64,000 nt of DNA, from positions 2,048,001 through 2,112,000 of the forward strand of contig CAVZJV010000014.1 of assembly GCA_963775685.1 (NCBI GenBank), written 5' to 3'. Both the position numbers and the translations under genes were made by a program. The DNA comes from Candidatus Bathyarchaeota archaeon. GTDB lineage: Archaea; Thermoproteota; Bathyarchaeia; Bathyarchaeales; Bathycorpusculaceae. The notes under the pieces are model-generated. The model ran no database searches and was not told the origin of the DNA. It worked only from the letters and a program-made list of their open reading frames with translations. Of this stretch, positions 1-64,000 are shown in pieces; within the stretch, counting starts at the first letter, position 1, and every line of letters begins with the position of its first letter.

Positions 1-2
1 AC

Positions 3-830
3 GCTGGCCTATCTCTCTCATATGGGCATTATCCAACGTTTATTCAATCGATTGCTGGCGGTGTAATCTACTTGGCAACAAATGAACACACCATACCAAA
101 TCCACTCTACAAGGGCACTACATATACTGCTCTTAACGCATCTACTGGCGAGTTGATTTGGCAGCTTTCTGGCTATCCCAGTGAGTGGTCTACTCCTGGT
201 AGTGCTTGGGCTGTTGCAGACGGCTATTTGACATGCATGAACGGCTTGGATAACAACATCTACAGCATCGGCAAAGGACCCAGTGCAATGACAGTTTCAG
301 CTCCAGACCTATCGGCAGCCTCAGGACAGGCAGTGGTGATACATGGCGCAGTGACGGATATTTCGGCAGGTACAAAGCAGAGCCAGCAGGCAGCAGACTT
401 TCCAGCGGGTGTTCCAGTTGCAGCTGACTCTATCATGAAAGACTGGATGGGCTATGTCTATCAGCAGAAGGCGCTTCCTAGCAACTTTATTGGCGTTGAT
501 GTTACAATAAATGTTGTTGATGCAAACGGAAACTTTAGAAGTATTGGAACAGCAACAACCGACTACACTGGCGCATATAATCTAGTGTGGCAACCAGACA
601 TTTCAGGCACATACAATGTTATTGCTACTTTTGCAGGCACCAACGCTTACTGGCCATCATCTGCAACTGCGGCGTTTAATGTAATGGAGGAGCATCCGAC
701 TTTATCGCCCTCGCCTACTCTGGCGCCGTCTATGTCTGATCAATACTTCCTACCGGCAATTGCAGGGCTATTTGTCTTTGTAGCTGTAATTGGCGTTGTC
801 ATAATCTTAGTGCTAAGAAAACGGCCATAA
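3..830 (+). CDS. PQQ-like beta-propeller surface protein, C-terminal part (gene runs off the left edge)
   Basis: Frame is open from base 3 (AGLSLSYGHYPTFIQSIAGGVIYLATNEH...). The C-terminal module (IGKGPSA...FPAGVP...DWMGYVY...W.PDISG.Y...DQYFLP + TM helix + RKRP) closely parallels 4932..7484. Confidence 0.8.
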   Translation, partial: AGLSLSYGHYPTFIQSIAGGVIYLATNEHTIPNPLYKGTTYTALNASTGELIWQLSGYPSEWSTPGSAWAVADGYLTCMNGLDNNIYSIGKGPSAMTVSAPDLSAASGQAVVIHGAVTDISAGTKQSQQAADFPAGVPVAADSIMKDWMGYVYQQKALPSNFIGVDVTINVVDANGNFRSIGTATTDYTGAYNLVWQPDISGTYNVIATFAGTNAYWPSSATAAFNVMEEHPTLSPSPTLAPSMSDQYFLPAIAGLFVFVAVIGVVIILVLRKRP

Positions 831-837
831 ACAAACC

Positions 838-882
838 AAGTGGATAAAAAACCACTTCCCTCTTTATTTTTTTGTTTATTTT
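838..882 (+). terminator. Putative terminator: short hairpin AAGTGG/CCACTT followed by a T-rich tract
   Basis: 6-bp inverted repeat at 838-843/852-857, then an oligo-T run just after the stop codon. Confidence 0.45.
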
Positions 883-953
883 CCATAGTTTTTCAAACGG
901 TATATTAATCCCAAAAACCCACACTACTTCAAGTTACTCTCAACTTAGGTGTT

Positions 954-1769
954 ATGATGCTTAAAGCCCAATCCTTAGAAGACCAAATTCACCAAGCAAA
1001 CGTTGCAGTCCACCGCTTTGAAGCACCATACTATGAGCTTCTCCACCCTGAGGTTTACAGCAGGCAAGAACAAAGAAGAATTACCGCCAAACTGAAAGCA
1101 GTTGACCAACAAATTGGAGACAACCAACGAAATGTCCTTGACGTAGGCGCGGGAACAGGCAACTTAACTGGGAAACTCCTGCAGATGGGCTATAGTGTGA
1201 CGGCAACGGATATTTCGCCTGAAATGTGTGCGGTTCTAAAAAAAAAGTATGCTCGCTACTTGCAAGATAAATTGACAGTGATTAACTCGCCTATAGAGGA
1301 CCTGAGTTTCGGCATGGGCGAGTTTGACTTGATAACATTTTATTCTGTGCTTCATCATTTGCCCGACTATTCTTCGGCTCTTTGCACTATTTGCGGATAC
1401 CTGAAAAAGAGCGGCGTAATGTACATAGACCACGAGGCATCCCCTTTCTACTGGAAGGGCGAGCCAAGCATACTTGCTAGCTTAGTTAAAGGAATATATT
1501 TTCATTCGAACCCCCTGATCAACAGCCTTTACTTCCGGTTTATTGACTTAAAAGTTCCCACTATTGATTATACACTGTCAGATTACTGGCACAAAAAAGA
1601 ACATGCCCTAAACCACCAAGCCGTAGCCCAAGTCTTTAAACAAAAAGGTTTTGAGTTTTCTAACCGAACAGATTACTATCAACACGCCACCTGGATTCCA
1701 AACCCGCTGTTTCCGCTTTATCAGCTTTTGTGCAGACCTGAAATGAGTTATTGGATAGCAAAAAAATAG
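954..1769 (+). CDS. Class I SAM-dependent methyltransferase
   Basis: VLDVGAGTG motif I, TDISPEM, FDLITFYSVLHH. Confidence 0.85.
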   Translation: MMLKAQSLEDQIHQANVAVHRFEAPYYELLHPEVYSRQEQRRITAKLKAVDQQIGDNQRNVLDVGAGTGNLTGKLLQMGYSVTATDISPEMCAVLKKKYARYLQDKLTVINSPIEDLSFGMGEFDLITFYSVLHHLPDYSSALCTICGYLKKSGVMYIDHEASPFYWKGEPSILASLVKGIYFHSNPLINSLYFRFIDLKVPTIDYTLSDYWHKKEHALNHQAVAQVFKQKGFEFSNRTDYYQHATWIPNPLFPLYQLLCRPEMSYWIAKK

Positions 1770-1783
1770 TCGGCAAACAAGGT

Positions 1784-2869
1784 TTATCGGAAATCTGATT
1801 GCGCCTTTTCCAGCATGCTTACGACGGGTAACTGGTATGGGCATTTTACTTCACATTCATAACACTTAATGCATCTGTCGGCTTTAACTTCTAAACCGTT
1901 GTAGAGTTTTTTAGCCCACCCCTTCAAGTGATAGACCTGAAAGAGCGAATGGAAACGTAGTATGGCTGCTATGTTGAGGTTTTGGGGGCACGGCAGGCAT
2001 TGTCCACAGTCTTGACAATAGTTTGTCCCAAGAATAAAGTTGAAACGTTCTTTTTCTTTAGCTGTCAATCCAGCGTAATGTTCGCCGGCTTTAGCTGCGA
2101 TTTCAACTTCGCCTATGGATCTTAATCCTGGAATAACAGAGGAGACATCCTGCGACAGAACATACATTAATGCGCTGTTAACCATCTCGTCGCTGCTTTG
2201 ACCCAGTACCGTTTTGAGTTCTGGCTCATCCGAAACCAACGAAAGCGAAGGACTGTAAAGACACGTTATCAGGGTTGATGTTTTGGCTGACAGCGACTTC
2301 ATCACCACAACGCCAACATCTTGCGCCTTTGAAGCAGGTAACAGCTCCTCTAACGCCTGTCTAGTTACAACGTTAAGCGGCACCAAAACCGTGTCAAATT
2401 CGCCGCTCAAAACTGCCCTATTTAGAACCCGCGGTTTGTGCCCCGTAATGCCGATAAAATCCACCAGCCCCTGCTTGCGTGCTTCTTTGCAGGTTTGCAG
2501 CGAACCATCCTCGCTCATGGCTTTAGCAAGGGTTTTCTCGTCATCAATTCCATGAAGCTGAATGATATCCAGCCTGTCGGTTTGGAGTCGTCTTAAACTT
2601 TGTTCAAAATCTTCAAGGGATTCCTTTTTAGTTCTTGCACCCGTCTTGGTGGCGATGACGCATTGGTCTCTAACATCTTGCAGAGCTGCGCCGATTTTTT
2701 CTTCGCTGTCCCCATCAAGTTTTGCAGTGTCAAAGTAGTTAATGCCTAAATCAAAAGCTTTTCTTACAACTCTAACCGCTTCAAGGGTAGTGAGCTCGGA
2801 TATCCATGTTCCACCAAACCCTACGACTGAGACTTGGAGGTTTGTTTTTCCAAGTCTTCTCTTCTGCAA
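1784..2869 (-). CDS. Aldo/keto reductase with C-terminal 4Fe-4S dicluster domain
   Basis: RRLGKTNLQVSVVGFGG, GINYFDTA, IATKT, LQTDRLDIIQLH; C-terminal CxxCxxCxPCP and CxxCxxCxxxCP. Confidence 0.85.
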   Translation of the reverse strand: MQKRRLGKTNLQVSVVGFGGTWISELTTLEAVRVVRKAFDLGINYFDTAKLDGDSEEKIGAALQDVRDQCVIATKTGARTKKESLEDFEQSLRRLQTDRLDIIQLHGIDDEKTLAKAMSEDGSLQTCKEARKQGLVDFIGITGHKPRVLNRAVLSGEFDTVLVPLNVVTRQALEELLPASKAQDVGVVVMKSLSAKTSTLITCLYSPSLSLVSDEPELKTVLGQSSDEMVNSALMYVLSQDVSSVIPGLRSIGEVEIAAKAGEHYAGLTAKEKERFNFILGTNYCQDCGQCLPCPQNLNIAAILRFHSLFQVYHLKGWAKKLYNGLEVKADRCIKCYECEVKCPYQLPVVSMLEKAQSDFR

Positions 2870-2879
2870 TCCGATGCAT

Positions 2880-4304
2880 CTACGCTATACCTATGGCTTT
2901 CCGCGTTCCACCTGTGAGTCTTCGTTTCGCAAAGTTTAGGGCGCCTTCCCGGCGGACACGTTTAAGAATCTGCTTTGGGGTCATGTTGAACTCTTTGAAG
3001 AACCGCCGTTGAACCGCCATAAGTGAATTGTAGTCGTACTCGTCGGTTTTTACGCTCAATAAAAACTCGTCTAACTGGTCGTATTTTTTGGATTCTAAAA
3101 CTTCTTGGTATAGTTTGCTGTCTGGGTTGGCTATGAAAACGTTAAAGATACACCAGTCTGGGTTTAATTTCTTAGCGAACTTGAGCGAGGCTTCCATGTC
3201 CTTCAAGGTTTCATCGGGGACACCTAGCATGAAAGAGCAGGCGGTTTTTATGTCGTTTTTGCGGCAGAGCTTAAACGCGTTCTCTATTTGCTTCAGCTTT
3301 GTGTCTCTACCTATACGCTTGAGAACTTTCTCTGAGCCAGATTCAACGCCAAACCAAATGGTTTTGCATCCAGCTCTCTTCATCGCGACCAAAAGATCTT
3401 GATCGACCAAATCCACGCGGGTGTCGCAAACCCATTCCAAATCAAGCTTTTCCTTCACCATCAAGTCGCAGAGTTCAAGGGTTTGTTTTCTTCTGAGGGT
3501 AAAGTTATCGTTTATGAAGTAGATGCCTTTTGTGCCGTATTTGCTTTGCAGATCCTTTATTTCGCCGATGACTCTTTGAGGACTGAACCCTCGGCAGATG
3601 TTTCCCCAGAGCTTTTTGGTTTCGCAGAAACCGCAGTGATAGACACATCCGCGGCTGATGCTCATGACGTCGGCGGGTTTAACGTTTAAGTATTCGATTG
3701 TGCGGTCGTAGAGTTCAAGCGGCAACAGGGTCCTTGCAGGGTATGGAATTTCGTCCATGTTTTCTATGAATTTGGGCGGATTTTTGATGTTAACTCCTGC
3801 ACGCCTGTAAGCTACGCCTGGGATTGAGATGGTGGCGGCAGATTCAGCGCCATTTACGATGCAGGTGGCAAGCTCTGTAACTGCTCTCTCGCCTTCACCC
3901 ATAACTACATAATCAATCTCTGGGTTATCGAGTAAACTATCAGGCACATAAGAAGCATGCCATCCTCCTACAACTATTCTGGAGGTTGGCAAAGCCTCTT
4001 TTATGGCTCGAGCCGTTTCTATGCAACGTCGATAGGTGGCTGAACCACAAGTAATTCCGACAATTGTCGGATTTGTCTTTCTGACTAATTGCTTGACTTC
4101 TTCAATCGGCTTCTTCATGAGGTAGTTGTCGAGCATCTGAACTTGAAAACCTGCTTTTTCGAGTGCAGCAGCAACATACATTAAGCCGATGGGAGGTAAC
4201 CGTTTGCCAAGATACCATGCGCCGTTTTCAGGCGGGGCTGTAGTCATGAGCAGGATGTTTTTGTTTTCATTTTCAATACCCTGTTTGTTGGTTTTGGTAG
4301 CCAC
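2880..4304 (-). CDS. Cobalamin-binding radical SAM protein (class B methylase-like)
   Basis: N-terminal B12-binding domain (PPIGLMYVAAAL, VVGGWHA, VVMGEGE), SRGCVYHCGFC (CxxxCxxC), DDNF-like INDNF, FGVESG. Confidence 0.9.
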   Translation of the reverse strand: MATKTNKQGIENENKNILLMTTAPPENGAWYLGKRLPPIGLMYVAAALEKAGFQVQMLDNYLMKKPIEEVKQLVRKTNPTIVGITCGSATYRRCIETARAIKEALPTSRIVVGGWHASYVPDSLLDNPEIDYVVMGEGERAVTELATCIVNGAESAATISIPGVAYRRAGVNIKNPPKFIENMDEIPYPARTLLPLELYDRTIEYLNVKPADVMSISRGCVYHCGFCETKKLWGNICRGFSPQRVIGEIKDLQSKYGTKGIYFINDNFTLRRKQTLELCDLMVKEKLDLEWVCDTRVDLVDQDLLVAMKRAGCKTIWFGVESGSEKVLKRIGRDTKLKQIENAFKLCRKNDIKTACSFMLGVPDETLKDMEASLKFAKKLNPDWCIFNVFIANPDSKLYQEVLESKKYDQLDEFLLSVKTDEYDYNSLMAVQRRFFKEFNMTPKQILKRVRREGALNFAKRRLTGGTRKAIGIA

Positions 4305-4931
4305 GGCTTTGCCTCTGTGCGATTGAGTGTTATTACTTTTTGATGATATGCGTGTTTATAGCTTTAACGGAACACAACTATGCTTTTGGTTTTGCCTAGC
4401 ATTTTGCTGTTAAGGTCTGAAAACTCTCATCTTTGACATTGTCTGCAGTCTCTGGAAACTCATGGACTGTTGATATATACTGTTGCATAGTTGGCATTAT
4501 CTCTCTCGGAAATTTTTCTTGAGCTAATTTCAATCTACGTTGTTTCCGGATACTATGTTTCATTTCGTAGAGAAAAAGATTGTTCAATTGTATGACCATC
4601 CCTGATAACAATAGCACTTGCATATGTTTTTTCTAATAGTGTCTTTGGTTAGGTTTATTTTTTTGAGGCTTTGCGCTTGGGCTTCCTTAATTTGTACCTG
4701 TTAGGACTTATGTGCATCCAGTACTTGCTTTTTTCATTGTAGTTTACTGGTTTACTTATGTCTTGTTTCAGAAGACAAAAATTGAGGATATTGTGGCTTT
4801 TAGATTGTAAAAAAGGCAAAATTATCGCATATATTGCGCAGTTTGGCATAAATCTTATATGCACAAGCGCGGATTAATTTGCAAGATAACCAAGTTAAAA
4901 ATAAGTTAGTTATCTTTAAAAATTAAAGGAA

Positions 4932-7484
4932 ATGAAAAATAAAATGAAATATAGCAAAATATTTGCAACCTTGATAATATTGGCTTTTATGATTTCAATC
5001 GTTCCAATAACACAAGTTAAAGCACAGACAGCAGTAACTACATTAAAAACCTACCCAGTGTGCGATGCTGTTCCAGACCCGGTAGGTCTCGGACAGGACG
5101 TACTGGTAAAATTCGGAATTCTACAGCAGGCAGGCGCCGTTGAGCAAGGCTGGACGGGTGTAACTGTAACTGTTGTTAAACCTGATAACACCACAGAAAC
5201 ACTTGGGCCATTCAGAACAGATTCAACAGGGTCATCCTTTACATTATACACACCTGACCAAGTTGGCACATACTACTTAACGACACACTTCCCTGAACAA
5301 ACAAACCCCGTTGGCTTCTTCAGCTATGAAGCAAATGTGTTCATAGCCGAAGGCACGATAATGGCAGCAAGTACTAGTGCAACTGTAACCCTTAATGTAC
5401 AGCAGGAACCTTTGACGGATTATCCAGGGCATGCTCTTCCAACAGAATACTGGACTCGACCAATTGATGACCAGCTTAGGGAATGGTATTCAATCTCAGG
5501 AAACTGGGTTGGCGTACCTGACGCTAACAATAATTATTGGGTAAGCAATGGTCTCTACAACGATGATGCGCCAGAAACTGCTCACGTTCTATGGGCAAAC
5601 CCATTGACTACAGGCGGATTAACCGGAGGCCTAATAGGCGACCCGTTAGTTCCAGCAGGCTCTGAAACAGGCGATGCATACGAAGGCAAATTCCCAGGAT
5701 CAATAATATTGAATGGAATACTCTACTACCAGCGAACAGACACAAGAGCTGAACAAGCACCAGCAATAATTGCAGTAGATCTACACACTGGAGAACAATG
5801 GATGTTCAGAAACAATACTGTACTATCATTCGGTCAAATCTTCTACTTCAACAGCTACAACTCTGACGGAGTATTCACTTATGTCTGGTCAGTATCTGGC
5901 AGCACTTATACCGCATATGATCCATTCACCGGCAATCAGCAAATAGAAATTAAGAACGTACCTTCTGGCGTTAGAACATACGGTCCAAGCGGCGAGATCC
6001 TCATTTACATAATGGACTACACAAACGGATGGATGGCTCTCTGGAACTCAACCGATTGCGGACTTCAGAATGCAGTTATCGGCACTCCTGATTACGGCAG
6101 CTGGGGCAACACAGCTCACGGAACCGCATTGGGACCCGGATTAGACGGCGCAAACCCAAGATGCATCACATGGAACGTATCTATACCCGCAGGATTATCA
6201 GCTAGCACTTCATTCTTCGCACCAATATTGAAGGTCTATCCCGATAGAGTAATGTCCATGGTCTTCAATCAATCACAAGTCGAAGTATGGGCATTAAGTA
6301 CAACCGCAGGTTCAAGAGGACACTTATTATTCGACAAAACCTGGCAAGCACCAGCTGAATGGGTAGAAGGTTCCAACACTATAAACTATGTTGGCGCAAC
6401 TAGCCAAGTCGCAAATGGCGTTATCGCCTTATGGGACAAAGAACTACAAAAACACTATGCGTTCAGTACAGAAACTGGCGATTACCTCTGGCAAACAGAC
6501 TCTGAAATCTACTTAGATGCTTATGGCTGGGGCAACGCAGAGCACACATGGTACTTCGCATATGACCACTTGTATTCAGTCGGCGTTGGCGGAATAGTCT
6601 ATGCTTACAATCTCGCAACAGGCCACACAGATTGGACTTATGCAATGTCAGATCCATATAATGAACCTGTAACAGGCGAGAACTGGTGGGGCTGGATAGA
6701 TCTAATTACAGATGGAAAAATCTATGTCGGCACACTAGAGCACTCCGCTGAGAATCCAATACCACGTGGCGGACCCTACATATGTCTTAATGCAACAGAC
6801 GGCTCTGTTATCTGGCGAGTCAACGGAATGTTCCGAGAAACCCGCTGGGGCGGTAACGGAATCATCGGTGACAGCATCATAACTACAATGGACACATATG
6901 ATCAAAGAGTATACGCAATCGGCAAAGGTCCAACCGCCATTACGCTTGCAGCTTCACCGAAGGTTTCAGTAGAAGGCAGCAGCATTTTAGTGGAAGGCAT
7001 GGTAACTGACACTTCTCCAGGCACAGAGAAATACGCTGCTACATCAAGATTCCCGAACGGTGTTCCAGCAGTTTCAGACGAAAGCATGAGCGATTGGATG
7101 CTATACGTATACAAACAGTTTGATCGTCCAAACAATGCAACTGGCGTTTCAGTATCCATAGATGTTTTAGATGCTAACGGCAACTTTAGAAACGTCGGCA
7201 CAACAACAAGCGACTCTACCGGTTCATATAGTTTCAGTTGGATACCTGACATTCCAGGAAAATACACAGTTTTCGCTACCTTCGCTGGCTCGAAAGCTTA
7301 TTATGCATCATCAACTGAAAGCGCCTTCGTTGTCGACGTAGCACCACAAGCAACCGCAGCACCAACTGAACATCCAGCATCTATGGCTGATCAGTACTTC
7401 CTGCCACTATCAATTGGTATGATATTGGCAATAATAGTCATCGGCCTAATCCTTGCACTTCTGCTGCTAAGGAAACGACCATAA
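4932..7484 (+). CDS. Secreted, C-terminally anchored PQQ-like beta-propeller surface protein
   Basis: Signal peptide (..VKA|Q), repeated A.D..TG...W blades, C-terminal Ig-like module, DQYFLP + TM helix + RKRP. Confidence 0.85.
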   Translation: MKNKMKYSKIFATLIILAFMISIVPITQVKAQTAVTTLKTYPVCDAVPDPVGLGQDVLVKFGILQQAGAVEQGWTGVTVTVVKPDNTTETLGPFRTDSTGSSFTLYTPDQVGTYYLTTHFPEQTNPVGFFSYEANVFIAEGTIMAASTSATVTLNVQQEPLTDYPGHALPTEYWTRPIDDQLREWYSISGNWVGVPDANNNYWVSNGLYNDDAPETAHVLWANPLTTGGLTGGLIGDPLVPAGSETGDAYEGKFPGSIILNGILYYQRTDTRAEQAPAIIAVDLHTGEQWMFRNNTVLSFGQIFYFNSYNSDGVFTYVWSVSGSTYTAYDPFTGNQQIEIKNVPSGVRTYGPSGEILIYIMDYTNGWMALWNSTDCGLQNAVIGTPDYGSWGNTAHGTALGPGLDGANPRCITWNVSIPAGLSASTSFFAPILKVYPDRVMSMVFNQSQVEVWALSTTAGSRGHLLFDKTWQAPAEWVEGSNTINYVGATSQVANGVIALWDKELQKHYAFSTETGDYLWQTDSEIYLDAYGWGNAEHTWYFAYDHLYSVGVGGIVYAYNLATGHTDWTYAMSDPYNEPVTGENWWGWIDLITDGKIYVGTLEHSAENPIPRGGPYICLNATDGSVIWRVNGMFRETRWGGNGIIGDSIITTMDTYDQRVYAIGKGPTAITLAASPKVSVEGSSILVEGMVTDTSPGTEKYAATSRFPNGVPAVSDESMSDWMLYVYKQFDRPNNATGVSVSIDVLDANGNFRNVGTTTSDSTGSYSFSWIPDIPGKYTVFATFAGSKAYYASSTESAFVVDVAPQATAAPTEHPASMADQYFLPLSIGMILAIIVIGLILALLLLRKRP

Positions 7485-7718
7485 AAACAATCCACTACAA
7501 ACAACTCTTCCCTTTTTTTAGTCTCAACATCTTTTAGAAAATTTGAAGAACAGGTAGGGGCTGAGAAGGCTCCGGCAACAATTAACGAAATAGCCATAGT
7601 AAAAGAGCTTTTGCATTTTCGCTCTTTCTCCTTGAATTTAGTCCAGAGCCTCAGCAAATCCAAACACAAAAACAAAAGCGTCAATTGGCTTCCTAACTAA
7701 CTTATGGTTTCTTCTGAC

Positions 7719-8834
7719 TTACGTCTCTAACAGTATTCTTTTTATTGTTTCAACCAGTATCTGATTGTCTTTTGCTGATCTTACGGTGACTCGAAAGTGG
7801 TGGTCGTCTAAACCCATAAATGTGCAGCAATCGCGGATTAGGATGCGCTCTTGCGCTAACAATTCTTTAATCATGGTGGACGTGCTTTTTTTGGTCTCTA
7901 TTTTTACGAGCAGAAAGTTGGTTACGGATGGGTAGACGTGTAAGCCTTCGATTTCGCTTAAGTTTTTGGCAAGTGCTACGCGTTCTTTGGCGATAGTTTG
8001 CTTGGTGTTTTCGATGAATTCTTTGTCTTTGAAAGCTGCAAGTGTGACTTGACATGCTAAGCCATTTATGCTCCATGGCAGCCGAGTGGTTTGCAGCTTG
8101 TCGATGAGGGTTCCAGCGGCGATTGCGTAACCGAAACGTATGCCTGCCATACCATAGAACTTGGTGACTGAACGGATGACAAAGAGGTTCTCGTAATCTT
8201 TCACCATACCCGCCAAGGTGTTGTTTAAACTCTCTTCCGCAAACTCAATATAGTTCTCGTCCACGCTGAAAATGATGTCTTTTTTATTACAATACTTGAC
8301 CAGATCCGCGAGTGCTTCTTTGCTGTATAGCGTACCTGAGGGACTGTGTGGGTTACAAATGCACAAAATCTTCGTGTCGTCTGTAATTGCCTTCTTGATT
8401 TTATCTATTTCCAACCCAAAGTCTTGGGGCAATTGGAGAAACACTGGTTCTCCGCCAACTCGTAAAGCTGCCTTCTCGTACTCCGAAAATGAGGGTACAG
8501 GAATCAACGCTTTGAAGCCCCGTGGCAAAATCTCTGTAATCATGTAAATAAGTTCGATCGAACCGTTACCCAATAGAAGGTTTTCTGGTTCCACACCCTG
8601 CCCAACGTACTCGGCGATTTCTTTTTTGAACTCAACAGGGTTCGGGTCAGGATAATACCGGATTAACTTAGCATTCTGTTTTACAGCTTCGACGGCTTTT
8701 GGTGATGGTCCGAGAAAGTTTATGGGTCCGCTGAACTCGAGCACATCTTCGAGAGGTATGTTATATTTTCTGCTAAAGCCCCAGATGTCGCCACCGTGGC
8801 TAACGAACCTGCGTTTCTTACAGTTGCTAGACAA
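7719..8834 (-). CDS. cobD: Threonine-phosphate decarboxylase CobD (HisC/CobD PLP family)
   Basis: N-terminal HGG, YYPDP, GNGSIELI, CNPHSPSG, DENY, RSVTKFYGMAGIRFGY (PLP lysine); other cob genes nearby. Confidence 0.75.
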   Translation of the reverse strand: MSSNCKKRRFVSHGGDIWGFSRKYNIPLEDVLEFSGPINFLGPSPKAVEAVKQNAKLIRYYPDPNPVEFKKEIAEYVGQGVEPENLLLGNGSIELIYMITEILPRGFKALIPVPSFSEYEKAALRVGGEPVFLQLPQDFGLEIDKIKKAITDDTKILCICNPHSPSGTLYSKEALADLVKYCNKKDIIFSVDENYIEFAEESLNNTLAGMVKDYENLFVIRSVTKFYGMAGIRFGYAIAAGTLIDKLQTTRLPWSINGLACQVTLAAFKDKEFIENTKQTIAKERVALAKNLSEIEGLHVYPSVTNFLLVKIETKKSTSTMIKELLAQERILIRDCCTFMGLDDHHFRVTVRSAKDNQILVETIKRILLET

Positions 8835-9372
8835 CTTTCTCTGTCTCCATCAATCGGGTTATTTCCTTTTCTACATGTAGATGCGCTTTATAGTGGGCGT
8901 TGTAGAGGTTAACAACCTTGTACAGCCAATAAATTACCCCGATTCCCAAAGTAACTAAGGTTATTATCGCATAAGTTTTTATCGGTATTGTCTGAGGCAT
9001 GAAAATTCGCTCAGGTAGTGTAGATGCAAGGAAGGCATCTTGGCTGCGTTCATGCATCACCAAATCTTTGGATAATAGGTACACTATTATGAAAACTGGC
9101 ACGATAAGGATGATGCTTGCAGCCCAGACTTTTGCATTCATCGCTTTGAATCGCTGGCTTTCTGCAGGAGGCTTCCTTGAAGCACTTTTCAAGTAAAATG
9201 TTATCTGTTTTTCTATTGCTTGGTCTTTTTGGAAATGTCTGTTTCTGCCTTCGACCAATCGGTAAAACATCGGGAAAAACGCTAGTCCGAAAGTGACAAC
9301 TGCCCCCAAAAACCACATGGAAAACCAAACCTTTCGGTCGGCTTTAACTTTAATTTTCAATGTGTTTTCCAT
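8827..9372 (-). CDS. Membrane protein with duplicated DUF4234-like motif
   Basis: AVVTFGLAFFPMFY and LVTLGIGVIYWLYK...N repeats; overlaps the cobD start by 8 bp. Confidence 0.55.
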   Translation of the reverse strand: MENTLKIKVKADRKVWFSMWFLGAVVTFGLAFFPMFYRLVEGRNRHFQKDQAIEKQITFYLKSASRKPPAESQRFKAMNAKVWAASIILIVPVFIIVYLLSKDLVMHERSQDAFLASTLPERIFMPQTIPIKTYAIITLVTLGIGVIYWLYKVVNLYNAHYKAHLHVEKEITRLMETEKVV

Positions 9373-9455
9373 TTAGGCTCAAGCTGTCCATTAGATTGCT
9401 TACAAGGTTGGAGTAGCCAAACTTTATAAGGTCTTCCTTTGGCTTCTTAAATAAA

Positions 9456-10154
9456 ATGAGCTCAAGGGAAATGCTGCTTTCCGTCATAATTCCAGTGTAC
9501 AACGAGGAATTAACCATAGGCAACATTATCGACCGCACCAAGTTGGCATTGCAGCAAATAGGTTTAACTTTTGAAATCATCGTTGTAGATGACCGATCAT
9601 ACGACAGGTCCCTTGAAGTCGCCAAAAAATGCGGCGTTAAACTTTTGACATTAAAACAGCACTTGGGCAAGGGCTACGTGCTAAGGGCTGGGTTTGCCAA
9701 AGCTAAAGGTAACATTATTGTCACCATCGACTCCGACGGGTCACATCGACCAGAAGAACTAAAAGAAGTGTTAACGCCCCTTCTGGAGAATAAGGCAGAC
9801 CTTGTTATCGGTTCCAGATACATGAATAAAAAACCGGTCGCGGCTCGAAAACTAAATGCTTTTGGGGTTCGCATATTCAACTTCTTAATCCAGCTTTTAA
9901 CCCGAACCCCCACCACTGATTCCCAGTCAGGGTACCGTGCCATGAAACGGCAGGTTCTAAACAAGCAAAAGTTATACGCTCGGGAATACGAAATAGAATC
10001 TGAAATGCTAGTTAAAACAGTTAAGGCTGGTTTTAGGGTGGCTGAGGTGCCGATTAGTTTTGAGCAGCGCACTTATGGACATTCAGGCGTGGATCCACTG
10101 TGGGATGGCTCTAAAATCCTCTATTCAATTGTACTTGCTCATTTTAGGGGATAA
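9456..10154 (+). CDS. Glycosyltransferase family 2 (DPM1-like polyprenol-phosphate glycosyltransferase)
   Basis: SVIIPVYNEE, VVDD, GKG, DSDGSH, VIGSR, DSQSGYRA. Confidence 0.9.
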   Translation: MSSREMLLSVIIPVYNEELTIGNIIDRTKLALQQIGLTFEIIVVDDRSYDRSLEVAKKCGVKLLTLKQHLGKGYVLRAGFAKAKGNIIVTIDSDGSHRPEELKEVLTPLLENKADLVIGSRYMNKKPVAARKLNAFGVRIFNFLIQLLTRTPTTDSQSGYRAMKRQVLNKQKLYAREYEIESEMLVKTVKAGFRVAEVPISFEQRTYGHSGVDPLWDGSKILYSIVLAHFRG

Positions 10155-10159
10155 CAAAA

Positions 10160-11149
10160 TTGACTGAACCTGAAGCCCCTAAAGTTTCAATCATAGTTGC
10201 AGCCTACAACAGCCAAGACACCATCGAAGAATGCCTCAAGTCTATTTTAGCGCAAAATTATCCCGCAGGTTTTTTTGAAGTCATCGTTATGGACGGCGGC
10301 TCCAAAGACGACACCGTCAAAATCGCAAAGAAATTTCCCTTAAAAGTCTTTTCCATACGATTAAACGCCCCAGCCGCCTACAATTACGCAATGAAAATCA
10401 GCGCTCATCAAGTCCTTGGCTTTATAGATGCGGACGCTAAAATCGAGAAGGAATGGCTAAACAAACTTACCCCTCATATTGCTGAATCCAAAGTTGCTGG
10501 AGTCAGTGGCAGTATCGAAACTTGGAACCGTGATAACCTGTGGGCAAGAAGCATCGGTTACGAGCTCAAAAACCGTTACAGCCGCATAGGCAAATACACA
10601 GGGCGCATCGCAACCATGAACCTGCTCCTGAAAAAATCGGTTATCGAAGAAGCGGGTGGATGGGACGAGAAGCTGCCAAGCCAATACGATACTGACCTTG
10701 GATTTCGAATCAGCGGCAAAGGCTACAAAATCGCTTATGAGCCAAGCGCGGTTTGTTATCATTTTAACCGACCAACGCTTAAGGTATACTATCGGCAGCA
10801 ACTTCAATACGGCAAAAACACCCTAAAACTCTACTTCAAACACGGGTATTTGGCTCGGGGCGACGAAATCACCGATGTAGGCATGAACATTCAGCCAATC
10901 TTGCTATTGGGGGTGGTGGCGTTTTTCTTTGTTGGAATAGTACCCGCGCTTAGGTTGCTTTGGGTTGTTTCAGGATTAATTTTTTTGGCGATGGCGGTTT
11001 ACTTTGTTTATTCAGCTGCGAAGTTAGCAGTTAAGTTCCATGACTCATCTGCACTGCGCCTCTTTGTGCTCTACTTTGTGAGGGCTGGAGCCTGGTTTGA
11101 TGGCGCCATAATAACTACCGCAAGATACCTTGCAGGAAAGGACCAGTAA
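10160..11149 (+). CDS. Glycosyltransferase family 2 with C-terminal transmembrane helices
   Basis: VSIIVAAYN, DGGSKD, FIDAD, GGWDE, hydrophobic C-terminus. Confidence 0.88.
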   Translation: MTEPEAPKVSIIVAAYNSQDTIEECLKSILAQNYPAGFFEVIVMDGGSKDDTVKIAKKFPLKVFSIRLNAPAAYNYAMKISAHQVLGFIDADAKIEKEWLNKLTPHIAESKVAGVSGSIETWNRDNLWARSIGYELKNRYSRIGKYTGRIATMNLLLKKSVIEEAGGWDEKLPSQYDTDLGFRISGKGYKIAYEPSAVCYHFNRPTLKVYYRQQLQYGKNTLKLYFKHGYLARGDEITDVGMNIQPILLLGVVAFFFVGIVPALRLLWVVSGLIFLAMAVYFVYSAAKLAVKFHDSSALRLFVLYFVRAGAWFDGAIITTARYLAGKDQ

Positions 11150-12345
11150 TGCCGCACAAAGTCTGCTTTATCTCGCCTGAATATTGGCCTCTTACAGGCG
11201 GCACAGGCTCCTACGTCTACTACCTATCCAACGAACTCCTAAAAAACGGCTACAAAATCTATGTCGTGACAGGATCAAACCAAGCCCAAGACGTCCAAGT
11301 CAACCCCCAACTTGACGTTTCTTTTCTTAAAATTACCAAAATGCCCATCATCAAATCCTTCATGCTTGCCGCCAACAGCAACCGCAAACTAAACAGCGTC
11401 CGCGACACAGCCAACGTAGATGTCACCCATCCCCAACTGCCATTAACTCCTAACTTTGCGGTGCCGCCTAACTTTGGAAAAGCACTTGTATGTACAGTCC
11501 ACTCCACATGGGAGGGCGAGGCGGAAGCCATCCGAGGAGAACCATACACCCGCCTAAACGCAAACGAAAAATTCCTGGTAAGTTTTAACTGTTTTTTGCG
11601 TTTCTTCGAAGAAGGCATGCTATCACGGGCAAGAAAAATCATCGCGGTTAGTCATTTCACTAAGTGGGAACTGACAAACTACTACAAGATTCCGGCGCAT
11701 AAGATACGGGTGATCCACAACGGTGTGGACATCAAAAAGTTCCGGCCTGCCCAAGATAAACGCAGGGTGAAAGCTGAACTCGGCTTTAACCCCGACGACT
11801 TAGCCATCGTCTCAGTGGGGCGGCTCTATGCACGGAAAGGCTTGTTTACGCTAATTGAATCCATGCCATCTGTAATCAAACGTTTCCCCAACGCCAAATT
11901 CATAATCTCAGGCAAAGGACAAAGCGATGAAATGCACAAACTCAACGCCCACGCAGAGAAACTCGGCGTAAAAAACAACATCATCTTCACCGGATACTAC
12001 CCAGACAAGAAACTGCCCAAACTCTACCAAGCCGCCGACGTCTTTGCCTTCTCGACTTTCTATGAACACCACCCCTTTGCTGTTCTGGAAGCGCTCGCAA
12101 CAGGTTTGCCCGTCGTAACAACGACTGTGGGAGGCATTCCCGAAACCATTGATAGCGGCAAAAATGGTTTTTTGGCGGCGCCTTTCCATCCACGACAGTT
12201 CAGCGAAAAAATCCTTTACTTACTTGAGCATCCTTCCTTTGGAGCAGAAATGGGTGCCAAAGCACGCCAAACCGTTGAGGAACAACTGGACTGGCGTATA
12301 GTTGTCAAAGATGCTATGAAAGTCTACGATGAAGCACTCAGTTAA
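11149..12345 (+). CDS. Glycosyltransferase family 4
   Basis: GGTGSY, IAVS, HNGVD, VGRL..RKG, LEALATGLPVV, GGIPE. Confidence 0.9.
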   Translation: MPHKVCFISPEYWPLTGGTGSYVYYLSNELLKNGYKIYVVTGSNQAQDVQVNPQLDVSFLKITKMPIIKSFMLAANSNRKLNSVRDTANVDVTHPQLPLTPNFAVPPNFGKALVCTVHSTWEGEAEAIRGEPYTRLNANEKFLVSFNCFLRFFEEGMLSRARKIIAVSHFTKWELTNYYKIPAHKIRVIHNGVDIKKFRPAQDKRRVKAELGFNPDDLAIVSVGRLYARKGLFTLIESMPSVIKRFPNAKFIISGKGQSDEMHKLNAHAEKLGVKNNIIFTGYYPDKKLPKLYQAADVFAFSTFYEHHPFAVLEALATGLPVVTTTVGGIPETIDSGKNGFLAAPFHPRQFSEKILYLLEHPSFGAEMGAKARQTVEEQLDWRIVVKDAMKVYDEALS

Positions 12346-13304
12346 GCGACTTCAACGGGTTTGCCTCTGTATGCCATAGTTACTTTCTGGAACAACCTAA
12401 CCACATCCAGCGAGCAGAAAAGAACTTTCGTCAAATACTCATGCTGGTAAACCATCATTTGCGCTTTTACGGGCAAATCGATTGTCGGCGGCTCAAATCT
12501 GTGCGCAACCTCATTTACTTGTAAGCCTTCAACTTGGATGCCTTCTTCATTGAACCCTGTTTTGTTGGCGATATATTTGAGGTAGGTTTGCTTCCAGTCC
12601 AGCATCATAACTTTGGCAGCAATTATGTCGAGGGCTAATGCATCGTTGCCTGTGAGCATTAAGCCCATTTTGACTGGTTTGCCTTTTGTGGGTCCGTTGC
12701 CCTCAATGCCTGTTCGTGCATCCATAATTGTTAACTGTGGTTTGAAGAGGCTGTAGAGTCGATAGAACACTTCAGGCAGATAGGGATGCAGATAGATGCG
12801 TTTGTTGCTGGGTACGCAGCCAAAAAGGTTCTTGATAGCGCCGCTGTAAGCCATAAACTCATGCGTCTTCATCAAGGGCAAGTCGACGACGGCGTCTGCG
12901 TCAAGTATGGTTTTGGGCAAAAACAGCCGCTTAAGTGGGCAACCCTCTGGAAATTTAACTTCAACGACTTTGTCTTCTGATAGGTTGATAACTGTTCCGC
13001 CTGCCGCTTTGACAGCTGCTTGGGTGCCTGTTTTATCAAATGCGGTCCAGCAGGGGTAGTTGAAGCCGTTGGATTCGCCTACGATGACTTCGCTGTTTCC
13101 GTCCCGAAGCAAGCCGACGAGTTGCCGCATCAACTCTGGGCTCGTCACAACGCCGGGCAAGTACTCAGGGTGGCTGAGGTTGGGTTTAATAAAAATCCGT
13201 TTTTTATCACGTAATTCTGAATTCGCAACGGCTTCTTTAACAATATCGCTTATATCCCCTTTGGCGCGGAAAATCTTGACGGTTTTCTTTGTAGCGTTAG
13301 GCAT
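12342..13304 (-). CDS. DUF362 family protein
   Basis: IKPNL, vGES, LPLMKTH, GAIKNLFGC, EGNGP..G motifs. Confidence 0.8.
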   Translation of the reverse strand: MPNATKKTVKIFRAKGDISDIVKEAVANSELRDKKRIFIKPNLSHPEYLPGVVTSPELMRQLVGLLRDGNSEVIVGESNGFNYPCWTAFDKTGTQAAVKAAGGTVINLSEDKVVEVKFPEGCPLKRLFLPKTILDADAVVDLPLMKTHEFMAYSGAIKNLFGCVPSNKRIYLHPYLPEVFYRLYSLFKPQLTIMDARTGIEGNGPTKGKPVKMGLMLTGNDALALDIIAAKVMMLDWKQTYLKYIANKTGFNEEGIQVEGLQVNEVAHRFEPPTIDLPVKAQMMVYQHEYLTKVLFCSLDVVRLFQKVTMAYRGKPVEVA

Positions 13305-14721
13305 TTTTTGCCTTCACTCCTTGAAGACAGCCTGGGTCCCCGTTTAACATGTCGCCGTTGTGGTATGCTGCTGAACGTGCCCTACATCCCCCGCAGATGA
13401 ACTTGTAATCGCATTTTCCGCATGAACCTTTGAGGTTTGCTCTGTTTCGGAAGGCTTTGAAGAGGGGTGCGTTTAGCCAGATGTCTTGGAACTTTTGGGT
13501 TTTTAGGTTGCCAACTTTTACGGGCAGGAAAACGCATGGATGAACGTCGCCCTGAGGAGACAGTGAACAGTAGAGTCTGCCTGCACCGCATCCGCCGATA
13601 AAGTCGCCCAACGGCACCGCTTTTTTTGTTACTTTGACGGTTTGCATATGCGCCATAGACAGGGTTACTTCGCCTGTGCCCAAAACACCCTGGCACTGGA
13701 GAGCTACACGAGCTAGCTGTGGTGCCGTTGCAAGGATGGTGGTTTTGCATCGAGCTGACATGCGGTTCAAAAGATAACACATCACTTCTTCCCTTTCTTT
13801 TGGGGATAGGTCTTGGTCAAAGTGGGCTTTGCCGCGTCCAGTCGGTATAAAATTGAAGTAAGTAAACCTTTCAGCATGGATTTTTTCCGCTAAATCTATG
13901 ATTGCGGGTAGCTCAGCCATGTTGTTTTTACCTACTGTTGTAGCGATGCAAACGCATAGGTCTGCTTCGACACAGTTTTTTAGACCCGCTACCGCCTTAT
14001 CGAAAGTGCCGGGGACACCTCGGAAGTCGTCATGGGTTTTGGCAGATGCACCATCGATGCTCACGTCAATGTAGTTAACTTTGGCTTCTTTGAGCTTCTG
14101 CACGTTCTCTTTTGTTAGCAACGTGCCGTTTGAAGCAACTGACACGTAGAGTCCGCGGTCAGAGGCGTAGCGTGCAACTTGGAAGAAGTCTTTTCGAGTT
14201 AAGGGTTCCCCGCCGCTAAACGCCAATGCAGTTACGCCAGCATTTGCAATCTGGTCTACGGCTGCGAGGGCTTGTTCTGTTGTTAATTCTTCCTCGTTGA
14301 CTTCGCCGCTGTTGCTGTAGCAGTGTTTACAGGATAGGTTGCATTTGTGGGTGAAATCCCAAACCACCAGAAACGGCGCTGAGAGCGACATGGGTTTTTT
14401 AATGCCGAAATACGCAAACGAACGCGCCAAATTCAACACGGCGGTTCGGGCGTAACGGTCAGATAAGAGCTTCTCGACCTTAGCCCGTTTAAACCCCAGT
14501 CCTCTACGCAGAAACTCTATCCAAAAACCAATAACCTGAGAGTACAAACCACTGCACTTGCCGCATCGAAGGTCCGTTTTGCCTGCGTAATCATCCAGCG
14601 CTGCCTCAAGCACCGTTCTGCCGCATTCACCGCATTTTTTAAGCGACATCTGGAGCATCTTCTTTGTCATGGGCAGCGAGATTACTGCGTTCCAGAAGCT
14701 GTCGTGGCTAAGGATGCTCAT
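13297..14721 (-). CDS. Radical SAM/SPASM-domain protein with N-terminal CxxC...CxxC extension
   Basis: WDFTHKCNLSCKHCY, SGGEP, SPASM CGAG..YC...G.VHPC...CGKC...CGGCRAR...DPGC. Confidence 0.9.
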   Translation of the reverse strand: MSILSHDSFWNAVISLPMTKKMLQMSLKKCGECGRTVLEAALDDYAGKTDLRCGKCSGLYSQVIGFWIEFLRRGLGFKRAKVEKLLSDRYARTAVLNLARSFAYFGIKKPMSLSAPFLVVWDFTHKCNLSCKHCYSNSGEVNEEELTTEQALAAVDQIANAGVTALAFSGGEPLTRKDFFQVARYASDRGLYVSVASNGTLLTKENVQKLKEAKVNYIDVSIDGASAKTHDDFRGVPGTFDKAVAGLKNCVEADLCVCIATTVGKNNMAELPAIIDLAEKIHAERFTYFNFIPTGRGKAHFDQDLSPKEREEVMCYLLNRMSARCKTTILATAPQLARVALQCQGVLGTGEVTLSMAHMQTVKVTKKAVPLGDFIGGCGAGRLYCSLSPQGDVHPCVFLPVKVGNLKTQKFQDIWLNAPLFKAFRNRANLKGSCGKCDYKFICGGCRARSAAYHNGDMLNGDPGCLQGVKAKNA

Positions 14722-14894
14722 GTAGATTACTCCAAGCGGCTTTGGTAGTTAATTGGGTGCGTGAGTATGTTAAATATTTCTCTAATCACAATCCAGACCT
14801 GAACCGCCGCAAAAACGCAGAATACTGAAAGAATTAGCTAAATTTGCAAAACCATATATCATTGGTTATCTTACAGCGCCTTTAAGGGACGAAA

Positions 14895-16208
14895 TTGAAA
14901 AAACGCACCCTGCTGATTGTAGCTACAGGTTTAATTGCAATTATAGCAGTGTCCTCTTTGATAATCTATGAAAACAGTCTCCTAAACCCTGAAGGCTCTG
15001 CGGTTGCTTGGCAAAGAAACATCCAAAACTTCGCCACTGCATTAGCGGTTGATGATGGAAAAGTCTTTATTATGGATATTTCTGGGAATGTTAACTGCTA
15101 TGACAATCAAACTGGCAAATCAATCTGGAACGGTAGCAGTGTGGGTGGTTATTTCGCTGCAGGACTAACAGTGGCGGAAGGAAGGGTCTACGGCGGCTAC
15201 AGGCATGCTTCTGTTGGATGCTTAGATGAGGCAACGGGTCAGTTTCAATGGAGCTACTCAACTAACATCGAGAATTTAGCCCCCGACAACATAATTGCAA
15301 AGAACGGAGAAGTATTTGTGATTTCCCAAAGCCCAAGCGCAGGTGTCAGCGCCCTCAATGCATCCACCGGACAACTTTTGTGGCAAACACCCTACATATT
15401 TGACACTTTTGGCAACATAACGGATTCTAAAACTTGGTGGGTAAATGGTTATCCGTTGGGCGGCGACCCCTTTGACGGAAGCATCGTTTACGGGTTAGGC
15501 GGCAATGAATCTGCGGCAAATATTTTCAAGCTGGATACGGATATTGGCAACGTACTTTGGCAAAGTAACCTAACAGTATTCGCTGGAATTCCAAGTGTTT
15601 TGGCTAATTATCAAGGGCAGGTCATTGTTGAAAGCGGTAACCAAATCCTAAGCCTCAACGACACGTCAGGCGACAGCCTATGGAACATCGACGTTGGCGC
15701 CGCTATCTATTCTCCAGTTGCCTATCAAGGTGTGTTGCTTTTCGGAGCCTCGGACAGCAACTTTTATGGACTCGACTTGCAGAGTGGCATCATATCTGCC
15801 ACAGCCCAAGTTGACAATCAAAACCTCTTCTCACTCGTCAACAGCGACAATGCCCTCACAGTTTTTCCCGTACAAGTTGATCCTCAAAACCAACGGATTT
15901 ACTGGAGCTTTGGTGTCACTGAACAAAACCAATTCAAAGCCACCATAGTCGGCCTCGATTTACCCACATTAAAAGTTGAATGGACAAAACAATTCCAAGA
16001 CAACAACCTCTCTTTGGATAGCCCTGCTGGTTTAGTTTTCAATAAAAACTCTGTTTTCCTAACTGAGAACAATGCTCTTTGGATTTTTGGCTCCTCAAAT
16101 GGTAACCTTGCTAGAAACCAACATTTCGACCACTATATTCTTGCGCCTACCTTGGCGGGTGATACTGTATTTGTGGCAGCGGACCTTCAACTAACTGCAT
16201 ACAAATAA
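14895..16208 (+). CDS. PQQ-like beta-propeller protein with N-terminal membrane anchor
   Basis: N-terminal hydrophobic helix; repeated (A/C)LD..TG...W blades. Confidence 0.8.
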   Translation: MKKRTLLIVATGLIAIIAVSSLIIYENSLLNPEGSAVAWQRNIQNFATALAVDDGKVFIMDISGNVNCYDNQTGKSIWNGSSVGGYFAAGLTVAEGRVYGGYRHASVGCLDEATGQFQWSYSTNIENLAPDNIIAKNGEVFVISQSPSAGVSALNASTGQLLWQTPYIFDTFGNITDSKTWWVNGYPLGGDPFDGSIVYGLGGNESAANIFKLDTDIGNVLWQSNLTVFAGIPSVLANYQGQVIVESGNQILSLNDTSGDSLWNIDVGAAIYSPVAYQGVLLFGASDSNFYGLDLQSGIISATAQVDNQNLFSLVNSDNALTVFPVQVDPQNQRIYWSFGVTEQNQFKATIVGLDLPTLKVEWTKQFQDNNLSLDSPAGLVFNKNSVFLTENNALWIFGSSNGNLARNQHFDHYILAPTLAGDTVFVAADLQLTAYK

Positions 16209-16445
16209 AGTAAATCCGCTACATCTGAATTTTCTTCATTTATAAACGGGGAAGTCGCCGAAAGCAAGTATTCCTTAGGAATTGAAAGTACATGTTAGCC
16301 GCTTGTAACAACTGCACACAAATATCTGCAGTCTAAACCTGTACCTAAAGCGGAAAAGCAACATTTAGCGCAGTCTGCTGGTAGTTGTTGTGTATAGCAG
16401 ATTTTCCCCAACAACAACTAATGAAAAAAGCACAGGAAAGCGCTA

Positions 16446-17066
16446 CTATACCTTTCTTTTAGCCAATATATTTTGGGCGATTTCTAAGTCTTTAGTTGTG
16501 TTGATGTTTAGAAGAACCTCGGTTTCTTCAGTGATTATGGCGGATGTTTCAATTTTGCCTTCGCCAAGGATTTTTGTGCCATCAATGATGTTGACTCCTG
16601 AAACCGCATACCAAACGCCCTTGTACTCGTCTGTTGAGGAAATCGACAAACCCAAATCCAACCGCGATTTTATGGGAACAAAAACAGCCAAAAAATCTTT
16701 TCCGCAAACCTCAAAGGCATCTACGATTTTGTCGAGGACTTGCCCTGTTATGGCTGGAACATCTGAAGGCATGGTGAGGATTGAGCCAGTCAAATTTGCC
16801 ATCGAAACAGCTTGTTTTAAATCATTATGGTAGCCTTTTGCGTCTGCGTGCAGGATTTTCCAGCCCATGCTTTGGCAGTGCTTTTCGGTTTGCGGCGTAT
16901 TAGAACTTGTAATGACATAAAACTCGGAAACCTTCTTTGCATCCAAGATTGCTTGTGCAACCCAATCGATCAGCGGCTTACCCAGAAACGGCAACAGAGG
17001 CTTCTCAGTAGGCAACCCCATCCTTGAGCCTTTGCCGCCAGCCATAATCAAAGCGGGAACTTTCAT
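16446..17066 (-). CDS. cobY: GTP:adenosylcobinamide-phosphate guanylyltransferase CobY-like (copy 1)
   Basis: ALIMAGGKGSRM..EKPL, GY..DL, NINT..DL; ATGA overlap with cobS. Confidence 0.8.
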   Translation of the reverse strand: MKVPALIMAGGKGSRMGLPTEKPLLPFLGKPLIDWVAQAILDAKKVSEFYVITSSNTPQTEKHCQSMGWKILHADAKGYHNDLKQAVSMANLTGSILTMPSDVPAITGQVLDKIVDAFEVCGKDFLAVFVPIKSRLDLGLSISSTDEYKGVWYAVSGVNIIDGTKILGEGKIETSAIITEETEVLLNINTTKDLEIAQNILAKRKV

Positions 17067-17920
17067 ATCAGCAATAGCACCACCACAAACAAAACCAGCA
17101 CCGCTGCCCTGGCGGCCTCATTGGTTGCTCCAATCATATCACCTGAAACCCCGCCGAAGATACTGTTGGAAACCTTGTTCATAACATATGCCACTGGAAT
17201 GCTGGCAAACACTAAGACAATTGCGGCTAAACCGGTGATTGGGTAACCTGAGAAGTAGAAAACTGGGTAAATAATAAAGGGGGACATTAAGTAGGCTGCA
17301 TAGTTGAGTTTCTTTTTGGCTTTGGCAAGAAAAATCGAGCCTAGCCCTTTATGGCTGGGTTTGCCGACCCAAACAATCGTCACCATGGAAAGCTTTGCTG
17401 AAACTTCCGCCAAAAAAATGACTGAAAAAACAAGCAACAAATTTGTCGTTATGTTCATTGTTAACCAGTTGGTTAAGAATAAACCTGTGACTGCTAAAAA
17501 CTCGACGGCAAGTGCCAAAACTGCGCCTGCACCCGTGACTGTCCACTCGTGAGCCTTCATTTTGCGGTCGTGGAGACTGCGTAAGCCAAGTGCGTTGCCC
17601 AAATCGATTAATCCGTCGAAATGCTGCAGTCCAGTGAGTACAAGCAGAAAAGCAATAGTCATTGCCGCTGGGATAAGTGTGCCTAACAGTGCAGTGGGCA
17701 AAGCCAAGTAGTTATTGATTATGTTGAGCAAGAACCCTACTATTTCGCTTGAAAGAACAAAGTAGCATGCACCAAGTAATCCTATAAAGCCGCCAATTAA
17801 AGGGAAAAGCCACATGTTTTCCGCCGTTGTGAAAATGAAATCTTCTTTTCCTCCCACTGGAATTATGGTGAGGAAAGACAGCAAATCCCTAAAAGTTTTT
17901 ATAGTTTTCACAGGCGACAT
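17063..17920 (-). CDS. cobS: Cobamide synthase CobS-like (copy 1)
   Basis: LLSFLTIIP, FPLIG, TGLQHFDGLIDLG, FGGVSGDMIGATNE. Confidence 0.85.
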   Translation of the reverse strand: MSPVKTIKTFRDLLSFLTIIPVGGKEDFIFTTAENMWLFPLIGGFIGLLGACYFVLSSEIVGFLLNIINNYLALPTALLGTLIPAAMTIAFLLVLTGLQHFDGLIDLGNALGLRSLHDRKMKAHEWTVTGAGAVLALAVEFLAVTGLFLTNWLTMNITTNLLLVFSVIFLAEVSAKLSMVTIVWVGKPSHKGLGSIFLAKAKKKLNYAAYLMSPFIIYPVFYFSGYPITGLAAIVLVFASIPVAYVMNKVSNSIFGGVSGDMIGATNEAARAAVLVLFVVVLLLI

Positions 17921-17959
17921 ATACCTACAACCTTACCAATAGAGAATATAGGGTTTGTC

Positions 17960-18904
17960 GTGACTTGGATGGATGACTTGAAAGGAAAGAAAGTGTTAGT
18001 TACTGGTGGAGCAGGGTTCATAGGCTATCACCTATGCAGCAAGCTGTCGCAGTTAACTGGTGACCTGACTATTTACGATAACTTGTCAAGCGGCACCATG
18101 AAAAACGTTCAGGATGTTCCAAAAGCTAACTTCGTTAAAGGCGACATCTTAGACCTTAACACGTTGTGTATCCAAGAGAAGGCTGATTTGATTTACCATT
18201 TGGCAGCGCAAGTTGTTGTTGGGTACTCTATGGAGAATCCGCTTGTTGATTTTGAAACAAACGCTAAGGGGACTCTCCATGTTCTAGAAAAAGCACGTAA
18301 AGACGATGCCAAAGTAGTGTTTGCTTCCAGCGCGGCAGTATATGGTAACCCAACAGTCTTTCCTACTCCTGAAGCATATGGTTTTCATCCATTCTCATGC
18401 TACGGCTTATCCAAAGTAGTCGGTGAAGAATACTGCCAAATGTACCATGAACAATACGGTTTAGACATCGTCATTACAAGGTTCGCTAACGTTTACGGAT
18501 TGAGATGTCATGGTGTCATCCATGATTTCCTAGACAAGATGACTAAAGACCAAAACAAGCTAGTAATTATCGGTACAGGTCAGCAATGCCGCGACTTCGT
18601 GCATGTTTCCGATGTCGTGGAAGCTTTGGTTACGGTAGGTTCCAAAGACTCGGCTAACGGCGAAGTCTACAACTTAGGCCTTGGCAAAACCGTATCCATA
18701 CTTGAATTAGCCAAAATGATGCTAACTATCCTTAACCTCCAAAACAAAACCGTCATTGAAACCACGGGTATTTCTTGGCAGGGTGACGTAACCAAAATTT
18801 GGTTTGACATCTCCAAGGCCAAAAAAGAACTTAAATGGACTCCAAAAGTGACCTTGGAAGACAGCATAAAGGAAGTCATTACTGACAGGAAAATCAGCAT
18901 ATGA
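17960..18904 (+). CDS. NAD-dependent NDP-sugar epimerase/dehydratase (GalE-like)
   Basis: VTGGAGFIG, HLAAQ, SSAAVYG, YGLSK, RFANVYG, RDFVHV. Confidence 0.9.
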   Translation: MTWMDDLKGKKVLVTGGAGFIGYHLCSKLSQLTGDLTIYDNLSSGTMKNVQDVPKANFVKGDILDLNTLCIQEKADLIYHLAAQVVVGYSMENPLVDFETNAKGTLHVLEKARKDDAKVVFASSAAVYGNPTVFPTPEAYGFHPFSCYGLSKVVGEEYCQMYHEQYGLDIVITRFANVYGLRCHGVIHDFLDKMTKDQNKLVIIGTGQQCRDFVHVSDVVEALVTVGSKDSANGEVYNLGLGKTVSILELAKMMLTILNLQNKTVIETTGISWQGDVTKIWFDISKAKKELKWTPKVTLEDSIKEVITDRKISI

Positions 18905-19812
18905 GCCATCCAGCACCAGCCAGAGGCCTAATCGCGCTACTGAGGCTTCCCTATTGGCTTATGACTGGCGGCTTGGCATTGCTTACGGCGTTCGCCATCT
19001 TGAAAGGTAACCTTTCAAGTGTTCAAACAACATTGGGCGCTTTGAGTTTTTGGGAAGTTGCAGGTCTAACCTTTTTTTCGATGGCATTCATAGCGTCCGC
19101 GGGGTTTGCCATAAACGACTACTTTGATCGTGAAAGCGATGCTGTCATCAAACCCAAACGCCCCCTTCCATCGGGCGCGCTTTCACTCACACAAGTTGTT
19201 GCAGTTTCAGTTGCTCTCTTTGCTTTAGGTTTAGTTATGGCTTTTTTTGTTAACTTGCTCAGTTTTGCCATAATTGCTGTTGACTCGGTTCTACTCTTGC
19301 TTTACTCCTACTTGGTGAAGCGGAAGTCAGGGTTCGCCGCTAACCTGTTAATGGGTGTTTTGACGGGTACAGCCTTCATCTACGGACAAGCTACCGTTTC
19401 AGGCACAATCACCTTGGTTTCGTTAAGCCTATATCCAATAGCTTTTGGAACCATAGGTGGCAATGTCCTTCGAGACATTCTAAGCTTAGACGGCGACTCC
19501 AAAGTCGGTTATCCCACATTACCGCAGAAAATTGGCAGCATCAGCGCAGCCAAAGTTGGTGCCATATTCTTTCTATTAACTGGTCTTTTGGCTCCTCTTC
19601 CAGCTATTCCTTTTTTCACAGGGCATTTTACGGTGTATTATTTACCGCTAATTCTGCTGTGGAGCATACTGTTAATTTACTCCTCTATCCGTCTATTCGT
19701 GTCCACTTCAACCATAGCGGATATACGCAAGTATGAGCGTTTGGTAACGATGTCAATGATGTTGCTTCCGCTTGCACTCATCGTTGAGGCTGTCTTTGGA
19801 TGGTTAATATGA
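18901..19812 (+). CDS. UbiA-family prenyltransferase, DGGGP-synthase-like
   Basis: INDYFD...D..KP.RPLPSG motif, multiple TM helices, D....DGD..G..TLP; ATGA overlaps at both ends. Confidence 0.8.
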   Translation: MSHPAPARGLIALLRLPYWLMTGGLALLTAFAILKGNLSSVQTTLGALSFWEVAGLTFFSMAFIASAGFAINDYFDRESDAVIKPKRPLPSGALSLTQVVAVSVALFALGLVMAFFVNLLSFAIIAVDSVLLLLYSYLVKRKSGFAANLLMGVLTGTAFIYGQATVSGTITLVSLSLYPIAFGTIGGNVLRDILSLDGDSKVGYPTLPQKIGSISAAKVGAIFFLLTGLLAPLPAIPFFTGHFTVYYLPLILLWSILLIYSSIRLFVSTSTIADIRKYERLVTMSMMLLPLALIVEAVFGWLI

Positions 19813-21275
19813 GCGAAACCAAAAGCATCTGTCCCGAATGCCAAAAGAAAATAGACGCACAATTACGGGCAGCCAATGGCAAAATCCAAATCACAAAACA
19901 ATGCCCTGAACACGGAGATTTCAAAGCTACCCACTGGCAAAGCACACCAATATACAATCACATGCAAAAATACGACCAGTTCCAGTATCTCGGCGACCTC
20001 AACGCGCCCAAAAACCCCGACGGTTGCCCCTACAAATGTGAAACCTGCAACAAACATGCTTCAGGTACAGTCATCGGAGTAATCGACGTAACTAAACGCT
20101 GCAACTTCAAGTGTGCAGTTTGCTTCTCCACTTTTCCAGATCAGGAAGCGGATTATGAACCCACTAAAGAAGCCCTTATAAACATGCTCGAGTTCGCAGC
20201 CAAAGCTAACCCCAAACCCCCTGCAATTCTGTTCTCAGGCGGAGAACCACTTGAGCGGGAAGATATGCCTGAAATCATAGCTGCTGCTCACAGACTTAAG
20301 TTCATGACTATTCTCGCGACCAATGGGACGCATTTGGTTGACACCCCTGGGTTAGCGAAGAAGCTTAAAGATAGCGGCTTAAACATTGTTTATTTGTCGT
20401 TTGACAGTTTTCATGAGGAATTTAACAAAAGGGTCAGAGGACGAGAACTCTTAGATATGAAGCTCAAGGCTATTGATGTTTGTCGCATGCACGACATGGA
20501 AATAATTCTTGTCAATACCCTCATGAAGAGCTTAAACGATAAAGAAGTCGGCGACATGATTCGTTTCGCCGCCAAAAACACCGACATCGTCCGAGGTTTA
20601 ATCTTCCAGCCAATTGCATTTACGGGTAGGGCAACTGAGAACCCGTTCCGCGAAAACTTTCGGGAATGGAGCTTTGCTGAGGACGTTGAAAAACAAACAA
20701 GTGGCGAAATAAAATCTACTGATTTGTATCCGATGTCGGTTATGACTTCGCCGATAAAAATTATGCGTAAATTTATGCAGAAGCCTTGGCCGCTTTTCTC
20801 CTGCAGCCCACAATGCGGTATAGTTAACTGGGTTTACGTATCGAAAAGCGGCAAAATGTTCCCTATCAACCGTTTTGTAAACTTCGACCGATTTTTTAAC
20901 AGCATACGCAAAACAGCCGAAAATGCCGAATCTAAAGGCAAAATGTCCCTTCTCTCATCGCTATTTATGGCTTCTATGCTGTCGATGGACATGTTTTTAG
21001 TTACTAAAGAAGTCGGTATGCACACTCTGATGAAATCAATTATGCGGATGCACCTTGCTCCATCCTATCAATCGCTGGGCAAAATCCGGAGGAGAATATT
21101 CCTCTTGGGCTGCATGGCATTCATGGATTCATACAACTTCGACGTTAACCGCGTAAGACGATGCGTTGTGCATTACATTACGCCGGATTTGAAGATTATT
21201 CCATTCTGCGCATACAATAATGTGCACCGGGTTGCGATAGAAAAAGACTATGCGGGTAGACACAAGATAGCTTGA
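19809..21275 (+). CDS. tes: Tetraether lipid synthase (Tes / GDGT-MAS, MJ0619 family) homolog
   Basis: SICPEC...KQCPEHG (rubredoxin-like), GCPYKCETCNKH, IDVTKRCNFKCAVC, FQPIAFTGR, CMAFMDSYNFDVNRVRRCVVHY.TPD.KIIPFCAYN; ATG at 19809 overlaps the upstream TGA. Confidence 0.85.
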   Translation: MSETKSICPECQKKIDAQLRAANGKIQITKQCPEHGDFKATHWQSTPIYNHMQKYDQFQYLGDLNAPKNPDGCPYKCETCNKHASGTVIGVIDVTKRCNFKCAVCFSTFPDQEADYEPTKEALINMLEFAAKANPKPPAILFSGGEPLEREDMPEIIAAAHRLKFMTILATNGTHLVDTPGLAKKLKDSGLNIVYLSFDSFHEEFNKRVRGRELLDMKLKAIDVCRMHDMEIILVNTLMKSLNDKEVGDMIRFAAKNTDIVRGLIFQPIAFTGRATENPFRENFREWSFAEDVEKQTSGEIKSTDLYPMSVMTSPIKIMRKFMQKPWPLFSCSPQCGIVNWVYVSKSGKMFPINRFVNFDRFFNSIRKTAENAESKGKMSLLSSLFMASMLSMDMFLVTKEVGMHTLMKSIMRMHLAPSYQSLGKIRRRIFLLGCMAFMDSYNFDVNRVRRCVVHYITPDLKIIPFCAYNNVHRVAIEKDYAGRHKIA

Positions 21276-21392
21276 TTGAAAACATATTGAGAATAATCTA
21301 AGATCTGTCAAAAAACCAAACAAAACTGACCTATTCGGACTGATTGCGCTTTTTTATCGATGGGCCCTTCTTTAAGGCGAAGACATGCCTTC

Positions 21393-21917
21393 TTAGTTTA
21401 TTACTTGAATTTTTAGAACGCAGTAGTTCTGAGTAAAGGTGAGTGCGCCGTCGCTGCCCTGTTGCCAGAGCTCAAAAACCACCGAGTAGTCCCCTAAAAG
21501 TTTCTGGGTGATGCTCGCTGTTTTCTCCACTGATTTCCCATCGTTACTAATACTGCCCATATCTATGATTTGACTTGGCTGGACAGCAATTGGAAACGTG
21601 GTGAAGTTCTCCACAATTTTTACCTGTACCTGATAGCTGGCGGTCTCTCTCATGTGGTTTTCTACGTTAACGGAGACGCTGAAGGTGGTATTCTGGTTGG
21701 CGACTAAAACTTTTGGGTAATCAACCGCTTTATTGTGGGCATCAAGCAAGTAAATGGTGTTGTAGGATTCTGCTGGAGGCCTAAGCCAAACGTAGTACCC
21801 TATAACCGTGGCGGAAACGATAATTAACGCAAGGAAAATTGCAACAGCATAGCCCTTTTCCTCATCTAAACCGATTTTTCTTCCAATTCTCTTGGCACTT
21901 TCTAAACGTATCCGCAT
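21393..21917 (-). CDS. DUF1616-like membrane-anchored protein
   Basis: Single TM helix, E.YNTIYLL......DYP, V.N, FELW motifs; start uncertain. Confidence 0.6.
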   Translation of the reverse strand: MRIRLESAKRIGRKIGLDEEKGYAVAIFLALIIVSATVIGYYVWLRPPAESYNTIYLLDAHNKAVDYPKVLVANQNTTFSVSVNVENHMRETASYQVQVKIVENFTTFPIAVQPSQIIDMGSISNDGKSVEKTASITQKLLGDYSVVFELWQQGSDGALTFTQNYCVLKIQVIN

Positions 21918-22602
21918 CCATAAATCCCCTAAACATAGTGCTAAATATCTCAATTCCCGACTTAAATCTTCTCAGTTTAGGTCTTCCATATTTTCGTGTT
22001 TTGTAAGTGGTGGGGACCTCAATCATGCTGTAGCCTTCCTTGGCGAATTGAATGAGCATCTCTGTTGCATAAGCCATATCGTATGCTTTGAGTTCCACGT
22101 TGTCGATGGCGTCGTGGGATATTGCTCGGAAACCCGACTGGGTGTCGCTAAGAAATTGGCTGAAAAAGAAATCGTAGAAGGTGGTGATGACTTTGTTGCC
22201 GATAAAATTCATAAGTCCCATGGCTTTGTTGGGGTCGTACATGCGGGTGGCTAAAACCATGTCGGCGTCTTTCTCAATCATTTTGGTTATCATGCGGTTG
22301 ATGTGTCTTACTTCGTAGGTTCCGTCGCCGTCAACCATTATGATGATGTTGCCTTTTGCGTTCTTCATGCCTGTCATTAGTGCTAAGCCATAACCGCGTC
22401 TAGGTTCTATGATGAGCTTGCAGTAGCCTAAGCCTTGAACTATTTCTTTAGTGCCATCCGTCGAGTTTCCGTCAACAACGATGATTTCCTTAGGATAAGA
22501 CAAATCATTATGAATTGTAGAGACGGCTTCCAGAATATTACCCGCTTCGTTGAGTGTTGGAATTACCACCGAAACCATTTCAACTTTTGACGTCATTGGC
22601 AC
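21862..22602 (-). CDS. Glycosyltransferase family 2 (DPM1-like)
   Basis: VSVVIPTLNEA, VVDGNSTDGT, GYG, DGDGTY, DTQSGFRA. Confidence 0.9.
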   Translation of the reverse strand: MPMTSKVEMVSVVIPTLNEAGNILEAVSTIHNDLSYPKEIIVVDGNSTDGTKEIVQGLGYCKLIIEPRRGYGLALMTGMKNAKGNIIIMVDGDGTYEVRHINRMITKMIEKDADMVLATRMYDPNKAMGLMNFIGNKVITTFYDFFFSQFLSDTQSGFRAISHDAIDNVELKAYDMAYATEMLIQFAKEGYSMIEVPTTYKTRKYGRPKLRRFKSGIEIFSTMFRGFMDADTFRKCQENWKKNRFR

Positions 22603-22641
22603 ACATCCATTTCAAGAGGCTAATATGTTTCCGTCACATGG

Positions 22642-23799
22642 TTAAATAAGTTCTTCGTATATTTCAACAAGCCTTTCAACGTTTGCATCCCAGCTGTATT
22701 TTTCTTCCATCATGGCGCGAAGTTCTTTTTTGCGTGAACAAAAATCAATAGCTGCAAAATCCAAAACTGCCTTCACAAGTAGTTCTGGTTGGTTAGGCGG
22801 CACCAGTTTCCCATAATCCTCTGTGAGAACCTCTCTTATCCCCCCAACGTCGGTGGCTATAACTGGGAGTCCGCATGCCATTGCTTCAAGCGCAACCAGC
22901 GGCAGGCCTTCACCTGATTTAGAAGGCAACACAAACAAGTCTGCAACATTGTAGTACGATGGCAAATCCTCATCGCTGACAAACCCTGATAGCCTGAAGT
23001 TAGCTTCAATCCCCAATTGGGTAACGTGTAACTTGACACTTTCCATATCTGGACCTTTACCGACAACCAAAAATACAATTTTAGGGTTCCTTTTAACCGC
23101 AATGTTCGCAGTGTCTATTAGTGTGTCGACACCGTTTTTGTAAACAAGTCGTCTCACTGTTAGAACTACGGTGGCGTGTTGGGGAATCCCGAGTTTTTTC
23201 CGCATTTCCTCGCGTTTTCCCGTTATTGGTCGAAACCTTGCTAAGTCAACGCCGTTGTAGATGACGCTGACTTTGCTTGGTTTTGCGCCTAACCTTAACA
23301 CATAATCTTTAGTTGCGCCGCTTATCGCGATGATTTTGTCTGCGGTTTTGAGGTTTTGTTTTCCCACTGTCAAATCGTTTAAACGCTCAACATTGTCAAA
23401 GATATTGTTGTAGTCGATGAAGGTGTTGTGTTGGGTGAGTACGAAAGGTTTGCTGCATAGTTTGGCTAATTTACCTGCTGTGAGTGAGGTTAGGTATGGA
23501 TGTCCATGAGCGTGGACAATCTTGCTTGATTTCACTGCTTTAACAAAGGTTGGAAAGCTGGGCACGGTTGGAATTGAGTAAGGAATGCCGAGGCGGAACC
23601 CTGTGTTGAGTGATTCATAACATTCGACAGGCACCCCATCGACCATGTAGTGTTTAGGTGTTTCTATTCTGTTGGTTACTACCATAGGTGCAAAATTTCT
23701 CTTCTGTAGACGCTTGCTTTGTTCATTAACCACCTTCTCTATTCCGCCAACATGCGGCAAGAAAGTGTGTGTAACAATGCAGAGGCGAATTTGAACCAT
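22642..23799 (-). CDS. Glycosyltransferase family 4
   Basis: PHVGGIE, HAH, YNGVD, EGLPLVALEAMACGLPVIATDVGG. Confidence 0.9.
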   Translation of the reverse strand: MVQIRLCIVTHTFLPHVGGIEKVVNEQSKRLQKRNFAPMVVTNRIETPKHYMVDGVPVECYESLNTGFRLGIPYSIPTVPSFPTFVKAVKSSKIVHAHGHPYLTSLTAGKLAKLCSKPFVLTQHNTFIDYNNIFDNVERLNDLTVGKQNLKTADKIIAISGATKDYVLRLGAKPSKVSVIYNGVDLARFRPITGKREEMRKKLGIPQHATVVLTVRRLVYKNGVDTLIDTANIAVKRNPKIVFLVVGKGPDMESVKLHVTQLGIEANFRLSGFVSDEDLPSYYNVADLFVLPSKSGEGLPLVALEAMACGLPVIATDVGGIREVLTEDYGKLVPPNQPELLVKAVLDFAAIDFCSRKKELRAMMEEKYSWDANVERLVEIYEELI

Positions 23800-23899
23800 G
23801 GAAGCCCAACGGGTAAAACCTCAATCGGCAGACTATTATAATCTTCTGGTAAACAATGGCAAATGGTCTGCAGGGGGTTCTGGCACATTTTTGTTGAAA

Positions 23900-24391
23900 T
23901 TATGGTGGGGTGTCTATGCTCTTCAAAGCACGGGTATACACGTTTGAGGATGCTCCAGCAACCAAAGCGCCTATGGCGTCGTTAGTGAGCGGCGGAAGTT
24001 TTTTTAGGATGCCTGGTTTGGCTTGGTCAAAGCGTACGAACTCAAACATGCCTTTTGACCCGCCGATGTAGGTGGCTATAGCTATCCCTATAAGTTCGTC
24101 AGCGACCAGCCCCGGTCTGCCCATAAATCTCTCCCTGGTTAATCCTGGAATTCGTCCGTTCTCTGCTTCTTCTTGGGCGTGGAAGGCGGCAACGATTAGG
24201 GTGGAGACGTTAACGTCAGTTAGGATGTCGAGGAGTTCGGATCTGAGCATTTCGGAGGCTTTTTCTTCGGTTTCTATGCCTGGGTGCGGAACGTACATTT
24301 CGAGAGCTGCGTGAATGAGGCTTTTGAGGGAAATGTCTTTTTTTTCCAGGTACTCAAGCAAAGGAGGGATTTTATCGGTCATGTGATTCAA
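23900..24391 (-). CDS. cobZ: Alpha-ribazole phosphatase CobZ (PgpA-like, archaeal type)
   Basis: DVNVSTLI.AA, LVADELIGIAIATYIGG.KG.FEF.RFD..KPGIL..LPP..DAIGALVAG. Confidence 0.75.
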   Translation of the reverse strand: MNHMTDKIPPLLEYLEKKDISLKSLIHAALEMYVPHPGIETEEKASEMLRSELLDILTDVNVSTLIVAAFHAQEEAENGRIPGLTRERFMGRPGLVADELIGIAIATYIGGSKGMFEFVRFDQAKPGILKKLPPLTNDAIGALVAGASSNVYTRALKSIDTPP

Positions 24392-24691
24392 CCTTTGTTT
24401 TAGAAGTTTGGGACTGTTTTAAGTGTTATGTGGCAGGTTTACCGTAACGCTTATATGAAAAGGTTGGATAAACCAACCAAATGGTATGTGTGATAATTTG
24501 ATAAACATTAAGAAAACATTGCCAGTTCAAGCCAAAGTTTTACTGAAAGGTAAATTATCTGAAAGTTTGACAAGTAAAACCTTATTTTCATGTTTATCTG
24601 TTTCTATACATAAGAGTCAATTTTACGTTCACCCAAAACCCATAACCCAAATAATGGTTGAGGGTGAAATTAGTTAGGAGGAAAAAACAAG

Positions 24692-25363
24692 ATGAAAGTT
24701 GTTGCTTCATGGAGCGGCGGCAAAGACAGCGCCTACGCATACTTCTTGGCCACCCAGCGGGGTCACCAAATAATTAACCTATTAACTATGATGATGAGCG
24801 AAGAAAAATCAAATTTCCACATGATACCCTCAGGAATCCTTGATGCACAAGCAGAAGCTATCGGGATACCCTTGATTAAAAAAACTACATCGGCAGCAAA
24901 GTACGAGGAGGATTTCAAGGCTGCTCTGCTCGAATGCAAAGCAAAGGGCGCGCAGGGTTTAGTTACGGGGGACATCTATGAGGTTGCTGGGCATGAGGAA
25001 GGTTGGCTTGGGCGAATCTGCAAAGAAGTAGGCTTAACCCCTGTTAAGCCGCTTTGGATGGGTGACACAAAACAAATCTACCTTGATTATCTAAAAACTG
25101 GCTTCCAAGCCACCGTTGTGCGCACCAAACTTGAGTTGCTTGGCTTAGATTGGCTGGGTAGACCATTGAACCGAAAGTTCTATGACGACATCCTTAAACT
25201 TGGCAATGTTGACGCATGCGGCGAAGGCGGTGAATACCACACCGTCATAACCGATGGACCAACCTTCGAGAAAAAGATTGAAATCCAAGAAACACAGAAG
25301 CATAAGCTTGAGGGCGGTTTTGGATACTTGGAAATCAAGAGATTCAAAGTTATGCCCAAGTAA
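24692..25363 (+). CDS. DUF71/COG2102 PP-loop ATP-dependent amidoligase (diphthine-ammonia ligase family)
   Basis: SWSGGKDS PP-loop, PLW, DACGEGGEYHT...DGP.F; RBS AGGAGG upstream. Confidence 0.85.
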   Translation: MKVVASWSGGKDSAYAYFLATQRGHQIINLLTMMMSEEKSNFHMIPSGILDAQAEAIGIPLIKKTTSAAKYEEDFKAALLECKAKGAQGLVTGDIYEVAGHEEGWLGRICKEVGLTPVKPLWMGDTKQIYLDYLKTGFQATVVRTKLELLGLDWLGRPLNRKFYDDILKLGNVDACGEGGEYHTVITDGPTFEKKIEIQETQKHKLEGGFGYLEIKRFKVMPK

Positions 25364-25375
25364 AGGGAAACCAAA

Positions 25376-26464
25376 ATGGACGTACTGATTTCGAATAACA
25401 CGTTGAAGGCCAAAGCTTTCCTTGACGAAATAGAAGCCAAAAACCCACTTTTCCTCTGCACCATAGCCACAACTGAAACCGGCAAAATCCCAGGGTTATC
25501 CGCGGCTGGTGCCAATCCTGACTTTACCGATTTCACCCCGCCCGCAGATGCGGAGCTGCTACTGTTGGGCAAGTGCAAATCTATTCAAGGCGTCCCAATT
25601 ACACCCGACGGCATTCCGACGCCTGGTTTGATAACCACATCAGCCCTGCATTTAGCTGACATACCTGTGCTGGTTGTCAACGGCGGCGTGAAGGTTAAGC
25701 CTCAGATTCCCTACGTTGATTTAGGTGGCAATCCTGGGCGAGACATCCGTACCGGCGACTCTGTTGACAATGTCGAAGAAGTCATCGAACGCGCCAAGGT
25801 CTTAGGTGAACAACTAGCGAAAGTGTCGGATTATCTTGTAATAGGTGAGAGCATTCCCGGTGGAACCACAACAGCGCTCGGCGTCCTGTCGGCTTTGGGC
25901 GTTAACGCGCAGGGCAAAGTCAGTAGTACTCTTCCTGAGAATCCTCATAATTTAAAGGCAGAAGTGGTTGCGGCAGGTTTGAAGGCAGCAGGAGAAAAAT
26001 TCGGTAGCCTAAAACGCAGCCCCATAAAAGCTGTGTCATGCGTGGGTGATCCCATGATGGCAGCAATGGCTGGTTTGGTTATCGGTGGAGCAAGACAGGG
26101 ACCTGTTTTGATGGCTGGTGGAACCCAGATGACTGCAGTTTTGGCTGTAATTAATGCCTTGAATCCTGAGTCACTCTGCAACGTGGCTGTGGGAACGACT
26201 CGGTGGGTGGTAAATGACGTGAAGTCCGACATTTGCGGCATCGTTAAGCAGTTCTGCCAAGTGCCGATAATAGCGGCAGACTTGGACTTTGGTCCCTCAA
26301 AGTATCCGGGTTTACAGATCTATGAAACAGGACTTGTCAAGGAGGGCGTTGGAGCGGGCGGAGCCTCGATTGCGGCGATGTCAAAGACCGGTGGTGCAGT
26401 TTCAAAGGATATACTTCTTAAGGAAATAGAGCGTAACTATGCTTCACTGATGAACAAAAAGTGA
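25376..26464 (+). CDS. cobT: Nicotinate-mononucleotide-dependent phosphoribosyltransferase CobT (archaeal MJ1598/TIGR00303 type)
   Basis: T.T..IPGLSAAG, TP.ADAE, GESIPGGTTTA, GDP, LMAGGTQM, VKEGVGAGG. Confidence 0.9.
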   Translation: MDVLISNNTLKAKAFLDEIEAKNPLFLCTIATTETGKIPGLSAAGANPDFTDFTPPADAELLLLGKCKSIQGVPITPDGIPTPGLITTSALHLADIPVLVVNGGVKVKPQIPYVDLGGNPGRDIRTGDSVDNVEEVIERAKVLGEQLAKVSDYLVIGESIPGGTTTALGVLSALGVNAQGKVSSTLPENPHNLKAEVVAAGLKAAGEKFGSLKRSPIKAVSCVGDPMMAAMAGLVIGGARQGPVLMAGGTQMTAVLAVINALNPESLCNVAVGTTRWVVNDVKSDICGIVKQFCQVPIIAADLDFGPSKYPGLQIYETGLVKEGVGAGGASIAAMSKTGGAVSKDILLKEIERNYASLMNKK

Positions 26465-26471
26465 AGCGCGC

Positions 26472-27224
26472 TTGGTCATTAGACAACTAAAAAATCTTCT
26501 TTCTTTCTTAACCGTTTTCCCAGTCGCCATGGACGGGAATCTTCTTACTGACTGCGCACAAAACATGTGGGCTTTTCCGCTATTTGGTGCGTTCCTCGGT
26601 TTCTTGGCGGGATTGTTTGGTTTGGTGGCTTTCCGCCTTTTGCCCAGCATAGTTGCGGGCGCACTGGTTTTGGCTCTGCTGCTATGGATGACAGGGTTGC
26701 ATCATACTGATGGGCTGCTGGATTTTGGCGACGGCGTTATGGCACACGGTTCAACGGAACACAAAATTGACGTCATGCATGACCAACTCACAGGCGCCGG
26801 CGGCTTAGCCCTGGGAATCCTGACTATATTAATCTCTGTGCTAGCGTTTGGGCAACTAAACATTAGCCTTATTCTTCCTTCAGTGATTGTGGTTGAGCTC
26901 TGCGCCAAGCTTTCGATGGTTGTGGCGGCTTGGGCAGGCAAATCAGTGCATCAAGGTATGAATTCGCCGTTTCTTGAAGCCATGCACGGACGCGGCGGCA
27001 ACCTGCGCTTGGGGGCGGCACTAATAATCTCTTTCGCTGCGGGATTGCTTTTGTTGAAGTTTGCAGGAATCCTTGTTGTTTTGGCCGGTATAATTACAGG
27101 TTTAGTGATGGTCGCTGTTGCCCACGAGCACTTCAAAGGTGTCACAGGCGACGTGTTTGGCGCCACAAACGAGTTGACAAGGCTGGTTTGCGTGGTTGTT
27201 TTGGTGGCGGTGGTTATACGGTAA
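26472..27224 (+). CDS. cobS: Cobamide synthase CobS (copy 2)
   Basis: LLSFLTVFP, TGLHHTDGLLDFGDG, MHD...GAGG, GVTGDVFGATNE. Confidence 0.88.
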   Translation: MVIRQLKNLLSFLTVFPVAMDGNLLTDCAQNMWAFPLFGAFLGFLAGLFGLVAFRLLPSIVAGALVLALLLWMTGLHHTDGLLDFGDGVMAHGSTEHKIDVMHDQLTGAGGLALGILTILISVLAFGQLNISLILPSVIVVELCAKLSMVVAAWAGKSVHQGMNSPFLEAMHGRGGNLRLGAALIISFAAGLLLLKFAGILVVLAGIITGLVMVAVAHEHFKGVTGDVFGATNELTRLVCVVVLVAVVIR

Positions 27225-27829
27225 TCGCACTTGTTATGGCTGGCGGCAGGGGCACCCGTATGAAGCTGGCGCAGGAGAAACCACTCATTGAAGTTTGCGG
27301 CAAACCCGTCATCGAATATGTTCTCTCAGCGCTCAAAGAAGCCAAAAAGATTGATCACGTAATTGTTGCCACAACTAAATGCACACCTAAGACCACAAAG
27401 CTTATGCATCAACTTGGCGTAGAAGTCATCGAAACCCCCGGAAAAGACTACGTTTCCGACATGGGCTACGTCGTTCAAACCCTAAAGCTGGGTGTTTTCT
27501 TAGCTATCGCGGCTGACCTTCCATTGGTGAGGAGCCAAATGATTGACGCAGTTTTGGAACGTTACGAACGCTGTGGCAAACCTGCGTTGACGGTTGCGGT
27601 TCCTTTAGAAACTAAGGCAAAGTTGGGCATGTGCATCGAATACTCCTTCAAACTAGACGAAAAGAACGTGGTTCCAGTGGGCATAAACGTCATCGATGGA
27701 AGCAAACGGTACGGCGACGAATGGCTCGACCAAGACATCTACCTGCTAAACTTCCGAGAACTAGCCGTCAATATCAACACGGTGCCGGAGTTGCAGCTTG
27801 CAGAACGATTGCTGTCTCAGAAGCGGTAG
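27218..27829 (+). CDS. cobY: CobY-like nucleotidyltransferase (copy 2); start codon ambiguous (ACG at 27218 or ATG at 27236)
   Basis: VIALVMAGGRGTRM..EKPL, TPGKDYVSD, ADLP, PVGINVIDG, NINT. Confidence 0.8.
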   Translation, partial: TVIALVMAGGRGTRMKLAQEKPLIEVCGKPVIEYVLSALKEAKKIDHVIVATTKCTPKTTKLMHQLGVEVIETPGKDYVSDMGYVVQTLKLGVFLAIAADLPLVRSQMIDAVLERYERCGKPALTVAVPLETKAKLGMCIEYSFKLDEKNVVPVGINVIDGSKRYGDEWLDQDIYLLNFRELAVNINTVPELQLAERLLSQKR

Positions 27830-28348
27830 AAAAGAAATCTTGCCTAAATGGTCTTTCTTGTATAAGTGGGTTCTTAGCATGTTAATGAATGCAGAAACTG
27901 CCAATTCGATCTTCTCCTCTTGGTTTTGCAATAAGTTTCTGTTAAGCTTCGAAGCTGGGCAAGATAGATTTTTTTTGGAAGGGTTAGCTAAGATTTTCTC
28001 TTGTTATTCTTGCAATATGAGGAAAAGATGATCGGGAAATATTTGTTGTCTGATAGAACAACATCGCTTGAAAATTGCAGAATGGCTGAGGTTGTTTTGG
28101 GTCGCTTTTGTAATACAGGCTTTGCAATGTTTGCAGTTGCGTCTGGATTAGTCACAAAACGTCATAAAAAGTAAATTTGTCCTTTGGGAAGAATAACAAT
28201 TGCCGTTACTAATTGATAAACCTCCATGAAACCAAAAAATGCTAACGAAATGTAAAATTATGCACAAATCTAGGCTCCAAATAGGTATTAGCTAAATAAT
28301 AGCTGGACTGGCTTACGCAACTAAAATAAGTAACTATCAACTTAGGAA

Positions 28349-28720
28349 ATGTGTATGACGTCTCCTAAAAAAGCGTTCAAAACAACAGACGAGTACGTTG
28401 CTTCTTTTCCCAATAACGTGCAATTTGCTCTCCAGCAAATAAGGCAAGCCATCAAAGAATCTGCACCACAAGCACAAGAAGTCATAAGCTATAGCATGCC
28501 TGCCTTCAAACAAGATAGCATCTTGGTTTGGTTTGCATCTTTCAAGAACCACATCGGTTTTTTCCCTAAAGTTTCAGCTATGGAAGCCTTCAAAGAGCAA
28601 CTGTCCAGCTACCAAACAAGCAAGGGCACCATACGGTTTCCGTTAGATAAGCCAATCCCCGTTGACCTTGTTAAGGACATAGTGAAGTTTCGAGTCAAAG
28701 AGAACCAAAGTGTAAAGTGA
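28349..28720 (+). CDS. DUF1801/YdhG-like protein
   Basis: DEYV, AP.A.EVISYSMPAF, FKNHIGFFP, SKGTIRFPLDKPIP. Confidence 0.85.
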   Translation: MCMTSPKKAFKTTDEYVASFPNNVQFALQQIRQAIKESAPQAQEVISYSMPAFKQDSILVWFASFKNHIGFFPKVSAMEAFKEQLSSYQTSKGTIRFPLDKPIPVDLVKDIVKFRVKENQSVK

Positions 28721-28722
28721 AT

Positions 28723-29604
28723 TTAAGTTTCAGCTTTGTGTTGCTTGCTATCTAAGACTTCTTTTAGCGTTGCCTGCATTTTCCTAGCATCTACATCCAA
28801 TATCGGCGATTCGCAAATCATAGTTGGGTGCATCCCAAAATCCGCAATCACCTCAGCCAGTAAACGAAACTCCGGCCCGAACTTTTCTTCGTCAAGGGTA
28901 TGGTGACGTTTTTCGCCTTGGTTGCTGAATTCGATTTTTGAGAAGTGACAATGCATGCTTCTGAGGACTTCTGTGCCGAGTTTCTGCTCGACTTTTTCGG
29001 CTACTGCGCGGAAGTCTTCGACTTTTTTTAGGGTTCCTTGGTGTAATGCATGCAGGTGCCCCCAGTCGATGACCAGTTGGGTGCCTTCAACTTCCTGGTT
29101 GATTGTTAGGATTTCGTCTAAAGTGCCAACTTGGAATTTCCTGCCCATGGTTTCGGGTCCGAGTTTAACTTTTAACCCAAGCGATTTCATTTCGGTGCTC
29201 ACTTCTTTAAGTGCGATAAGGCAGGTTTTAAAAGCGTAGTCTTTTTCGAATTTGCCATGGAAGCCCGTGTGGAAAACCACGACGTAAGCATTCATCCAGT
29301 CTGCAGCGGTTGCACATGCAATTAAGCGTCGCTTACTAGCTTCTACGACTTCCTTTTTGCCTGACAGGTTAATGAAGTAGGAGCCATGCATGCTCAACTT
29401 GACATCGTTTTTTTTTGCTTCTCCGCCGAGTTTTTGGGCGTCTTGCTGTTTTATCTGCGGTTTGGGTCCCCAGCGGGATGCTTGGTACTCTAACGCGTCT
29501 AGTCCCTCTTCGTGGAGAAGCTTTGGGACGTCAGCTGTGGTTGCGCCCATTAGCCGAAACATTGGCGGTATGCCTGCTGGACCAAATCGGGTGTGCTCTG
29601 CCAT
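28723..29604 (-). CDS. nfo: Endonuclease IV-like AP endonuclease (TIM barrel)
   Basis: RFGPAG, SMHGSYFINL, VVFHTG, GPETMG, IDWGHLHA, HCHFSKIE, ICESP. Confidence 0.8.
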   Translation of the reverse strand: MAEHTRFGPAGIPPMFRLMGATTADVPKLLHEEGLDALEYQASRWGPKPQIKQQDAQKLGGEAKKNDVKLSMHGSYFINLSGKKEVVEASKRRLIACATAADWMNAYVVVFHTGFHGKFEKDYAFKTCLIALKEVSTEMKSLGLKVKLGPETMGRKFQVGTLDEILTINQEVEGTQLVIDWGHLHALHQGTLKKVEDFRAVAEKVEQKLGTEVLRSMHCHFSKIEFSNQGEKRHHTLDEEKFGPEFRLLAEVIADFGMHPTMICESPILDVDARKMQATLKEVLDSKQHKAET

Positions 29605-29725
29605 TTGTATCCCTTCATCATATTGTTACGTTGGCAATAACGCTTTCTCTAAACAACTCCAACGTGACATTTTTTAAAAAATTGTTTTAATGCTCAGCGG
29701 TTGTTCACTAGTTTAGGAAGCAGCT

Positions 29726-30508
29726 TTAAAACATTTGAGTTATTGTAGGAATATGGCCAAAAAAGTGCACATAAACAGCTGCCACCACAATCCCAACGGT
29801 AAAAGCAATCAGAGCATAATCTCCCCTGTGCAATTTTAGCAAATACAGGTTTGTGCGTTTTTTTGTAGCTCCCCACGCGCGAGACTCCATTGCTTCCGCC
29901 AACTCAAGGCTCCTTCGGATTGCGCTGACAATTAACGGGATAAGGACGGGAACATAATTCCTGATTCTCTTGAGCAAACCACCCTTCTCCAGTTCTAATC
30001 CTCTGGCTTTTTGGGCATCCATGATTGTTTGGGCTTCTTCGGCCAAGACAGGGACAAATCGAACTGCGGTCGTGAATGCGAAGGCGAATTCGTAGGGCAC
30101 ACGGGATTCCTCGAGAGCTAAGCCTAAATGGTCAGGTGAGGTGGTCAAGAAGAACACAGAGAATGATTCTACAAGAACAACGAATCGCAGGGTCATTGCT
30201 GCCGCGTTCTCCACGTTGAAAGCCGTTAAATGGTAGCCTGAAGTGAAATAGGTCGTGGCAACGTTAACAACAAAGATGAAGGTTGCCAAAAATGCTGCTC
30301 CACGTAGCGAACGCAGCCACTGTTTCTGCACACGTGCCAGCAAAACAAAGGGGACTTGCATAAAGAACAAAACTATCAGGGGAATAATCTGGTTGAAAAT
30401 AATGGCGACGACAAATATGCCGATGACGTATGTGAATTTGATTCTGGGGTCTAAGTTGTGAATTGGCGAGTAAACTTTTCTGAACCTTAAGCCGTCAAAA
30501 ACGCTCAT
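29726..30508 (-). CDS. ecfT: ECF transporter transmembrane component T
   Basis: HNLDPRIK, RFVP, AQKARG, AMESR motifs. Confidence 0.9.
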   Translation of the reverse strand: MSVFDGLRFRKVYSPIHNLDPRIKFTYVIGIFVVAIIFNQIIPLIVLFFMQVPFVLLARVQKQWLRSLRGAAFLATFIFVVNVATTYFTSGYHLTAFNVENAAAMTLRFVVLVESFSVFFLTTSPDHLGLALEESRVPYEFAFAFTTAVRFVPVLAEEAQTIMDAQKARGLELEKGGLLKRIRNYVPVLIPLIVSAIRRSLELAEAMESRAWGATKKRTNLYLLKLHRGDYALIAFTVGIVVAAVYVHFFGHIPTITQMF

Positions 30509-31329
30509 TTAGCGTCTGTTCTCCTTGGCTTTTAGAATGATTTGTTTGGCTTCGTAGATGTCAATTATATCCTTGGGAAAACCAAGCGACGACAGCTTAG
30601 TGAAGAGTTGTGATATCTGAGGCAGAACAATGGAAGACATTTCTAGCAGGGCTGGGTCAGTAAGAATTTGTTTTCCTTCTCCGTCAGCAACAATCTTGCC
30701 TTCCCTCATCAAAACCACACGAGGGTTGCATTCAGCCACAAACTCCACATCATGGGTAACGGTAACCACGGTTTTCTTCTGAGTCTGCATCTGCATGATA
30801 AACTGCCGCAACTTTTCCTTCTGCTCGTGGTCCTGCCCAATCGTCGGCTCATCCAAAATTAAGTCTTAGGGTCCCAAGCTAAAACTGAAGCCAGCGCTAC
30901 CCGTTTTCGTTCGCCACCGCTAAGCAAGAAAGGCGAAGTTTTCCGGTACTGAGTTAACGATAGAAGGTTTAGTGCCCATGTGACCCTTTGCTCGATGACT
31001 TCTGGTATGAAACCGAAGTTTTTGAGGGCAAAAGCGATTTCTTCTTCGACGGTTTCGCTGAAGAGTTGATGGTCCGGGTTCTGGAAGACAAAGCCTACGT
31101 TTCGCGCTATGGCGGCAACGCTTGACTTAGTTGTTTCAACTCCATCAACAAGCACCGCTCCTTTGGAAGGTTTTAGGAGTCCGTTGAAGTGTTTAACAAG
31201 AGTTGATTTTCCTGCACCGTTCTGCCCCATGATGGCAACGAATTCGCCATCCTTTATGGTAAGTGAGACGCCTTTTAGGGCTTCAACTTTATTAAGATAA
31301 GAAAAACGAATGTCCTTTGCTTCAATCAT
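30509..31329 (-). CDS. ecfA2: ECF ATPase A2, split by a 1-base frameshift near 30861 (probably a sequencing error)
   Basis: Walker A GQNGAGKS, FQNP, LSGGE. Adding one base restores ...WDPKTLILDEPTIGQD (Walker B) and THD. Confidence 0.85.
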
Positions 31330-32177
31330 TGCTGCCCTAGTGCCTCCAGCAGTTGGTCAGCAAGTTCTTCAGAAGACAGGGGTGTACGGTCGCCCAAATT
31401 TAAGCCATCTTTTTTTAGCATCTGGTAGAGTAGCGTTGCCTTTGGGATTCCTACGCCGATTAAACGGGTTTCCTCGTTGCTTAAGATCTGTCTTGGGTCA
31501 CCTTCAAAACGGACCATTCCTCGATCCATTACGATAAGGTGATTAGCGTATTTAGCCGTCAAATCCAACCGGTGCTCAACTAGCACAACCGTTATTCCCT
31601 GCTCCTTGTTCAACCTGTAAATTACTTCAAAAATTTTCTCTGCACTCAACGGGTCAAGAAACGAAGTGGGTTCATCTAAAACTATGATTTCTGGTTCCAT
31701 CGCCAAAACAGATGCAATCGCAACCCTCTGCTGCTGCCCACCCGAGATTTCATGCGGAGACCGCTCGCGAATATCATAGATGCCTGTTTGGTTTAGTGCC
31801 CAATCAACTTTTTTGCGCATTTCCTCTCTGGAAACCCCAAGGTTCTCCAAGCCGAACGCAACGTCTTTTTCGATGGACAGGGCAAAGAGCTGGTTTTCTG
31901 GGTTCTGGAAAACTAAGCCCACGTGCTTTGCCATCTCATAGGTATGGTGTTTTAGGGTGTCGATTCCCGCAACCGAAATTTCGCCCTTGATTTCACCCTG
32001 GTAGAAATGTGGAACAAGTCCGTTGAAGCAACGGCACAGAGTTGTTTTTCCACAGCCGCTTGGACCCGTTATTAAAACAAACTCTCCCCTCTCCACCTTA
32101 ATGGAGACATCCATAACTGACGGTTTTGTGGCGCCTGGATAAGTGTAGGTGAGGTTTTTTGTTTCAATTATAGCCAT
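31326..32177 (-). CDS. ecfA1: ECF ATPase A1
   Basis: GPSGCGKT, FQNPENQ, ISGGQQQR, LDEPT, EHR. Confidence 0.9.
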   Translation of the reverse strand: MAIIETKNLTYTYPGATKPSVMDVSIKVERGEFVLITGPSGCGKTTLCRCFNGLVPHFYQGEIKGEISVAGIDTLKHHTYEMAKHVGLVFQNPENQLFALSIEKDVAFGLENLGVSREEMRKKVDWALNQTGIYDIRERSPHEISGGQQQRVAIASVLAMEPEIIVLDEPTSFLDPLSAEKIFEVIYRLNKEQGITVVLVEHRLDLTAKYANHLIVMDRGMVRFEGDPRQILSNEETRLIGVGIPKATLLYQMLKKDGLNLGDRTPLSSEELADQLLEALGQQ

Positions 32178-32228
32178 TTTTCTGTGCCTGCTCACCTTTA
32201 GCGTGAGAGTTTGCTCATTTAAGCGTAG

Positions 32229-33224
32229 CTACGCTTTTTTGGCTATTTTCTGCCTTAAAAGCATAAGGCACTGTTTGAGTGCATCTTGGATTTCTCCTTT
32301 GCCGCTAACCCCCGAAGCCATTGCATGTCCTCCGCCGACTCCATTCAGGAACTCCCCCAGCGGCGCTGCAATATCCACTCCTAAATGGACGCCTGCAATC
32401 TCATTGAATTGGCGTGTGCACCGAAGGCTCAACTCAACTTTTCCATCCTTCTTGCCTGCTACAGCTGACATGTGGGCACCCAAATCAACCAGAGCTTTAG
32501 CTGCAGGTGCTTGATATGCACTGACATGTGAGAGCGCAATTATCCAGCCTTCAACCTTTACGATTTTTGCTCGTTTGCATGCCTTCAATTTTGCTAATCT
32601 CTCTGAGGGGTCTATAGGTAGGGCAAACAACGCCAGCGTCTGCTGTGCATCAATTCCTTTCACGACTAGTTTAGCTAAAACTTCAAAAGTCGAAGAATTA
32701 GCCAGGGCAAAATGCCTCGTGTCGAACGCTATGCCAACAAACAATGCCTTTGCCTCGTTGAGGTTAGGCTCCACTTCTGCTTGACTGAAGAGTCGATAGA
32801 TTAATTCGCAGTTTGCGGCTGCTTTTTCGTCTACCATGCAGACCTTGCAGATTTGATTCGTTTCAGGGCTGGGTGCGTGGTGGTCTATGATTATTTTCGG
32901 CGAAGGCGACTTTCTTATCACGTCTGCTACTTCATCAAGTTGGTCGACGGTGTTCATGTCTAAGAGCACTATGGCTTCGGCTGATTCAATGTTGGGTTTA
33001 AGATTCACAGTTATAGGTAAATACTCAAAAAGTAGTTTAGCTGGTTTGTTGACGCCCTGAGGACAGCCAATCTCAAAAACAGTGTTTGGTAAAAAACGTT
33101 TCAGTAATCCCTGCAAAGCATAGGCTGAACAGATAGCGTCGGCATCAGCACTGCGATGACATAGCAACAAGACAAACGAGGCTTGTTTTTCCTCTAAAAT
33201 CTGAATTAGTTCTTTGAAGCTCAT
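32229..33224 (-). CDS. DHH/DHHA1 family phosphoesterase
   Basis: H..ADADA, IIDHH, DT, SLR, GGGH. Confidence 0.85.
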   Translation of the reverse strand: MSFKELIQILEEKQASFVLLLCHRSADADAICSAYALQGLLKRFLPNTVFEIGCPQGVNKPAKLLFEYLPITVNLKPNIESAEAIVLLDMNTVDQLDEVADVIRKSPSPKIIIDHHAPSPETNQICKVCMVDEKAAANCELIYRLFSQAEVEPNLNEAKALFVGIAFDTRHFALANSSTFEVLAKLVVKGIDAQQTLALFALPIDPSERLAKLKACKRAKIVKVEGWIIALSHVSAYQAPAAKALVDLGAHMSAVAGKKDGKVELSLRCTRQFNEIAGVHLGVDIAAPLGEFLNGVGGGHAMASGVSGKGEIQDALKQCLMLLRQKIAKKA

Positions 33225-33511
33225 TTTATATTTCTCAAAAAGTTTTCAGCTGCCTTCTGTCCTGCACCAGTGGCTTCCTTCACTATGATTTGGGCATCGA
33301 CGTTTTTTGTCTGCGGCGACAGGGCAACGTCGATTTCAACAGTTACGTTCACGGGTTTTGTTCCTTCCGCTTCCACGCTGATGTCTAGGCGGTCAATGTC
33401 TTTGCTTGAGACCTTGGATAAAACGTGCCGTCTGGCTGCGTCTTCTGCAGTCTGACATAAAAGTTCGATTTGCTCGGTGGTTAGCTCTGGGAATCCGAGC
33501 TCACCCATCAA
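33221..33511 (-). CDS. DUF3194-like small acidic protein
   Basis: G.PELT.EQIE.L...AE.AAR pattern; sits in the operon after prefoldin beta. Confidence 0.6.
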   Translation of the reverse strand: MMGELGFPELTTEQIELLCQTAEDAARRHVLSKVSSKDIDRLDISVEAEGTKPVNVTVEIDVALSPQTKNVDAQIIVKEATGAGQKAAENFLRNIK

Positions 33512-33525
33512 GCATCCGTCCCCTT

Positions 33526-33900
33526 TTAGGATAGGGGTTGACCTGAGACTGGGCTTAGGTCTTCTTGCAGTTTTGTTTGGGCTTCTTTAACTTGGCTGCG
33601 TATGCGTTCTTCTTGGCGTGCCATAACTGTGCTTCTTGTGTCCAAAAGTGACTTACGCTCTGCGAGTTCCTCGTTAACTTTTGTTTTCTCCGATTTGACT
33701 AGCAGTGAGCCAATGGCTTTGTAGATAACTGTTTCATCCGCTGTTTTTTGTAACTCTGCTATTGTTTGGTCAACTTCGGTTTTCTCCATTTCAACTTGCT
33801 GTTTCTGCGCCAAAATTGACTGCAGAGTTTGCTGGAGCTGTTGGAGTCTTAGAAGCCTTTCTTGTACATTAGGCGGTAATTTTGAGATTTCGTCACTCAC
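33526..33900 (-). CDS. pfdB: Prefoldin subunit beta
   Basis: LPPNVQERL.RLQQLQQ.L, coiled coils flanking IYKAIGSLLVK. Confidence 0.92.
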   Translation of the reverse strand: MSDEISKLPPNVQERLLRLQQLQQTLQSILAQKQQVEMEKTEVDQTIAELQKTADETVIYKAIGSLLVKSEKTKVNEELAERKSLLDTRSTVMARQEERIRSQVKEAQTKLQEDLSPVSGQPLS

Positions 33901-34662
33901 GTTTATTCCTTCCGTACCAGAAATGAGAGGAGCTCTTAATTAAGCATTTCCAACCTGAAGCAGAATTGCTTTTTCGTTAGCAGTTGCGGAAGAAAACTCA
34001 CCTATGCCGCAAAACAATCAATAGGTTGCTCCAACGGTGTTTTTCGGTCTAAGCAGGGTTCAGGTGCTCTCCGGTTGTGCGGGCGCCGCCACAAACAGCA
34101 CAGAGAGTCTACATTGGAGCAAGAGATAACTTGGCCAAAACTAAGCCAAATTCTTGATATTTAAATTATAAATTATCTATTTGGTGCTTCACATAGAGAA
34201 AAAGCGGCATATTGGAAAAATCGTAAAAATTATCGACACAATTTTTTCAATAGCTTTCGTCACCTCAGTTATCATTACATTAATTCTGTATTTTGAGCTA
34301 AAATCCCTTCTCCACTGCTCCCGCCTATCTTCTAATTAGAGATTATTTTACATTAAACGGAATAGCTACGTTAGAGTTGCTTTTCCTTTTCTTATCAATC
34401 GCCTAAATTATGACTATCGTTGCTAAGAGCTAAATAGACAAAGGAATTGAAAGATTAAGATATCGAAAAGCGTTAAGGTTTCAAACTCCTTAAGGTAAAT
34501 TAACTTGTCCAAAAGAAGCGCCGATGGCAAATACTGCTCTGTAATCGACAACAAAACCTTCAACCCAAAAGCAGCCCGACAAGCACAGCACAACCACTAA
34601 CTTTAATAAAAATCAGCGTTATCTTGATCCTTACCCTCTCTGTTAATGGCAACTATAGAACA

Positions 34663-34820
34663 CTCATCTTTCCTCATCTTTCCTCATCTTTCCTCATCTT
34701 TCCTCATCTTTCCTCATCTTTCCTCATCTTTCCTCATCTTTCCTCATCTTTCCTCATCTTTCCTCATCTTTCCTCATCTTTCCTCATCTTTCCTCATCTT
34801 TCCTCATCTTTCCTCACCTT
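34663..34820. repeat. 10-bp tandem repeat (TCCTCATCTT)n: 14 perfect units plus partial or degenerate flanking units
   Basis: Perfect units span 34671-34810; partial CTCATCTT before and TCCTCACCTT after. Confidence 0.97.
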
Positions 34821-34988
34821 TTTGAACCTCAACTTGCAGCCATCGCAAAGCCTAAACAACAAAACCAACCCAAAACAAACCCTGCCATTTTTGCAAAATC
34901 AACTGGTGTTGTTCTTCAATCAAACAGAACGAAATATTACATGGAGTTGAGAGCAACATCTGAGAAGATGGTAAAGCCTGCGTTTAAC

Positions 34989-36278
34989 CTATGGCGTTGT
35001 TGAGTTCCAATAGTAGATCTGCTGGTAGTTGGCGTGTACAATAGGGAAGAGTGAGTCATCGTAAACTATGTCAAGTCTGACGCCGTAGTAGGACAAAAGC
35101 CTGCTCGTTACCAACGCGGTCTGTTCGGTTCGGTTATCGGTTGTCCAGAAACCCCAGACCGTATCGTTTGGATTACGCAATCCCCACCCAAAGTTTTTGG
35201 GCAAAACCAAAGCAGCCAGCGGACTGCTTAAGTCTGTAGGTTCCTTGGTGGTTATGGTGTTCCAGAATTTTTCAAGCGCAGCAAAATGCTCATCGGTGAG
35301 GGTTCCATATGCGCCACCTTCGTATGGATAATTGAATATTGAGATGTATTTTGCCCCAGCCTGATAGGACTCCAACATTTGATTGTAGATTTGGTCGCCC
35401 CTGTCAAGATACGGCGGATTAGGGTATTTCCAAGTGATGATGGTGCCCCACTCTTTATTTTGCAGCCGCGCTGCACCCTTTACTAACGCTATTTGCTCAG
35501 CTACACTTGCGTTCCACCCTAACTCGGCAAACATAACGTCGTAGCCACCCATGTAATCCCACCAGTATAAGCCATAGTCCGACGTGAACGAGCGGATCCC
35601 TGAATACGTCAAATTTTCGATTCCAGGATCGCCCATAATGACCTGTTCTATAAAGAAGTTGGCTTCTAAATCATAGTCGTCTTGCGCAGGTTTAGTTCCG
35701 TTGTCGATGTAATTAAGCAATTTTAGGCGAATGTCCTCAAGCGATTGAGCCGCAGGAAAATCCACCTGACTCAGATTTTCCCCAACAACTTCATAGAATC
35801 GTCTCCAGGAAGCGTCGAGCTGGATGCCGCCGGGTTCATCGTTGTAATAAATGCCTAAGAATTTATTTCCCCAACGTTCAGTCCACCGCTGATTTATGTC
35901 GTCAAGGGAAGGTTGATTCCAGAACCATCCCCACGCTGAAGTGTTGCTTGCATCTTTGATTCCTAAGTTAACGATCACGCTCAAACCCTGAGAGACAGCG
36001 TAGTCGCAGATTTCCTCCACTTTTGTTTGGTTTTCGCTAATCGGGTTTCTGCCTGAATCCAAGATGAACAGGTTTGTATAGCCTTTGACTTTATCAATAA
36101 GCACTTGAGCTTGTTGGGTGGTGTTTCCACAAAACGCTATGCCTACGTATGTGTTTGGGTCGGCTTTGGCTTGGCCTATGCTGGACTGCGCCAAATAGAC
36201 CGCCAACATCGAGACTGATAAAACTGCTATCAGGAAGGCCGGAATCAGAAATTTCTTAACTCTTCTGGAACTATTCAT
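34989..36278 (-). CDS. Secreted or membrane-anchored hypothetical protein, possibly a glycoside-hydrolase-like TIM barrel
   Basis: N-terminal hydrophobic segment, GIYYNDEPGG, many Trp/Tyr residues, N-X-S/T sequons. Confidence 0.6.
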   Translation of the reverse strand: MNSSRRVKKFLIPAFLIAVLSVSMLAVYLAQSSIGQAKADPNTYVGIAFCGNTTQQAQVLIDKVKGYTNLFILDSGRNPISENQTKVEEICDYAVSQGLSVIVNLGIKDASNTSAWGWFWNQPSLDDINQRWTERWGNKFLGIYYNDEPGGIQLDASWRRFYEVVGENLSQVDFPAAQSLEDIRLKLLNYIDNGTKPAQDDYDLEANFFIEQVIMGDPGIENLTYSGIRSFTSDYGLYWWDYMGGYDVMFAELGWNASVAEQIALVKGAARLQNKEWGTIITWKYPNPPYLDRGDQIYNQMLESYQAGAKYISIFNYPYEGGAYGTLTDEHFAALEKFWNTITTKEPTDLSSPLAALVLPKNFGWGLRNPNDTVWGFWTTDNRTEQTALVTSRLLSYYGVRLDIVYDDSLFPIVHANYQQIYYWNSTTP

Positions 36279-36452
36279 CCTTAAGCCTTATTACAGTGTT
36301 GACTTTTCCTGCCTTAATGTTTTGCCCCAAATAGTTCCCAAAAGTTTTAATGTAAAGGCTTGCAGCCCCTGAAACAATTATTTGCCTTCAGCTAACCTTT
36401 GTGAAGTCTTTTTAAGCATCCAGAACACTAAAGCACACAGGGGCGAAGCCAA

Positions 36453-36827
36453 GTGGAACGTGCCAAAGTCATTAAAGAAGAAGTAGAACAACAAGGCAAC
36501 AATTTTCTAGCCGTCTATGTGGAAGCAAAAAACTCCATCATGATTATGCTTAGCGAAAAAGAAGACAAACTAGGTACCCTTGCAATCGCCGTTCCCAAAC
36601 CCAAAGACCTCATAGGCTCCGTGACTTCATCGGTGCTTTTGGGCGACAAAAACGTTATTTCTGCACGGATGTTTGCTGAATATGTGGCTTCAAAGAAGGG
36701 CAAAATTGCTATGGTCTCCGTTTATCTTGAGACAGTTTCTGAAGTTCAAGCACAATCGTTCTTTATGCATCTGGTAGAAAAGCTGCTTAAGAGTGAAAGC
36801 AGCCAAAAGGAACCCACAGCGATTTAG
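36453..36827 (+). CDS. Proteasome assembly chaperone 4 (PAC4/PSMG4)-like protein
   Basis: LGTLAIAVP...VTSSVLLGD....ARMFAEYVASKKGKIAMVS matches the PAC4 pattern L.NLAVAM...VSTSLLGD......LA.RLA.K..K.VFVS, recalled from memory. Confidence 0.55.
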   Translation: MERAKVIKEEVEQQGNNFLAVYVEAKNSIMIMLSEKEDKLGTLAIAVPKPKDLIGSVTSSVLLGDKNVISARMFAEYVASKKGKIAMVSVYLETVSEVQAQSFFMHLVEKLLKSESSQKEPTAI

Positions 36828-36847
36828 AACACTTAAAAGTGTCATTA

Positions 36848-37342
36848 ATGATTCGCAAGCTAACGAACAGCGATTTCCACGCAATCCTGACCGTGGTAAA
36901 CGATGCCGCCCTCGCCTACAAGGGCAAACTCCCCGCTGACCGCTGGAAAGAACCCTACATGCCTCCAGAAGAGCTGAAAGAAGAGATCCAGAGCGGTGTA
37001 CAATTCTACGGTAACATTAAAAATGGTGTCTTGGTCGCAGTTATGGGTATCCAACTTGCCAACGATGTCACCTTAATCAGGCATGCCTACACGATGACGA
37101 GTCAACAGCGCAAAGGACTGGGAGAACAGCTCCTTAATTACCTTATACCGTTAGCGGCAACCCCCCAGATTTTAGTCGGCACGTGGAAAACCGCGCCCTG
37201 GGCAACCAAATTCTATAAAAAACACGAGTTTGCACTGATTTCAAGGGAAGAAACAAATAAACTGTTAAGGAAGTACTGGCGTATCCCTGAGCGGCAAGTT
37301 GAAACCTCAGTTGTTCTTGAATACAAAAGGCAAAAGCTATGA
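36848..37342 (+). CDS. GNAT family N-acetyltransferase
   Basis: QRKGLGEQLL acetyl-CoA motif, A.KFY.K..F. Confidence 0.85.
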   Translation: MIRKLTNSDFHAILTVVNDAALAYKGKLPADRWKEPYMPPEELKEEIQSGVQFYGNIKNGVLVAVMGIQLANDVTLIRHAYTMTSQQRKGLGEQLLNYLIPLAATPQILVGTWKTAPWATKFYKKHEFALISREETNKLLRKYWRIPERQVETSVVLEYKRQKL

Positions 37343-38403
37343 AAACACTTCTCCTAAAAGTTAACCCGGAAAACCCCGACCCTGCAAAAATCAAGGCAGC
37401 AGCTACGATTATTCAAAATGGAGGGTTGGTTGCATTTCCCACCGAGACGGTTTACGGTTTAGGAGCAGATGCACTTAATCCTAAAGCAGTGTTGGCGCTC
37501 TTTGAAGCAAAGAAGCGTCCGCTGGACAATCCGCCAATCGTCCATATCGCGGATCCAAAGGATGTGTACAGATACAGGTTAGTTGTTGAGGTTCCGAAAA
37601 AAGCAGCGTTGTTGATGGAGAAGTTTTGGCCTGGACCCTTAACGCTGATTTTCAAGCGCTCAGACATTGTGCCCAAAGTAACGGTTGCGGGGTTAGAAAC
37701 AATCGCCATTCGAATGCCAAAACACAAAGTAGCCCTCGAATTAATCAAGCAAAGTCACCGCCCCATTGCAGCGCCCAGCGCGAACCTCGCGGGTAAACCC
37801 AGCCCAACCACTGCTCAGCACGTCTATGAAGATCTAAATGGAAGAATAGACGCAATACTTGATGGAGGGGCCTCGAACATTGGCGTAGAATCCACTGTTG
37901 TGGACTTAAGTGTTGACCCACCAACGGTTCTTCGTCCAGGCGGCACACCCTTTGAAACCTTAAAAAAAGTGCTTAACGACCTGAAGCTTCATCCTTTCGT
38001 TGAGGCTGAACATGAGTTGACGCTGCAGGAGATAAGGTCGCCTGGAATGAGGCATAAGCATTACGCGCCAAAAGCCAAAGTAATACTTGTCGAGGGACAA
38101 ATTCAGGCAGTTATAATTCAGGTCAAGAAATTATCAGCATCATACAGGTTGAAGGGCGAAAAAGTAGGTATCTTAGCTACCGATGAAACACAGGCTTTCT
38201 ATAAAGCAGATGTGGTTAAATCTCTTGGTAGTCGCGCAGACTTGACAACAGTTGCTCAAAACCTATTTCGCTCACTTCGGGAAGTTGATGCAGAAAACAT
38301 CGATGTGATAATCGCTGAAGGTGTATCTTTCGAAGGGCTTGGTTTGGCTGTTATGAATAGGCTCCGAAAAGCATCGGGATACCACATAATCAAAGCAGAA
38401 TAA
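37339..38403 (+). CDS. sua5: L-threonylcarbamoyladenylate synthase Sua5 (TsaC2)
   Basis: VAFPTETVYGLGA, K.RP.DNP.IVH, FWPGPLT, APSAN, ESTV, SPGM..KHYAP, SUA5 domain. Confidence 0.95.
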   Translation: MKTLLLKVNPENPDPAKIKAAATIIQNGGLVAFPTETVYGLGADALNPKAVLALFEAKKRPLDNPPIVHIADPKDVYRYRLVVEVPKKAALLMEKFWPGPLTLIFKRSDIVPKVTVAGLETIAIRMPKHKVALELIKQSHRPIAAPSANLAGKPSPTTAQHVYEDLNGRIDAILDGGASNIGVESTVVDLSVDPPTVLRPGGTPFETLKKVLNDLKLHPFVEAEHELTLQEIRSPGMRHKHYAPKAKVILVEGQIQAVIIQVKKLSASYRLKGEKVGILATDETQAFYKADVVKSLGSRADLTTVAQNLFRSLREVDAENIDVIIAEGVSFEGLGLAVMNRLRKASGYHIIKAE

Positions 38404-38649
38404 TGCTGTCGATGAATCAACAACAGACCCCCAAAAGTTACCTTAAAATAATAAATAAGCGATAAGGTGTTTATTTGTCAACTTTTTTATTCATAAAATT
38501 TTTTAATTTGAAAAATAGGTTATTGTCGGTGCAGAATTGTAATCACAAATTTTTAAATCTTGACACGAGCATAGAAAGTTAGTTGTAAACCATCAATGTA
38601 ACGATAAGATTTAGCAGTCAAAGACTTTTCCATAAACGAAAAAGCTCAA

Positions 38650-38781
38650 ACATGCGCCATATTCGCCGATATCTGCGACGAAGGTGCCGACAGTTTTGAC
38701 AGTTTGAGGAAGATTTCATGAAAGTATGTGCCAGCGTTTGCAGGCCGCTGTGTTGAATCCTGCCGAGAAATGTTAAGATAA
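38650..38781 (+). pseudogene. Remnant of a Cys-rich four-helix-bundle copper-storage protein (Csp3/DUF326-like)
   Basis: Joining three frames gives TCAIFADICDEGADS..EEDFMKVCASVCR-RCVESCREMLR*. Confidence 0.5.
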
Positions 38782-39034
38782 TGACTATACAGTTTTATGG
38801 TGCGGTTTTAGGTGGTCATTGTTTGCCTACAGAGACGTTGAAATATGATAAACATAAAAGGCCGTATGAACACATTAAGAAATCTGAGTTTGCTAGAGGT
38901 TCGTCTGAAGAGGATTATGAACGCATCGCCGCCGCAACCGTCAATAAAGCAATATAAGAAAAGGCGAAACAGCAAGCTAAATGATATCCAAAATTTATTT
39001 GGACGTTAGTCAGTTAATTAATAGTGTTGTCTGT

Positions 39035-39049
39035 GAGAAAAATTTATAT
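39035..39049 (+). promoter_or_regulatory. Putative BRE/TATA promoter of the thermosome gene
   Basis: Purine-rich GAGAAAAA followed by TTTATAT, about 65 bp upstream of the ATG; RBS-like GGTGA at 39102. Confidence 0.5.
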
Positions 39050-39111
39050 CTGAATGATTTATTGTTCCGTTTAGAATCTACAATCAAAAAGGAAACTATT
39101 TGGTGAAAAAT

Positions 39112-40785
39112 ATGTCTCAAGGCGGAGGAAACATCCCAATTCTAGTATTAAAAGAAGGCACCGGCCGCTCAAGTGGCCGCGAAGCACAGAAAAACAACAT
39201 TATGGCTGCAAAGATAGTGGCCGAATCCGTTAAATCAACGCTGGGGCCATGCGGCATGGATAAAATGCTCGTCAGTAGCATGGGCGATGTTGCAATCACA
39301 AACGACGGCGCAACTATCATGAAAGAACTCGACGTTCAGCATCCCGCAGCAAAAATGCTAGTCGAAGTAGCAAAAGCCCAAGACAATGAAGTCGGCGATG
39401 GAACAACAACTGCTGTCATTTTAGCAGGAGAATTACTCGCGAAAGCTGAAGCTTTACTTGACAAAAACATACATCCCACAGTCATAATTGAAGGCTACAA
39501 GAAAGCAAGTGAAAAAGCTCAAGAAATTTTGGACAGAATCGCCATCCCCATCACTTTCGAGGACGAAAAAACCCTTCGGAACATAGCAATCACATCCATA
39601 TCCAGCAAGAGCATTAACGTTGCAGAGGACCTCTTTGCAAAAATAATCGTTGAAGCCGTAAAGCAAGTCTCCGAAAAAGTGGACAAAAAATACGTTGCCG
39701 ACATCGACTTGATTAAAATCGTTAAGAAACACGGCCAAAGCCTCGATGAAACTGAACTCGTTAAAGGTATGGTCCTAGACAAGGAAGTCGCAAGCTCAGG
39801 TATGCCAAAACTCATTGACGGAGCAAAAATCGCACTCTTAAACGCTAAACTCGAGATCGAGAAAACAGAGTTTGACGCAAAAATAAATATTGAAAGCCCC
39901 AATCAAATGAAGATGTTCCTTGACGAAGAAGAACGGATGCTAAAAGAAATGGTTACCGGAATTACCCAGTCTGGTGCAAATGTTCTTTTCTGTGAGAAAG
40001 GCATCGACGATATGGTATTGCACTTCTTAGGTAAAGCAGGAGTTTTAGCAGTTAAAAGCGTAAGCAGCAGCGATATGGAAAAACTCTCCCGTGCCACAGG
40101 CGGCAGCATCGGTGCAAGCGTAAAAGACCTGACACCAGACTCACTTGGCAAAGCCAAACGTGTTGAAGAAGTGAAAATCGGAGACGACAAACTAATCTAT
40201 ATACGCGACTGCAAGAACCCCAAGGCAGTAACCATAGTCATCCGAGGTGCATCAAACCACGTTATCGACGAAGCAGAACGCAGCCTACACGACGGCCTGT
40301 GTGTTGTAAGAAACGCAATTGAAGACGGCAAAATCGTTGCAGGCGGCGGCGCACCCGAAGCAGAATTAGCCAAAAACCTGCGTGCATTTGCAGTAAAAGT
40401 TGGAGGACGCGAGCAACTTGCAGTTGAGGCCTTCGCTGAAGCAGTCGAAGAAATCCCCTTAACACTTGCAGAGAACGCGGGCTTAGACCCAATCGATATC
40501 ATGGTCGCACTACGTGCACAACACGAGAAATCAAAGAGCGAAACCTTCGGCATCGACGTCACAACTGGCAAAATCGTCGACATGTGCGCAAAGATGGTCA
40601 TAGAGCCAATCCGCGTTAAACAACAAGTCATAAAATCAGCCACCGAAGCCACAAACATGATCCTAAAAATCGACGACCTCATCAGCATCAAAGGCGGCAG
40701 CAAGATGCCCCCAATGCCCCCGGGTGGAATGGGCGGTATGGGAGGCATGGGTGGAATGGGCGGTATGGGCGGAATGCCCTACTAA
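39112..40785 (+). CDS. ths: Thermosome subunit (group II chaperonin)
   Basis: [31 protein letters not shown]-terminal GGM repeats. Confidence 0.97.
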
Positions 40786-40893
40786 GCATCCCAACCTTTT
40801 CTTTTCCCTTTTGTTGTTTAATAGAAAATAATTGATAACATTACTTGTTTCGGGAAAATCTGATGAATTTTTTGTCCCCGGCCACGTTGTTGC

Positions 40894-41124
40894 TTATAGA
40901 AAAGCCTTAAGATGGTCTTGTTGCCCTTTTTGGGTTATGAAGATTTTGCCCTCGAACGTCCTAACGATTAAGCCCTTTTTCTCCATCAAATCTAGCACTC
41001 CCCGAAAGTCTATCTTAACTTCATCCAAGCAAGCTGCGGATTTTTCGTTGAATGCTTTTCTTTCCTTCAAAGTGGTTTCTATTTTAAATCTTGTCCTTGA
41101 AATGATGCCGGCGTTATCTTCCAA
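40894..41124 (-). CDS. Small hypothetical protein, winged-helix-like
   Basis: L.LMEKKGLI......IFITQKG wing pattern; G-rich RBS-like sequence upstream. Confidence 0.45.
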   Translation of the reverse strand: MEDNAGIISRTRFKIETTLKERKAFNEKSAACLDEVKIDFRGVLDLMEKKGLIVRTFEGKIFITQKGQQDHLKAFL

Positions 41125-41291
41125 ACTAGTTTCCCCCTGTTTGCCGCTTTTAGCTTGTAGCAGCTCTTTCTCTTAACGATTCTTTATTTAATAAATCTTG
41201 CGACTCAATATAGAAATGCTTGACGTATGCCAAATCATTCATTTATCAAAAAATAATTAAATGTCAATAAACAATATCTTGAGCGAACACC

Positions 41292-42017
41292 ATGAAACAC
41301 CTGAAGATTTCAGCATTCGACTGCCCTGATGCATGGTTCAAAACTTTAAGCGCTATATGGAAAAGTGGGGACGTTTTCCGAGTAGGTTTTGGCTCAGAAG
41401 AGACTGAAACCAAGAAGCTGAATCTTACGATCGAAATCACAAACCCTGAAAATCGACCACTTGTCAGCAATAAAGCGCCATGCGATTTTAAGTATGTTCA
41501 GGGTTACGCGTTGGAGTATTTGTGGTGTGGAGAAAAGCAAGAGGATGAAACCTACACCTATGGCAGTCGGCTTAATCATCCTGTTAATCAGGTTGAGGAA
41601 GCAATTAAACGATACATCGAAGAGCAAAGAGACCGGCAGGTTACAATGGTTATCAGGTTACCTGATGACATAAAAAAATACAGTGAAAACCGCAAAAAAA
41701 GTGAACCACCCTGCTTAAGCCTGATTGATACCGAAATCCTTGACAACCAGATGCATCTTACCTGTTATTTTCGCAGCTGGGATTCATATGGCGGTTTGCC
41801 AGCCAACATTGCTGGATTGCAACTTTTTAACGAAGCTTTTGTGAGCGAAATAAACGAGCGCGGCAACCTTTCATTGAAAACTGGCAAATTAATTTTCCAT
41901 GCAAAGAACTGCCACATTTACCAAAGACAATACAACCTTGTCAAAGACCTCTTAGAGCCCAAAGGCAGCGCAAAGCGTCTCGCAAATACACTAAAGCAAA
42001 CCGAAGAAGAAAACTAA
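41292..42017 (+). CDS. thyA: Archaeal-type thymidylate synthase family protein
   Basis: YTYG.RL, PPCL (catalytic Cys), FRSWD, GLPAN, HIY. Confidence 0.8.
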   Translation: MKHLKISAFDCPDAWFKTLSAIWKSGDVFRVGFGSEETETKKLNLTIEITNPENRPLVSNKAPCDFKYVQGYALEYLWCGEKQEDETYTYGSRLNHPVNQVEEAIKRYIEEQRDRQVTMVIRLPDDIKKYSENRKKSEPPCLSLIDTEILDNQMHLTCYFRSWDSYGGLPANIAGLQLFNEAFVSEINERGNLSLKTGKLIFHAKNCHIYQRQYNLVKDLLEPKGSAKRLANTLKQTEEEN

Positions 42018-43390
42018 ATTTCCTTTTTTGTAGGGTAACCAAGGTTTATCCAGGCAGTCATGCCCCCAAGCATGTTCCTTATGTCCTCAAAGCCAGTCTG
42101 CTCCAGAATGCTGGCGGCAATGCTTGAACGGTTACCAACAGAACAAGTAACAACAATCGGCTTATCTTTAGTCAATTCCGCGGTTTTTTGGAGTAGGTCT
42201 ACAAAGAAAATCCGTAGCGCCCCTTCAACGTAGCCATCTTCGGTCAATTCAGGCGGGTCCCGCACATCCAATAATACGACCTCTCCCTTTTCCAATTTAT
42301 CCTTTGTCTCAGATGCTGAAACTGTTTTGAAACTGCGAAATGGTTTGCCTGCTTCTTGCCACTCGTTCATGCCGTGGCACAAGTATCCGCACATGTTGTC
42401 AAATCCCAGCCGCCTCAGCCTAGGAGCTACAATGTCTATGTCACTTGGGCGTTCATGGATGAAGATTATGTATTGGTTGGTATCTAGGAGCCAGCCAGGA
42501 TAAACGCTGGTTCCGCCAAGCCATAGGCTAAGCGAATTGGGAATATGGGCGCCCGCGAACGCGTAGGGCAAGCGGGTGTCCATTACTATCATGTTTTGTT
42601 CAAGCATTTCCTCTTCAAACTCCAGAAGGCCAAAGGGTTTGGGGCAAGATAGCTCGCTTAACAGAGGTGGACCCTTCAAGTTGAGTTTCTCCATCTTCTT
42701 GAAGTATTGCGGCACTACTAATTCTTCGCCAAGTGCTTTTTGGATGAATTCTTCCTTTCCAAGTTGAAGGTAGAGGTTGGTTTTCTTTTCATAGCCAACT
42801 GTGGTTGGTTCTTGACCGCTTATGCCGTGTCCACAAACGCTACCCGCGCCGTGAGCAGGATAAACAAGAACGTGCTCACCAAGCGGGAGAAGTTTTTGAT
42901 GAAGGCTGGTGTATAATTTTTCTGCCTGCGCAGGTTGAGCGTTCTTGCCGTAAAGGTCTGTTCTTCCCACAGAACCCCCAAAGAGGGTGTCACCACTAAA
43001 CGCCATCAACGCCTGGGTACCTCCAGAAGGATAGACAATGTAGCAGAGGGATTCATCTGTGTGTCCCGGCGTTTGGAGGGCTTTGATTTTGAGGTTGCCA
43101 AAGTTTAAGATGTCACCGTCTGCCAAATTGTGTTCTCCATACTTAAACGGCAAAGCGTTGCTGTGGCCGATTTCGGCCTCCGTTATGTTCTGAAGTTCGA
43201 GCGAACCGACAACGTAATCCTCATTTCTGTGCGTTTCAAGAATATACCTTATCTTTACGCATTCTTCTTTGGCGAGTTGGGTATAGATTTCGCAGTCACG
43301 CCGCGGGTCAACAACAACAGCTTCGTTTTGGTCAGCTAAAAAGTAGCTGTTGTGGGCTAAACCCTCAGACTTGATGATTTTTACTTTCAT
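42014..43390 (-). CDS. MBL-fold hydrolase fused to two rhodanese domains
   Basis: ETHRNEDY, TPGHT, GDTLF, PAHGAGS.CG, HIP, C-terminal CSVGNRS and LGGM.AW. Confidence 0.88.
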   Translation of the reverse strand: MKVKIIKSEGLAHNSYFLADQNEAVVVDPRRDCEIYTQLAKEECVKIRYILETHRNEDYVVGSLELQNITEAEIGHSNALPFKYGEHNLADGDILNFGNLKIKALQTPGHTDESLCYIVYPSGGTQALMAFSGDTLFGGSVGRTDLYGKNAQPAQAEKLYTSLHQKLLPLGEHVLVYPAHGAGSVCGHGISGQEPTTVGYEKKTNLYLQLGKEEFIQKALGEELVVPQYFKKMEKLNLKGPPLLSELSCPKPFGLLEFEEEMLEQNMIVMDTRLPYAFAGAHIPNSLSLWLGGTSVYPGWLLDTNQYIIFIHERPSDIDIVAPRLRRLGFDNMCGYLCHGMNEWQEAGKPFRSFKTVSASETKDKLEKGEVVLLDVRDPPELTEDGYVEGALRIFFVDLLQKTAELTKDKPIVVTCSVGNRSSIAASILEQTGFEDIRNMLGGMTAWINLGYPTKKEI

Positions 43391-43546
43391 TTATGTTCCC
43401 CCAAAAATCTCACGAACAACTTCTTCAGGCAAAGTAGTTTCGCCAATACTACAAACCAATGAGTTGATTTATTCCTTTCCAAAACTTCCTCAGCATGATT
43501 AATCCTTAATAACGAAAAAAGCCTAAACATATTGTAGGTATCAGCT

Positions 43547-44062
43547 ATGGGTCATAACATGGCATATTGGAAACTTCTCGAAGAAATGACAATCGATTTG
43601 AAGAAAAAAGACGTAATTATCCCGGAAAATATCCTAGGTGACCTGAGGTCAACAAAATCTATGATAAAGCTCCATTGCACTCAAGCAAAAGGTGCTGGAG
43701 ATGCTCTTCAAAAAGCTGAAGAATTGTCTTCAAACGTGGAGGCTTTTCTTGTAACGGAAGCTCAAAAGATTTTTGGGGCAGAAAAAGTTGACTCTTGGCT
43801 TAAGTCCCTTGAAGAAGCCAACGCTGACGTCTGCGAGGCAGATTCAGGTGAAAACAAATTTGTTACAGGTGTTCCCAGAGACCAAAAATGGGTTCGTGTC
43901 GAACCAATCAAGAATTTGCCGACTGACCGAATATTGCAAATTGCCAATGAACAAAACCTCGCTGTAAACCCCCAAAAAGATGGGCGCCTAGTTGTTTACG
44001 GTCAACCAGACGGCATAAAAGAATTCGTCAAGAAAATGACCAAAGAAACCGCAAAACAATGA
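43547..44062 (+). CDS. DUF2096-like protein
   Basis: WKLLEEM..DLKKK, F.TGVPR...WVRV. Confidence 0.65.
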   Translation: MGHNMAYWKLLEEMTIDLKKKDVIIPENILGDLRSTKSMIKLHCTQAKGAGDALQKAEELSSNVEAFLVTEAQKIFGAEKVDSWLKSLEEANADVCEADSGENKFVTGVPRDQKWVRVEPIKNLPTDRILQIANEQNLAVNPQKDGRLVVYGQPDGIKEFVKKMTKETAKQ

Positions 44063-44252
44063 ACTGTTTGCCCTGCTAATTACCAACAGTTACTTCTGAT
44101 TTGTAGAGTTCATGAGGCTGAAATTGCTATTGCTTGGTGAGAATAGCGTCAACTTTAGATGATAATTCTTTTTACAAAGTATGTTTGTTCTCTGGCTATG
44201 ACTTCAGAGTCAGAATCTGCAGGGCAAAGGTTCTTCTTTAATCCAACGGAAG

Positions 44253-45566
44253 GTGCCTCCATTTTTGACGCTCAATTCTGACTCTAACAGCGCACGCAGG
44301 TCGGTGTGGGTGAGCTCGGTTCTTCCCTTCAACATCGCATTGGGACCCGTGAGCACTTTGGTTCAGTTGTTGATTCTGAATTTCAACGGAACCGTACTAG
44401 ATGTAGGATTGGCGCTGACCTTGTTTAACGCTGTAAGTGTCCCCGCCGCCTTGTTTTGGGGTTTTGTAACCGACCGCTTCCAGCAGCGGCGTCCCCTGAT
44501 TCTAGCAAGTTTTCTGGTCACACCCCTGCTTTTATTATTGTTTTTGTTTGCTCAAACGGGGTATTGGGTTTCTTTTTTGTATGCATTGTTTTCTTTTGCC
44601 ACCACTGCGTCAACTACCCCGCTTAACCTATTGGTTTTGGAGACAGCGCAGAAACCTAAGTGGGCTTCGGCGTTCGCTAAGTTCTCCATGATTTCCAGTG
44701 TCGGACAAACTCTTGGCTTGCTCTTGGGGATAGTTTGGTCATTTTACGTTCCCTTAGAATTTTTGGTAATTCCTCTATCTGCTTCATCCTTGATTTCAGC
44801 TGGGGTGGCAGCTGTTCTAATTAAAGAGCCCCAAATCGTTTTTGAGCGTCAAGTTTTAGTCATGCATAGACAAAGCTTTTTCCACAGACTCCGCCAATCA
44901 CCCTACTTGTTCCTGAAAATTCCTCATCCGCATGATTTTAAGCACCTGTTTCGAAGTCTCCGCCATGAACTTATCCGCCACACTGCTTTGCTTTACCTTG
45001 CAATCTTTGCTTTCTTCTTATCGGCGGGTATTTTTAACACCTCTCTGGTTCCGGCTTTGGACGCAAGCGGGATTTCGAACTTGTTGGTTTTTTCTGTTAT
45101 ATTGCTGGGCATGGTAGTTCAGATAATTTCTTTTAGGTTTGCGGGACCCTACACGGAGAAAAAATCACCCGTTAAAAGCGCTATTTGGGGATTGACGCTC
45201 AGAGCGGCTGCGTACGGGGTTCTGGGTGTTTTCGCTTACTTTTTAACTGGATTTTGGCTTCTATTGCCAGTTTTGATTTTTTACCCCATAGCTTCAGGTA
45301 TTGCTTACTCAATTTACTATACTGCTTCAAACACCATGGTTTTTAACTCGCTTAACCCGAAAAGTAACGGTTCCTCGTTAGGCGTATACAGCGCTCTGGC
45401 GGGTATTGCAGCGATGGCGGGTTCTTTTTTTTCGGGGTTTCTATCTTTCTACTGGGGGTTCTACGCGACGTTCATTATTTCTGCTGCGTGCTTGGTGGTT
45501 TCAGCTTGGTTGCTATCCTTGACTTACAGCTCGGCAACTGATGTTAGACCTATAACTTCAAGTTAA
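44253..45566 (+). CDS. MFS transporter
   Basis: About 12 TM helices; WG.VTDRFQQRR motif A. Confidence 0.85.
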   Translation: MPPFLTLNSDSNSARRSVWVSSVLPFNIALGPVSTLVQLLILNFNGTVLDVGLALTLFNAVSVPAALFWGFVTDRFQQRRPLILASFLVTPLLLLLFLFAQTGYWVSFLYALFSFATTASTTPLNLLVLETAQKPKWASAFAKFSMISSVGQTLGLLLGIVWSFYVPLEFLVIPLSASSLISAGVAAVLIKEPQIVFERQVLVMHRQSFFHRLRQSPYLFLKIPHPHDFKHLFRSLRHELIRHTALLYLAIFAFFLSAGIFNTSLVPALDASGISNLLVFSVILLGMVVQIISFRFAGPYTEKKSPVKSAIWGLTLRAAAYGVLGVFAYFLTGFWLLLPVLIFYPIASGIAYSIYYTASNTMVFNSLNPKSNGSSLGVYSALAGIAAMAGSFFSGFLSFYWGFYATFIISAACLVVSAWLLSLTYSSATDVRPITSS

Positions 45567-45712
45567 TTTTTTTTAGCTGTTGGTAACAGACCTGTTTTGT
45601 CTTTATTTAATGGACTATGGCTTTCTGAGAGCGCTTGAGGGATCGTGGTTTACGGTTTTTGATTCGATATGTTTTTTACGTTAAAACCCTAGTGCTTTGT
45701 TGTGGGAAAGGT

Positions 45713-46951
45713 TTGGTGAAACTCAAAGGGTTCCAAAGATTAACGTTAACTGATAAAGCCCTGCATACTTGGTTTAGTTTATTGCAGATTGGTAAGCCCA
45801 AAGTGGATGAGGTGAGTTTGCAGGATGCATTAGGTCGCGTTTTAGCCGAAGACATAGTTGCTTTGGAAGATTTGCCCCGTTTTGACAAGTCTGCTATGGA
45901 TGGTTTCGCCGTAAAGTCGGCTGATTTGACAGGTGCTTCCCCATCTAAACCCATAGTTCTCCAGTTGACCCAAGAAGCCCAAATCGGTGCCAAACAAGCA
46001 AAACAAGTCTGGACAGGAAACCCCATTCCAGAAGGAGCAGACGCAGTTGTAATGCTTGAAAACACCCAAAAGCAAGATGGGAACTTGGAAGTTTGGAACC
46101 AACTTGCACCATGGACTAATGTTTCCAAGGTTGGCGAAGATACAAAAAAGAGCACAGTTATAGCTAAAGCTTGCACTCGTTTAAACCCTTACCATATCGG
46201 TTTAGGTGCTGCTTTAGGTTATACTAAGTTTAAAGTCGCGCAGAAACCCAAAATCGCCATATTACCTACAGGCAACGAACTTGCAGAAGTGGGAACAGAA
46301 CGTGCAGCAAACCAGATTTACGATTCAAACAAATTCATAGTATCCGCGATGTGTATGGAACTTGACGCAGAAACTTTTGACCTAGGTTTGGCAAAAGATA
46401 ACGCTAAGGAAATCGCCCAGAAAATCCAGCTTGGCCTAAAAAACTGCGACGCTGTAATCACCACCGGAGGAACAAGCGTTGGAGAATTGGATCTAATGCC
46501 AGACGTAATTAACGGGCTTGGAAAACCAGGCGTTGTCGTACATGGCATTGCCTTACGTCCCGCGATGCCAACGGCCGTGGCAGTATTGGAGGGCAAACCC
46601 GTTTTGATTCTGTCAGGAAACCCTGTTGCGGCAGTTATCGGCTTTGAAGTTTTTGGTAGACCCCTAATTTGCAGGATGCTTGGGATGAAAAGTGAGGAGC
46701 CAAGACCAATCGTTAAGGCAATTTTGACGAGGAAAGTTACAAGTGTTTTGGGAAGAAAAACCTACGTTAGAGTTCGTGTTTCCTTGAAGGATGGCGAATT
46801 GTCCACTGAGCCGATAAGTGCGAAGGGTTCAGGATCTATATCCACGATGACTCAGAGCAACGGATACCTCATTGTGCCCGAAAACCGTGAAGGTGTAAAT
46901 GAAGGCGAAACGGTATTTATCCGTATGTTTGGCAGCTTGGAGGTTGCATAA
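45713..46951 (+). CDS. moeA: Molybdopterin molybdotransferase MoeA (copy 1)
   Basis: GRVLAEDI, SAMDGFAV, TGNEL, TTGGTSVG, LSGNP. Confidence 0.92.
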   Translation: MVKLKGFQRLTLTDKALHTWFSLLQIGKPKVDEVSLQDALGRVLAEDIVALEDLPRFDKSAMDGFAVKSADLTGASPSKPIVLQLTQEAQIGAKQAKQVWTGNPIPEGADAVVMLENTQKQDGNLEVWNQLAPWTNVSKVGEDTKKSTVIAKACTRLNPYHIGLGAALGYTKFKVAQKPKIAILPTGNELAEVGTERAANQIYDSNKFIVSAMCMELDAETFDLGLAKDNAKEIAQKIQLGLKNCDAVITTGGTSVGELDLMPDVINGLGKPGVVVHGIALRPAMPTAVAVLEGKPVLILSGNPVAAVIGFEVFGRPLICRMLGMKSEEPRPIVKAILTRKVTSVLGRKTYVRVRVSLKDGELSTEPISAKGSGSISTMTQSNGYLIVPENREGVNEGETVFIRMFGSLEVA

Positions 46952-48196
46952 TTGTTTAGGAAGCTTATGACGTTTGAGGAAGCAAAAAAGGTCATCGATG
47001 ATCAGTTTAGGCCTGCTTTTTTGGGTGAAGAAGAAGTGGTTTTGCTTGAAGCATACAACCGTGTGTTAAACGAAGATATAGTTTCCACGCTGGATATCCC
47101 GCCATTTAACCGTTCAACCGTTGACGGTTATGCGATGAAATCCCAGGATACGTTTGGAGCTGACGAAAATGAGCCTGCAACGTTTAAGGTTTCAGGTACG
47201 GTAAGCGTTGGGGAACAACCCAACGTCACAGTTGCAGAGGGCGAAGCGGTTGAAATCGTGACAGGAGCTGTGATCCCTGAAGGTGCAGACGCAGTTGTTA
47301 TGGTTGAGTACACTGAACGTAACGATACAGAGCTTCATGTTTTTGTTGCTGTCACAACGAGCGAGAACGTCATGAAGAAAGGTTCCGACATTAAAAAGGA
47401 CACTATGGTACTCCGCAAAGGGCAAGTTCTGGGGTCCTCAGAAATTGGCGTTTTAGCAGCTTTAGGCTTAACAAAGGTCAAAGTTCTCAAAATCCCAATG
47501 GTTGCAGTTTTGTCCACTGGCGGAGAAGTAACGGAACCCGGAAAAAAATTGCCTCCTGGCAAAATCTACGACATCAACGCTTACAGCATTAGCACAGCAG
47601 TCATCGAAAGCGGCGGAAAACCCGTTTACTTCGGTGTGGTTCCCGACGACAAAGAAGCATTGGCGAAGGCGATGCAAACTGCTGTGGCTTCCGCAGACAT
47701 GGTAATTAGTTCAGGCGGAGTTTCGGTGGGTCCACGCGATTACACACCTCAAATCGTGGATTCACTGGGCAAACCAGGAATCGTGGTTTACGGAATCGCA
47801 GTGAAGCCTGGCAAACCAACAACAGTCGGGTTCGTGGGAGACAAGCCTGTTTTCTCTCTTCCCGGTCATCCAACATCTGCTCTGCTGATATTCTACTTGC
47901 TTGCAAGACCGCTAATTCTGCATTTAGCTGGCCGACCGGCAACACCCATGAAGACAGTTAGGGCTTTTGCTGGCGCCAGAATGTTTAGCGCAAAAGGAAG
48001 ACGAACTTTCGTGATGATCAAGTTAGAGTTTGACAAGGCTTGCCGTTTGATTGCTCAACCTGTGGAGACAGGTGCTTCCGGTGCAATAACCACGCTGGCA
48101 AATGCTGATGGGTTTGTGGAGATTGCGGAAAACGAGCAGTTTGTGTTTGTGAACCAGGAAGTCACCGTTGCACTTCTTCGAGGTTTCGCCGTTTAA
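46952..48196 (+). CDS. moeA: Molybdopterin molybdotransferase MoeA (copy 2)
   Basis: PPFNRSTVDGYA, GADAVVMVE, SGGVSVG, KPGKPT, LPGHP. Confidence 0.92.
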   Translation: MFRKLMTFEEAKKVIDDQFRPAFLGEEEVVLLEAYNRVLNEDIVSTLDIPPFNRSTVDGYAMKSQDTFGADENEPATFKVSGTVSVGEQPNVTVAEGEAVEIVTGAVIPEGADAVVMVEYTERNDTELHVFVAVTTSENVMKKGSDIKKDTMVLRKGQVLGSSEIGVLAALGLTKVKVLKIPMVAVLSTGGEVTEPGKKLPPGKIYDINAYSISTAVIESGGKPVYFGVVPDDKEALAKAMQTAVASADMVISSGGVSVGPRDYTPQIVDSLGKPGIVVYGIAVKPGKPTTVGFVGDKPVFSLPGHPTSALLIFYLLARPLILHLAGRPATPMKTVRAFAGARMFSAKGRRTFVMIKLEFDKACRLIAQPVETGASGAITTLANADGFVEIAENEQFVFVNQEVTVALLRGFAV

Positions 48197-48199
48197 GGT

Positions 48200-48547
48200 T
48201 TAGTCTTTTCGCTTCAGCAGAAGGTAAGCGGTAAACAGCCAGGTTAGGACAGCATAACCAGCCATGCTTAGAGCAACCAACACATTGCTAAAGCCCACAG
48301 AGAATAGCACATCGAAGGCAAACGCACTGTTTACTATGAGCAAGATTGCGACCAACCATGGTGCCCAAGCGCGTTTAAGAAACAGGCTGTAGGCTGTTAT
48401 GAGGCTAACAATTCCCAGAAAACCTAGATGCGGAGGAAAACCTGTAAAGGGCAAAAACGCCAATAGGATTAATCCTGCGAGTGCATAGAAGGATAGTGAT
48501 AATAGCTCGAATGGCTTGAAAGTTTTCAGTTTAGTTGCTATGGACAC
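48200..48547 (-). CDS. Small four-TM hypothetical membrane protein
   Basis: Four hydrophobic segments and a basic C-terminus. Confidence 0.6.
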   Translation of the reverse strand: MSIATKLKTFKPFELLSLSFYALAGLILLAFLPFTGFPPHLGFLGIVSLITAYSLFLKRAWAPWLVAILLIVNSAFAFDVLFSVGFSNVLVALSMAGYAVLTWLFTAYLLLKRKD

Positions 48548-48670
48548 AGTTGTTCGCCTTTACCTTATGCAGTATGGGTTGACCTAATAAATTTTTGCAG
48601 TTACGTGGGTGATCAATTGAGGCAATAATAGTTAATACGCCCAAAGGCATTTTTTTTACTTAAGGGCTAG

Positions 48671-48994
48671 TCATATTACCAAGTCTGCATTCTCAATTAG
48701 GATCATCTTATTGTTAAAATCAAGGTAGCAGGTAAAGACGTAGGTTTGGTTTTCAAGGATGCTCTGGTAAAGTGTTGAATTGTTTAGGATGTAGAGAGTC
48801 TTGCCGTCGGAAAGGTTAACAGTATAATTTGCTTGGAGGGTTTCTGAAAGAGGGGCTTTAGAAGTTACCAAGCCTCTTTCAACGTCAGGTATTTTTGCAT
48901 TATTTATCGAATCTTGAGTGATAAATATGATGCCTCCTAAAATACCAGCAGTTGCCGCAATAGTAAGGATTATCGTTAGCTTGAATGCATCCAA
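48671..48994 (-). CDS. Small membrane-anchored hypothetical protein
   Basis: N-terminal TM helix, beta-rich domain with several N-X-S/T sequons. Confidence 0.55.
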   Translation of the reverse strand: MDAFKLTIILTIAATAGILGGIIFITQDSINNAKIPDVERGLVTSKAPLSETLQANYTVNLSDGKTLYILNNSTLYQSILENQTYVFTCYLDFNNKMILIENADLVI

Positions 48995-49274
48995 ATCTGT
49001 TCCCTCTGTAGCTCTATTGTTGAAAGATAAAAAAATGTTCCTCTTGTTTTTTGCTAAGAAAAGCGGTAAAGGTTATGCTTATTTTGAAACGGGAAAAAGT
49101 GTATATTGAATTGTAAGTTTGGTATTCAGTCATTGAAAAGAGCATTTTAGTTAACAGCGTTTGCTTGATCGTCATGTTTTCTTAGGTCAATTGCATTTGA
49201 TTGTGTGTGTTGGTCGTTGCTTAGGCTTATTATATTTTATCGTCTATAAGTTAATGTTATGGAAGGCTTGCTAT

Positions 49275-49853
49275 TTGGTTAAAACGTCTGAATCGGTGGT
49301 TTTAACAATTGGGCACTCAACCCGAACTCTCGAAGAATTCATGCAGTTACTGGAAGTCTATGGCGTAACATTGCTGGCGGATGTACGTACGGTCCCTCGT
49401 AGCAGACACAACCCTCAATTCAACAAAGAAACCCTGCCCCATAACCTCAAAAACTTCGGCGTACGCTACATCCACATGCCCGAAATCGGCGGCTTACGTC
49501 ACCCAAAACACGAATCCATCAACATGGCATGGAAAAACAGTGGCTTCCGAGGTTACGCTGACTACATGCAAACCCAAGAATTCACCGACCATTTGCTAAA
49601 AATTATAGCTTTGGCACGGGAGAATCGGTTGGCGTTGATGTGTGCAGAAGCGTTGCCTTGGCGATGTCATCGAAGCCTCATCAGCGACGCTTTAGTGGTA
49701 AGGCACATAAAAGTTGAACATATCATAAGCAAAGACAGCACGATCAACCACAATCTAAACGAAATGGCGCATGTGGAAGGAACAAAAATCATTTATCCCC
49801 TTTACACAAAAGAAACCCCTCAGAGAACTCTGGGCGATTTTGGAACAGGCTGA
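49275..49853 (+). CDS. DUF488 family protein
   Basis: TIGHSTR, DVR..P.SR, LMCAE..PWRCHR. Confidence 0.88.
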   Translation: MVKTSESVVLTIGHSTRTLEEFMQLLEVYGVTLLADVRTVPRSRHNPQFNKETLPHNLKNFGVRYIHMPEIGGLRHPKHESINMAWKNSGFRGYADYMQTQEFTDHLLKIIALARENRLALMCAEALPWRCHRSLISDALVVRHIKVEHIISKDSTINHNLNEMAHVEGTKIIYPLYTKETPQRTLGDFGTG

Positions 49854-49866
49854 TTTATATATTTGC

Positions 49867-51213
49867 CTATTGTTTTTGTAGTATTGCTATGAAGAAGCCG
49901 TTGCAGTGGTGGATGTGTGGATAAAGGCGTTGGCATTTGATCAAGCCGTTTAGTCCTGACATGCCAATCTTGGGCTCAATGTCAGCTAGGTTGAATTCTG
50001 GGTGTTCTTTCAGGAACCTCTCGATTATGCCCTCATTTTCCTCCAAGGTTATGCTACAGGTGGAGTAAGCTAAGGTGCCGCCTTGAGTTACTTTTTCTGC
50101 GCAGTTGTTAATCATTTGCCACTGGAGCTGTGACATGTTCTGAATGGATTTGGGGCTGAGGCGCCACTTTGCTGAGGGTTGCTTCGCAAAGACGCCTGTG
50201 CTGGTACACGGTGGATCCAAAACCACAAGGTCTGCTTCTCCCACCAGCGGCATGGATACGCTGATATCCGCAACTATCGGGTCAGCAATTTTGGCACCCA
50301 TGCGGGTGGTTTCTTTTTGCCATGTCTTCATGCGTTTAGGCGAGAAATCCACTGAGGTTATACTGCCTTGGTTCTGCATTAGCTGGGCGATGAAGGTTGT
50401 TTTGGCGCCTGGGGCAGCGCAAACGTCAAAAACGGTACTGCCGGGTTGTGGGTTTGCGGCTTGGGTGGCAAAGCAGCTGGCTTTATCTTGGACATAGAAT
50501 AAGCCGTCAGCGTAGGCTGGGAGGGAATTTAAGGGTTTTTTGGTTGAGAGAACCCTGTAAGTATATTTCAAATGTTCAGTTTTTTGTAGTTCAACGCCTT
50601 GCTCTTTGAGTCTTTGCACGGTTTCTTCTTCAGTTGCTTTTAGCGTGTTGATGCGGATGTATGCTGGCGGCATCTTCATGCTGCCGTTCAAAAAGGTAAT
50701 GGTTTCTTTTTGCCCGAAGATTTTGATGCAATACTCGACAAACCATGTTGGATGGAAGGTTTGGAGGCTGATTTTTTCGGTTTCACTGACGGTTTCTACG
50801 ATTTGCGCTAGTCTTTTGGTTAACAGAAACCCAATGAAGGGTTCTACCTCACGCAAGGTTTGCCAGCCCAATATTGCTCTACCTAAACTTGCGATGTTTT
50901 CGGCTTCTTTAGGGTTAATTCTTTCCCAGTTCTTAACGACGCGGGTCTGGTAAACATATAATCTAAGGAAGGCTTGGATGCCCAGATTGTATTCGTCGAT
51001 TTTTTTGGGGGCCATAACTTCATTTATGAATTTGTCAATGAGGTTTTTTCGGCGCTCTGTCTCTACTACTAAGCCGTAAGCGAAACGTATCGCGCTGGGG
51101 TCATTAACACCGAGCTGTTTTACTGTTCGCATTAGGGCCGCCCTCTCGTTGAGTCGGCGCATCTCTATCCAGCTAAGGGTTTCTATAGCTATAGTCCAAG
51201 CGTCACGCAGCAA
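49867..51213 (-). CDS. RsmB/NOP2-family RNA m5C methyltransferase
   Basis: RINTLK, QDKAS, DVCAAPGAKT, DPPCT, YSTCS, ENE. Confidence 0.92.
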   Translation of the reverse strand: MLRDAWTIAIETLSWIEMRRLNERAALMRTVKQLGVNDPSAIRFAYGLVVETERRKNLIDKFINEVMAPKKIDEYNLGIQAFLRLYVYQTRVVKNWERINPKEAENIASLGRAILGWQTLREVEPFIGFLLTKRLAQIVETVSETEKISLQTFHPTWFVEYCIKIFGQKETITFLNGSMKMPPAYIRINTLKATEEETVQRLKEQGVELQKTEHLKYTYRVLSTKKPLNSLPAYADGLFYVQDKASCFATQAANPQPGSTVFDVCAAPGAKTTFIAQLMQNQGSITSVDFSPKRMKTWQKETTRMGAKIADPIVADISVSMPLVGEADLVVLDPPCTSTGVFAKQPSAKWRLSPKSIQNMSQLQWQMINNCAEKVTQGGTLAYSTCSITLEENEGIIERFLKEHPEFNLADIEPKIGMSGLNGLIKCQRLYPHIHHCNGFFIAILQKQ

Positions 51214-51441
51214 ATTTTTTCACACAAACCTATCAATGTAACCGAAGTAAATAAGAATTCAAAACAGCCAGTTATGTTGCTTCATGTTAAAAGTCACATA
51301 TCTTTGCGGATAATTCTTTTTCTCTCGTAGAAGATTTTGCTCTCCATTAATCATTTGAAAAAATACCAGTGCGTAACAAAACTATTCGCACATACCAGCT
51401 TATTCTTCCTGTATCCTTTTCTTATTTGGAGATGTCAAATA

Positions 51442-51567
51442 TTGAGTCAAATCATCAAACGTAGAAGCACCCCTCAAACACGCGCTGGACAATACATGTG
51501 CTCAGAGTGTGGTCAAATCTTCGAAACCAAAAAGGAAGTTGACAACCACTACCAAGTAATACATTAA
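51442..51567 (+). CDS. 41-aa single C2H2 zinc-finger protein
   Basis: TTG start after GGAG; YMCSECGQIFETKKEVDNHYQVIH fits Y-x-C-x2-C-x3-F-x8-H-x4-H. Confidence 0.6.
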   Translation: MSQIIKRRSTPQTRAGQYMCSECGQIFETKKEVDNHYQVIH

Positions 51568-51733
51568 CACCATTAAATTCAACCATAATTAGAATCGATT
51601 AATAAACAAAACTTGGTATCTTCTCGGTTTTTGCCTAGTTTTTGTTGCTTAAACCATTTGCGCAAATCTGTATTTTTAGTCACTAAAGATTTTAGTCACC
51701 ATGTAAGTATATCTGGCTTAAGGTTAACTGGGG

Positions 51734-54484
51734 ATGGCACGAACTCTCTTAGATTATTGCATTAGCGAACAAACTAGAACTCCCGTCCAAGAGGAGATTA
51801 AAGCACAAGCGCCAACTCCATCCATCCAAATTAAGGAAGCCGAAATAATAAAGCCTCCAAAAAGGAGGCAGCGCCAACCTTATCCACCAATAGCACCTGA
51901 AAACCTGCCCCCCTCCTACTTTGTCTCAGCCTCTTACGATGGGCGCCAAAAAAAGGCTGTAATCAAACTCTATGAACCACAATCAGGTCAAATCTACTTC
52001 TGGTATGACAACACTGGACACAAACCCTACTGTTTAACCAATCTAAAACCCTATGAACTAAACAAAATAGAGCGCTTAACCAATCATGAAGGCTTTGACA
52101 GCTTAGAAGTTACAGAAAGATACGACCCATTAATGAACCAAAATGTTAAGGTAACAAAAATAATTGCTAAAGACCCATTGGCAATCGGCGGTAGACCTGG
52201 TGGCACCATACGCGATATTGTGCCTGAAGATTATCTGAGAGTCTGTGAAACCCATATTGAACCTTCAGACATTAAAATTTGGGAATCCAAAATCAAATAT
52301 TACCAATCGTACATTTATGACCGCCAACTTTTGCCAGGTATGATTTACGAAGTAAAAGATGGCAATTTGGTACCGAAAGTTCTTGAGGAAACCTCCGAAA
52401 ATCTCAATAAAATCAAGAATATGTTTAAAGAATGTACGGAAGAGGAGCGGGATTATGCGGAGATGTGGGCTAAACTACTTGAGTATCCAGCGCCCAAGTT
52501 CCGTCGTGCCGCTATAGATATTGAAGTTTATTCCCCTCTTTCGACAAGGGTGCCTGATTCACGTGAAGGCGCATGTCCAGTAATCGCCTGTTCGGTCTAT
52601 AGTTCCGACGGGGAAAAACGTGTGCTTGTTCTCAAACGAGAAGGTATGCAGAAAGGCGATGCAGGCTTAACCGCTGGTTTAGATGTTGAATACTGTGAAA
52701 CTGAAGAAGAACTCCTAAGAAAAGTCTTCGATTTCCTCTGGGATTATCCTTTCATTTTAACGTTTAACGGCGACGACTTTGACCTCAGATATCTCGTTCA
52801 CCGCGCCTATAACTTAGGCTTTAACAAAAAGGACATCCCAATCGACATCGGCAAACGAGTATGTCTCCTAAAATATGGTATACACATCGACCTCTACAAG
52901 TTCTTCTTTAACCGCTCCGTGCAAATCTATGCATACGGCAACCGCTACAAAGATGTAACCCTCGCTGATGTTGGCAACGCATTAGTAGGTGTTGAGAAAA
53001 TCCATTTAGAAAAAACGTTTGGCGACCTGTCGTACAATGAGCTTGCTATGTATTGCTTGCGCGACTCAGAAATAACCTACAAACTAACAAGTTTTGATAA
53101 CGACTCTGCGATGAAACTAATTCTAGTTCTGGCAAGAATCGCCAGTATGCCTATGGAAGATGTCAGCCGACAAGGCGTCAGCCGATGGATACGCAACTTT
53201 ATGCACCGCGAACACCGAAAAAGAAACATGCTGATTCCCAATGGTGAAGACATCCTGACCAAGAAGGGCAAAACCTCAACAACCGCAGTGATCAAAGGTA
53301 AAAAATACAAGGGCGCCATTGTCGTCGAACCCACGCCGGGCGTTCATTTTAACGTGGCAGTCATGGACTTTCCCAGCCTATACCCCTCAATAATCAAAGT
53401 CTGGAACCTAGGCTATCAATCCATCTGCTGTAGTCATCCAAACTGCAAGGGACATTTAATACCAGACACGCCCCATTGGGTATGCACAGAAAAACGCGCC
53501 TTAGAAAGCCTCCTCATTGGCTCACTTCGCGATTTGCGTGTGAGATGGTACAAAAGCCGTGCTAAAGACAAAACACTGCCAGCAGAGCTGCGAAGTTGGT
53601 ATAGTATCGCTCAAGGAGCGCTTAAAGTAATTTTGAACGCGAGCTATGGTGTTTTTGGCGCAGATAGCTTTGATCTTTATTGTCCGCCCGTTGCAGAAGC
53701 CACAGCTTCCATTGGACGCTATTCCATCACTCAAATCCTCAAACACGCCGAAGCAGTAGGCATCCAAGTGCTCTACGGCGACACCGACAGCTTGTTTTTG
53801 AAAAACCCATCTAAAGAACAAATAGAAGAAGTAATCCGTTACACAGAGCATGAGTTGAACATGGGCATAGATATGGAGAAAACCTACAGGTACGCGGTCT
53901 TTAGTTCACGCAAAAAGAACTATTTGGGTGTTCTCGAAGATGGCTCAGTTGACGTTAAAGGGTTAACAGGCAAGAAAAAACATATCCCTATCTTCATCAA
54001 AGATGCCTTCAACCAAATGAAGGAACGGCTTGCCAACGTCAAAAACCCGGAAGATTTCGAAAAAGCAAGAAAAGACATTGGAGACATAGTTAGACAGCGG
54101 TACAATACCCTTAAACGTCGCGAATGGGGCGAAATAAGCGACCTAGCATTTCATGTAGTGCTAGGCGATGAACTTTCAAGTTATATCAAAACAACGCCTC
54201 AGCATGTGAAGGCGGCCAGGATACTTCAAAAAAGTGGCAAAGAGTTGCGAGCTGGAGACCTGATAAGTTTTGTTAAAGTTATAAAGTCATCCTCACGCGG
54301 CAGCATCTCGGAAGATGCTAATGCTGGTGTAAAACCTGTCGAGTTAACGTCCCGCAACGAAGTCGATGTAGACAAGTATATCGCATATCTTCAAAGCACT
54401 TTTGATCAGGTACTGGATGCTTTGGGTCTTAGTTTTGACGAAATAATCGGGCTAACTAAACTAGAAAGTTTCCTTGGAGCTTAA
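51734..54484 (+). CDS. polB1: Family B DNA polymerase PolB1 (Dpo1-like)
   Basis: Exonuclease motifs DIE, FNGDDFD, YCLRDSE; polymerase motifs DFPSLYPSII, KVILNASYG, YGDTDS, KKNY. Confidence 0.95.
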   Translation: MARTLLDYCISEQTRTPVQEEIKAQAPTPSIQIKEAEIIKPPKRRQRQPYPPIAPENLPPSYFVSASYDGRQKKAVIKLYEPQSGQIYFWYDNTGHKPYCLTNLKPYELNKIERLTNHEGFDSLEVTERYDPLMNQNVKVTKIIAKDPLAIGGRPGGTIRDIVPEDYLRVCETHIEPSDIKIWESKIKYYQSYIYDRQLLPGMIYEVKDGNLVPKVLEETSENLNKIKNMFKECTEEERDYAEMWAKLLEYPAPKFRRAAIDIEVYSPLSTRVPDSREGACPVIACSVYSSDGEKRVLVLKREGMQKGDAGLTAGLDVEYCETEEELLRKVFDFLWDYPFILTFNGDDFDLRYLVHRAYNLGFNKKDIPIDIGKRVCLLKYGIHIDLYKFFFNRSVQIYAYGNRYKDVTLADVGNALVGVEKIHLEKTFGDLSYNELAMYCLRDSEITYKLTSFDNDSAMKLILVLARIASMPMEDVSRQGVSRWIRNFMHREHRKRNMLIPNGEDILTKKGKTSTTAVIKGKKYKGAIVVEPTPGVHFNVAVMDFPSLYPSIIKVWNLGYQSICCSHPNCKGHLIPDTPHWVCTEKRALESLLIGSLRDLRVRWYKSRAKDKTLPAELRSWYSIAQGALKVILNASYGVFGADSFDLYCPPVAEATASIGRYSITQILKHAEAVGIQVLYGDTDSLFLKNPSKEQIEEVIRYTEHELNMGIDMEKTYRYAVFSSRKKNYLGVLEDGSVDVKGLTGKKKHIPIFIKDAFNQMKERLANVKNPEDFEKARKDIGDIVRQRYNTLKRREWGEISDLAFHVVLGDELSSYIKTTPQHVKAARILQKSGKELRAGDLISFVKVIKSSSRGSISEDANAGVKPVELTSRNEVDVDKYIAYLQSTFDQVLDALGLSFDEIIGLTKLESFLGA

Positions 54485-54516
54485 CCCAAAACGTTCTCTT
54501 TCAAGGCGTCTTTTCC

Positions 54517-55407
54517 TTACAAAAGTTGGATTATCGCCCCCAACAATGTGAAGAGGGCAACTATCACAGAGATTATTATAACTACTCTGCGTTCGGTTAA
54601 GGAGCGGTGGTAAGTTATGACTGTGACTAGGCTTTTTCTGTTCTCAGAACTGAGTTTTGAGCCGTCGAATTTGACTCCTGCTCGTTTGCGTGTAAAGAAT
54701 ACGGCAAGTAGAATGATTATTGAGTTAAAGATGTAAGGCAAAAGTGAAATTAGCAGGTCCACTTTTAAGTCGGATATTACAGCAAACGAGGCTATGGTTA
54801 TTCCAATGGCAAATGACCCAGCGTTACCCACGAAAATTTTGCCTCGCACGTTGGAGTATGCAAGGATTAGCCAGAAAAATAAAGGTCCAATCATCAATAT
54901 GTAAGAAGGTGAAAAAGCCGTCAAACCCAAGATAACGATGGCCGGACAGAGAGTTTCAAGTCCGTTTAAGCCACCAAGTTGGTTAACCGTGTTTGTGACA
55001 ATCATAACGATAAGCGGGACAATGAGGAAAACATAGTAAGCACCAAAATGTAAAGTTCCGAGAAAAGGGAGCGCTACAGAAGTTCTTATCGCCCCCGTTT
55101 GTAGCCCCTCAAACACATAAAACATCAACGGTAGGGCTGCAATCAGAGGCATGAACGACTTATAGCGCCACTTTAAGTCCATAAAGTCGTCAAGGAGCCC
55201 CATGAAACCGCCGAACAGTATACAAACTGCAAGTGTCAAAGCGGCGGAGACACCGTTCACAGACGTATCTAGGCCTAGAATGAAAACTCTATTCAAGAAG
55301 TAAATCGAGAAAAGATAAACGGTTGTGGTTAGGACAAAAAGGACGCCTAAACCATTGGGAATTAAAGGTTGACCAACTTTATGTTGATCGGGGACCTTTG
55401 GAAACAT
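54517..55407 (-). CDS. aglH: UDP-GlcNAc:dolichyl-phosphate GlcNAc-1-phosphate transferase (AglH/GPT, MraY-like)
   Basis: D.HK...IP, GLLDD...LKWRYK, NTVNQLGGLNGLE, IFVGN.GS; 14 bp downstream of aglB. Confidence 0.8.
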   Translation of the reverse strand: MFPKVPDQHKVGQPLIPNGLGVLFVLTTTVYLFSIYFLNRVFILGLDTSVNGVSAALTLAVCILFGGFMGLLDDFMDLKWRYKSFMPLIAALPLMFYVFEGLQTGAIRTSVALPFLGTLHFGAYYVFLIVPLIVMIVTNTVNQLGGLNGLETLCPAIVILGLTAFSPSYILMIGPLFFWLILAYSNVRGKIFVGNAGSFAIGITIASFAVISDLKVDLLISLLPYIFNSIIILLAVFFTRKRAGVKFDGSKLSSENRKSLVTVITYHRSLTERRVVIIISVIVALFTLLGAIIQLL

Positions 55408-55421
55408 TTGGTGTTTCCTGT

Positions 55422-57714
55422 TTATGGCGGTGTTATGCCGTGTTGGGCATCGTATGTTGCCCAGTCAATTGAGTATATAGCAATTATCGGGATTAGACCG
55501 CGATATTGTCCTGGTGCTGTGTCTATTCCTGCAAAGTATGCTTTTTGGAAGTATGTTGGTACCGTTGTAGTTTGGTCTGGGGTTATAGTGATTTGGTTGT
55601 TTGTTTGGGTGGTAACTGTATTGCAGTAGTCAACTTCTGCGAAATTCAACAGTTCAAATACTGTGCAGTTTAAGCCTTGGTCATTCCATTGCCATCTGCC
55701 TGATGTTGGGTCACTTGAGCCAAATTGTTTTTCATCAACCCAAGCTGTTCCAGAGTTCATAAAGCCTGTGTTTATTAGTCTGTCCTTGGCTTGACCTGAA
55801 ATTCTTGCCATCCAAACCCATTTGCCTTCATCTCCATATCCGGCTGGGCTTGCAATGTATGATGAGCCTCCGCTTGCTTGAGATATCTGCAGGACTTCAA
55901 AAACGGCGATGTATTTGACGCGGTTTTGTCCATAGCTGTTGAGCATTGCCATCGACTGGTTCTCGTTAGCCATGAATATGAAGCCATCGTTCTCAATCTG
56001 CGTGGCGTTTGTTGTTGTGTTGTCGGCTATGCTGGTAACGTTTCCAAGGTCGCTCAGCCAGTTGCCATAGTCCCACCACATTACAATAGCGTCGGTTGAA
56101 GGAACGTTAGTCTGCATCCAATGGACAGCTTCAAGCCACGCGCTTATTGGAGCGTTAAGGTCTTGTCCAGGCAACGGAAGGCTTGACGCGCTGATTGCTG
56201 TTGGCGTGTAAGCTTGTGAGATGGCTCGCGGAGTTCCGTTGGCTAATTGCGGTGAAAACGCCAAGTTTGTTACAAGAAGCATAAAGATTATGAAGACTGC
56301 CACTCCGCTGTATTCTTTACTGACCTTGGGCATTCTGCGTTTTGATTTAGCGAGAGTTCGTGGCGCTTCTCGGAGCAGTGTTACGAATGGCTTGAGTATG
56401 CCGATGATGCCTATCCCTGCTATTATGGCGAATGCTGGAGCGAAGAGAACTAGAAGACGTACCATTGAAGTTGCAAAGTAGAGTCCTGTTACGGCGAAGA
56501 GTAGCAGGAAGATGTTTCGGTTACTAGGGTTCTTCAATACAAAGTATAGACCTACTATGAAGAACAGTATCGCTATGCCAAATTCTAAGTAAAGGTTTCC
56601 CCATGCCGAAATTCTTTGTTCTGCAACTGAGTCAACAAGGGGTGAAGCAGCCCTGATGAAAGGGTCTAAAACCGTGACGAATTTTCCTGTAATTCCTCCC
56701 ATCAGGCCAGTAGCTGCTAAGTACCACGAACCCGCCTACAATAGCCACAAGTGAAGCTAATGCAAGAGAGAGTTTGGCCTTCATTGATATGTTATTTCTT
56801 AGAATTTCGGCGACTATAAGCACGATAAACACTGCCGCTACTGGAAGCACCGCACCTGAAATCAAGTAACTAAGAGAAATGTAGGGAACTTTTGTTCCAA
56901 TAAACAATGCCAGACCGAAGGTAACGCTGTAGTTGATTAACATTCTTTGGCTGTATCTCTTCAGCAGAACTAGGATGAAGACAAACAAAACTGATAACCC
57001 GATTAAATAGTAGGCTGCTCCCCAACCTGCGATAAAGTAACCAAGCGCTGCGGCTGAACCTAAAGAGTACAGCACTGACTCTCGTAGGGATCTGTTAGCG
57101 TCTATAGACCTTAGGAACAGGAAGATGAACAATACTAGACCAATTACACCTGGCACTTCTGTATCAAAGAATCCTAAAGAGCTTCTCTGCAAGAACGAAG
57201 GCGCTAACGCGAGGAATAGTGCAGCGAATAATCCAACTGCTTTGCCCCCCATGTCTTTGCCCACAAAGTAAAGCACAAGACATGCGACCACAGCAACGAG
57301 AGCTGGGAATATTGAGCAGAACGTCATTAAATCGATCTTTGCGCCAAACAATGAGACAACTTGGAAGGCTACCGCAGCTGTCATTGGCAAAGCTGGTAGC
57401 GAAGCAGACATGTCTAATCCGTCAGGATACCATTTCTGAGTATTAATCCAATGGGTTGGCCAGTACGGTGAAAGTAAACCGTTATTTACCATATGCTGGG
57501 TTATGCTAAACTGATAGTAGGGGTCAAACTCGTTTAACAGCGCTGTTCCCCCTGATAGGTTCTCCCAGCGTAGCGGTAAAATTCGAACTGTAAAGGCAAC
57601 AAAGAGAATCATTACTAATGCTGCAAAAGCAAGGATTGTACCGTGGCTTACCTGAATTCTTAGCCTGCTGAAAATTGATAAATTACCTAGTCTTTCCTTA
57701 ATTCCTTCGCCCAC
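55422..57714 (-). CDS. aglB: Oligosaccharyltransferase AglB/STT3, split by a 1-base insertion near 56719 (probably a sequencing error)
   Basis: EFDPYY, RSSLGFFDTE, SVAEQ, WWDYG, ADN.T.N, DEGKWVWM. Removing one base gives ...FVVLAATGLMGGITGKF.... Confidence 0.9.
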
Positions 57715-57923
57715 TTTAAGCCATCTCTTCCAAATGTATATTGCGATTGTACTATTTTACACATGGGCGATTTATTTATGGCTTTCCAAAACCAGTCAGA
57801 ATAGCTTTAGGCGAATTAGAATGTTTAGTTGCATGAATTCTAACATAAGGGTGAACTTGGCAACCCTTTGAGACACAAATTTTCTATAAGTCAGTCTTAG
57901 TTTAAACAAGAAGCACTTGGCTC

Positions 57924-58094
57924 TTAACGCTTGCTTAACGGTTTAACTTCCACGTCCATAGGTAACAATGATAATTTTCTGTCACATTTTGGGCATTTTC
58001 CATCATGCTGGGCAATTATTTCGTCTGGAGGCTTAAGTTCATTGCCTTCATATAAAATATGTTTGCACCCATGGCAAATAACTCTTTGTGGCAC
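57924..58094 (-). CDS. 56-aa zinc-ribbon protein (not in the ORF track)
   Basis: GTG start; MPQRVICHGCKHILYEGNELKPPDEIIAQHDGKCPKCDRKLSLLPMDVEVKPLSKR*, two CxxC pairs. Confidence 0.7.
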   Translation of the reverse strand: MPQRVICHGCKHILYEGNELKPPDEIIAQHDGKCPKCDRKLSLLPMDVEVKPLSKR

Positions 58095-58228
58095 CCAATT
58101 CCCCAGTATTTAAATGGATATGGCATATTTATTGATTGCTAAAAACTTTAAATCTCAATCAACTAATGGACAACTGTAAAGCTTTAATGGGAAATCAATT
58201 GGAATGTTTAGAGGCAGGTAACTGGAAC

Positions 58229-60302
58229 ATGAAGAAATACACCTTAATCGTTACGGAAAAGCCTGATGCTGCAAACCGAATAGCAACTGCACTCGATATT
58301 GGGGATAACCCAAAAAAAGCGGCAATCCATGGTGTCCCATACTATCAAGCGTATCGTAACGGTAACATAGTGGTGGTTCCAGCTCTGGGGCACTTATACA
58401 CGATTACAAGCAAGCAAAAGGAACGTGAATACCCCGTTTTTGATTATCAATGGGTTCCAAGGTACCAAGCTGAACGTGGGGCACAAAGAATCCGTGTGTG
58501 GTTAAACGTCATTGCTGATTTAGCCCAGGATGCTGATGAGTTTGTAGATGCCTGCGACTTTGACATCGAAGGCAGCATAATTGGCTACAACCTTTTAAAG
58601 TTCGCTTGCGGCGGCAAAGAAACAGTAGCTAAAAGAATGAAGTATTCCACGCTTACAAAAGAAGAACTCCAAGAATCCTACAGTCACTTGCTGCCATCCT
58701 TAGACTTCACTTTAATCGAGGCTGGTTTGACCCGGCATGAAGTCGATTGGATGTACGGCATTAACTTGTCGCGAGCCTTAACCCATAGCGGCAAAAAACT
58801 GTAGCGGACAATACGCCACTCTAAGCACTGGCCGTGTGCAGGGACCAACCCTGAAGTTTCTTGAAGAACGAGAAAAAAGCATAAACTGCTTTGTGCCCAC
58901 ACCTTACTGGACCATAAATGCGAAAATAGCTATAAACGAAATTATCTTTGAGGTTGAATACGAAAAAACGCTTGCAACCTTCTCAGAAGCAACCAACGTG
59001 AGGGATGCCTGCAAAACTAAGAAGGGCCAAATAGAGTCCGTTGCGCTTGAGGAGTTCACGCAGAACCCACCTGTACCTTTTGACTTGGGTTCGCTACAAA
59101 GTGAGGCTTACCGGATTTTCAAGTATACCCCTGTGCGAACCTTAAACATACTCCAACATTTATACTTAGCCGCGTTGATCTCTTACCCACGAACAAGCAG
59201 CCAAAAGCTTCCGCCGTCAATCGGTTACAAAAACATCCTTAAGAAACTTGGAAAAACGGCCGCATACGCAAAACACACATCGGAACTACTCTCCAAACCA
59301 GCTTTAAAGCCAAACGAGGGTAAAAAATTTGACCAAGCACACCCAGCAATTTATCCAACAGGGAATTCTCCAGAAAAACCATTAGGTACAGCAGAAGAAA
59401 ATATTTTTGATTTGGTGATTAAACGTTTTTTATCAGTTTTTGGGGAACCTGCAATCCAGCAAAGCATCAACATAACTGTCAACATCAACGGAAATCGCTT
59501 CCGCACGGTTGCCACACGGACTTTGTCGGAAGGGTGGATAAAGTTTTACAAGCCCTATGTCCAAACAAAAGAAGCTTCTCTTCCACCCATAACCGAAGGA
59601 CAGAACGTTCAGGTCAAAAAATTAACTTTAAGCGACCGATTCACTAAACCACTTGCCCGATACAACCCCCGTAGCTTACTGTTAAAGATGGAGAAAGAAG
59701 AAATCGGAACCAAATCCACCCGAGCTTCCACCATCCAAACCCTTCAAGACCGCAAATACCTCAACGGCAAAGACAACTTAGCGGTGAGTGATTTGGGGTT
59801 TGAGGTTATTGGGGTTCTCAATAGGTATTGTCCAGAGGTGGTTTCGCCCGATATGACGCGGCAACTTGAACAGAAAATGGAGTCGATCCAGCAAGGGCGG
59901 GAAACTAAACAAAAAGTGCTCCAAGAAGCGATGGAAACCCTCAAAGGTGTGATGCTTAAACTTAAAGAAAAAGAAGCATCTATTGGCGCCCAATTATGTC
60001 TGTCAGTTCAGAAGAGGCGGCTGGAAGAGCGCGCCGTCGGATTTTGTCCAAACTGTCACGATGAGAAGCTGGTGATTTTACGCTCCAAAAAATCGGGCAA
60101 ACGTTTCGTGGGCTGCACCAACTATTTCAAAGGCAAATGCAATACAGCTTATCCGCTTCCGCAAACGGGCACCATCAAAACCTTAAGTGCCATATGCAAG
60201 AGTTGCAGTTCACCAACCATAGCAGTATACTATAAGGGAAGGATGCCTTGGCGGCTGTGTTTAAACCCCAGTTGCCAATCCAAAGGAGCCCACCCAAAAT
60301 GA
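58229..60302 (+). CDS. topA: Type IA DNA topoisomerase, split by a 1-base insertion at 58782-58784 (probably a sequencing error)
   Basis: TOPRIM motifs VTEKP, GHL, D.D.EG. Removing one C restores ..ALTIAAKNCSGQYATLSTGRVQGPTL. Catalytic ISYPRT and C-terminal Zn ribbons present. Confidence 0.92.
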
Positions 60303-60520
60303 AATGTAAGGTTTGTTGTCGAGAAGCACATAAAGACGGGTTCTGCCTGCTTCATCTGAAAGCTTACATGAACATTTGCGAGAAATTTAGTATTTGGCAA
60401 CGGGCGTTTGATGTTTCCTGGAGCCAATATTTGGTGGAAGTTCAGAAAAATTCATTAACTGGAGTATGGGCTAAAGATGTATTAAAGTACCTATTTGAGG
60501 AAGCGAACAAAGATGACTAG
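60299..60520 (+). CDS. Small hypothetical protein with CxxC...CxxH motif
   Basis: ATGA overlap with topA; MKCKVCCREAHKDGFCLLH...TG.WAKDV. Confidence 0.6.
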   Translation: MKCKVCCREAHKDGFCLLHLKAYMNICEKFSIWQRAFDVSWSQYLVEVQKNSLTGVWAKDVLKYLFEEANKDD

Positions 60521-60950
60521 TAAAATGAAAAAACGTTCTTCAGGGATGTCGTTTTCGCTAAGCAGATGGTTCCGCAAAATTTCCACAAACGCACCCACCG
60601 CGTTCATAGTAACTCTAGTCGGATTATCTTACACAGTGTTCCTCTTAGGCGGAGGCCTGTACACTCTTATCGGTCCTGACGCGGCGGCACACCAACCCTC
60701 AGCATACGTTAATGGGCGTTTCTTCTTCTTGTACCCAGACCTCAGCCACCAATTTATCTCAGACACCATAATCTCCGCAATACTTTACTCACTTGGATTT
60801 GTGGGGTTGTTATCCATCTACCAAAGCACCAAGAGTGCCTATAAACCAAGACAGGCCTATATGCTTCTTGTCATAGGCGTCACTTTCTTGCTTTTGGCAT
60901 ACGTGTTCCTGGAAGGCTCTATCCAGTTCAAGATAACAGGTGGACAATAG
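60513..60950 (+). CDS. OST3/OST6-family (OSTC/DC2-like) three-TM membrane protein
   Basis: SYTVFLLGGGLYTLI...P....FFFLYPDLSHQFISDTIISAILYSLGFVGLL resembles the OSTC pattern SYFLITGGIIYD.I..PP...F....NGQYI.EGL..SFLF..GG.G, recalled from memory. Confidence 0.6.
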   Translation: MTSKMKKRSSGMSFSLSRWFRKISTNAPTAFIVTLVGLSYTVFLLGGGLYTLIGPDAAAHQPSAYVNGRFFFLYPDLSHQFISDTIISAILYSLGFVGLLSIYQSTKSAYKPRQAYMLLVIGVTFLLLAYVFLEGSIQFKITGGQ

Positions 60951-60988
60951 TCTTTTCCTCAAATCCTTGGCAATTTTTATTATTTTTT

Positions 60989-61516
60989 TTACCAAGGATG
61001 TTTTTTTAGCTTCAACTTGTATGCGCAGAAATTAGTGAACAGGTGAATCGGTGGCGTAATCAGCAAAACCGTAACTGCAACAATCCAAAATGGCGTAAAC
61101 GCAGTTTGCCAACCAACCAAGGCTAAGGGCAGCGAAAACACAACGGCGCCAACTACAAAATCTACTTGGTCAACGATTGGTAACAGCCCCCCTGGTGCGA
61201 TGCCGATTCTGCGTTTAATGAAAGCACCTGTTAGGTCGCCCAAAAGTGCGCCCAGAGGGATAAGTAGACTAAAAAGGACTGGGAAATTTTGGATACCAAA
61301 AACCAAACCCTCCGCCAACCCAACCCCTATACCGACGCCCCAGCCGAAAAAGAATCCTCTAAACGTCTTGTTATTTCCAAAAATGCGTTTGCCGTCCACA
61401 AAGTTCCTGCCAAAATCCATCCGTTTTCCACCCCCTGCGAGCACAGGGGTCGCGTTGGCACAGTAGGCTGGGAAAATAAACTTTAAGGCTTCAACTATTA
61501 GCAGGGCATAGTCCAT
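60989..61516 (-). CDS. carS: CDP-archaeol synthase
   Basis: PAYCANATPV, DFG..F.DG.RIFG.NKT.RG, GDL.GAFIKRR, DQVDF, K..PW. Confidence 0.92.
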   Translation of the reverse strand: MDYALLIVEALKFIFPAYCANATPVLAGGGKRMDFGRNFVDGKRIFGNNKTFRGFFFGWGVGIGVGLAEGLVFGIQNFPVLFSLLIPLGALLGDLTGAFIKRRIGIAPGGLLPIVDQVDFVVGAVVFSLPLALVGWQTAFTPFWIVAVTVLLITPPIHLFTNFCAYKLKLKKHPW

Positions 61517-61521
61517 GGGGT

Positions 61522-62232
61522 TCAACCGTTTTGTTGGAATTGTGTATCTTTTATTCCGCTTTCCCCTATTTGTACATAACACGTTGTTTCATGCTCGGTT
61601 TCCCTTGCTTTCTCTAGCACTGCTTTGATTGTTTGGCGGTTATGGGTGGGTTTAAGAGCGATTATAGTATCGGCCCAGAACTTGAGAACTCGTGTTGCTA
61701 CGGGTCTAACGCTTGAACTCTGGTCGGTGAAGACGCTGCGTACTTGGCTAGTTACTATGACGGGGATTTTCTGGATTTTTACTGTTTGCGCCAAAATGGC
61801 TAGCTGTCGATTCAACTCGCGGTTAACACTGAATGCTTTTGTTTTGGCTGAAGATTCTGCAACTTTTGCGCCGTAGAGCGAAGTTAAGGTGTCGATTATG
61901 ATTAACCCGACGTTTTTGCCTGTGTATCCTTGGATTTGGTCCACAACGGCAGTTTGTTCTCGAAAATCCTTAGGTTTCATAAGAATTATGCGTTCGGCAA
62001 CCTCGTTAAAGCGGTCTTTTGCTATTTGCGCGAGCCTTTTTGTGTAAAAGGTGTTGTCGCAGTCAATGTAAAGCACCTTAAAGTTTTGGAGAGTGCAGTT
62101 GACGGCGCATTGCATGGTAAGTGTGCTTTTTCCAGTTTCAGGTTCTCCATAAATCAACGTGACTGTTTCAGGCAAGATGCCTCCGTTAGTTAAGTTGTCG
62201 ATGCATTTGATGCCTGTCTGAATTGTCACCAT
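61522..62232 (-). CDS. radB: RadB-like RecA-family ATPase
   Basis: TG...ID....GG, GEPETGKS Walker A, YID, IIIDT Walker B, TSQV. Confidence 0.75.
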   Translation of the reverse strand: MVTIQTGIKCIDNLTNGGILPETVTLIYGEPETGKSTLTMQCAVNCTLQNFKVLYIDCDNTFYTKRLAQIAKDRFNEVAERIILMKPKDFREQTAVVDQIQGYTGKNVGLIIIDTLTSLYGAKVAESSAKTKAFSVNRELNRQLAILAQTVKIQKIPVIVTSQVRSVFTDQSSSVRPVATRVLKFWADTIIALKPTHNRQTIKAVLEKARETEHETTCYVQIGESGIKDTQFQQNG

Positions 62233-62309
62233 GCTTTTACACGTCAAGGATTATTAGCTTGAAGATAGTAGTGTTTTTTGCACTTAAATCTACCTTTAAG
62301 GTTGCATTT

Positions 62310-62969
62310 ATGAAAGAAAAAGTTGCGGTTGCAACAGTTCAAGACAAAGCCTACTTTCTAATAGTTAACAAACTACAAGAACAGAACATATCCTTCACAT
62401 AGCATTGTCCCAGGACAAGTTGTGCCCGCCAAAATGTTGTTGGTTATAACAACTGAACATGAAAAACATCTGGTTACCCACAGAAAAATATTTTTTTCAA
62501 GGCGAAGAACAGCTTGACAATTTAATTGACGAAGTGAAGAGAACTCTTTTTTTGGCAAGGCGTCTTTCGAGAAAATAATTATCGGATTAAACCCCGGTGT
62601 GGCAACTGGATTAGTGGTTTTGGCTTATGGAAAAGTTATTGAGGAAGGTAACTGTTTTAGGAATGAAGAAGTAGCCGGCAGCATAATCAAGATATTGCGG
62701 AATGTTGATTTTGCTGTAACCAGCGTGTCTCTGTTAAGCTTGGAAAAGGCGTTTCCGTATACAAAGACCTGCTTGAAGACTTGGACAGCGCCTTGCCCCT
62801 CAAATAACCTTTAGAAGAAGTGGGTAAGGCAGGAACCAAAAAACCTTTAAAAGGAAACAAGCATAGCAGAGGAGGTCAGACATATTTCCTCAGCTACCGC
62901 ATAGCTGGAAGAAACGGAAACATCATTCCAAGGGGAAAAACAATTGCAGCACGCAATAGAATCCAATAA
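62310..62969 (+). pseudogene. Multiply frameshifted conserved-looking gene with an RNase H-like IG.(D>N)PG...G strand
   Basis: Fragments in changing frames: MKEKVAVATVQDKAYFLIV..., SIVPGQ..., FQGEEQLDNLIDEV..., EKIIIGLNPGVATGLVVLAYGKVIE..., VKLGKG..., RIAGRNG. Confidence 0.55.
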
Positions 62970-64000
62970 AACAATGCTAGTTGATGGTCCAGCGTCAGTT
63001 CGGCTTGTCACGGGAAAAGCTGATGTCTTTGGTTATCTCTTGAAGGAATCCCAGCGTGTTCTGATTCGGGAAGGAAAACGCTTGCCATTCTTTATCGCTG
63101 AAAACTCGGTCTTCGACGTGTCGTTGGGTGCTAACTCTGGTATCGCAGAAACTACAGGCAGTACAAATCCGGCGTCATGGGACAAACCCGTAGAAGCGAT
63201 TTTGGGGCTTGAGAAACGCCCAGTGGTGATTTTGATTTTAGGGGCCGCTGATTGTGGCAAAAGCAGCCTTTGTACTTACCTATTAAACAAGTTAATTGAC
63301 GGGAAATGTAAGGTTGCAATTTTAGACGGCGATTTAGGTCAATCTGACATCGGTCCATCGGGCACCGTCGGCTATGCTGTAGCCACTAAACGCTTAGCTG
63401 AACTCTATGACTTAAAGCTTAAGAACGCTTTTTTCGTTGGCGTTACCTCACCTATAGCTGCTATGTCCAAAACGATCGAAGGGTTAGCTGCCATGAAAGC
63501 CGAGATTTTACAGGTGCAAGTTGATTTTGTTCTGGTTAACACCGACGGTTTTGTAAGCGGTGACATTGCCGTCGGCTACAAAACTGACTTAGTCAACGCC
63601 CTAAAACCAGATGTTGTCGTCGGCGTTCAAACGCAGGATGAACTTGCCCCCTTGATTGCCAACTTGAAAAATCCTGTGATCGTGGTTGAGCCTTCTTTTG
63701 CTCTAAAGCAGCGAACCCTCGAAAAACGAAAAATTCTCCGCGAAATGACCTACACACGTTACCTCAAGAAAGCCAAACTGCAATGCTACCCCAAAAGCCA
63801 AGTGACTATCGAACCTAGAGGCGCCATACCAAAAGACCAAGAACCTGAAAAAGGTATCCTTGTTAGTCTGTACGGTCGAGGAGCCAAATTCCTGGGAATC
63901 GGTGTTCTTCGCGAGGTCAATCAAGAAAGGAAAACTCTGAAAATCCAAACTGCAGTTTCAGCCAAACCTTTAAGGATAGTCATTGGAAAAGTAGTCGTAA
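62944..64000 (+). CDS. clp1: Clp1/Grc3/NOL9-family polynucleotide 5'-hydroxyl kinase (runs off the right edge; not in the ORF track)
   Basis: Open frame from TTG at 62944: ...LVDGPASV...GAADCGKSS (Walker A), LDGDLGQSDIGP.GT, VNTDG. Confidence 0.85.
   Translation, partial: MQHAIESNKTMLVDGPASVRLVTGKADVFGYLLKESQRVLIREGKRLPFFIAENSVFDVSLGANSGIAETTGSTNPASWDKPVEAILGLEKRPVVILILGAADCGKSSLCTYLLNKLIDGKCKVAILDGDLGQSDIGPSGTVGYAVATKRLAELYDLKLKNAFFVGVTSPIAAMSKTIEGLAAMKAEILQVQVDFVLVNTDGFVSGDIAVGYKTDLVNALKPDVVVGVQTQDELAPLIANLKNPVIVVEPSFALKQRTLEKRKILREMTYTRYLKKAKLQCYPKSQVTIEPRGAIPKDQEPEKGILVSLYGRGAKFLGIGVLREVNQERKTLKIQTAVSAKPLRIVIGKVVV

Follow-up and report, generated by a model that had tools for sequence, protein, structure and literature searches.

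The ~75-kb gene island described here is one conserved, co-inherited locus in Bathyarchaeia, in which second copies of tetraether-lipid enzymes are linked to glycosyltransferases, B12-binding radical SAM enzymes and paralogs of cobamide (cob) genes. It likely builds a cross-linked, methylated and glycosylated tetraether lipid, and the account that we tentatively prefer, from sequence, is that an altered cobamide synthase, CobS1, joins cobinamide-phosphate to the product of the lipid genes, yielding a lipid-tethered corrinoid. Literature searches returned no description of such a cluster.

The window, the whole 64,000-nucleotide stretch of Candidatus Bathyarchaeota archaeon DNA that was analysed, holds only the right third of the island, which extends ~46 kb further upstream. 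A sequence-only reading of positions 954..27829 had described a 27-kb island; its inventory is borne out, every gene it named being an intact ORF with a family match as named, and these genes are conserved together, but the limits it drew were too narrow. It was also right that the window lacks cbiB, cbiZ and corrin-ring genes, but both cbiB (6 kb) and cbiZ (46 kb) occur upstream of it, together with seven further B12-binding radical SAMs, and the ring genes accompany a canonical cobD-cbiB pair on a separate contig (C11). Composition does not clearly mark the DNA as foreign (2-kb windows have GC 0.41-0.50 vs 0.426 for the contig), and Rfam at gathering scores gave 0 matches across the window and 60 kb upstream.

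Conservation was assessed around the SPASM radical SAM gene in 80 genome loci, many of them ended by contig edges. Within 10 kb of this gene, DUF362 is present in 78/80 loci, cobD in 61/80, cobS1 in 58/80, and ubiA2 and Tes2 in 53/80, and island genes are found again in another family at 35-55% identity; these counts and this recurrence indicate linkage beyond chance. Moreover, the second Tes, the second DGGGP-synthase-like UbiA, the second cobS and the B12-G/C/A radical SAM clade occur all together in 28 of 200 Bathyarchaeia genomes, which represent two lineages only and are not independent. Each of the 28 has a canonical cobS too, 40 other genomes of the 200 have cobS matches at canonical level only, and in the 8 non-g1 genomes of the family without the island neither kind of cobS was matched. 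The earlier proposal of one linked locus is thus upheld, and the synteny check that it had suggested among Bathyarchaeia largely refutes chance adjacency. The named carriers belong to subgroup 6 (Bathy6, Ca. Bathycorpusculum), bar one from MCG group-1, and most records have no subgroup name.

Two accessory genes encode a class I SAM methyltransferase (954..1769, forward strand; PF08241; 25/80 related loci) and an aldo-keto reductase with a C-terminal 4Fe-4S dicluster (1784..2869, reverse; PF00248, PF13534), a possible electron supply. Next to them lies B12-H (2880..4304, reverse; PF02310 and PF04055), a B12-binding radical SAM of a Gmm-like family. Two beta-propeller proteins are passengers: a secreted one (4932..7484, forward), found in 1/80 loci and for which BLAST gives 69 paralogs in the genome, itself counted, and another (14895..16208, forward) found in 7/80. 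A 181-aa membrane protein with no assigned family (8827..9372, reverse), giving weak DUF4234/DUF6693 matches only, belongs to the island core (63/80 loci). It precedes the closely spaced genes of GT2a (AglJ/DPM-synthase-like), GT2b (membrane GT2) and GT4a (9456..12345, forward; 63-68/80 loci); a DUF1616 membrane protein, GT2c (polyprenol-phosphate GT-like) and GT4b (21393..23799, reverse) lie further right, and the family profile search identified three GT2 and two GT4 in the window.

The DUF362 gene (12342..13304, reverse; PF04015) overlaps the stop of the SPASM gene (13297..14721, reverse), which encodes a Gms-like radical SAM enzyme of 474 aa with an AhbD-like SPASM core (best NCBIfam match AhbD, residues 118-466) and an N-terminal extension of ~110 aa. 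It therefore has several of the features used to recognise Gms (AhbD-like SPASM protein, >400 aa, with a ~100-aa N-terminal extension), the others being a COG4001 domain and E<=1e-80 to, or a common clade with, the Gms of T. guaymasensis. With its extension it has near full-length matches across Thermoproteota (about 37-51%), and its homologs adjoin a B12 radical SAM in 4/20 neighbourhoods; close relatives were all that a word-index homolog search listed. The sequence-only reading had placed Gms among the B12-binding radical SAMs; this needs correction, Gms being a SPASM/Twitch enzyme that is not B12-binding (PMC11214058, available text). The B12-binding and radical SAM domains are both found in 8/8 island B12 radical SAM copies. 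B12-H is 33-36% identical to B12 radical SAMs beside Gms-like genes elsewhere, and the island set is 32-41% identical to Gms-adjacent B12 radical SAMs, with deep forks without firm order in a quick tree. B12-H, the only one of the eight scanned against the BzaD profile TIGR04385, scores 132 bits vs a cut-off of 450, and we do not class it as BzaD. The earlier association of the locus with BDGTs is unsupported: nothing ties it to these lipids, which the accessible part of a review assigns to Baizosediminiarchaeum (PMC12694404), and literature searches found no defined gene for a BDGT glycerol-backbone methylase.

UbiA2 (18901..19812, forward) is a second DGGGP-synthase-like prenyltransferase, nearest to PDB entry 6M31, with altered acceptor-side residues. 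Motif 1 and D180/D187 are kept, and R175/E176/D183 are replaced by G/N/S in 80/84 sequences, the other 4 being unparsed. With NF009521/NF009523 it scores 152/150 bits vs 186/242 for the housekeeping DGGGPS candidate (C14:195460, non-canonical at D180), the cut-offs being 296/269. In DGGGP synthase, D183 influences the binding of GGGP and not that of GGPP (PMC9385802, available text), and because D183 is missing the lipid acceptor of UbiA2 is predicted to be altered. A chlorophyll-synthase-like identity for UbiA2 was considered and rejected: one Ser is common to ChlG, yet its ChlG score is below that of the housekeeping copy. Upstream of ubiA2, an NDP-sugar epimerase/dehydratase gene (17960..18904, forward) is missing from the block in G560, G567, G530, G566 and G488. 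Downstream lies Tes2 (19800..21275, forward), a second tetraether synthase, which scores 464.5 bits with NF045702 (cut-off 450) vs 674.2 for the housekeeping Tes (C14:1961454), to which it is 36% identical. The Tes motifs (CxxC..CxxH, CxxxCxxC and the C-terminal M..C..HY..PFC), which we take to be the N-terminal metal motif, the radical SAM motif and the C-terminal cluster motifs, show all four patterns in 69/75 Tes2 sequences. The second Tes copy MA_1114 gave macrocyclic archaeol in traces only (PMC8941075, available text), so GDGT formation by Tes2 is not assured. The lipid side of the earlier proposal is supported in gene content, the second tetraether-enzyme copies, the Gms-like enzyme, the Gmm-like B12 radical SAMs and the glycosyltransferases being co-inherited.

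The cob genes of the island fall into a canonical block and a set of paralogs. The canonical finishing block comprises a CobZ-like alpha-ribazole-phosphate phosphatase (23900..24391, reverse; TIGR03161 136.8 bits vs cut-off 152.5; single BLAST copy) and the nucleotide-loop genes DUF71, CobT, CobS2 and CobY2 (24692..27829, forward; CobT 401 bits with TIGR00303, cut-off 240). Among the paralogs, CobD' (7719..8834, reverse) is a second CobD-like PLP decarboxylase with NPHSP in place of the NPNNP of canonical copies; it scores 287.7 bits with TIGR01140 vs a cut-off of 290.55, its island orthologs ranging over 265-299 bits with three at or above the cut-off. CobY1 (16446..17066, reverse) is cobinamide-phosphate guanylyltransferase-like, nearest to the PDB entry of CobY, and with TIGR00454/NF045495 scores 124.6/100.3 bits, with 150.5/116.6 for CobY2, both under the cut-offs. 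The single-copy arguments come from MAGs 92-97% complete, picked as informative: in several genomes no protein but CobD' matches at CobD level, 19/79 CbiB-bearing genomes of the family have the island CbiB and no other, 11 genomes that carry the two CobS have the island CobY as their sole CobY, and in G560, G567, G530 and G566 only island copies of CobD and CbiB are found too, CobT being present. One CobD, CbiB and CobY for two CobS would mean a donor common to both, with the branch at CobS; the island thus probably makes ordinary cobinamide-GDP. In genus g16 the island includes a CbiA-type amidase, which scores 384 bits (cut-off 261).

CobS1 (17063..17920, reverse) matches Pfam PF02654 with 102.5 bits (cut-off 23.2) and falls just under the TIGR00317 cut-off (108.6 vs 110 bits; CobS2, 156). 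Asn stands at Asp89 (HxDGxxDxxN) in 16/16 aligned CobS1 sequences and in 57/57 and 80/80 loci, whereas Asp89 is kept in canonical copies (9/9 in the alignment), so that CobS1 departs from the HxDxxxDxxD loop-2 motif to which Asp89 belongs (PMC8092220). CobS1 further has AHxW for the MHD that CobS2 retains along with Asp89, and a ~25-aa insertion. H80, D82, D86 and D229 are retained, and the GxxGDxxG loop-6 motif is present with G260, D261 and G264 invariant. Purifying selection acts on CobS1 (pN far below pS). Its structure model has a pLDDT of 93, and the best fold match, CDP-DAG synthetase (Z 8.2, rmsd 4.1, 166 aligned), is within the helical-bundle background. Among the 150 best CobS1-profile representatives, 18 have Asn, 117 Asp and one Glu, 14 being unparsed; seven Asn-type clusters comprise two from Bathyarchaeota, one with bacterial MAG names (contigs <10 kb) and four without taxon. 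Furthermore, cobS1 and ubiA2 are no more than 1.5 kb apart in all 52 genome and all 35 metagenome loci with enough flank (87/87), with a putative common divergent promoter of 39 bp; in genus g16 two genes lie between their blocks. Unlike ubiA2, cobY1 shifts away from cobS1 or swaps with cobY2. In most cases translation of cobY is coupled to that of cobS1.

From what is known of these families, UbiA2 would place a geranylgeranyl ether on an acceptor other than GGGP, Tes2 would join the chain ends, the Gms-like enzyme would cross-link the chains, the B12 radical SAMs would methylate or desaturate them, and GT2, GT4 and upstream GT-C-like proteins would add sugars. On the corrinoid side, CobD', CbiB' and CobY1 would convert cobyric acid to cobinamide-GDP, and CobS1 would transfer cobinamide-phosphate onto the lipid-gene product instead of alpha-ribotide, leaving the corrinoid tethered to the membrane. 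In its fullest form, in which CobS1 swaps the B12 nucleotide loop for a phosphodiester to a cross-linked, multiply methylated, membrane-spanning tetraether glycolipid, this proposal is more doubtful. The least certain step is the acceptor of CobS1, which could be the lipid itself or else a prenylated group that is anchored in the membrane afterwards. The cobS1/ubiA2 adjacency may merely reflect the common promoter, and literature searches found no lipid-linked corrinoid.

Replacement of Asp by Asn is a classic inactivating change, and CobS1 may, against our preferred reading, be a pseudo-enzyme. It could have lost catalysis and serve as a cobamide-binding membrane protein, storing corrinoid or handing it to membrane-associated radical SAMs; the D89A change abolishes growth in Salmonella (PMC8092220, available text) and Asn is found in every parsed CobS1, but none of the other essential acidic residues varies, nor does the Asn drift, being invariant too, and the coupling of cobY to cobS1 also speaks against it, making this quite improbable. 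In the main rival account, possible though doubtful, the lipid genes yield a modified tetraether glycolipid and CobS1, independently of them, produces or remodels a soluble cobamide that has another lower ligand or linker and is required by the eight B12 radical SAMs. The donor indeed looks like cobinamide-GDP; the island or its flanks carry CbiZ, DUF71 (which clusters with B12 salvage genes; PMC3541065, available text), BtuFCD-like genes and cobT; a precedent for remodelling through CobS exists in Vibrio cholerae (PMC7733943, available text); and BzaCDE-like genes are described at a Bathy-6 B12 locus (PMC11697101, accessible part). Since B12 radical SAMs depend on a cobamide in any case, co-inheritance of cob genes is expected here as well. 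However, this does not account for cobS1 being the gene that remains fixed to ubiA2-Tes2, in contrast to cobY1, cbiB' and the B12 radical SAMs; a single CobT is available for base activation, and B12-H is far under the BzaD cut-off. Local cobamide finishing for the B12 enzyme, as first suggested, likewise does not explain the constant canonical cobS and the loss of Asp89.

The paralogs might instead be reused in a Kennedy-style route, CobD' making an aminoalcohol-phosphate, CbiB' acylating it with a non-corrin acid (e.g. uronic acid), CobY1 activating it and CobS1 adding the head group or linker to the lipid. All four paralogs have clade-specific motif changes, AsnB-like and DUF71 amidation enzymes and glycosyltransferases are present in the island, and the island is retained in G003 (a single contig, 97% complete) and in G207, where neither hemC nor a ring methylase was matched. 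We consider this unlikely: the four genomes with island copies as sole CobD, CbiB and CobY beside canonical CobS and CobT imply that these must at least also accept corrinoids, and G003 and G207, with CbiZ and a canonical CbiB, could salvage. The same four genomes make a place for all four paralogs outside corrinoid chemistry less credible, and an alternative de novo tetrapyrrole route was rejected because G003 and G207 retain the island without hemC. That chance or inherited gene order explains the locus without functional coupling is very improbable; blocks are split apart in G001, G010 and G201 and beta-propeller passengers have been inserted, but the genes are jointly present (28 of 200 genomes) or absent, across two families at 40-55% identity, and 8/14 B12 radical SAMs lie within 47 kb, an arrangement reached in 0/200,000 random placements under a model without local duplication.

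Under most of these readings, the island provides a defined gene set for an uncharacterised tetraether lipid; the archaeal group concerned is abundant, and most of its lipids are unassigned. It offers concrete candidates for the multi-copy 'Gmm2' genes described in Bathyarchaeia (available text of PMC11214058 and bioRxiv 2025.10.20.683597). In the accessible part of the Bathy-6 genome paper, B12 radical SAMs are taken as lignin enzymes and the word 'lipid' occurs 0 times (PMC11697101). CobS1 is a putative neofunctionalised CobS, a difference masked by automatic annotation, which labels both copies CobS; the membrane location of CobS is itself unexplained (PMC8092220). Should the acceptor be a lipid, this would be, per our literature searches, the first membrane-tethered corrinoid, an undescribed kind of molecule that would found a new class of cofactor-lipid conjugates and give a lineage-specific biomarker.

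The island resembles the Gms, Gmm/Cgm/Pgm and Ted systems (PMC11214058; bioRxiv 2025.10.20.683597; available text) in SPASM architecture and B12 radical SAM types, a likeness judged from profile matches and from B12 radical SAMs next to Gms-like genes, and differs from Gms/Gmm/Ted in gathering eight B12 radical SAMs in one island, along with a Tes, UbiA, glycosyltransferases and cob paralogs dedicated to it. Tes2 has its motifs in common with Tes/GDGT-MAS (MJ0619, PDB 7TOL; PMC8941075, available text) and is a second copy coupled to a second UbiA, while DGGGP synthase of M. jannaschii (PDB 6M31; PMC9385802, available text) is the nearest solved relative of UbiA2, which lacks its R175, E176 and D183. 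The cob paralogs belong to the same families as the canonical set in the same genome, and CobS1 retains the G45-region glycines, H80, D82, D86 and GxxGD229xxG; in contrast to canonical CobS, it has Asn at Asp89, AHxW for MHD and the ~25-aa insertion, and is fixed beside lipid genes.

The sequence-only reading had proposed that 954-27829 of the window, which spans G000:C14:2048001-2112000, may be one lipid locus with local cobamide finishing, and all the genes it named are intact ORFs of the stated families according to ORF calls and profile scans. The absence of ring genes, cbiB, cbiP and cbiZ holds among the scanned window ORFs, but cbiB and cbiZ lie 6 kb and 46 kb before the window, in the upstream part of the island. 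BLAST identifies 14 B12-binding radical SAM homologs in the genome, eight of which fall inside 47 kb; of these eight, seven precede the window. Such clustering was reached in 0 of 200,000 random placements, which ignore local duplication. The upstream part also encodes two further DUF71 proteins, two SPASM enzymes, a HemN/HutW-like enzyme, an amidohydrolase, an AsnB-like/nitrilase pair, RnfC/D-like proteins, a putative MtrH, assigned by eye and accompanied by a B12-binding protein, and a pair of large membrane proteins. One of this pair resembles GT-C glycosyltransferases, solely in language-model features. At the edge of the island, cbiZ has a GHL10/DUF4015-like protein on either side (L003:12854-13735 and 15133-16032); a homolog in genome G090 stands amid B12 transport and salvage genes, and the pair are possible cobamide-remodelling hydrolases.

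Linkage holds across 80 loci anchored on the Gms-like SPASM gene, many of them cut off: DUF362 is present in 78, GT4a in 68, cobD in 61, the island cobS (cobS1) in 58, and ubiA2 and Tes2 in 53, while B12-H (23) and the beta-propellers (7 and 1) are rarer. It also holds in G040 and G207, genomes of genus g16 in another family, which carry nearly the whole island content, 30-66% identical, within some 60 kb. The cobS1-ubiA2 distance is at most 1.5 kb in 52/52 and 35/35 loci with enough flank, g16, where two genes separate the pair, being outside both sets. Among 54 genome loci, the cobY adjoining cobS1 is cobY1 in 43, cobY2 in 10 and lacking in one; in G017, G006 and G142 the two have exchanged positions and both are retained. 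Carriers with names are Bathyarchaeia and, where subgroup or genus is given, Bathy6 or Ca. Bathycorpusculum, bar one MCG group-1 record. The g16 island has a CbiA/CobB-type a,c-diamide synthase (G040:C1:447708-449180, L143; G207:C2:177782-179248), present too in a genome where no ring-synthesis gene was matched.

In this genome cobD, cbiB, cobY and cobS are each present twice, as is Tes, and UbiA is present three times. The canonical cobD-cbiB pair lies on contig C11, as do genes for tetrapyrrole and the corrin ring (a cluster of five PF00590 methylases, the remainder named by eye). No TIGR00313 CobQ/CbiP scored above cut-off in the genome; the C11 ring cluster holds a single domain-permuted amidase (G000:C11:12731-14296, L139; NF004921, 507 bits), and this protein, or else a DUF71, may stand in for CbiP. 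In a single draw of 200 genomes from the class, each at least 85% complete, 28 have island-type cobS (22/31 of its own family and 6/6 of g16, one g16 copy being a contig-end fragment); they represent two lineages and not 28 independent cases. Canonical cobS accompanies it in 28/28, and canonical-level matches stand alone in 40 other genomes. The same 28 carry Tes2 (at least 463 bits), UbiA2 and the B12-G/C/A clade (at least 500 bits); island cbiB is found in 27 of them and in G160, and island cobD is unambiguous in the 22 genomes of the family and assigned from position in g16. Eight family genomes of other genera without the island had no match to cobS, cobD or cbiB either.

Motif changes in CobS1 and clade-specific ones in the island CobD and CbiB first suggested a non-corrin pathway, with a non-corrin head group as product, which we consider unlikely since copy numbers argue against it. 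CbiB occurs in 79 of 150 genomes of the family with a completeness of 90% or more: as the island copy only in 19, the canonical only in three, and as two or more matches, not individually checked, in 57. Among 49 selected genomes, a single CobY, beside cobS1, coexists with two CobS in all six g16 genomes and in G560, G567, G530, G566 and G488; in the first four of these five, CobD and CbiB are likewise single, and CobT is present. Island enzymes must therefore supply the canonical CobS there, and the product of island CobD, CbiB and CobY is most likely cobinamide-GDP. The archaeal route to cobinamide-phosphate runs via CbiZ and CbiB (PMC3541065, excerpt). Salvage suffices, since the island persists in G003 and G207, where neither hemC nor a ring methylase was matched.

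CobS is the sole cob protein whose gene is doubled in every island genome examined, and a branch at CobS is the most economical reading: CobS2 would make the ordinary cobamide, and CobS1 would transfer cobinamide-phosphate onto a different acceptor. That this acceptor is a product of the lipid module is our tentative preference, held with low confidence, because cobS1 stays with ubiA2-tes2 and the acceptor site of UbiA2 is apparently changed. A special soluble cobamide, made or remodelled by CobS1, is possible, with somewhat lower confidence. In CobS1, Asp89 is replaced by Asn and MHD by AHxW in 16/16 aligned copies, Asp being kept in the nine canonical copies, and the Asn recurs in 57/57 and 80/80 loci retrieved with a pattern that left out this position; Salmonella CobS D89A gave no growth (PMC8092220, excerpt). 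The remaining essential acids do not vary between copies, with a pN of 0.09-0.20 vs a pS of 0.49-0.71. CobS1 might instead be a dead carrier protein, which we regard as improbable. Chance association appears very improbable. A categorically new product is possible. Literature searches that covered few subscription journals found neither a description of the cluster nor any lipid-linked corrinoid. We give far greater weight to the island being a genuine pathway for a modified tetraether lipid than to any single fate of the cobamide branch.

Beta-propeller surface proteins are encoded at 72-830, 4932-7484 and 14895-16208 of the window; the 850-aa one has 69 BLAST paralogs, itself counted, and such an expansion has been described (PMC11697101, excerpt). 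In many relatives the PF01261 TIM-barrel gene found here at 28723-29604 adjoins cobY2. Its superfamily includes the cobamide hydrolase CbiR (PMC7733943, excerpt), but the gene more probably encodes endonuclease IV; no NCBIfam matched at 1e-25. An ECF-type transporter with a CbiQ-like T component and ATPases follows (29726-32195), its second ATPase being two ORFs here (30859-31329 and 30509-30856) and a single ORF of about 273 aa in relatives. The GT4-family MraY-like (PF00953) gene, two-ORF STT3-like oligosaccharyltransferase and CDP-archaeol synthase CarS (54517-57714 and 60989-61582) are apparently housekeeping. Near the housekeeping Tes, a separate sugar-modification cluster (G000:C14:1965000-1980000, L002) contains another B12 radical SAM, GT2/GT4 genes and a UDP-sugar dehydrogenase.

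The earlier interpretation is supported in part; BDGTs, which it linked to Bathyarchaeia, have been assigned to Baizosediminiarchaeum (PMC12694404, excerpt). A Bathy-6 genome paper reports three loci with B12 genes, the presence of BzaCDE-like genes, and 7-20 B12 radical SAMs in each MAG, all read as lignin-related (PMC11697101, excerpt). Tes2 retains the metal motifs and scores 464.5 bits, above the Tes cut-off of 450, the housekeeping Tes reaching 674. UbiA2 is nearest to M. jannaschii DGGGPS, from which it differs at R175, E176 and D183 (G, N and S); since D183A impairs GGGP binding and activity and leaves GGPP binding unaffected (PMC9385802, excerpt), its sequence points to an acceptor other than GGGP. 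The housekeeping UbiA is also altered, at D180. Multi-copy 'Gmm2' genes sharing scaffolds are described in Bathyarchaeia (bioRxiv 2023.10.20.563219, excerpt), and Ted, a distant homolog, is a desaturase (bioRxiv 2025.10.20.683597, excerpt); methylation by the island B12 radical SAMs is thus likely, other chemistry being possible too. The SPASM protein is AhbD-like with an extension of about 110 residues, the architecture described for Gms (PMC11214058, excerpt), and has near full-length matches in a widespread Thermoproteota family. Members of this family adjoin a B12 radical SAM, to which the island enzymes are 32-41% identical, in 4/20 neighbourhoods, which matches the published gms-gmm arrangement.
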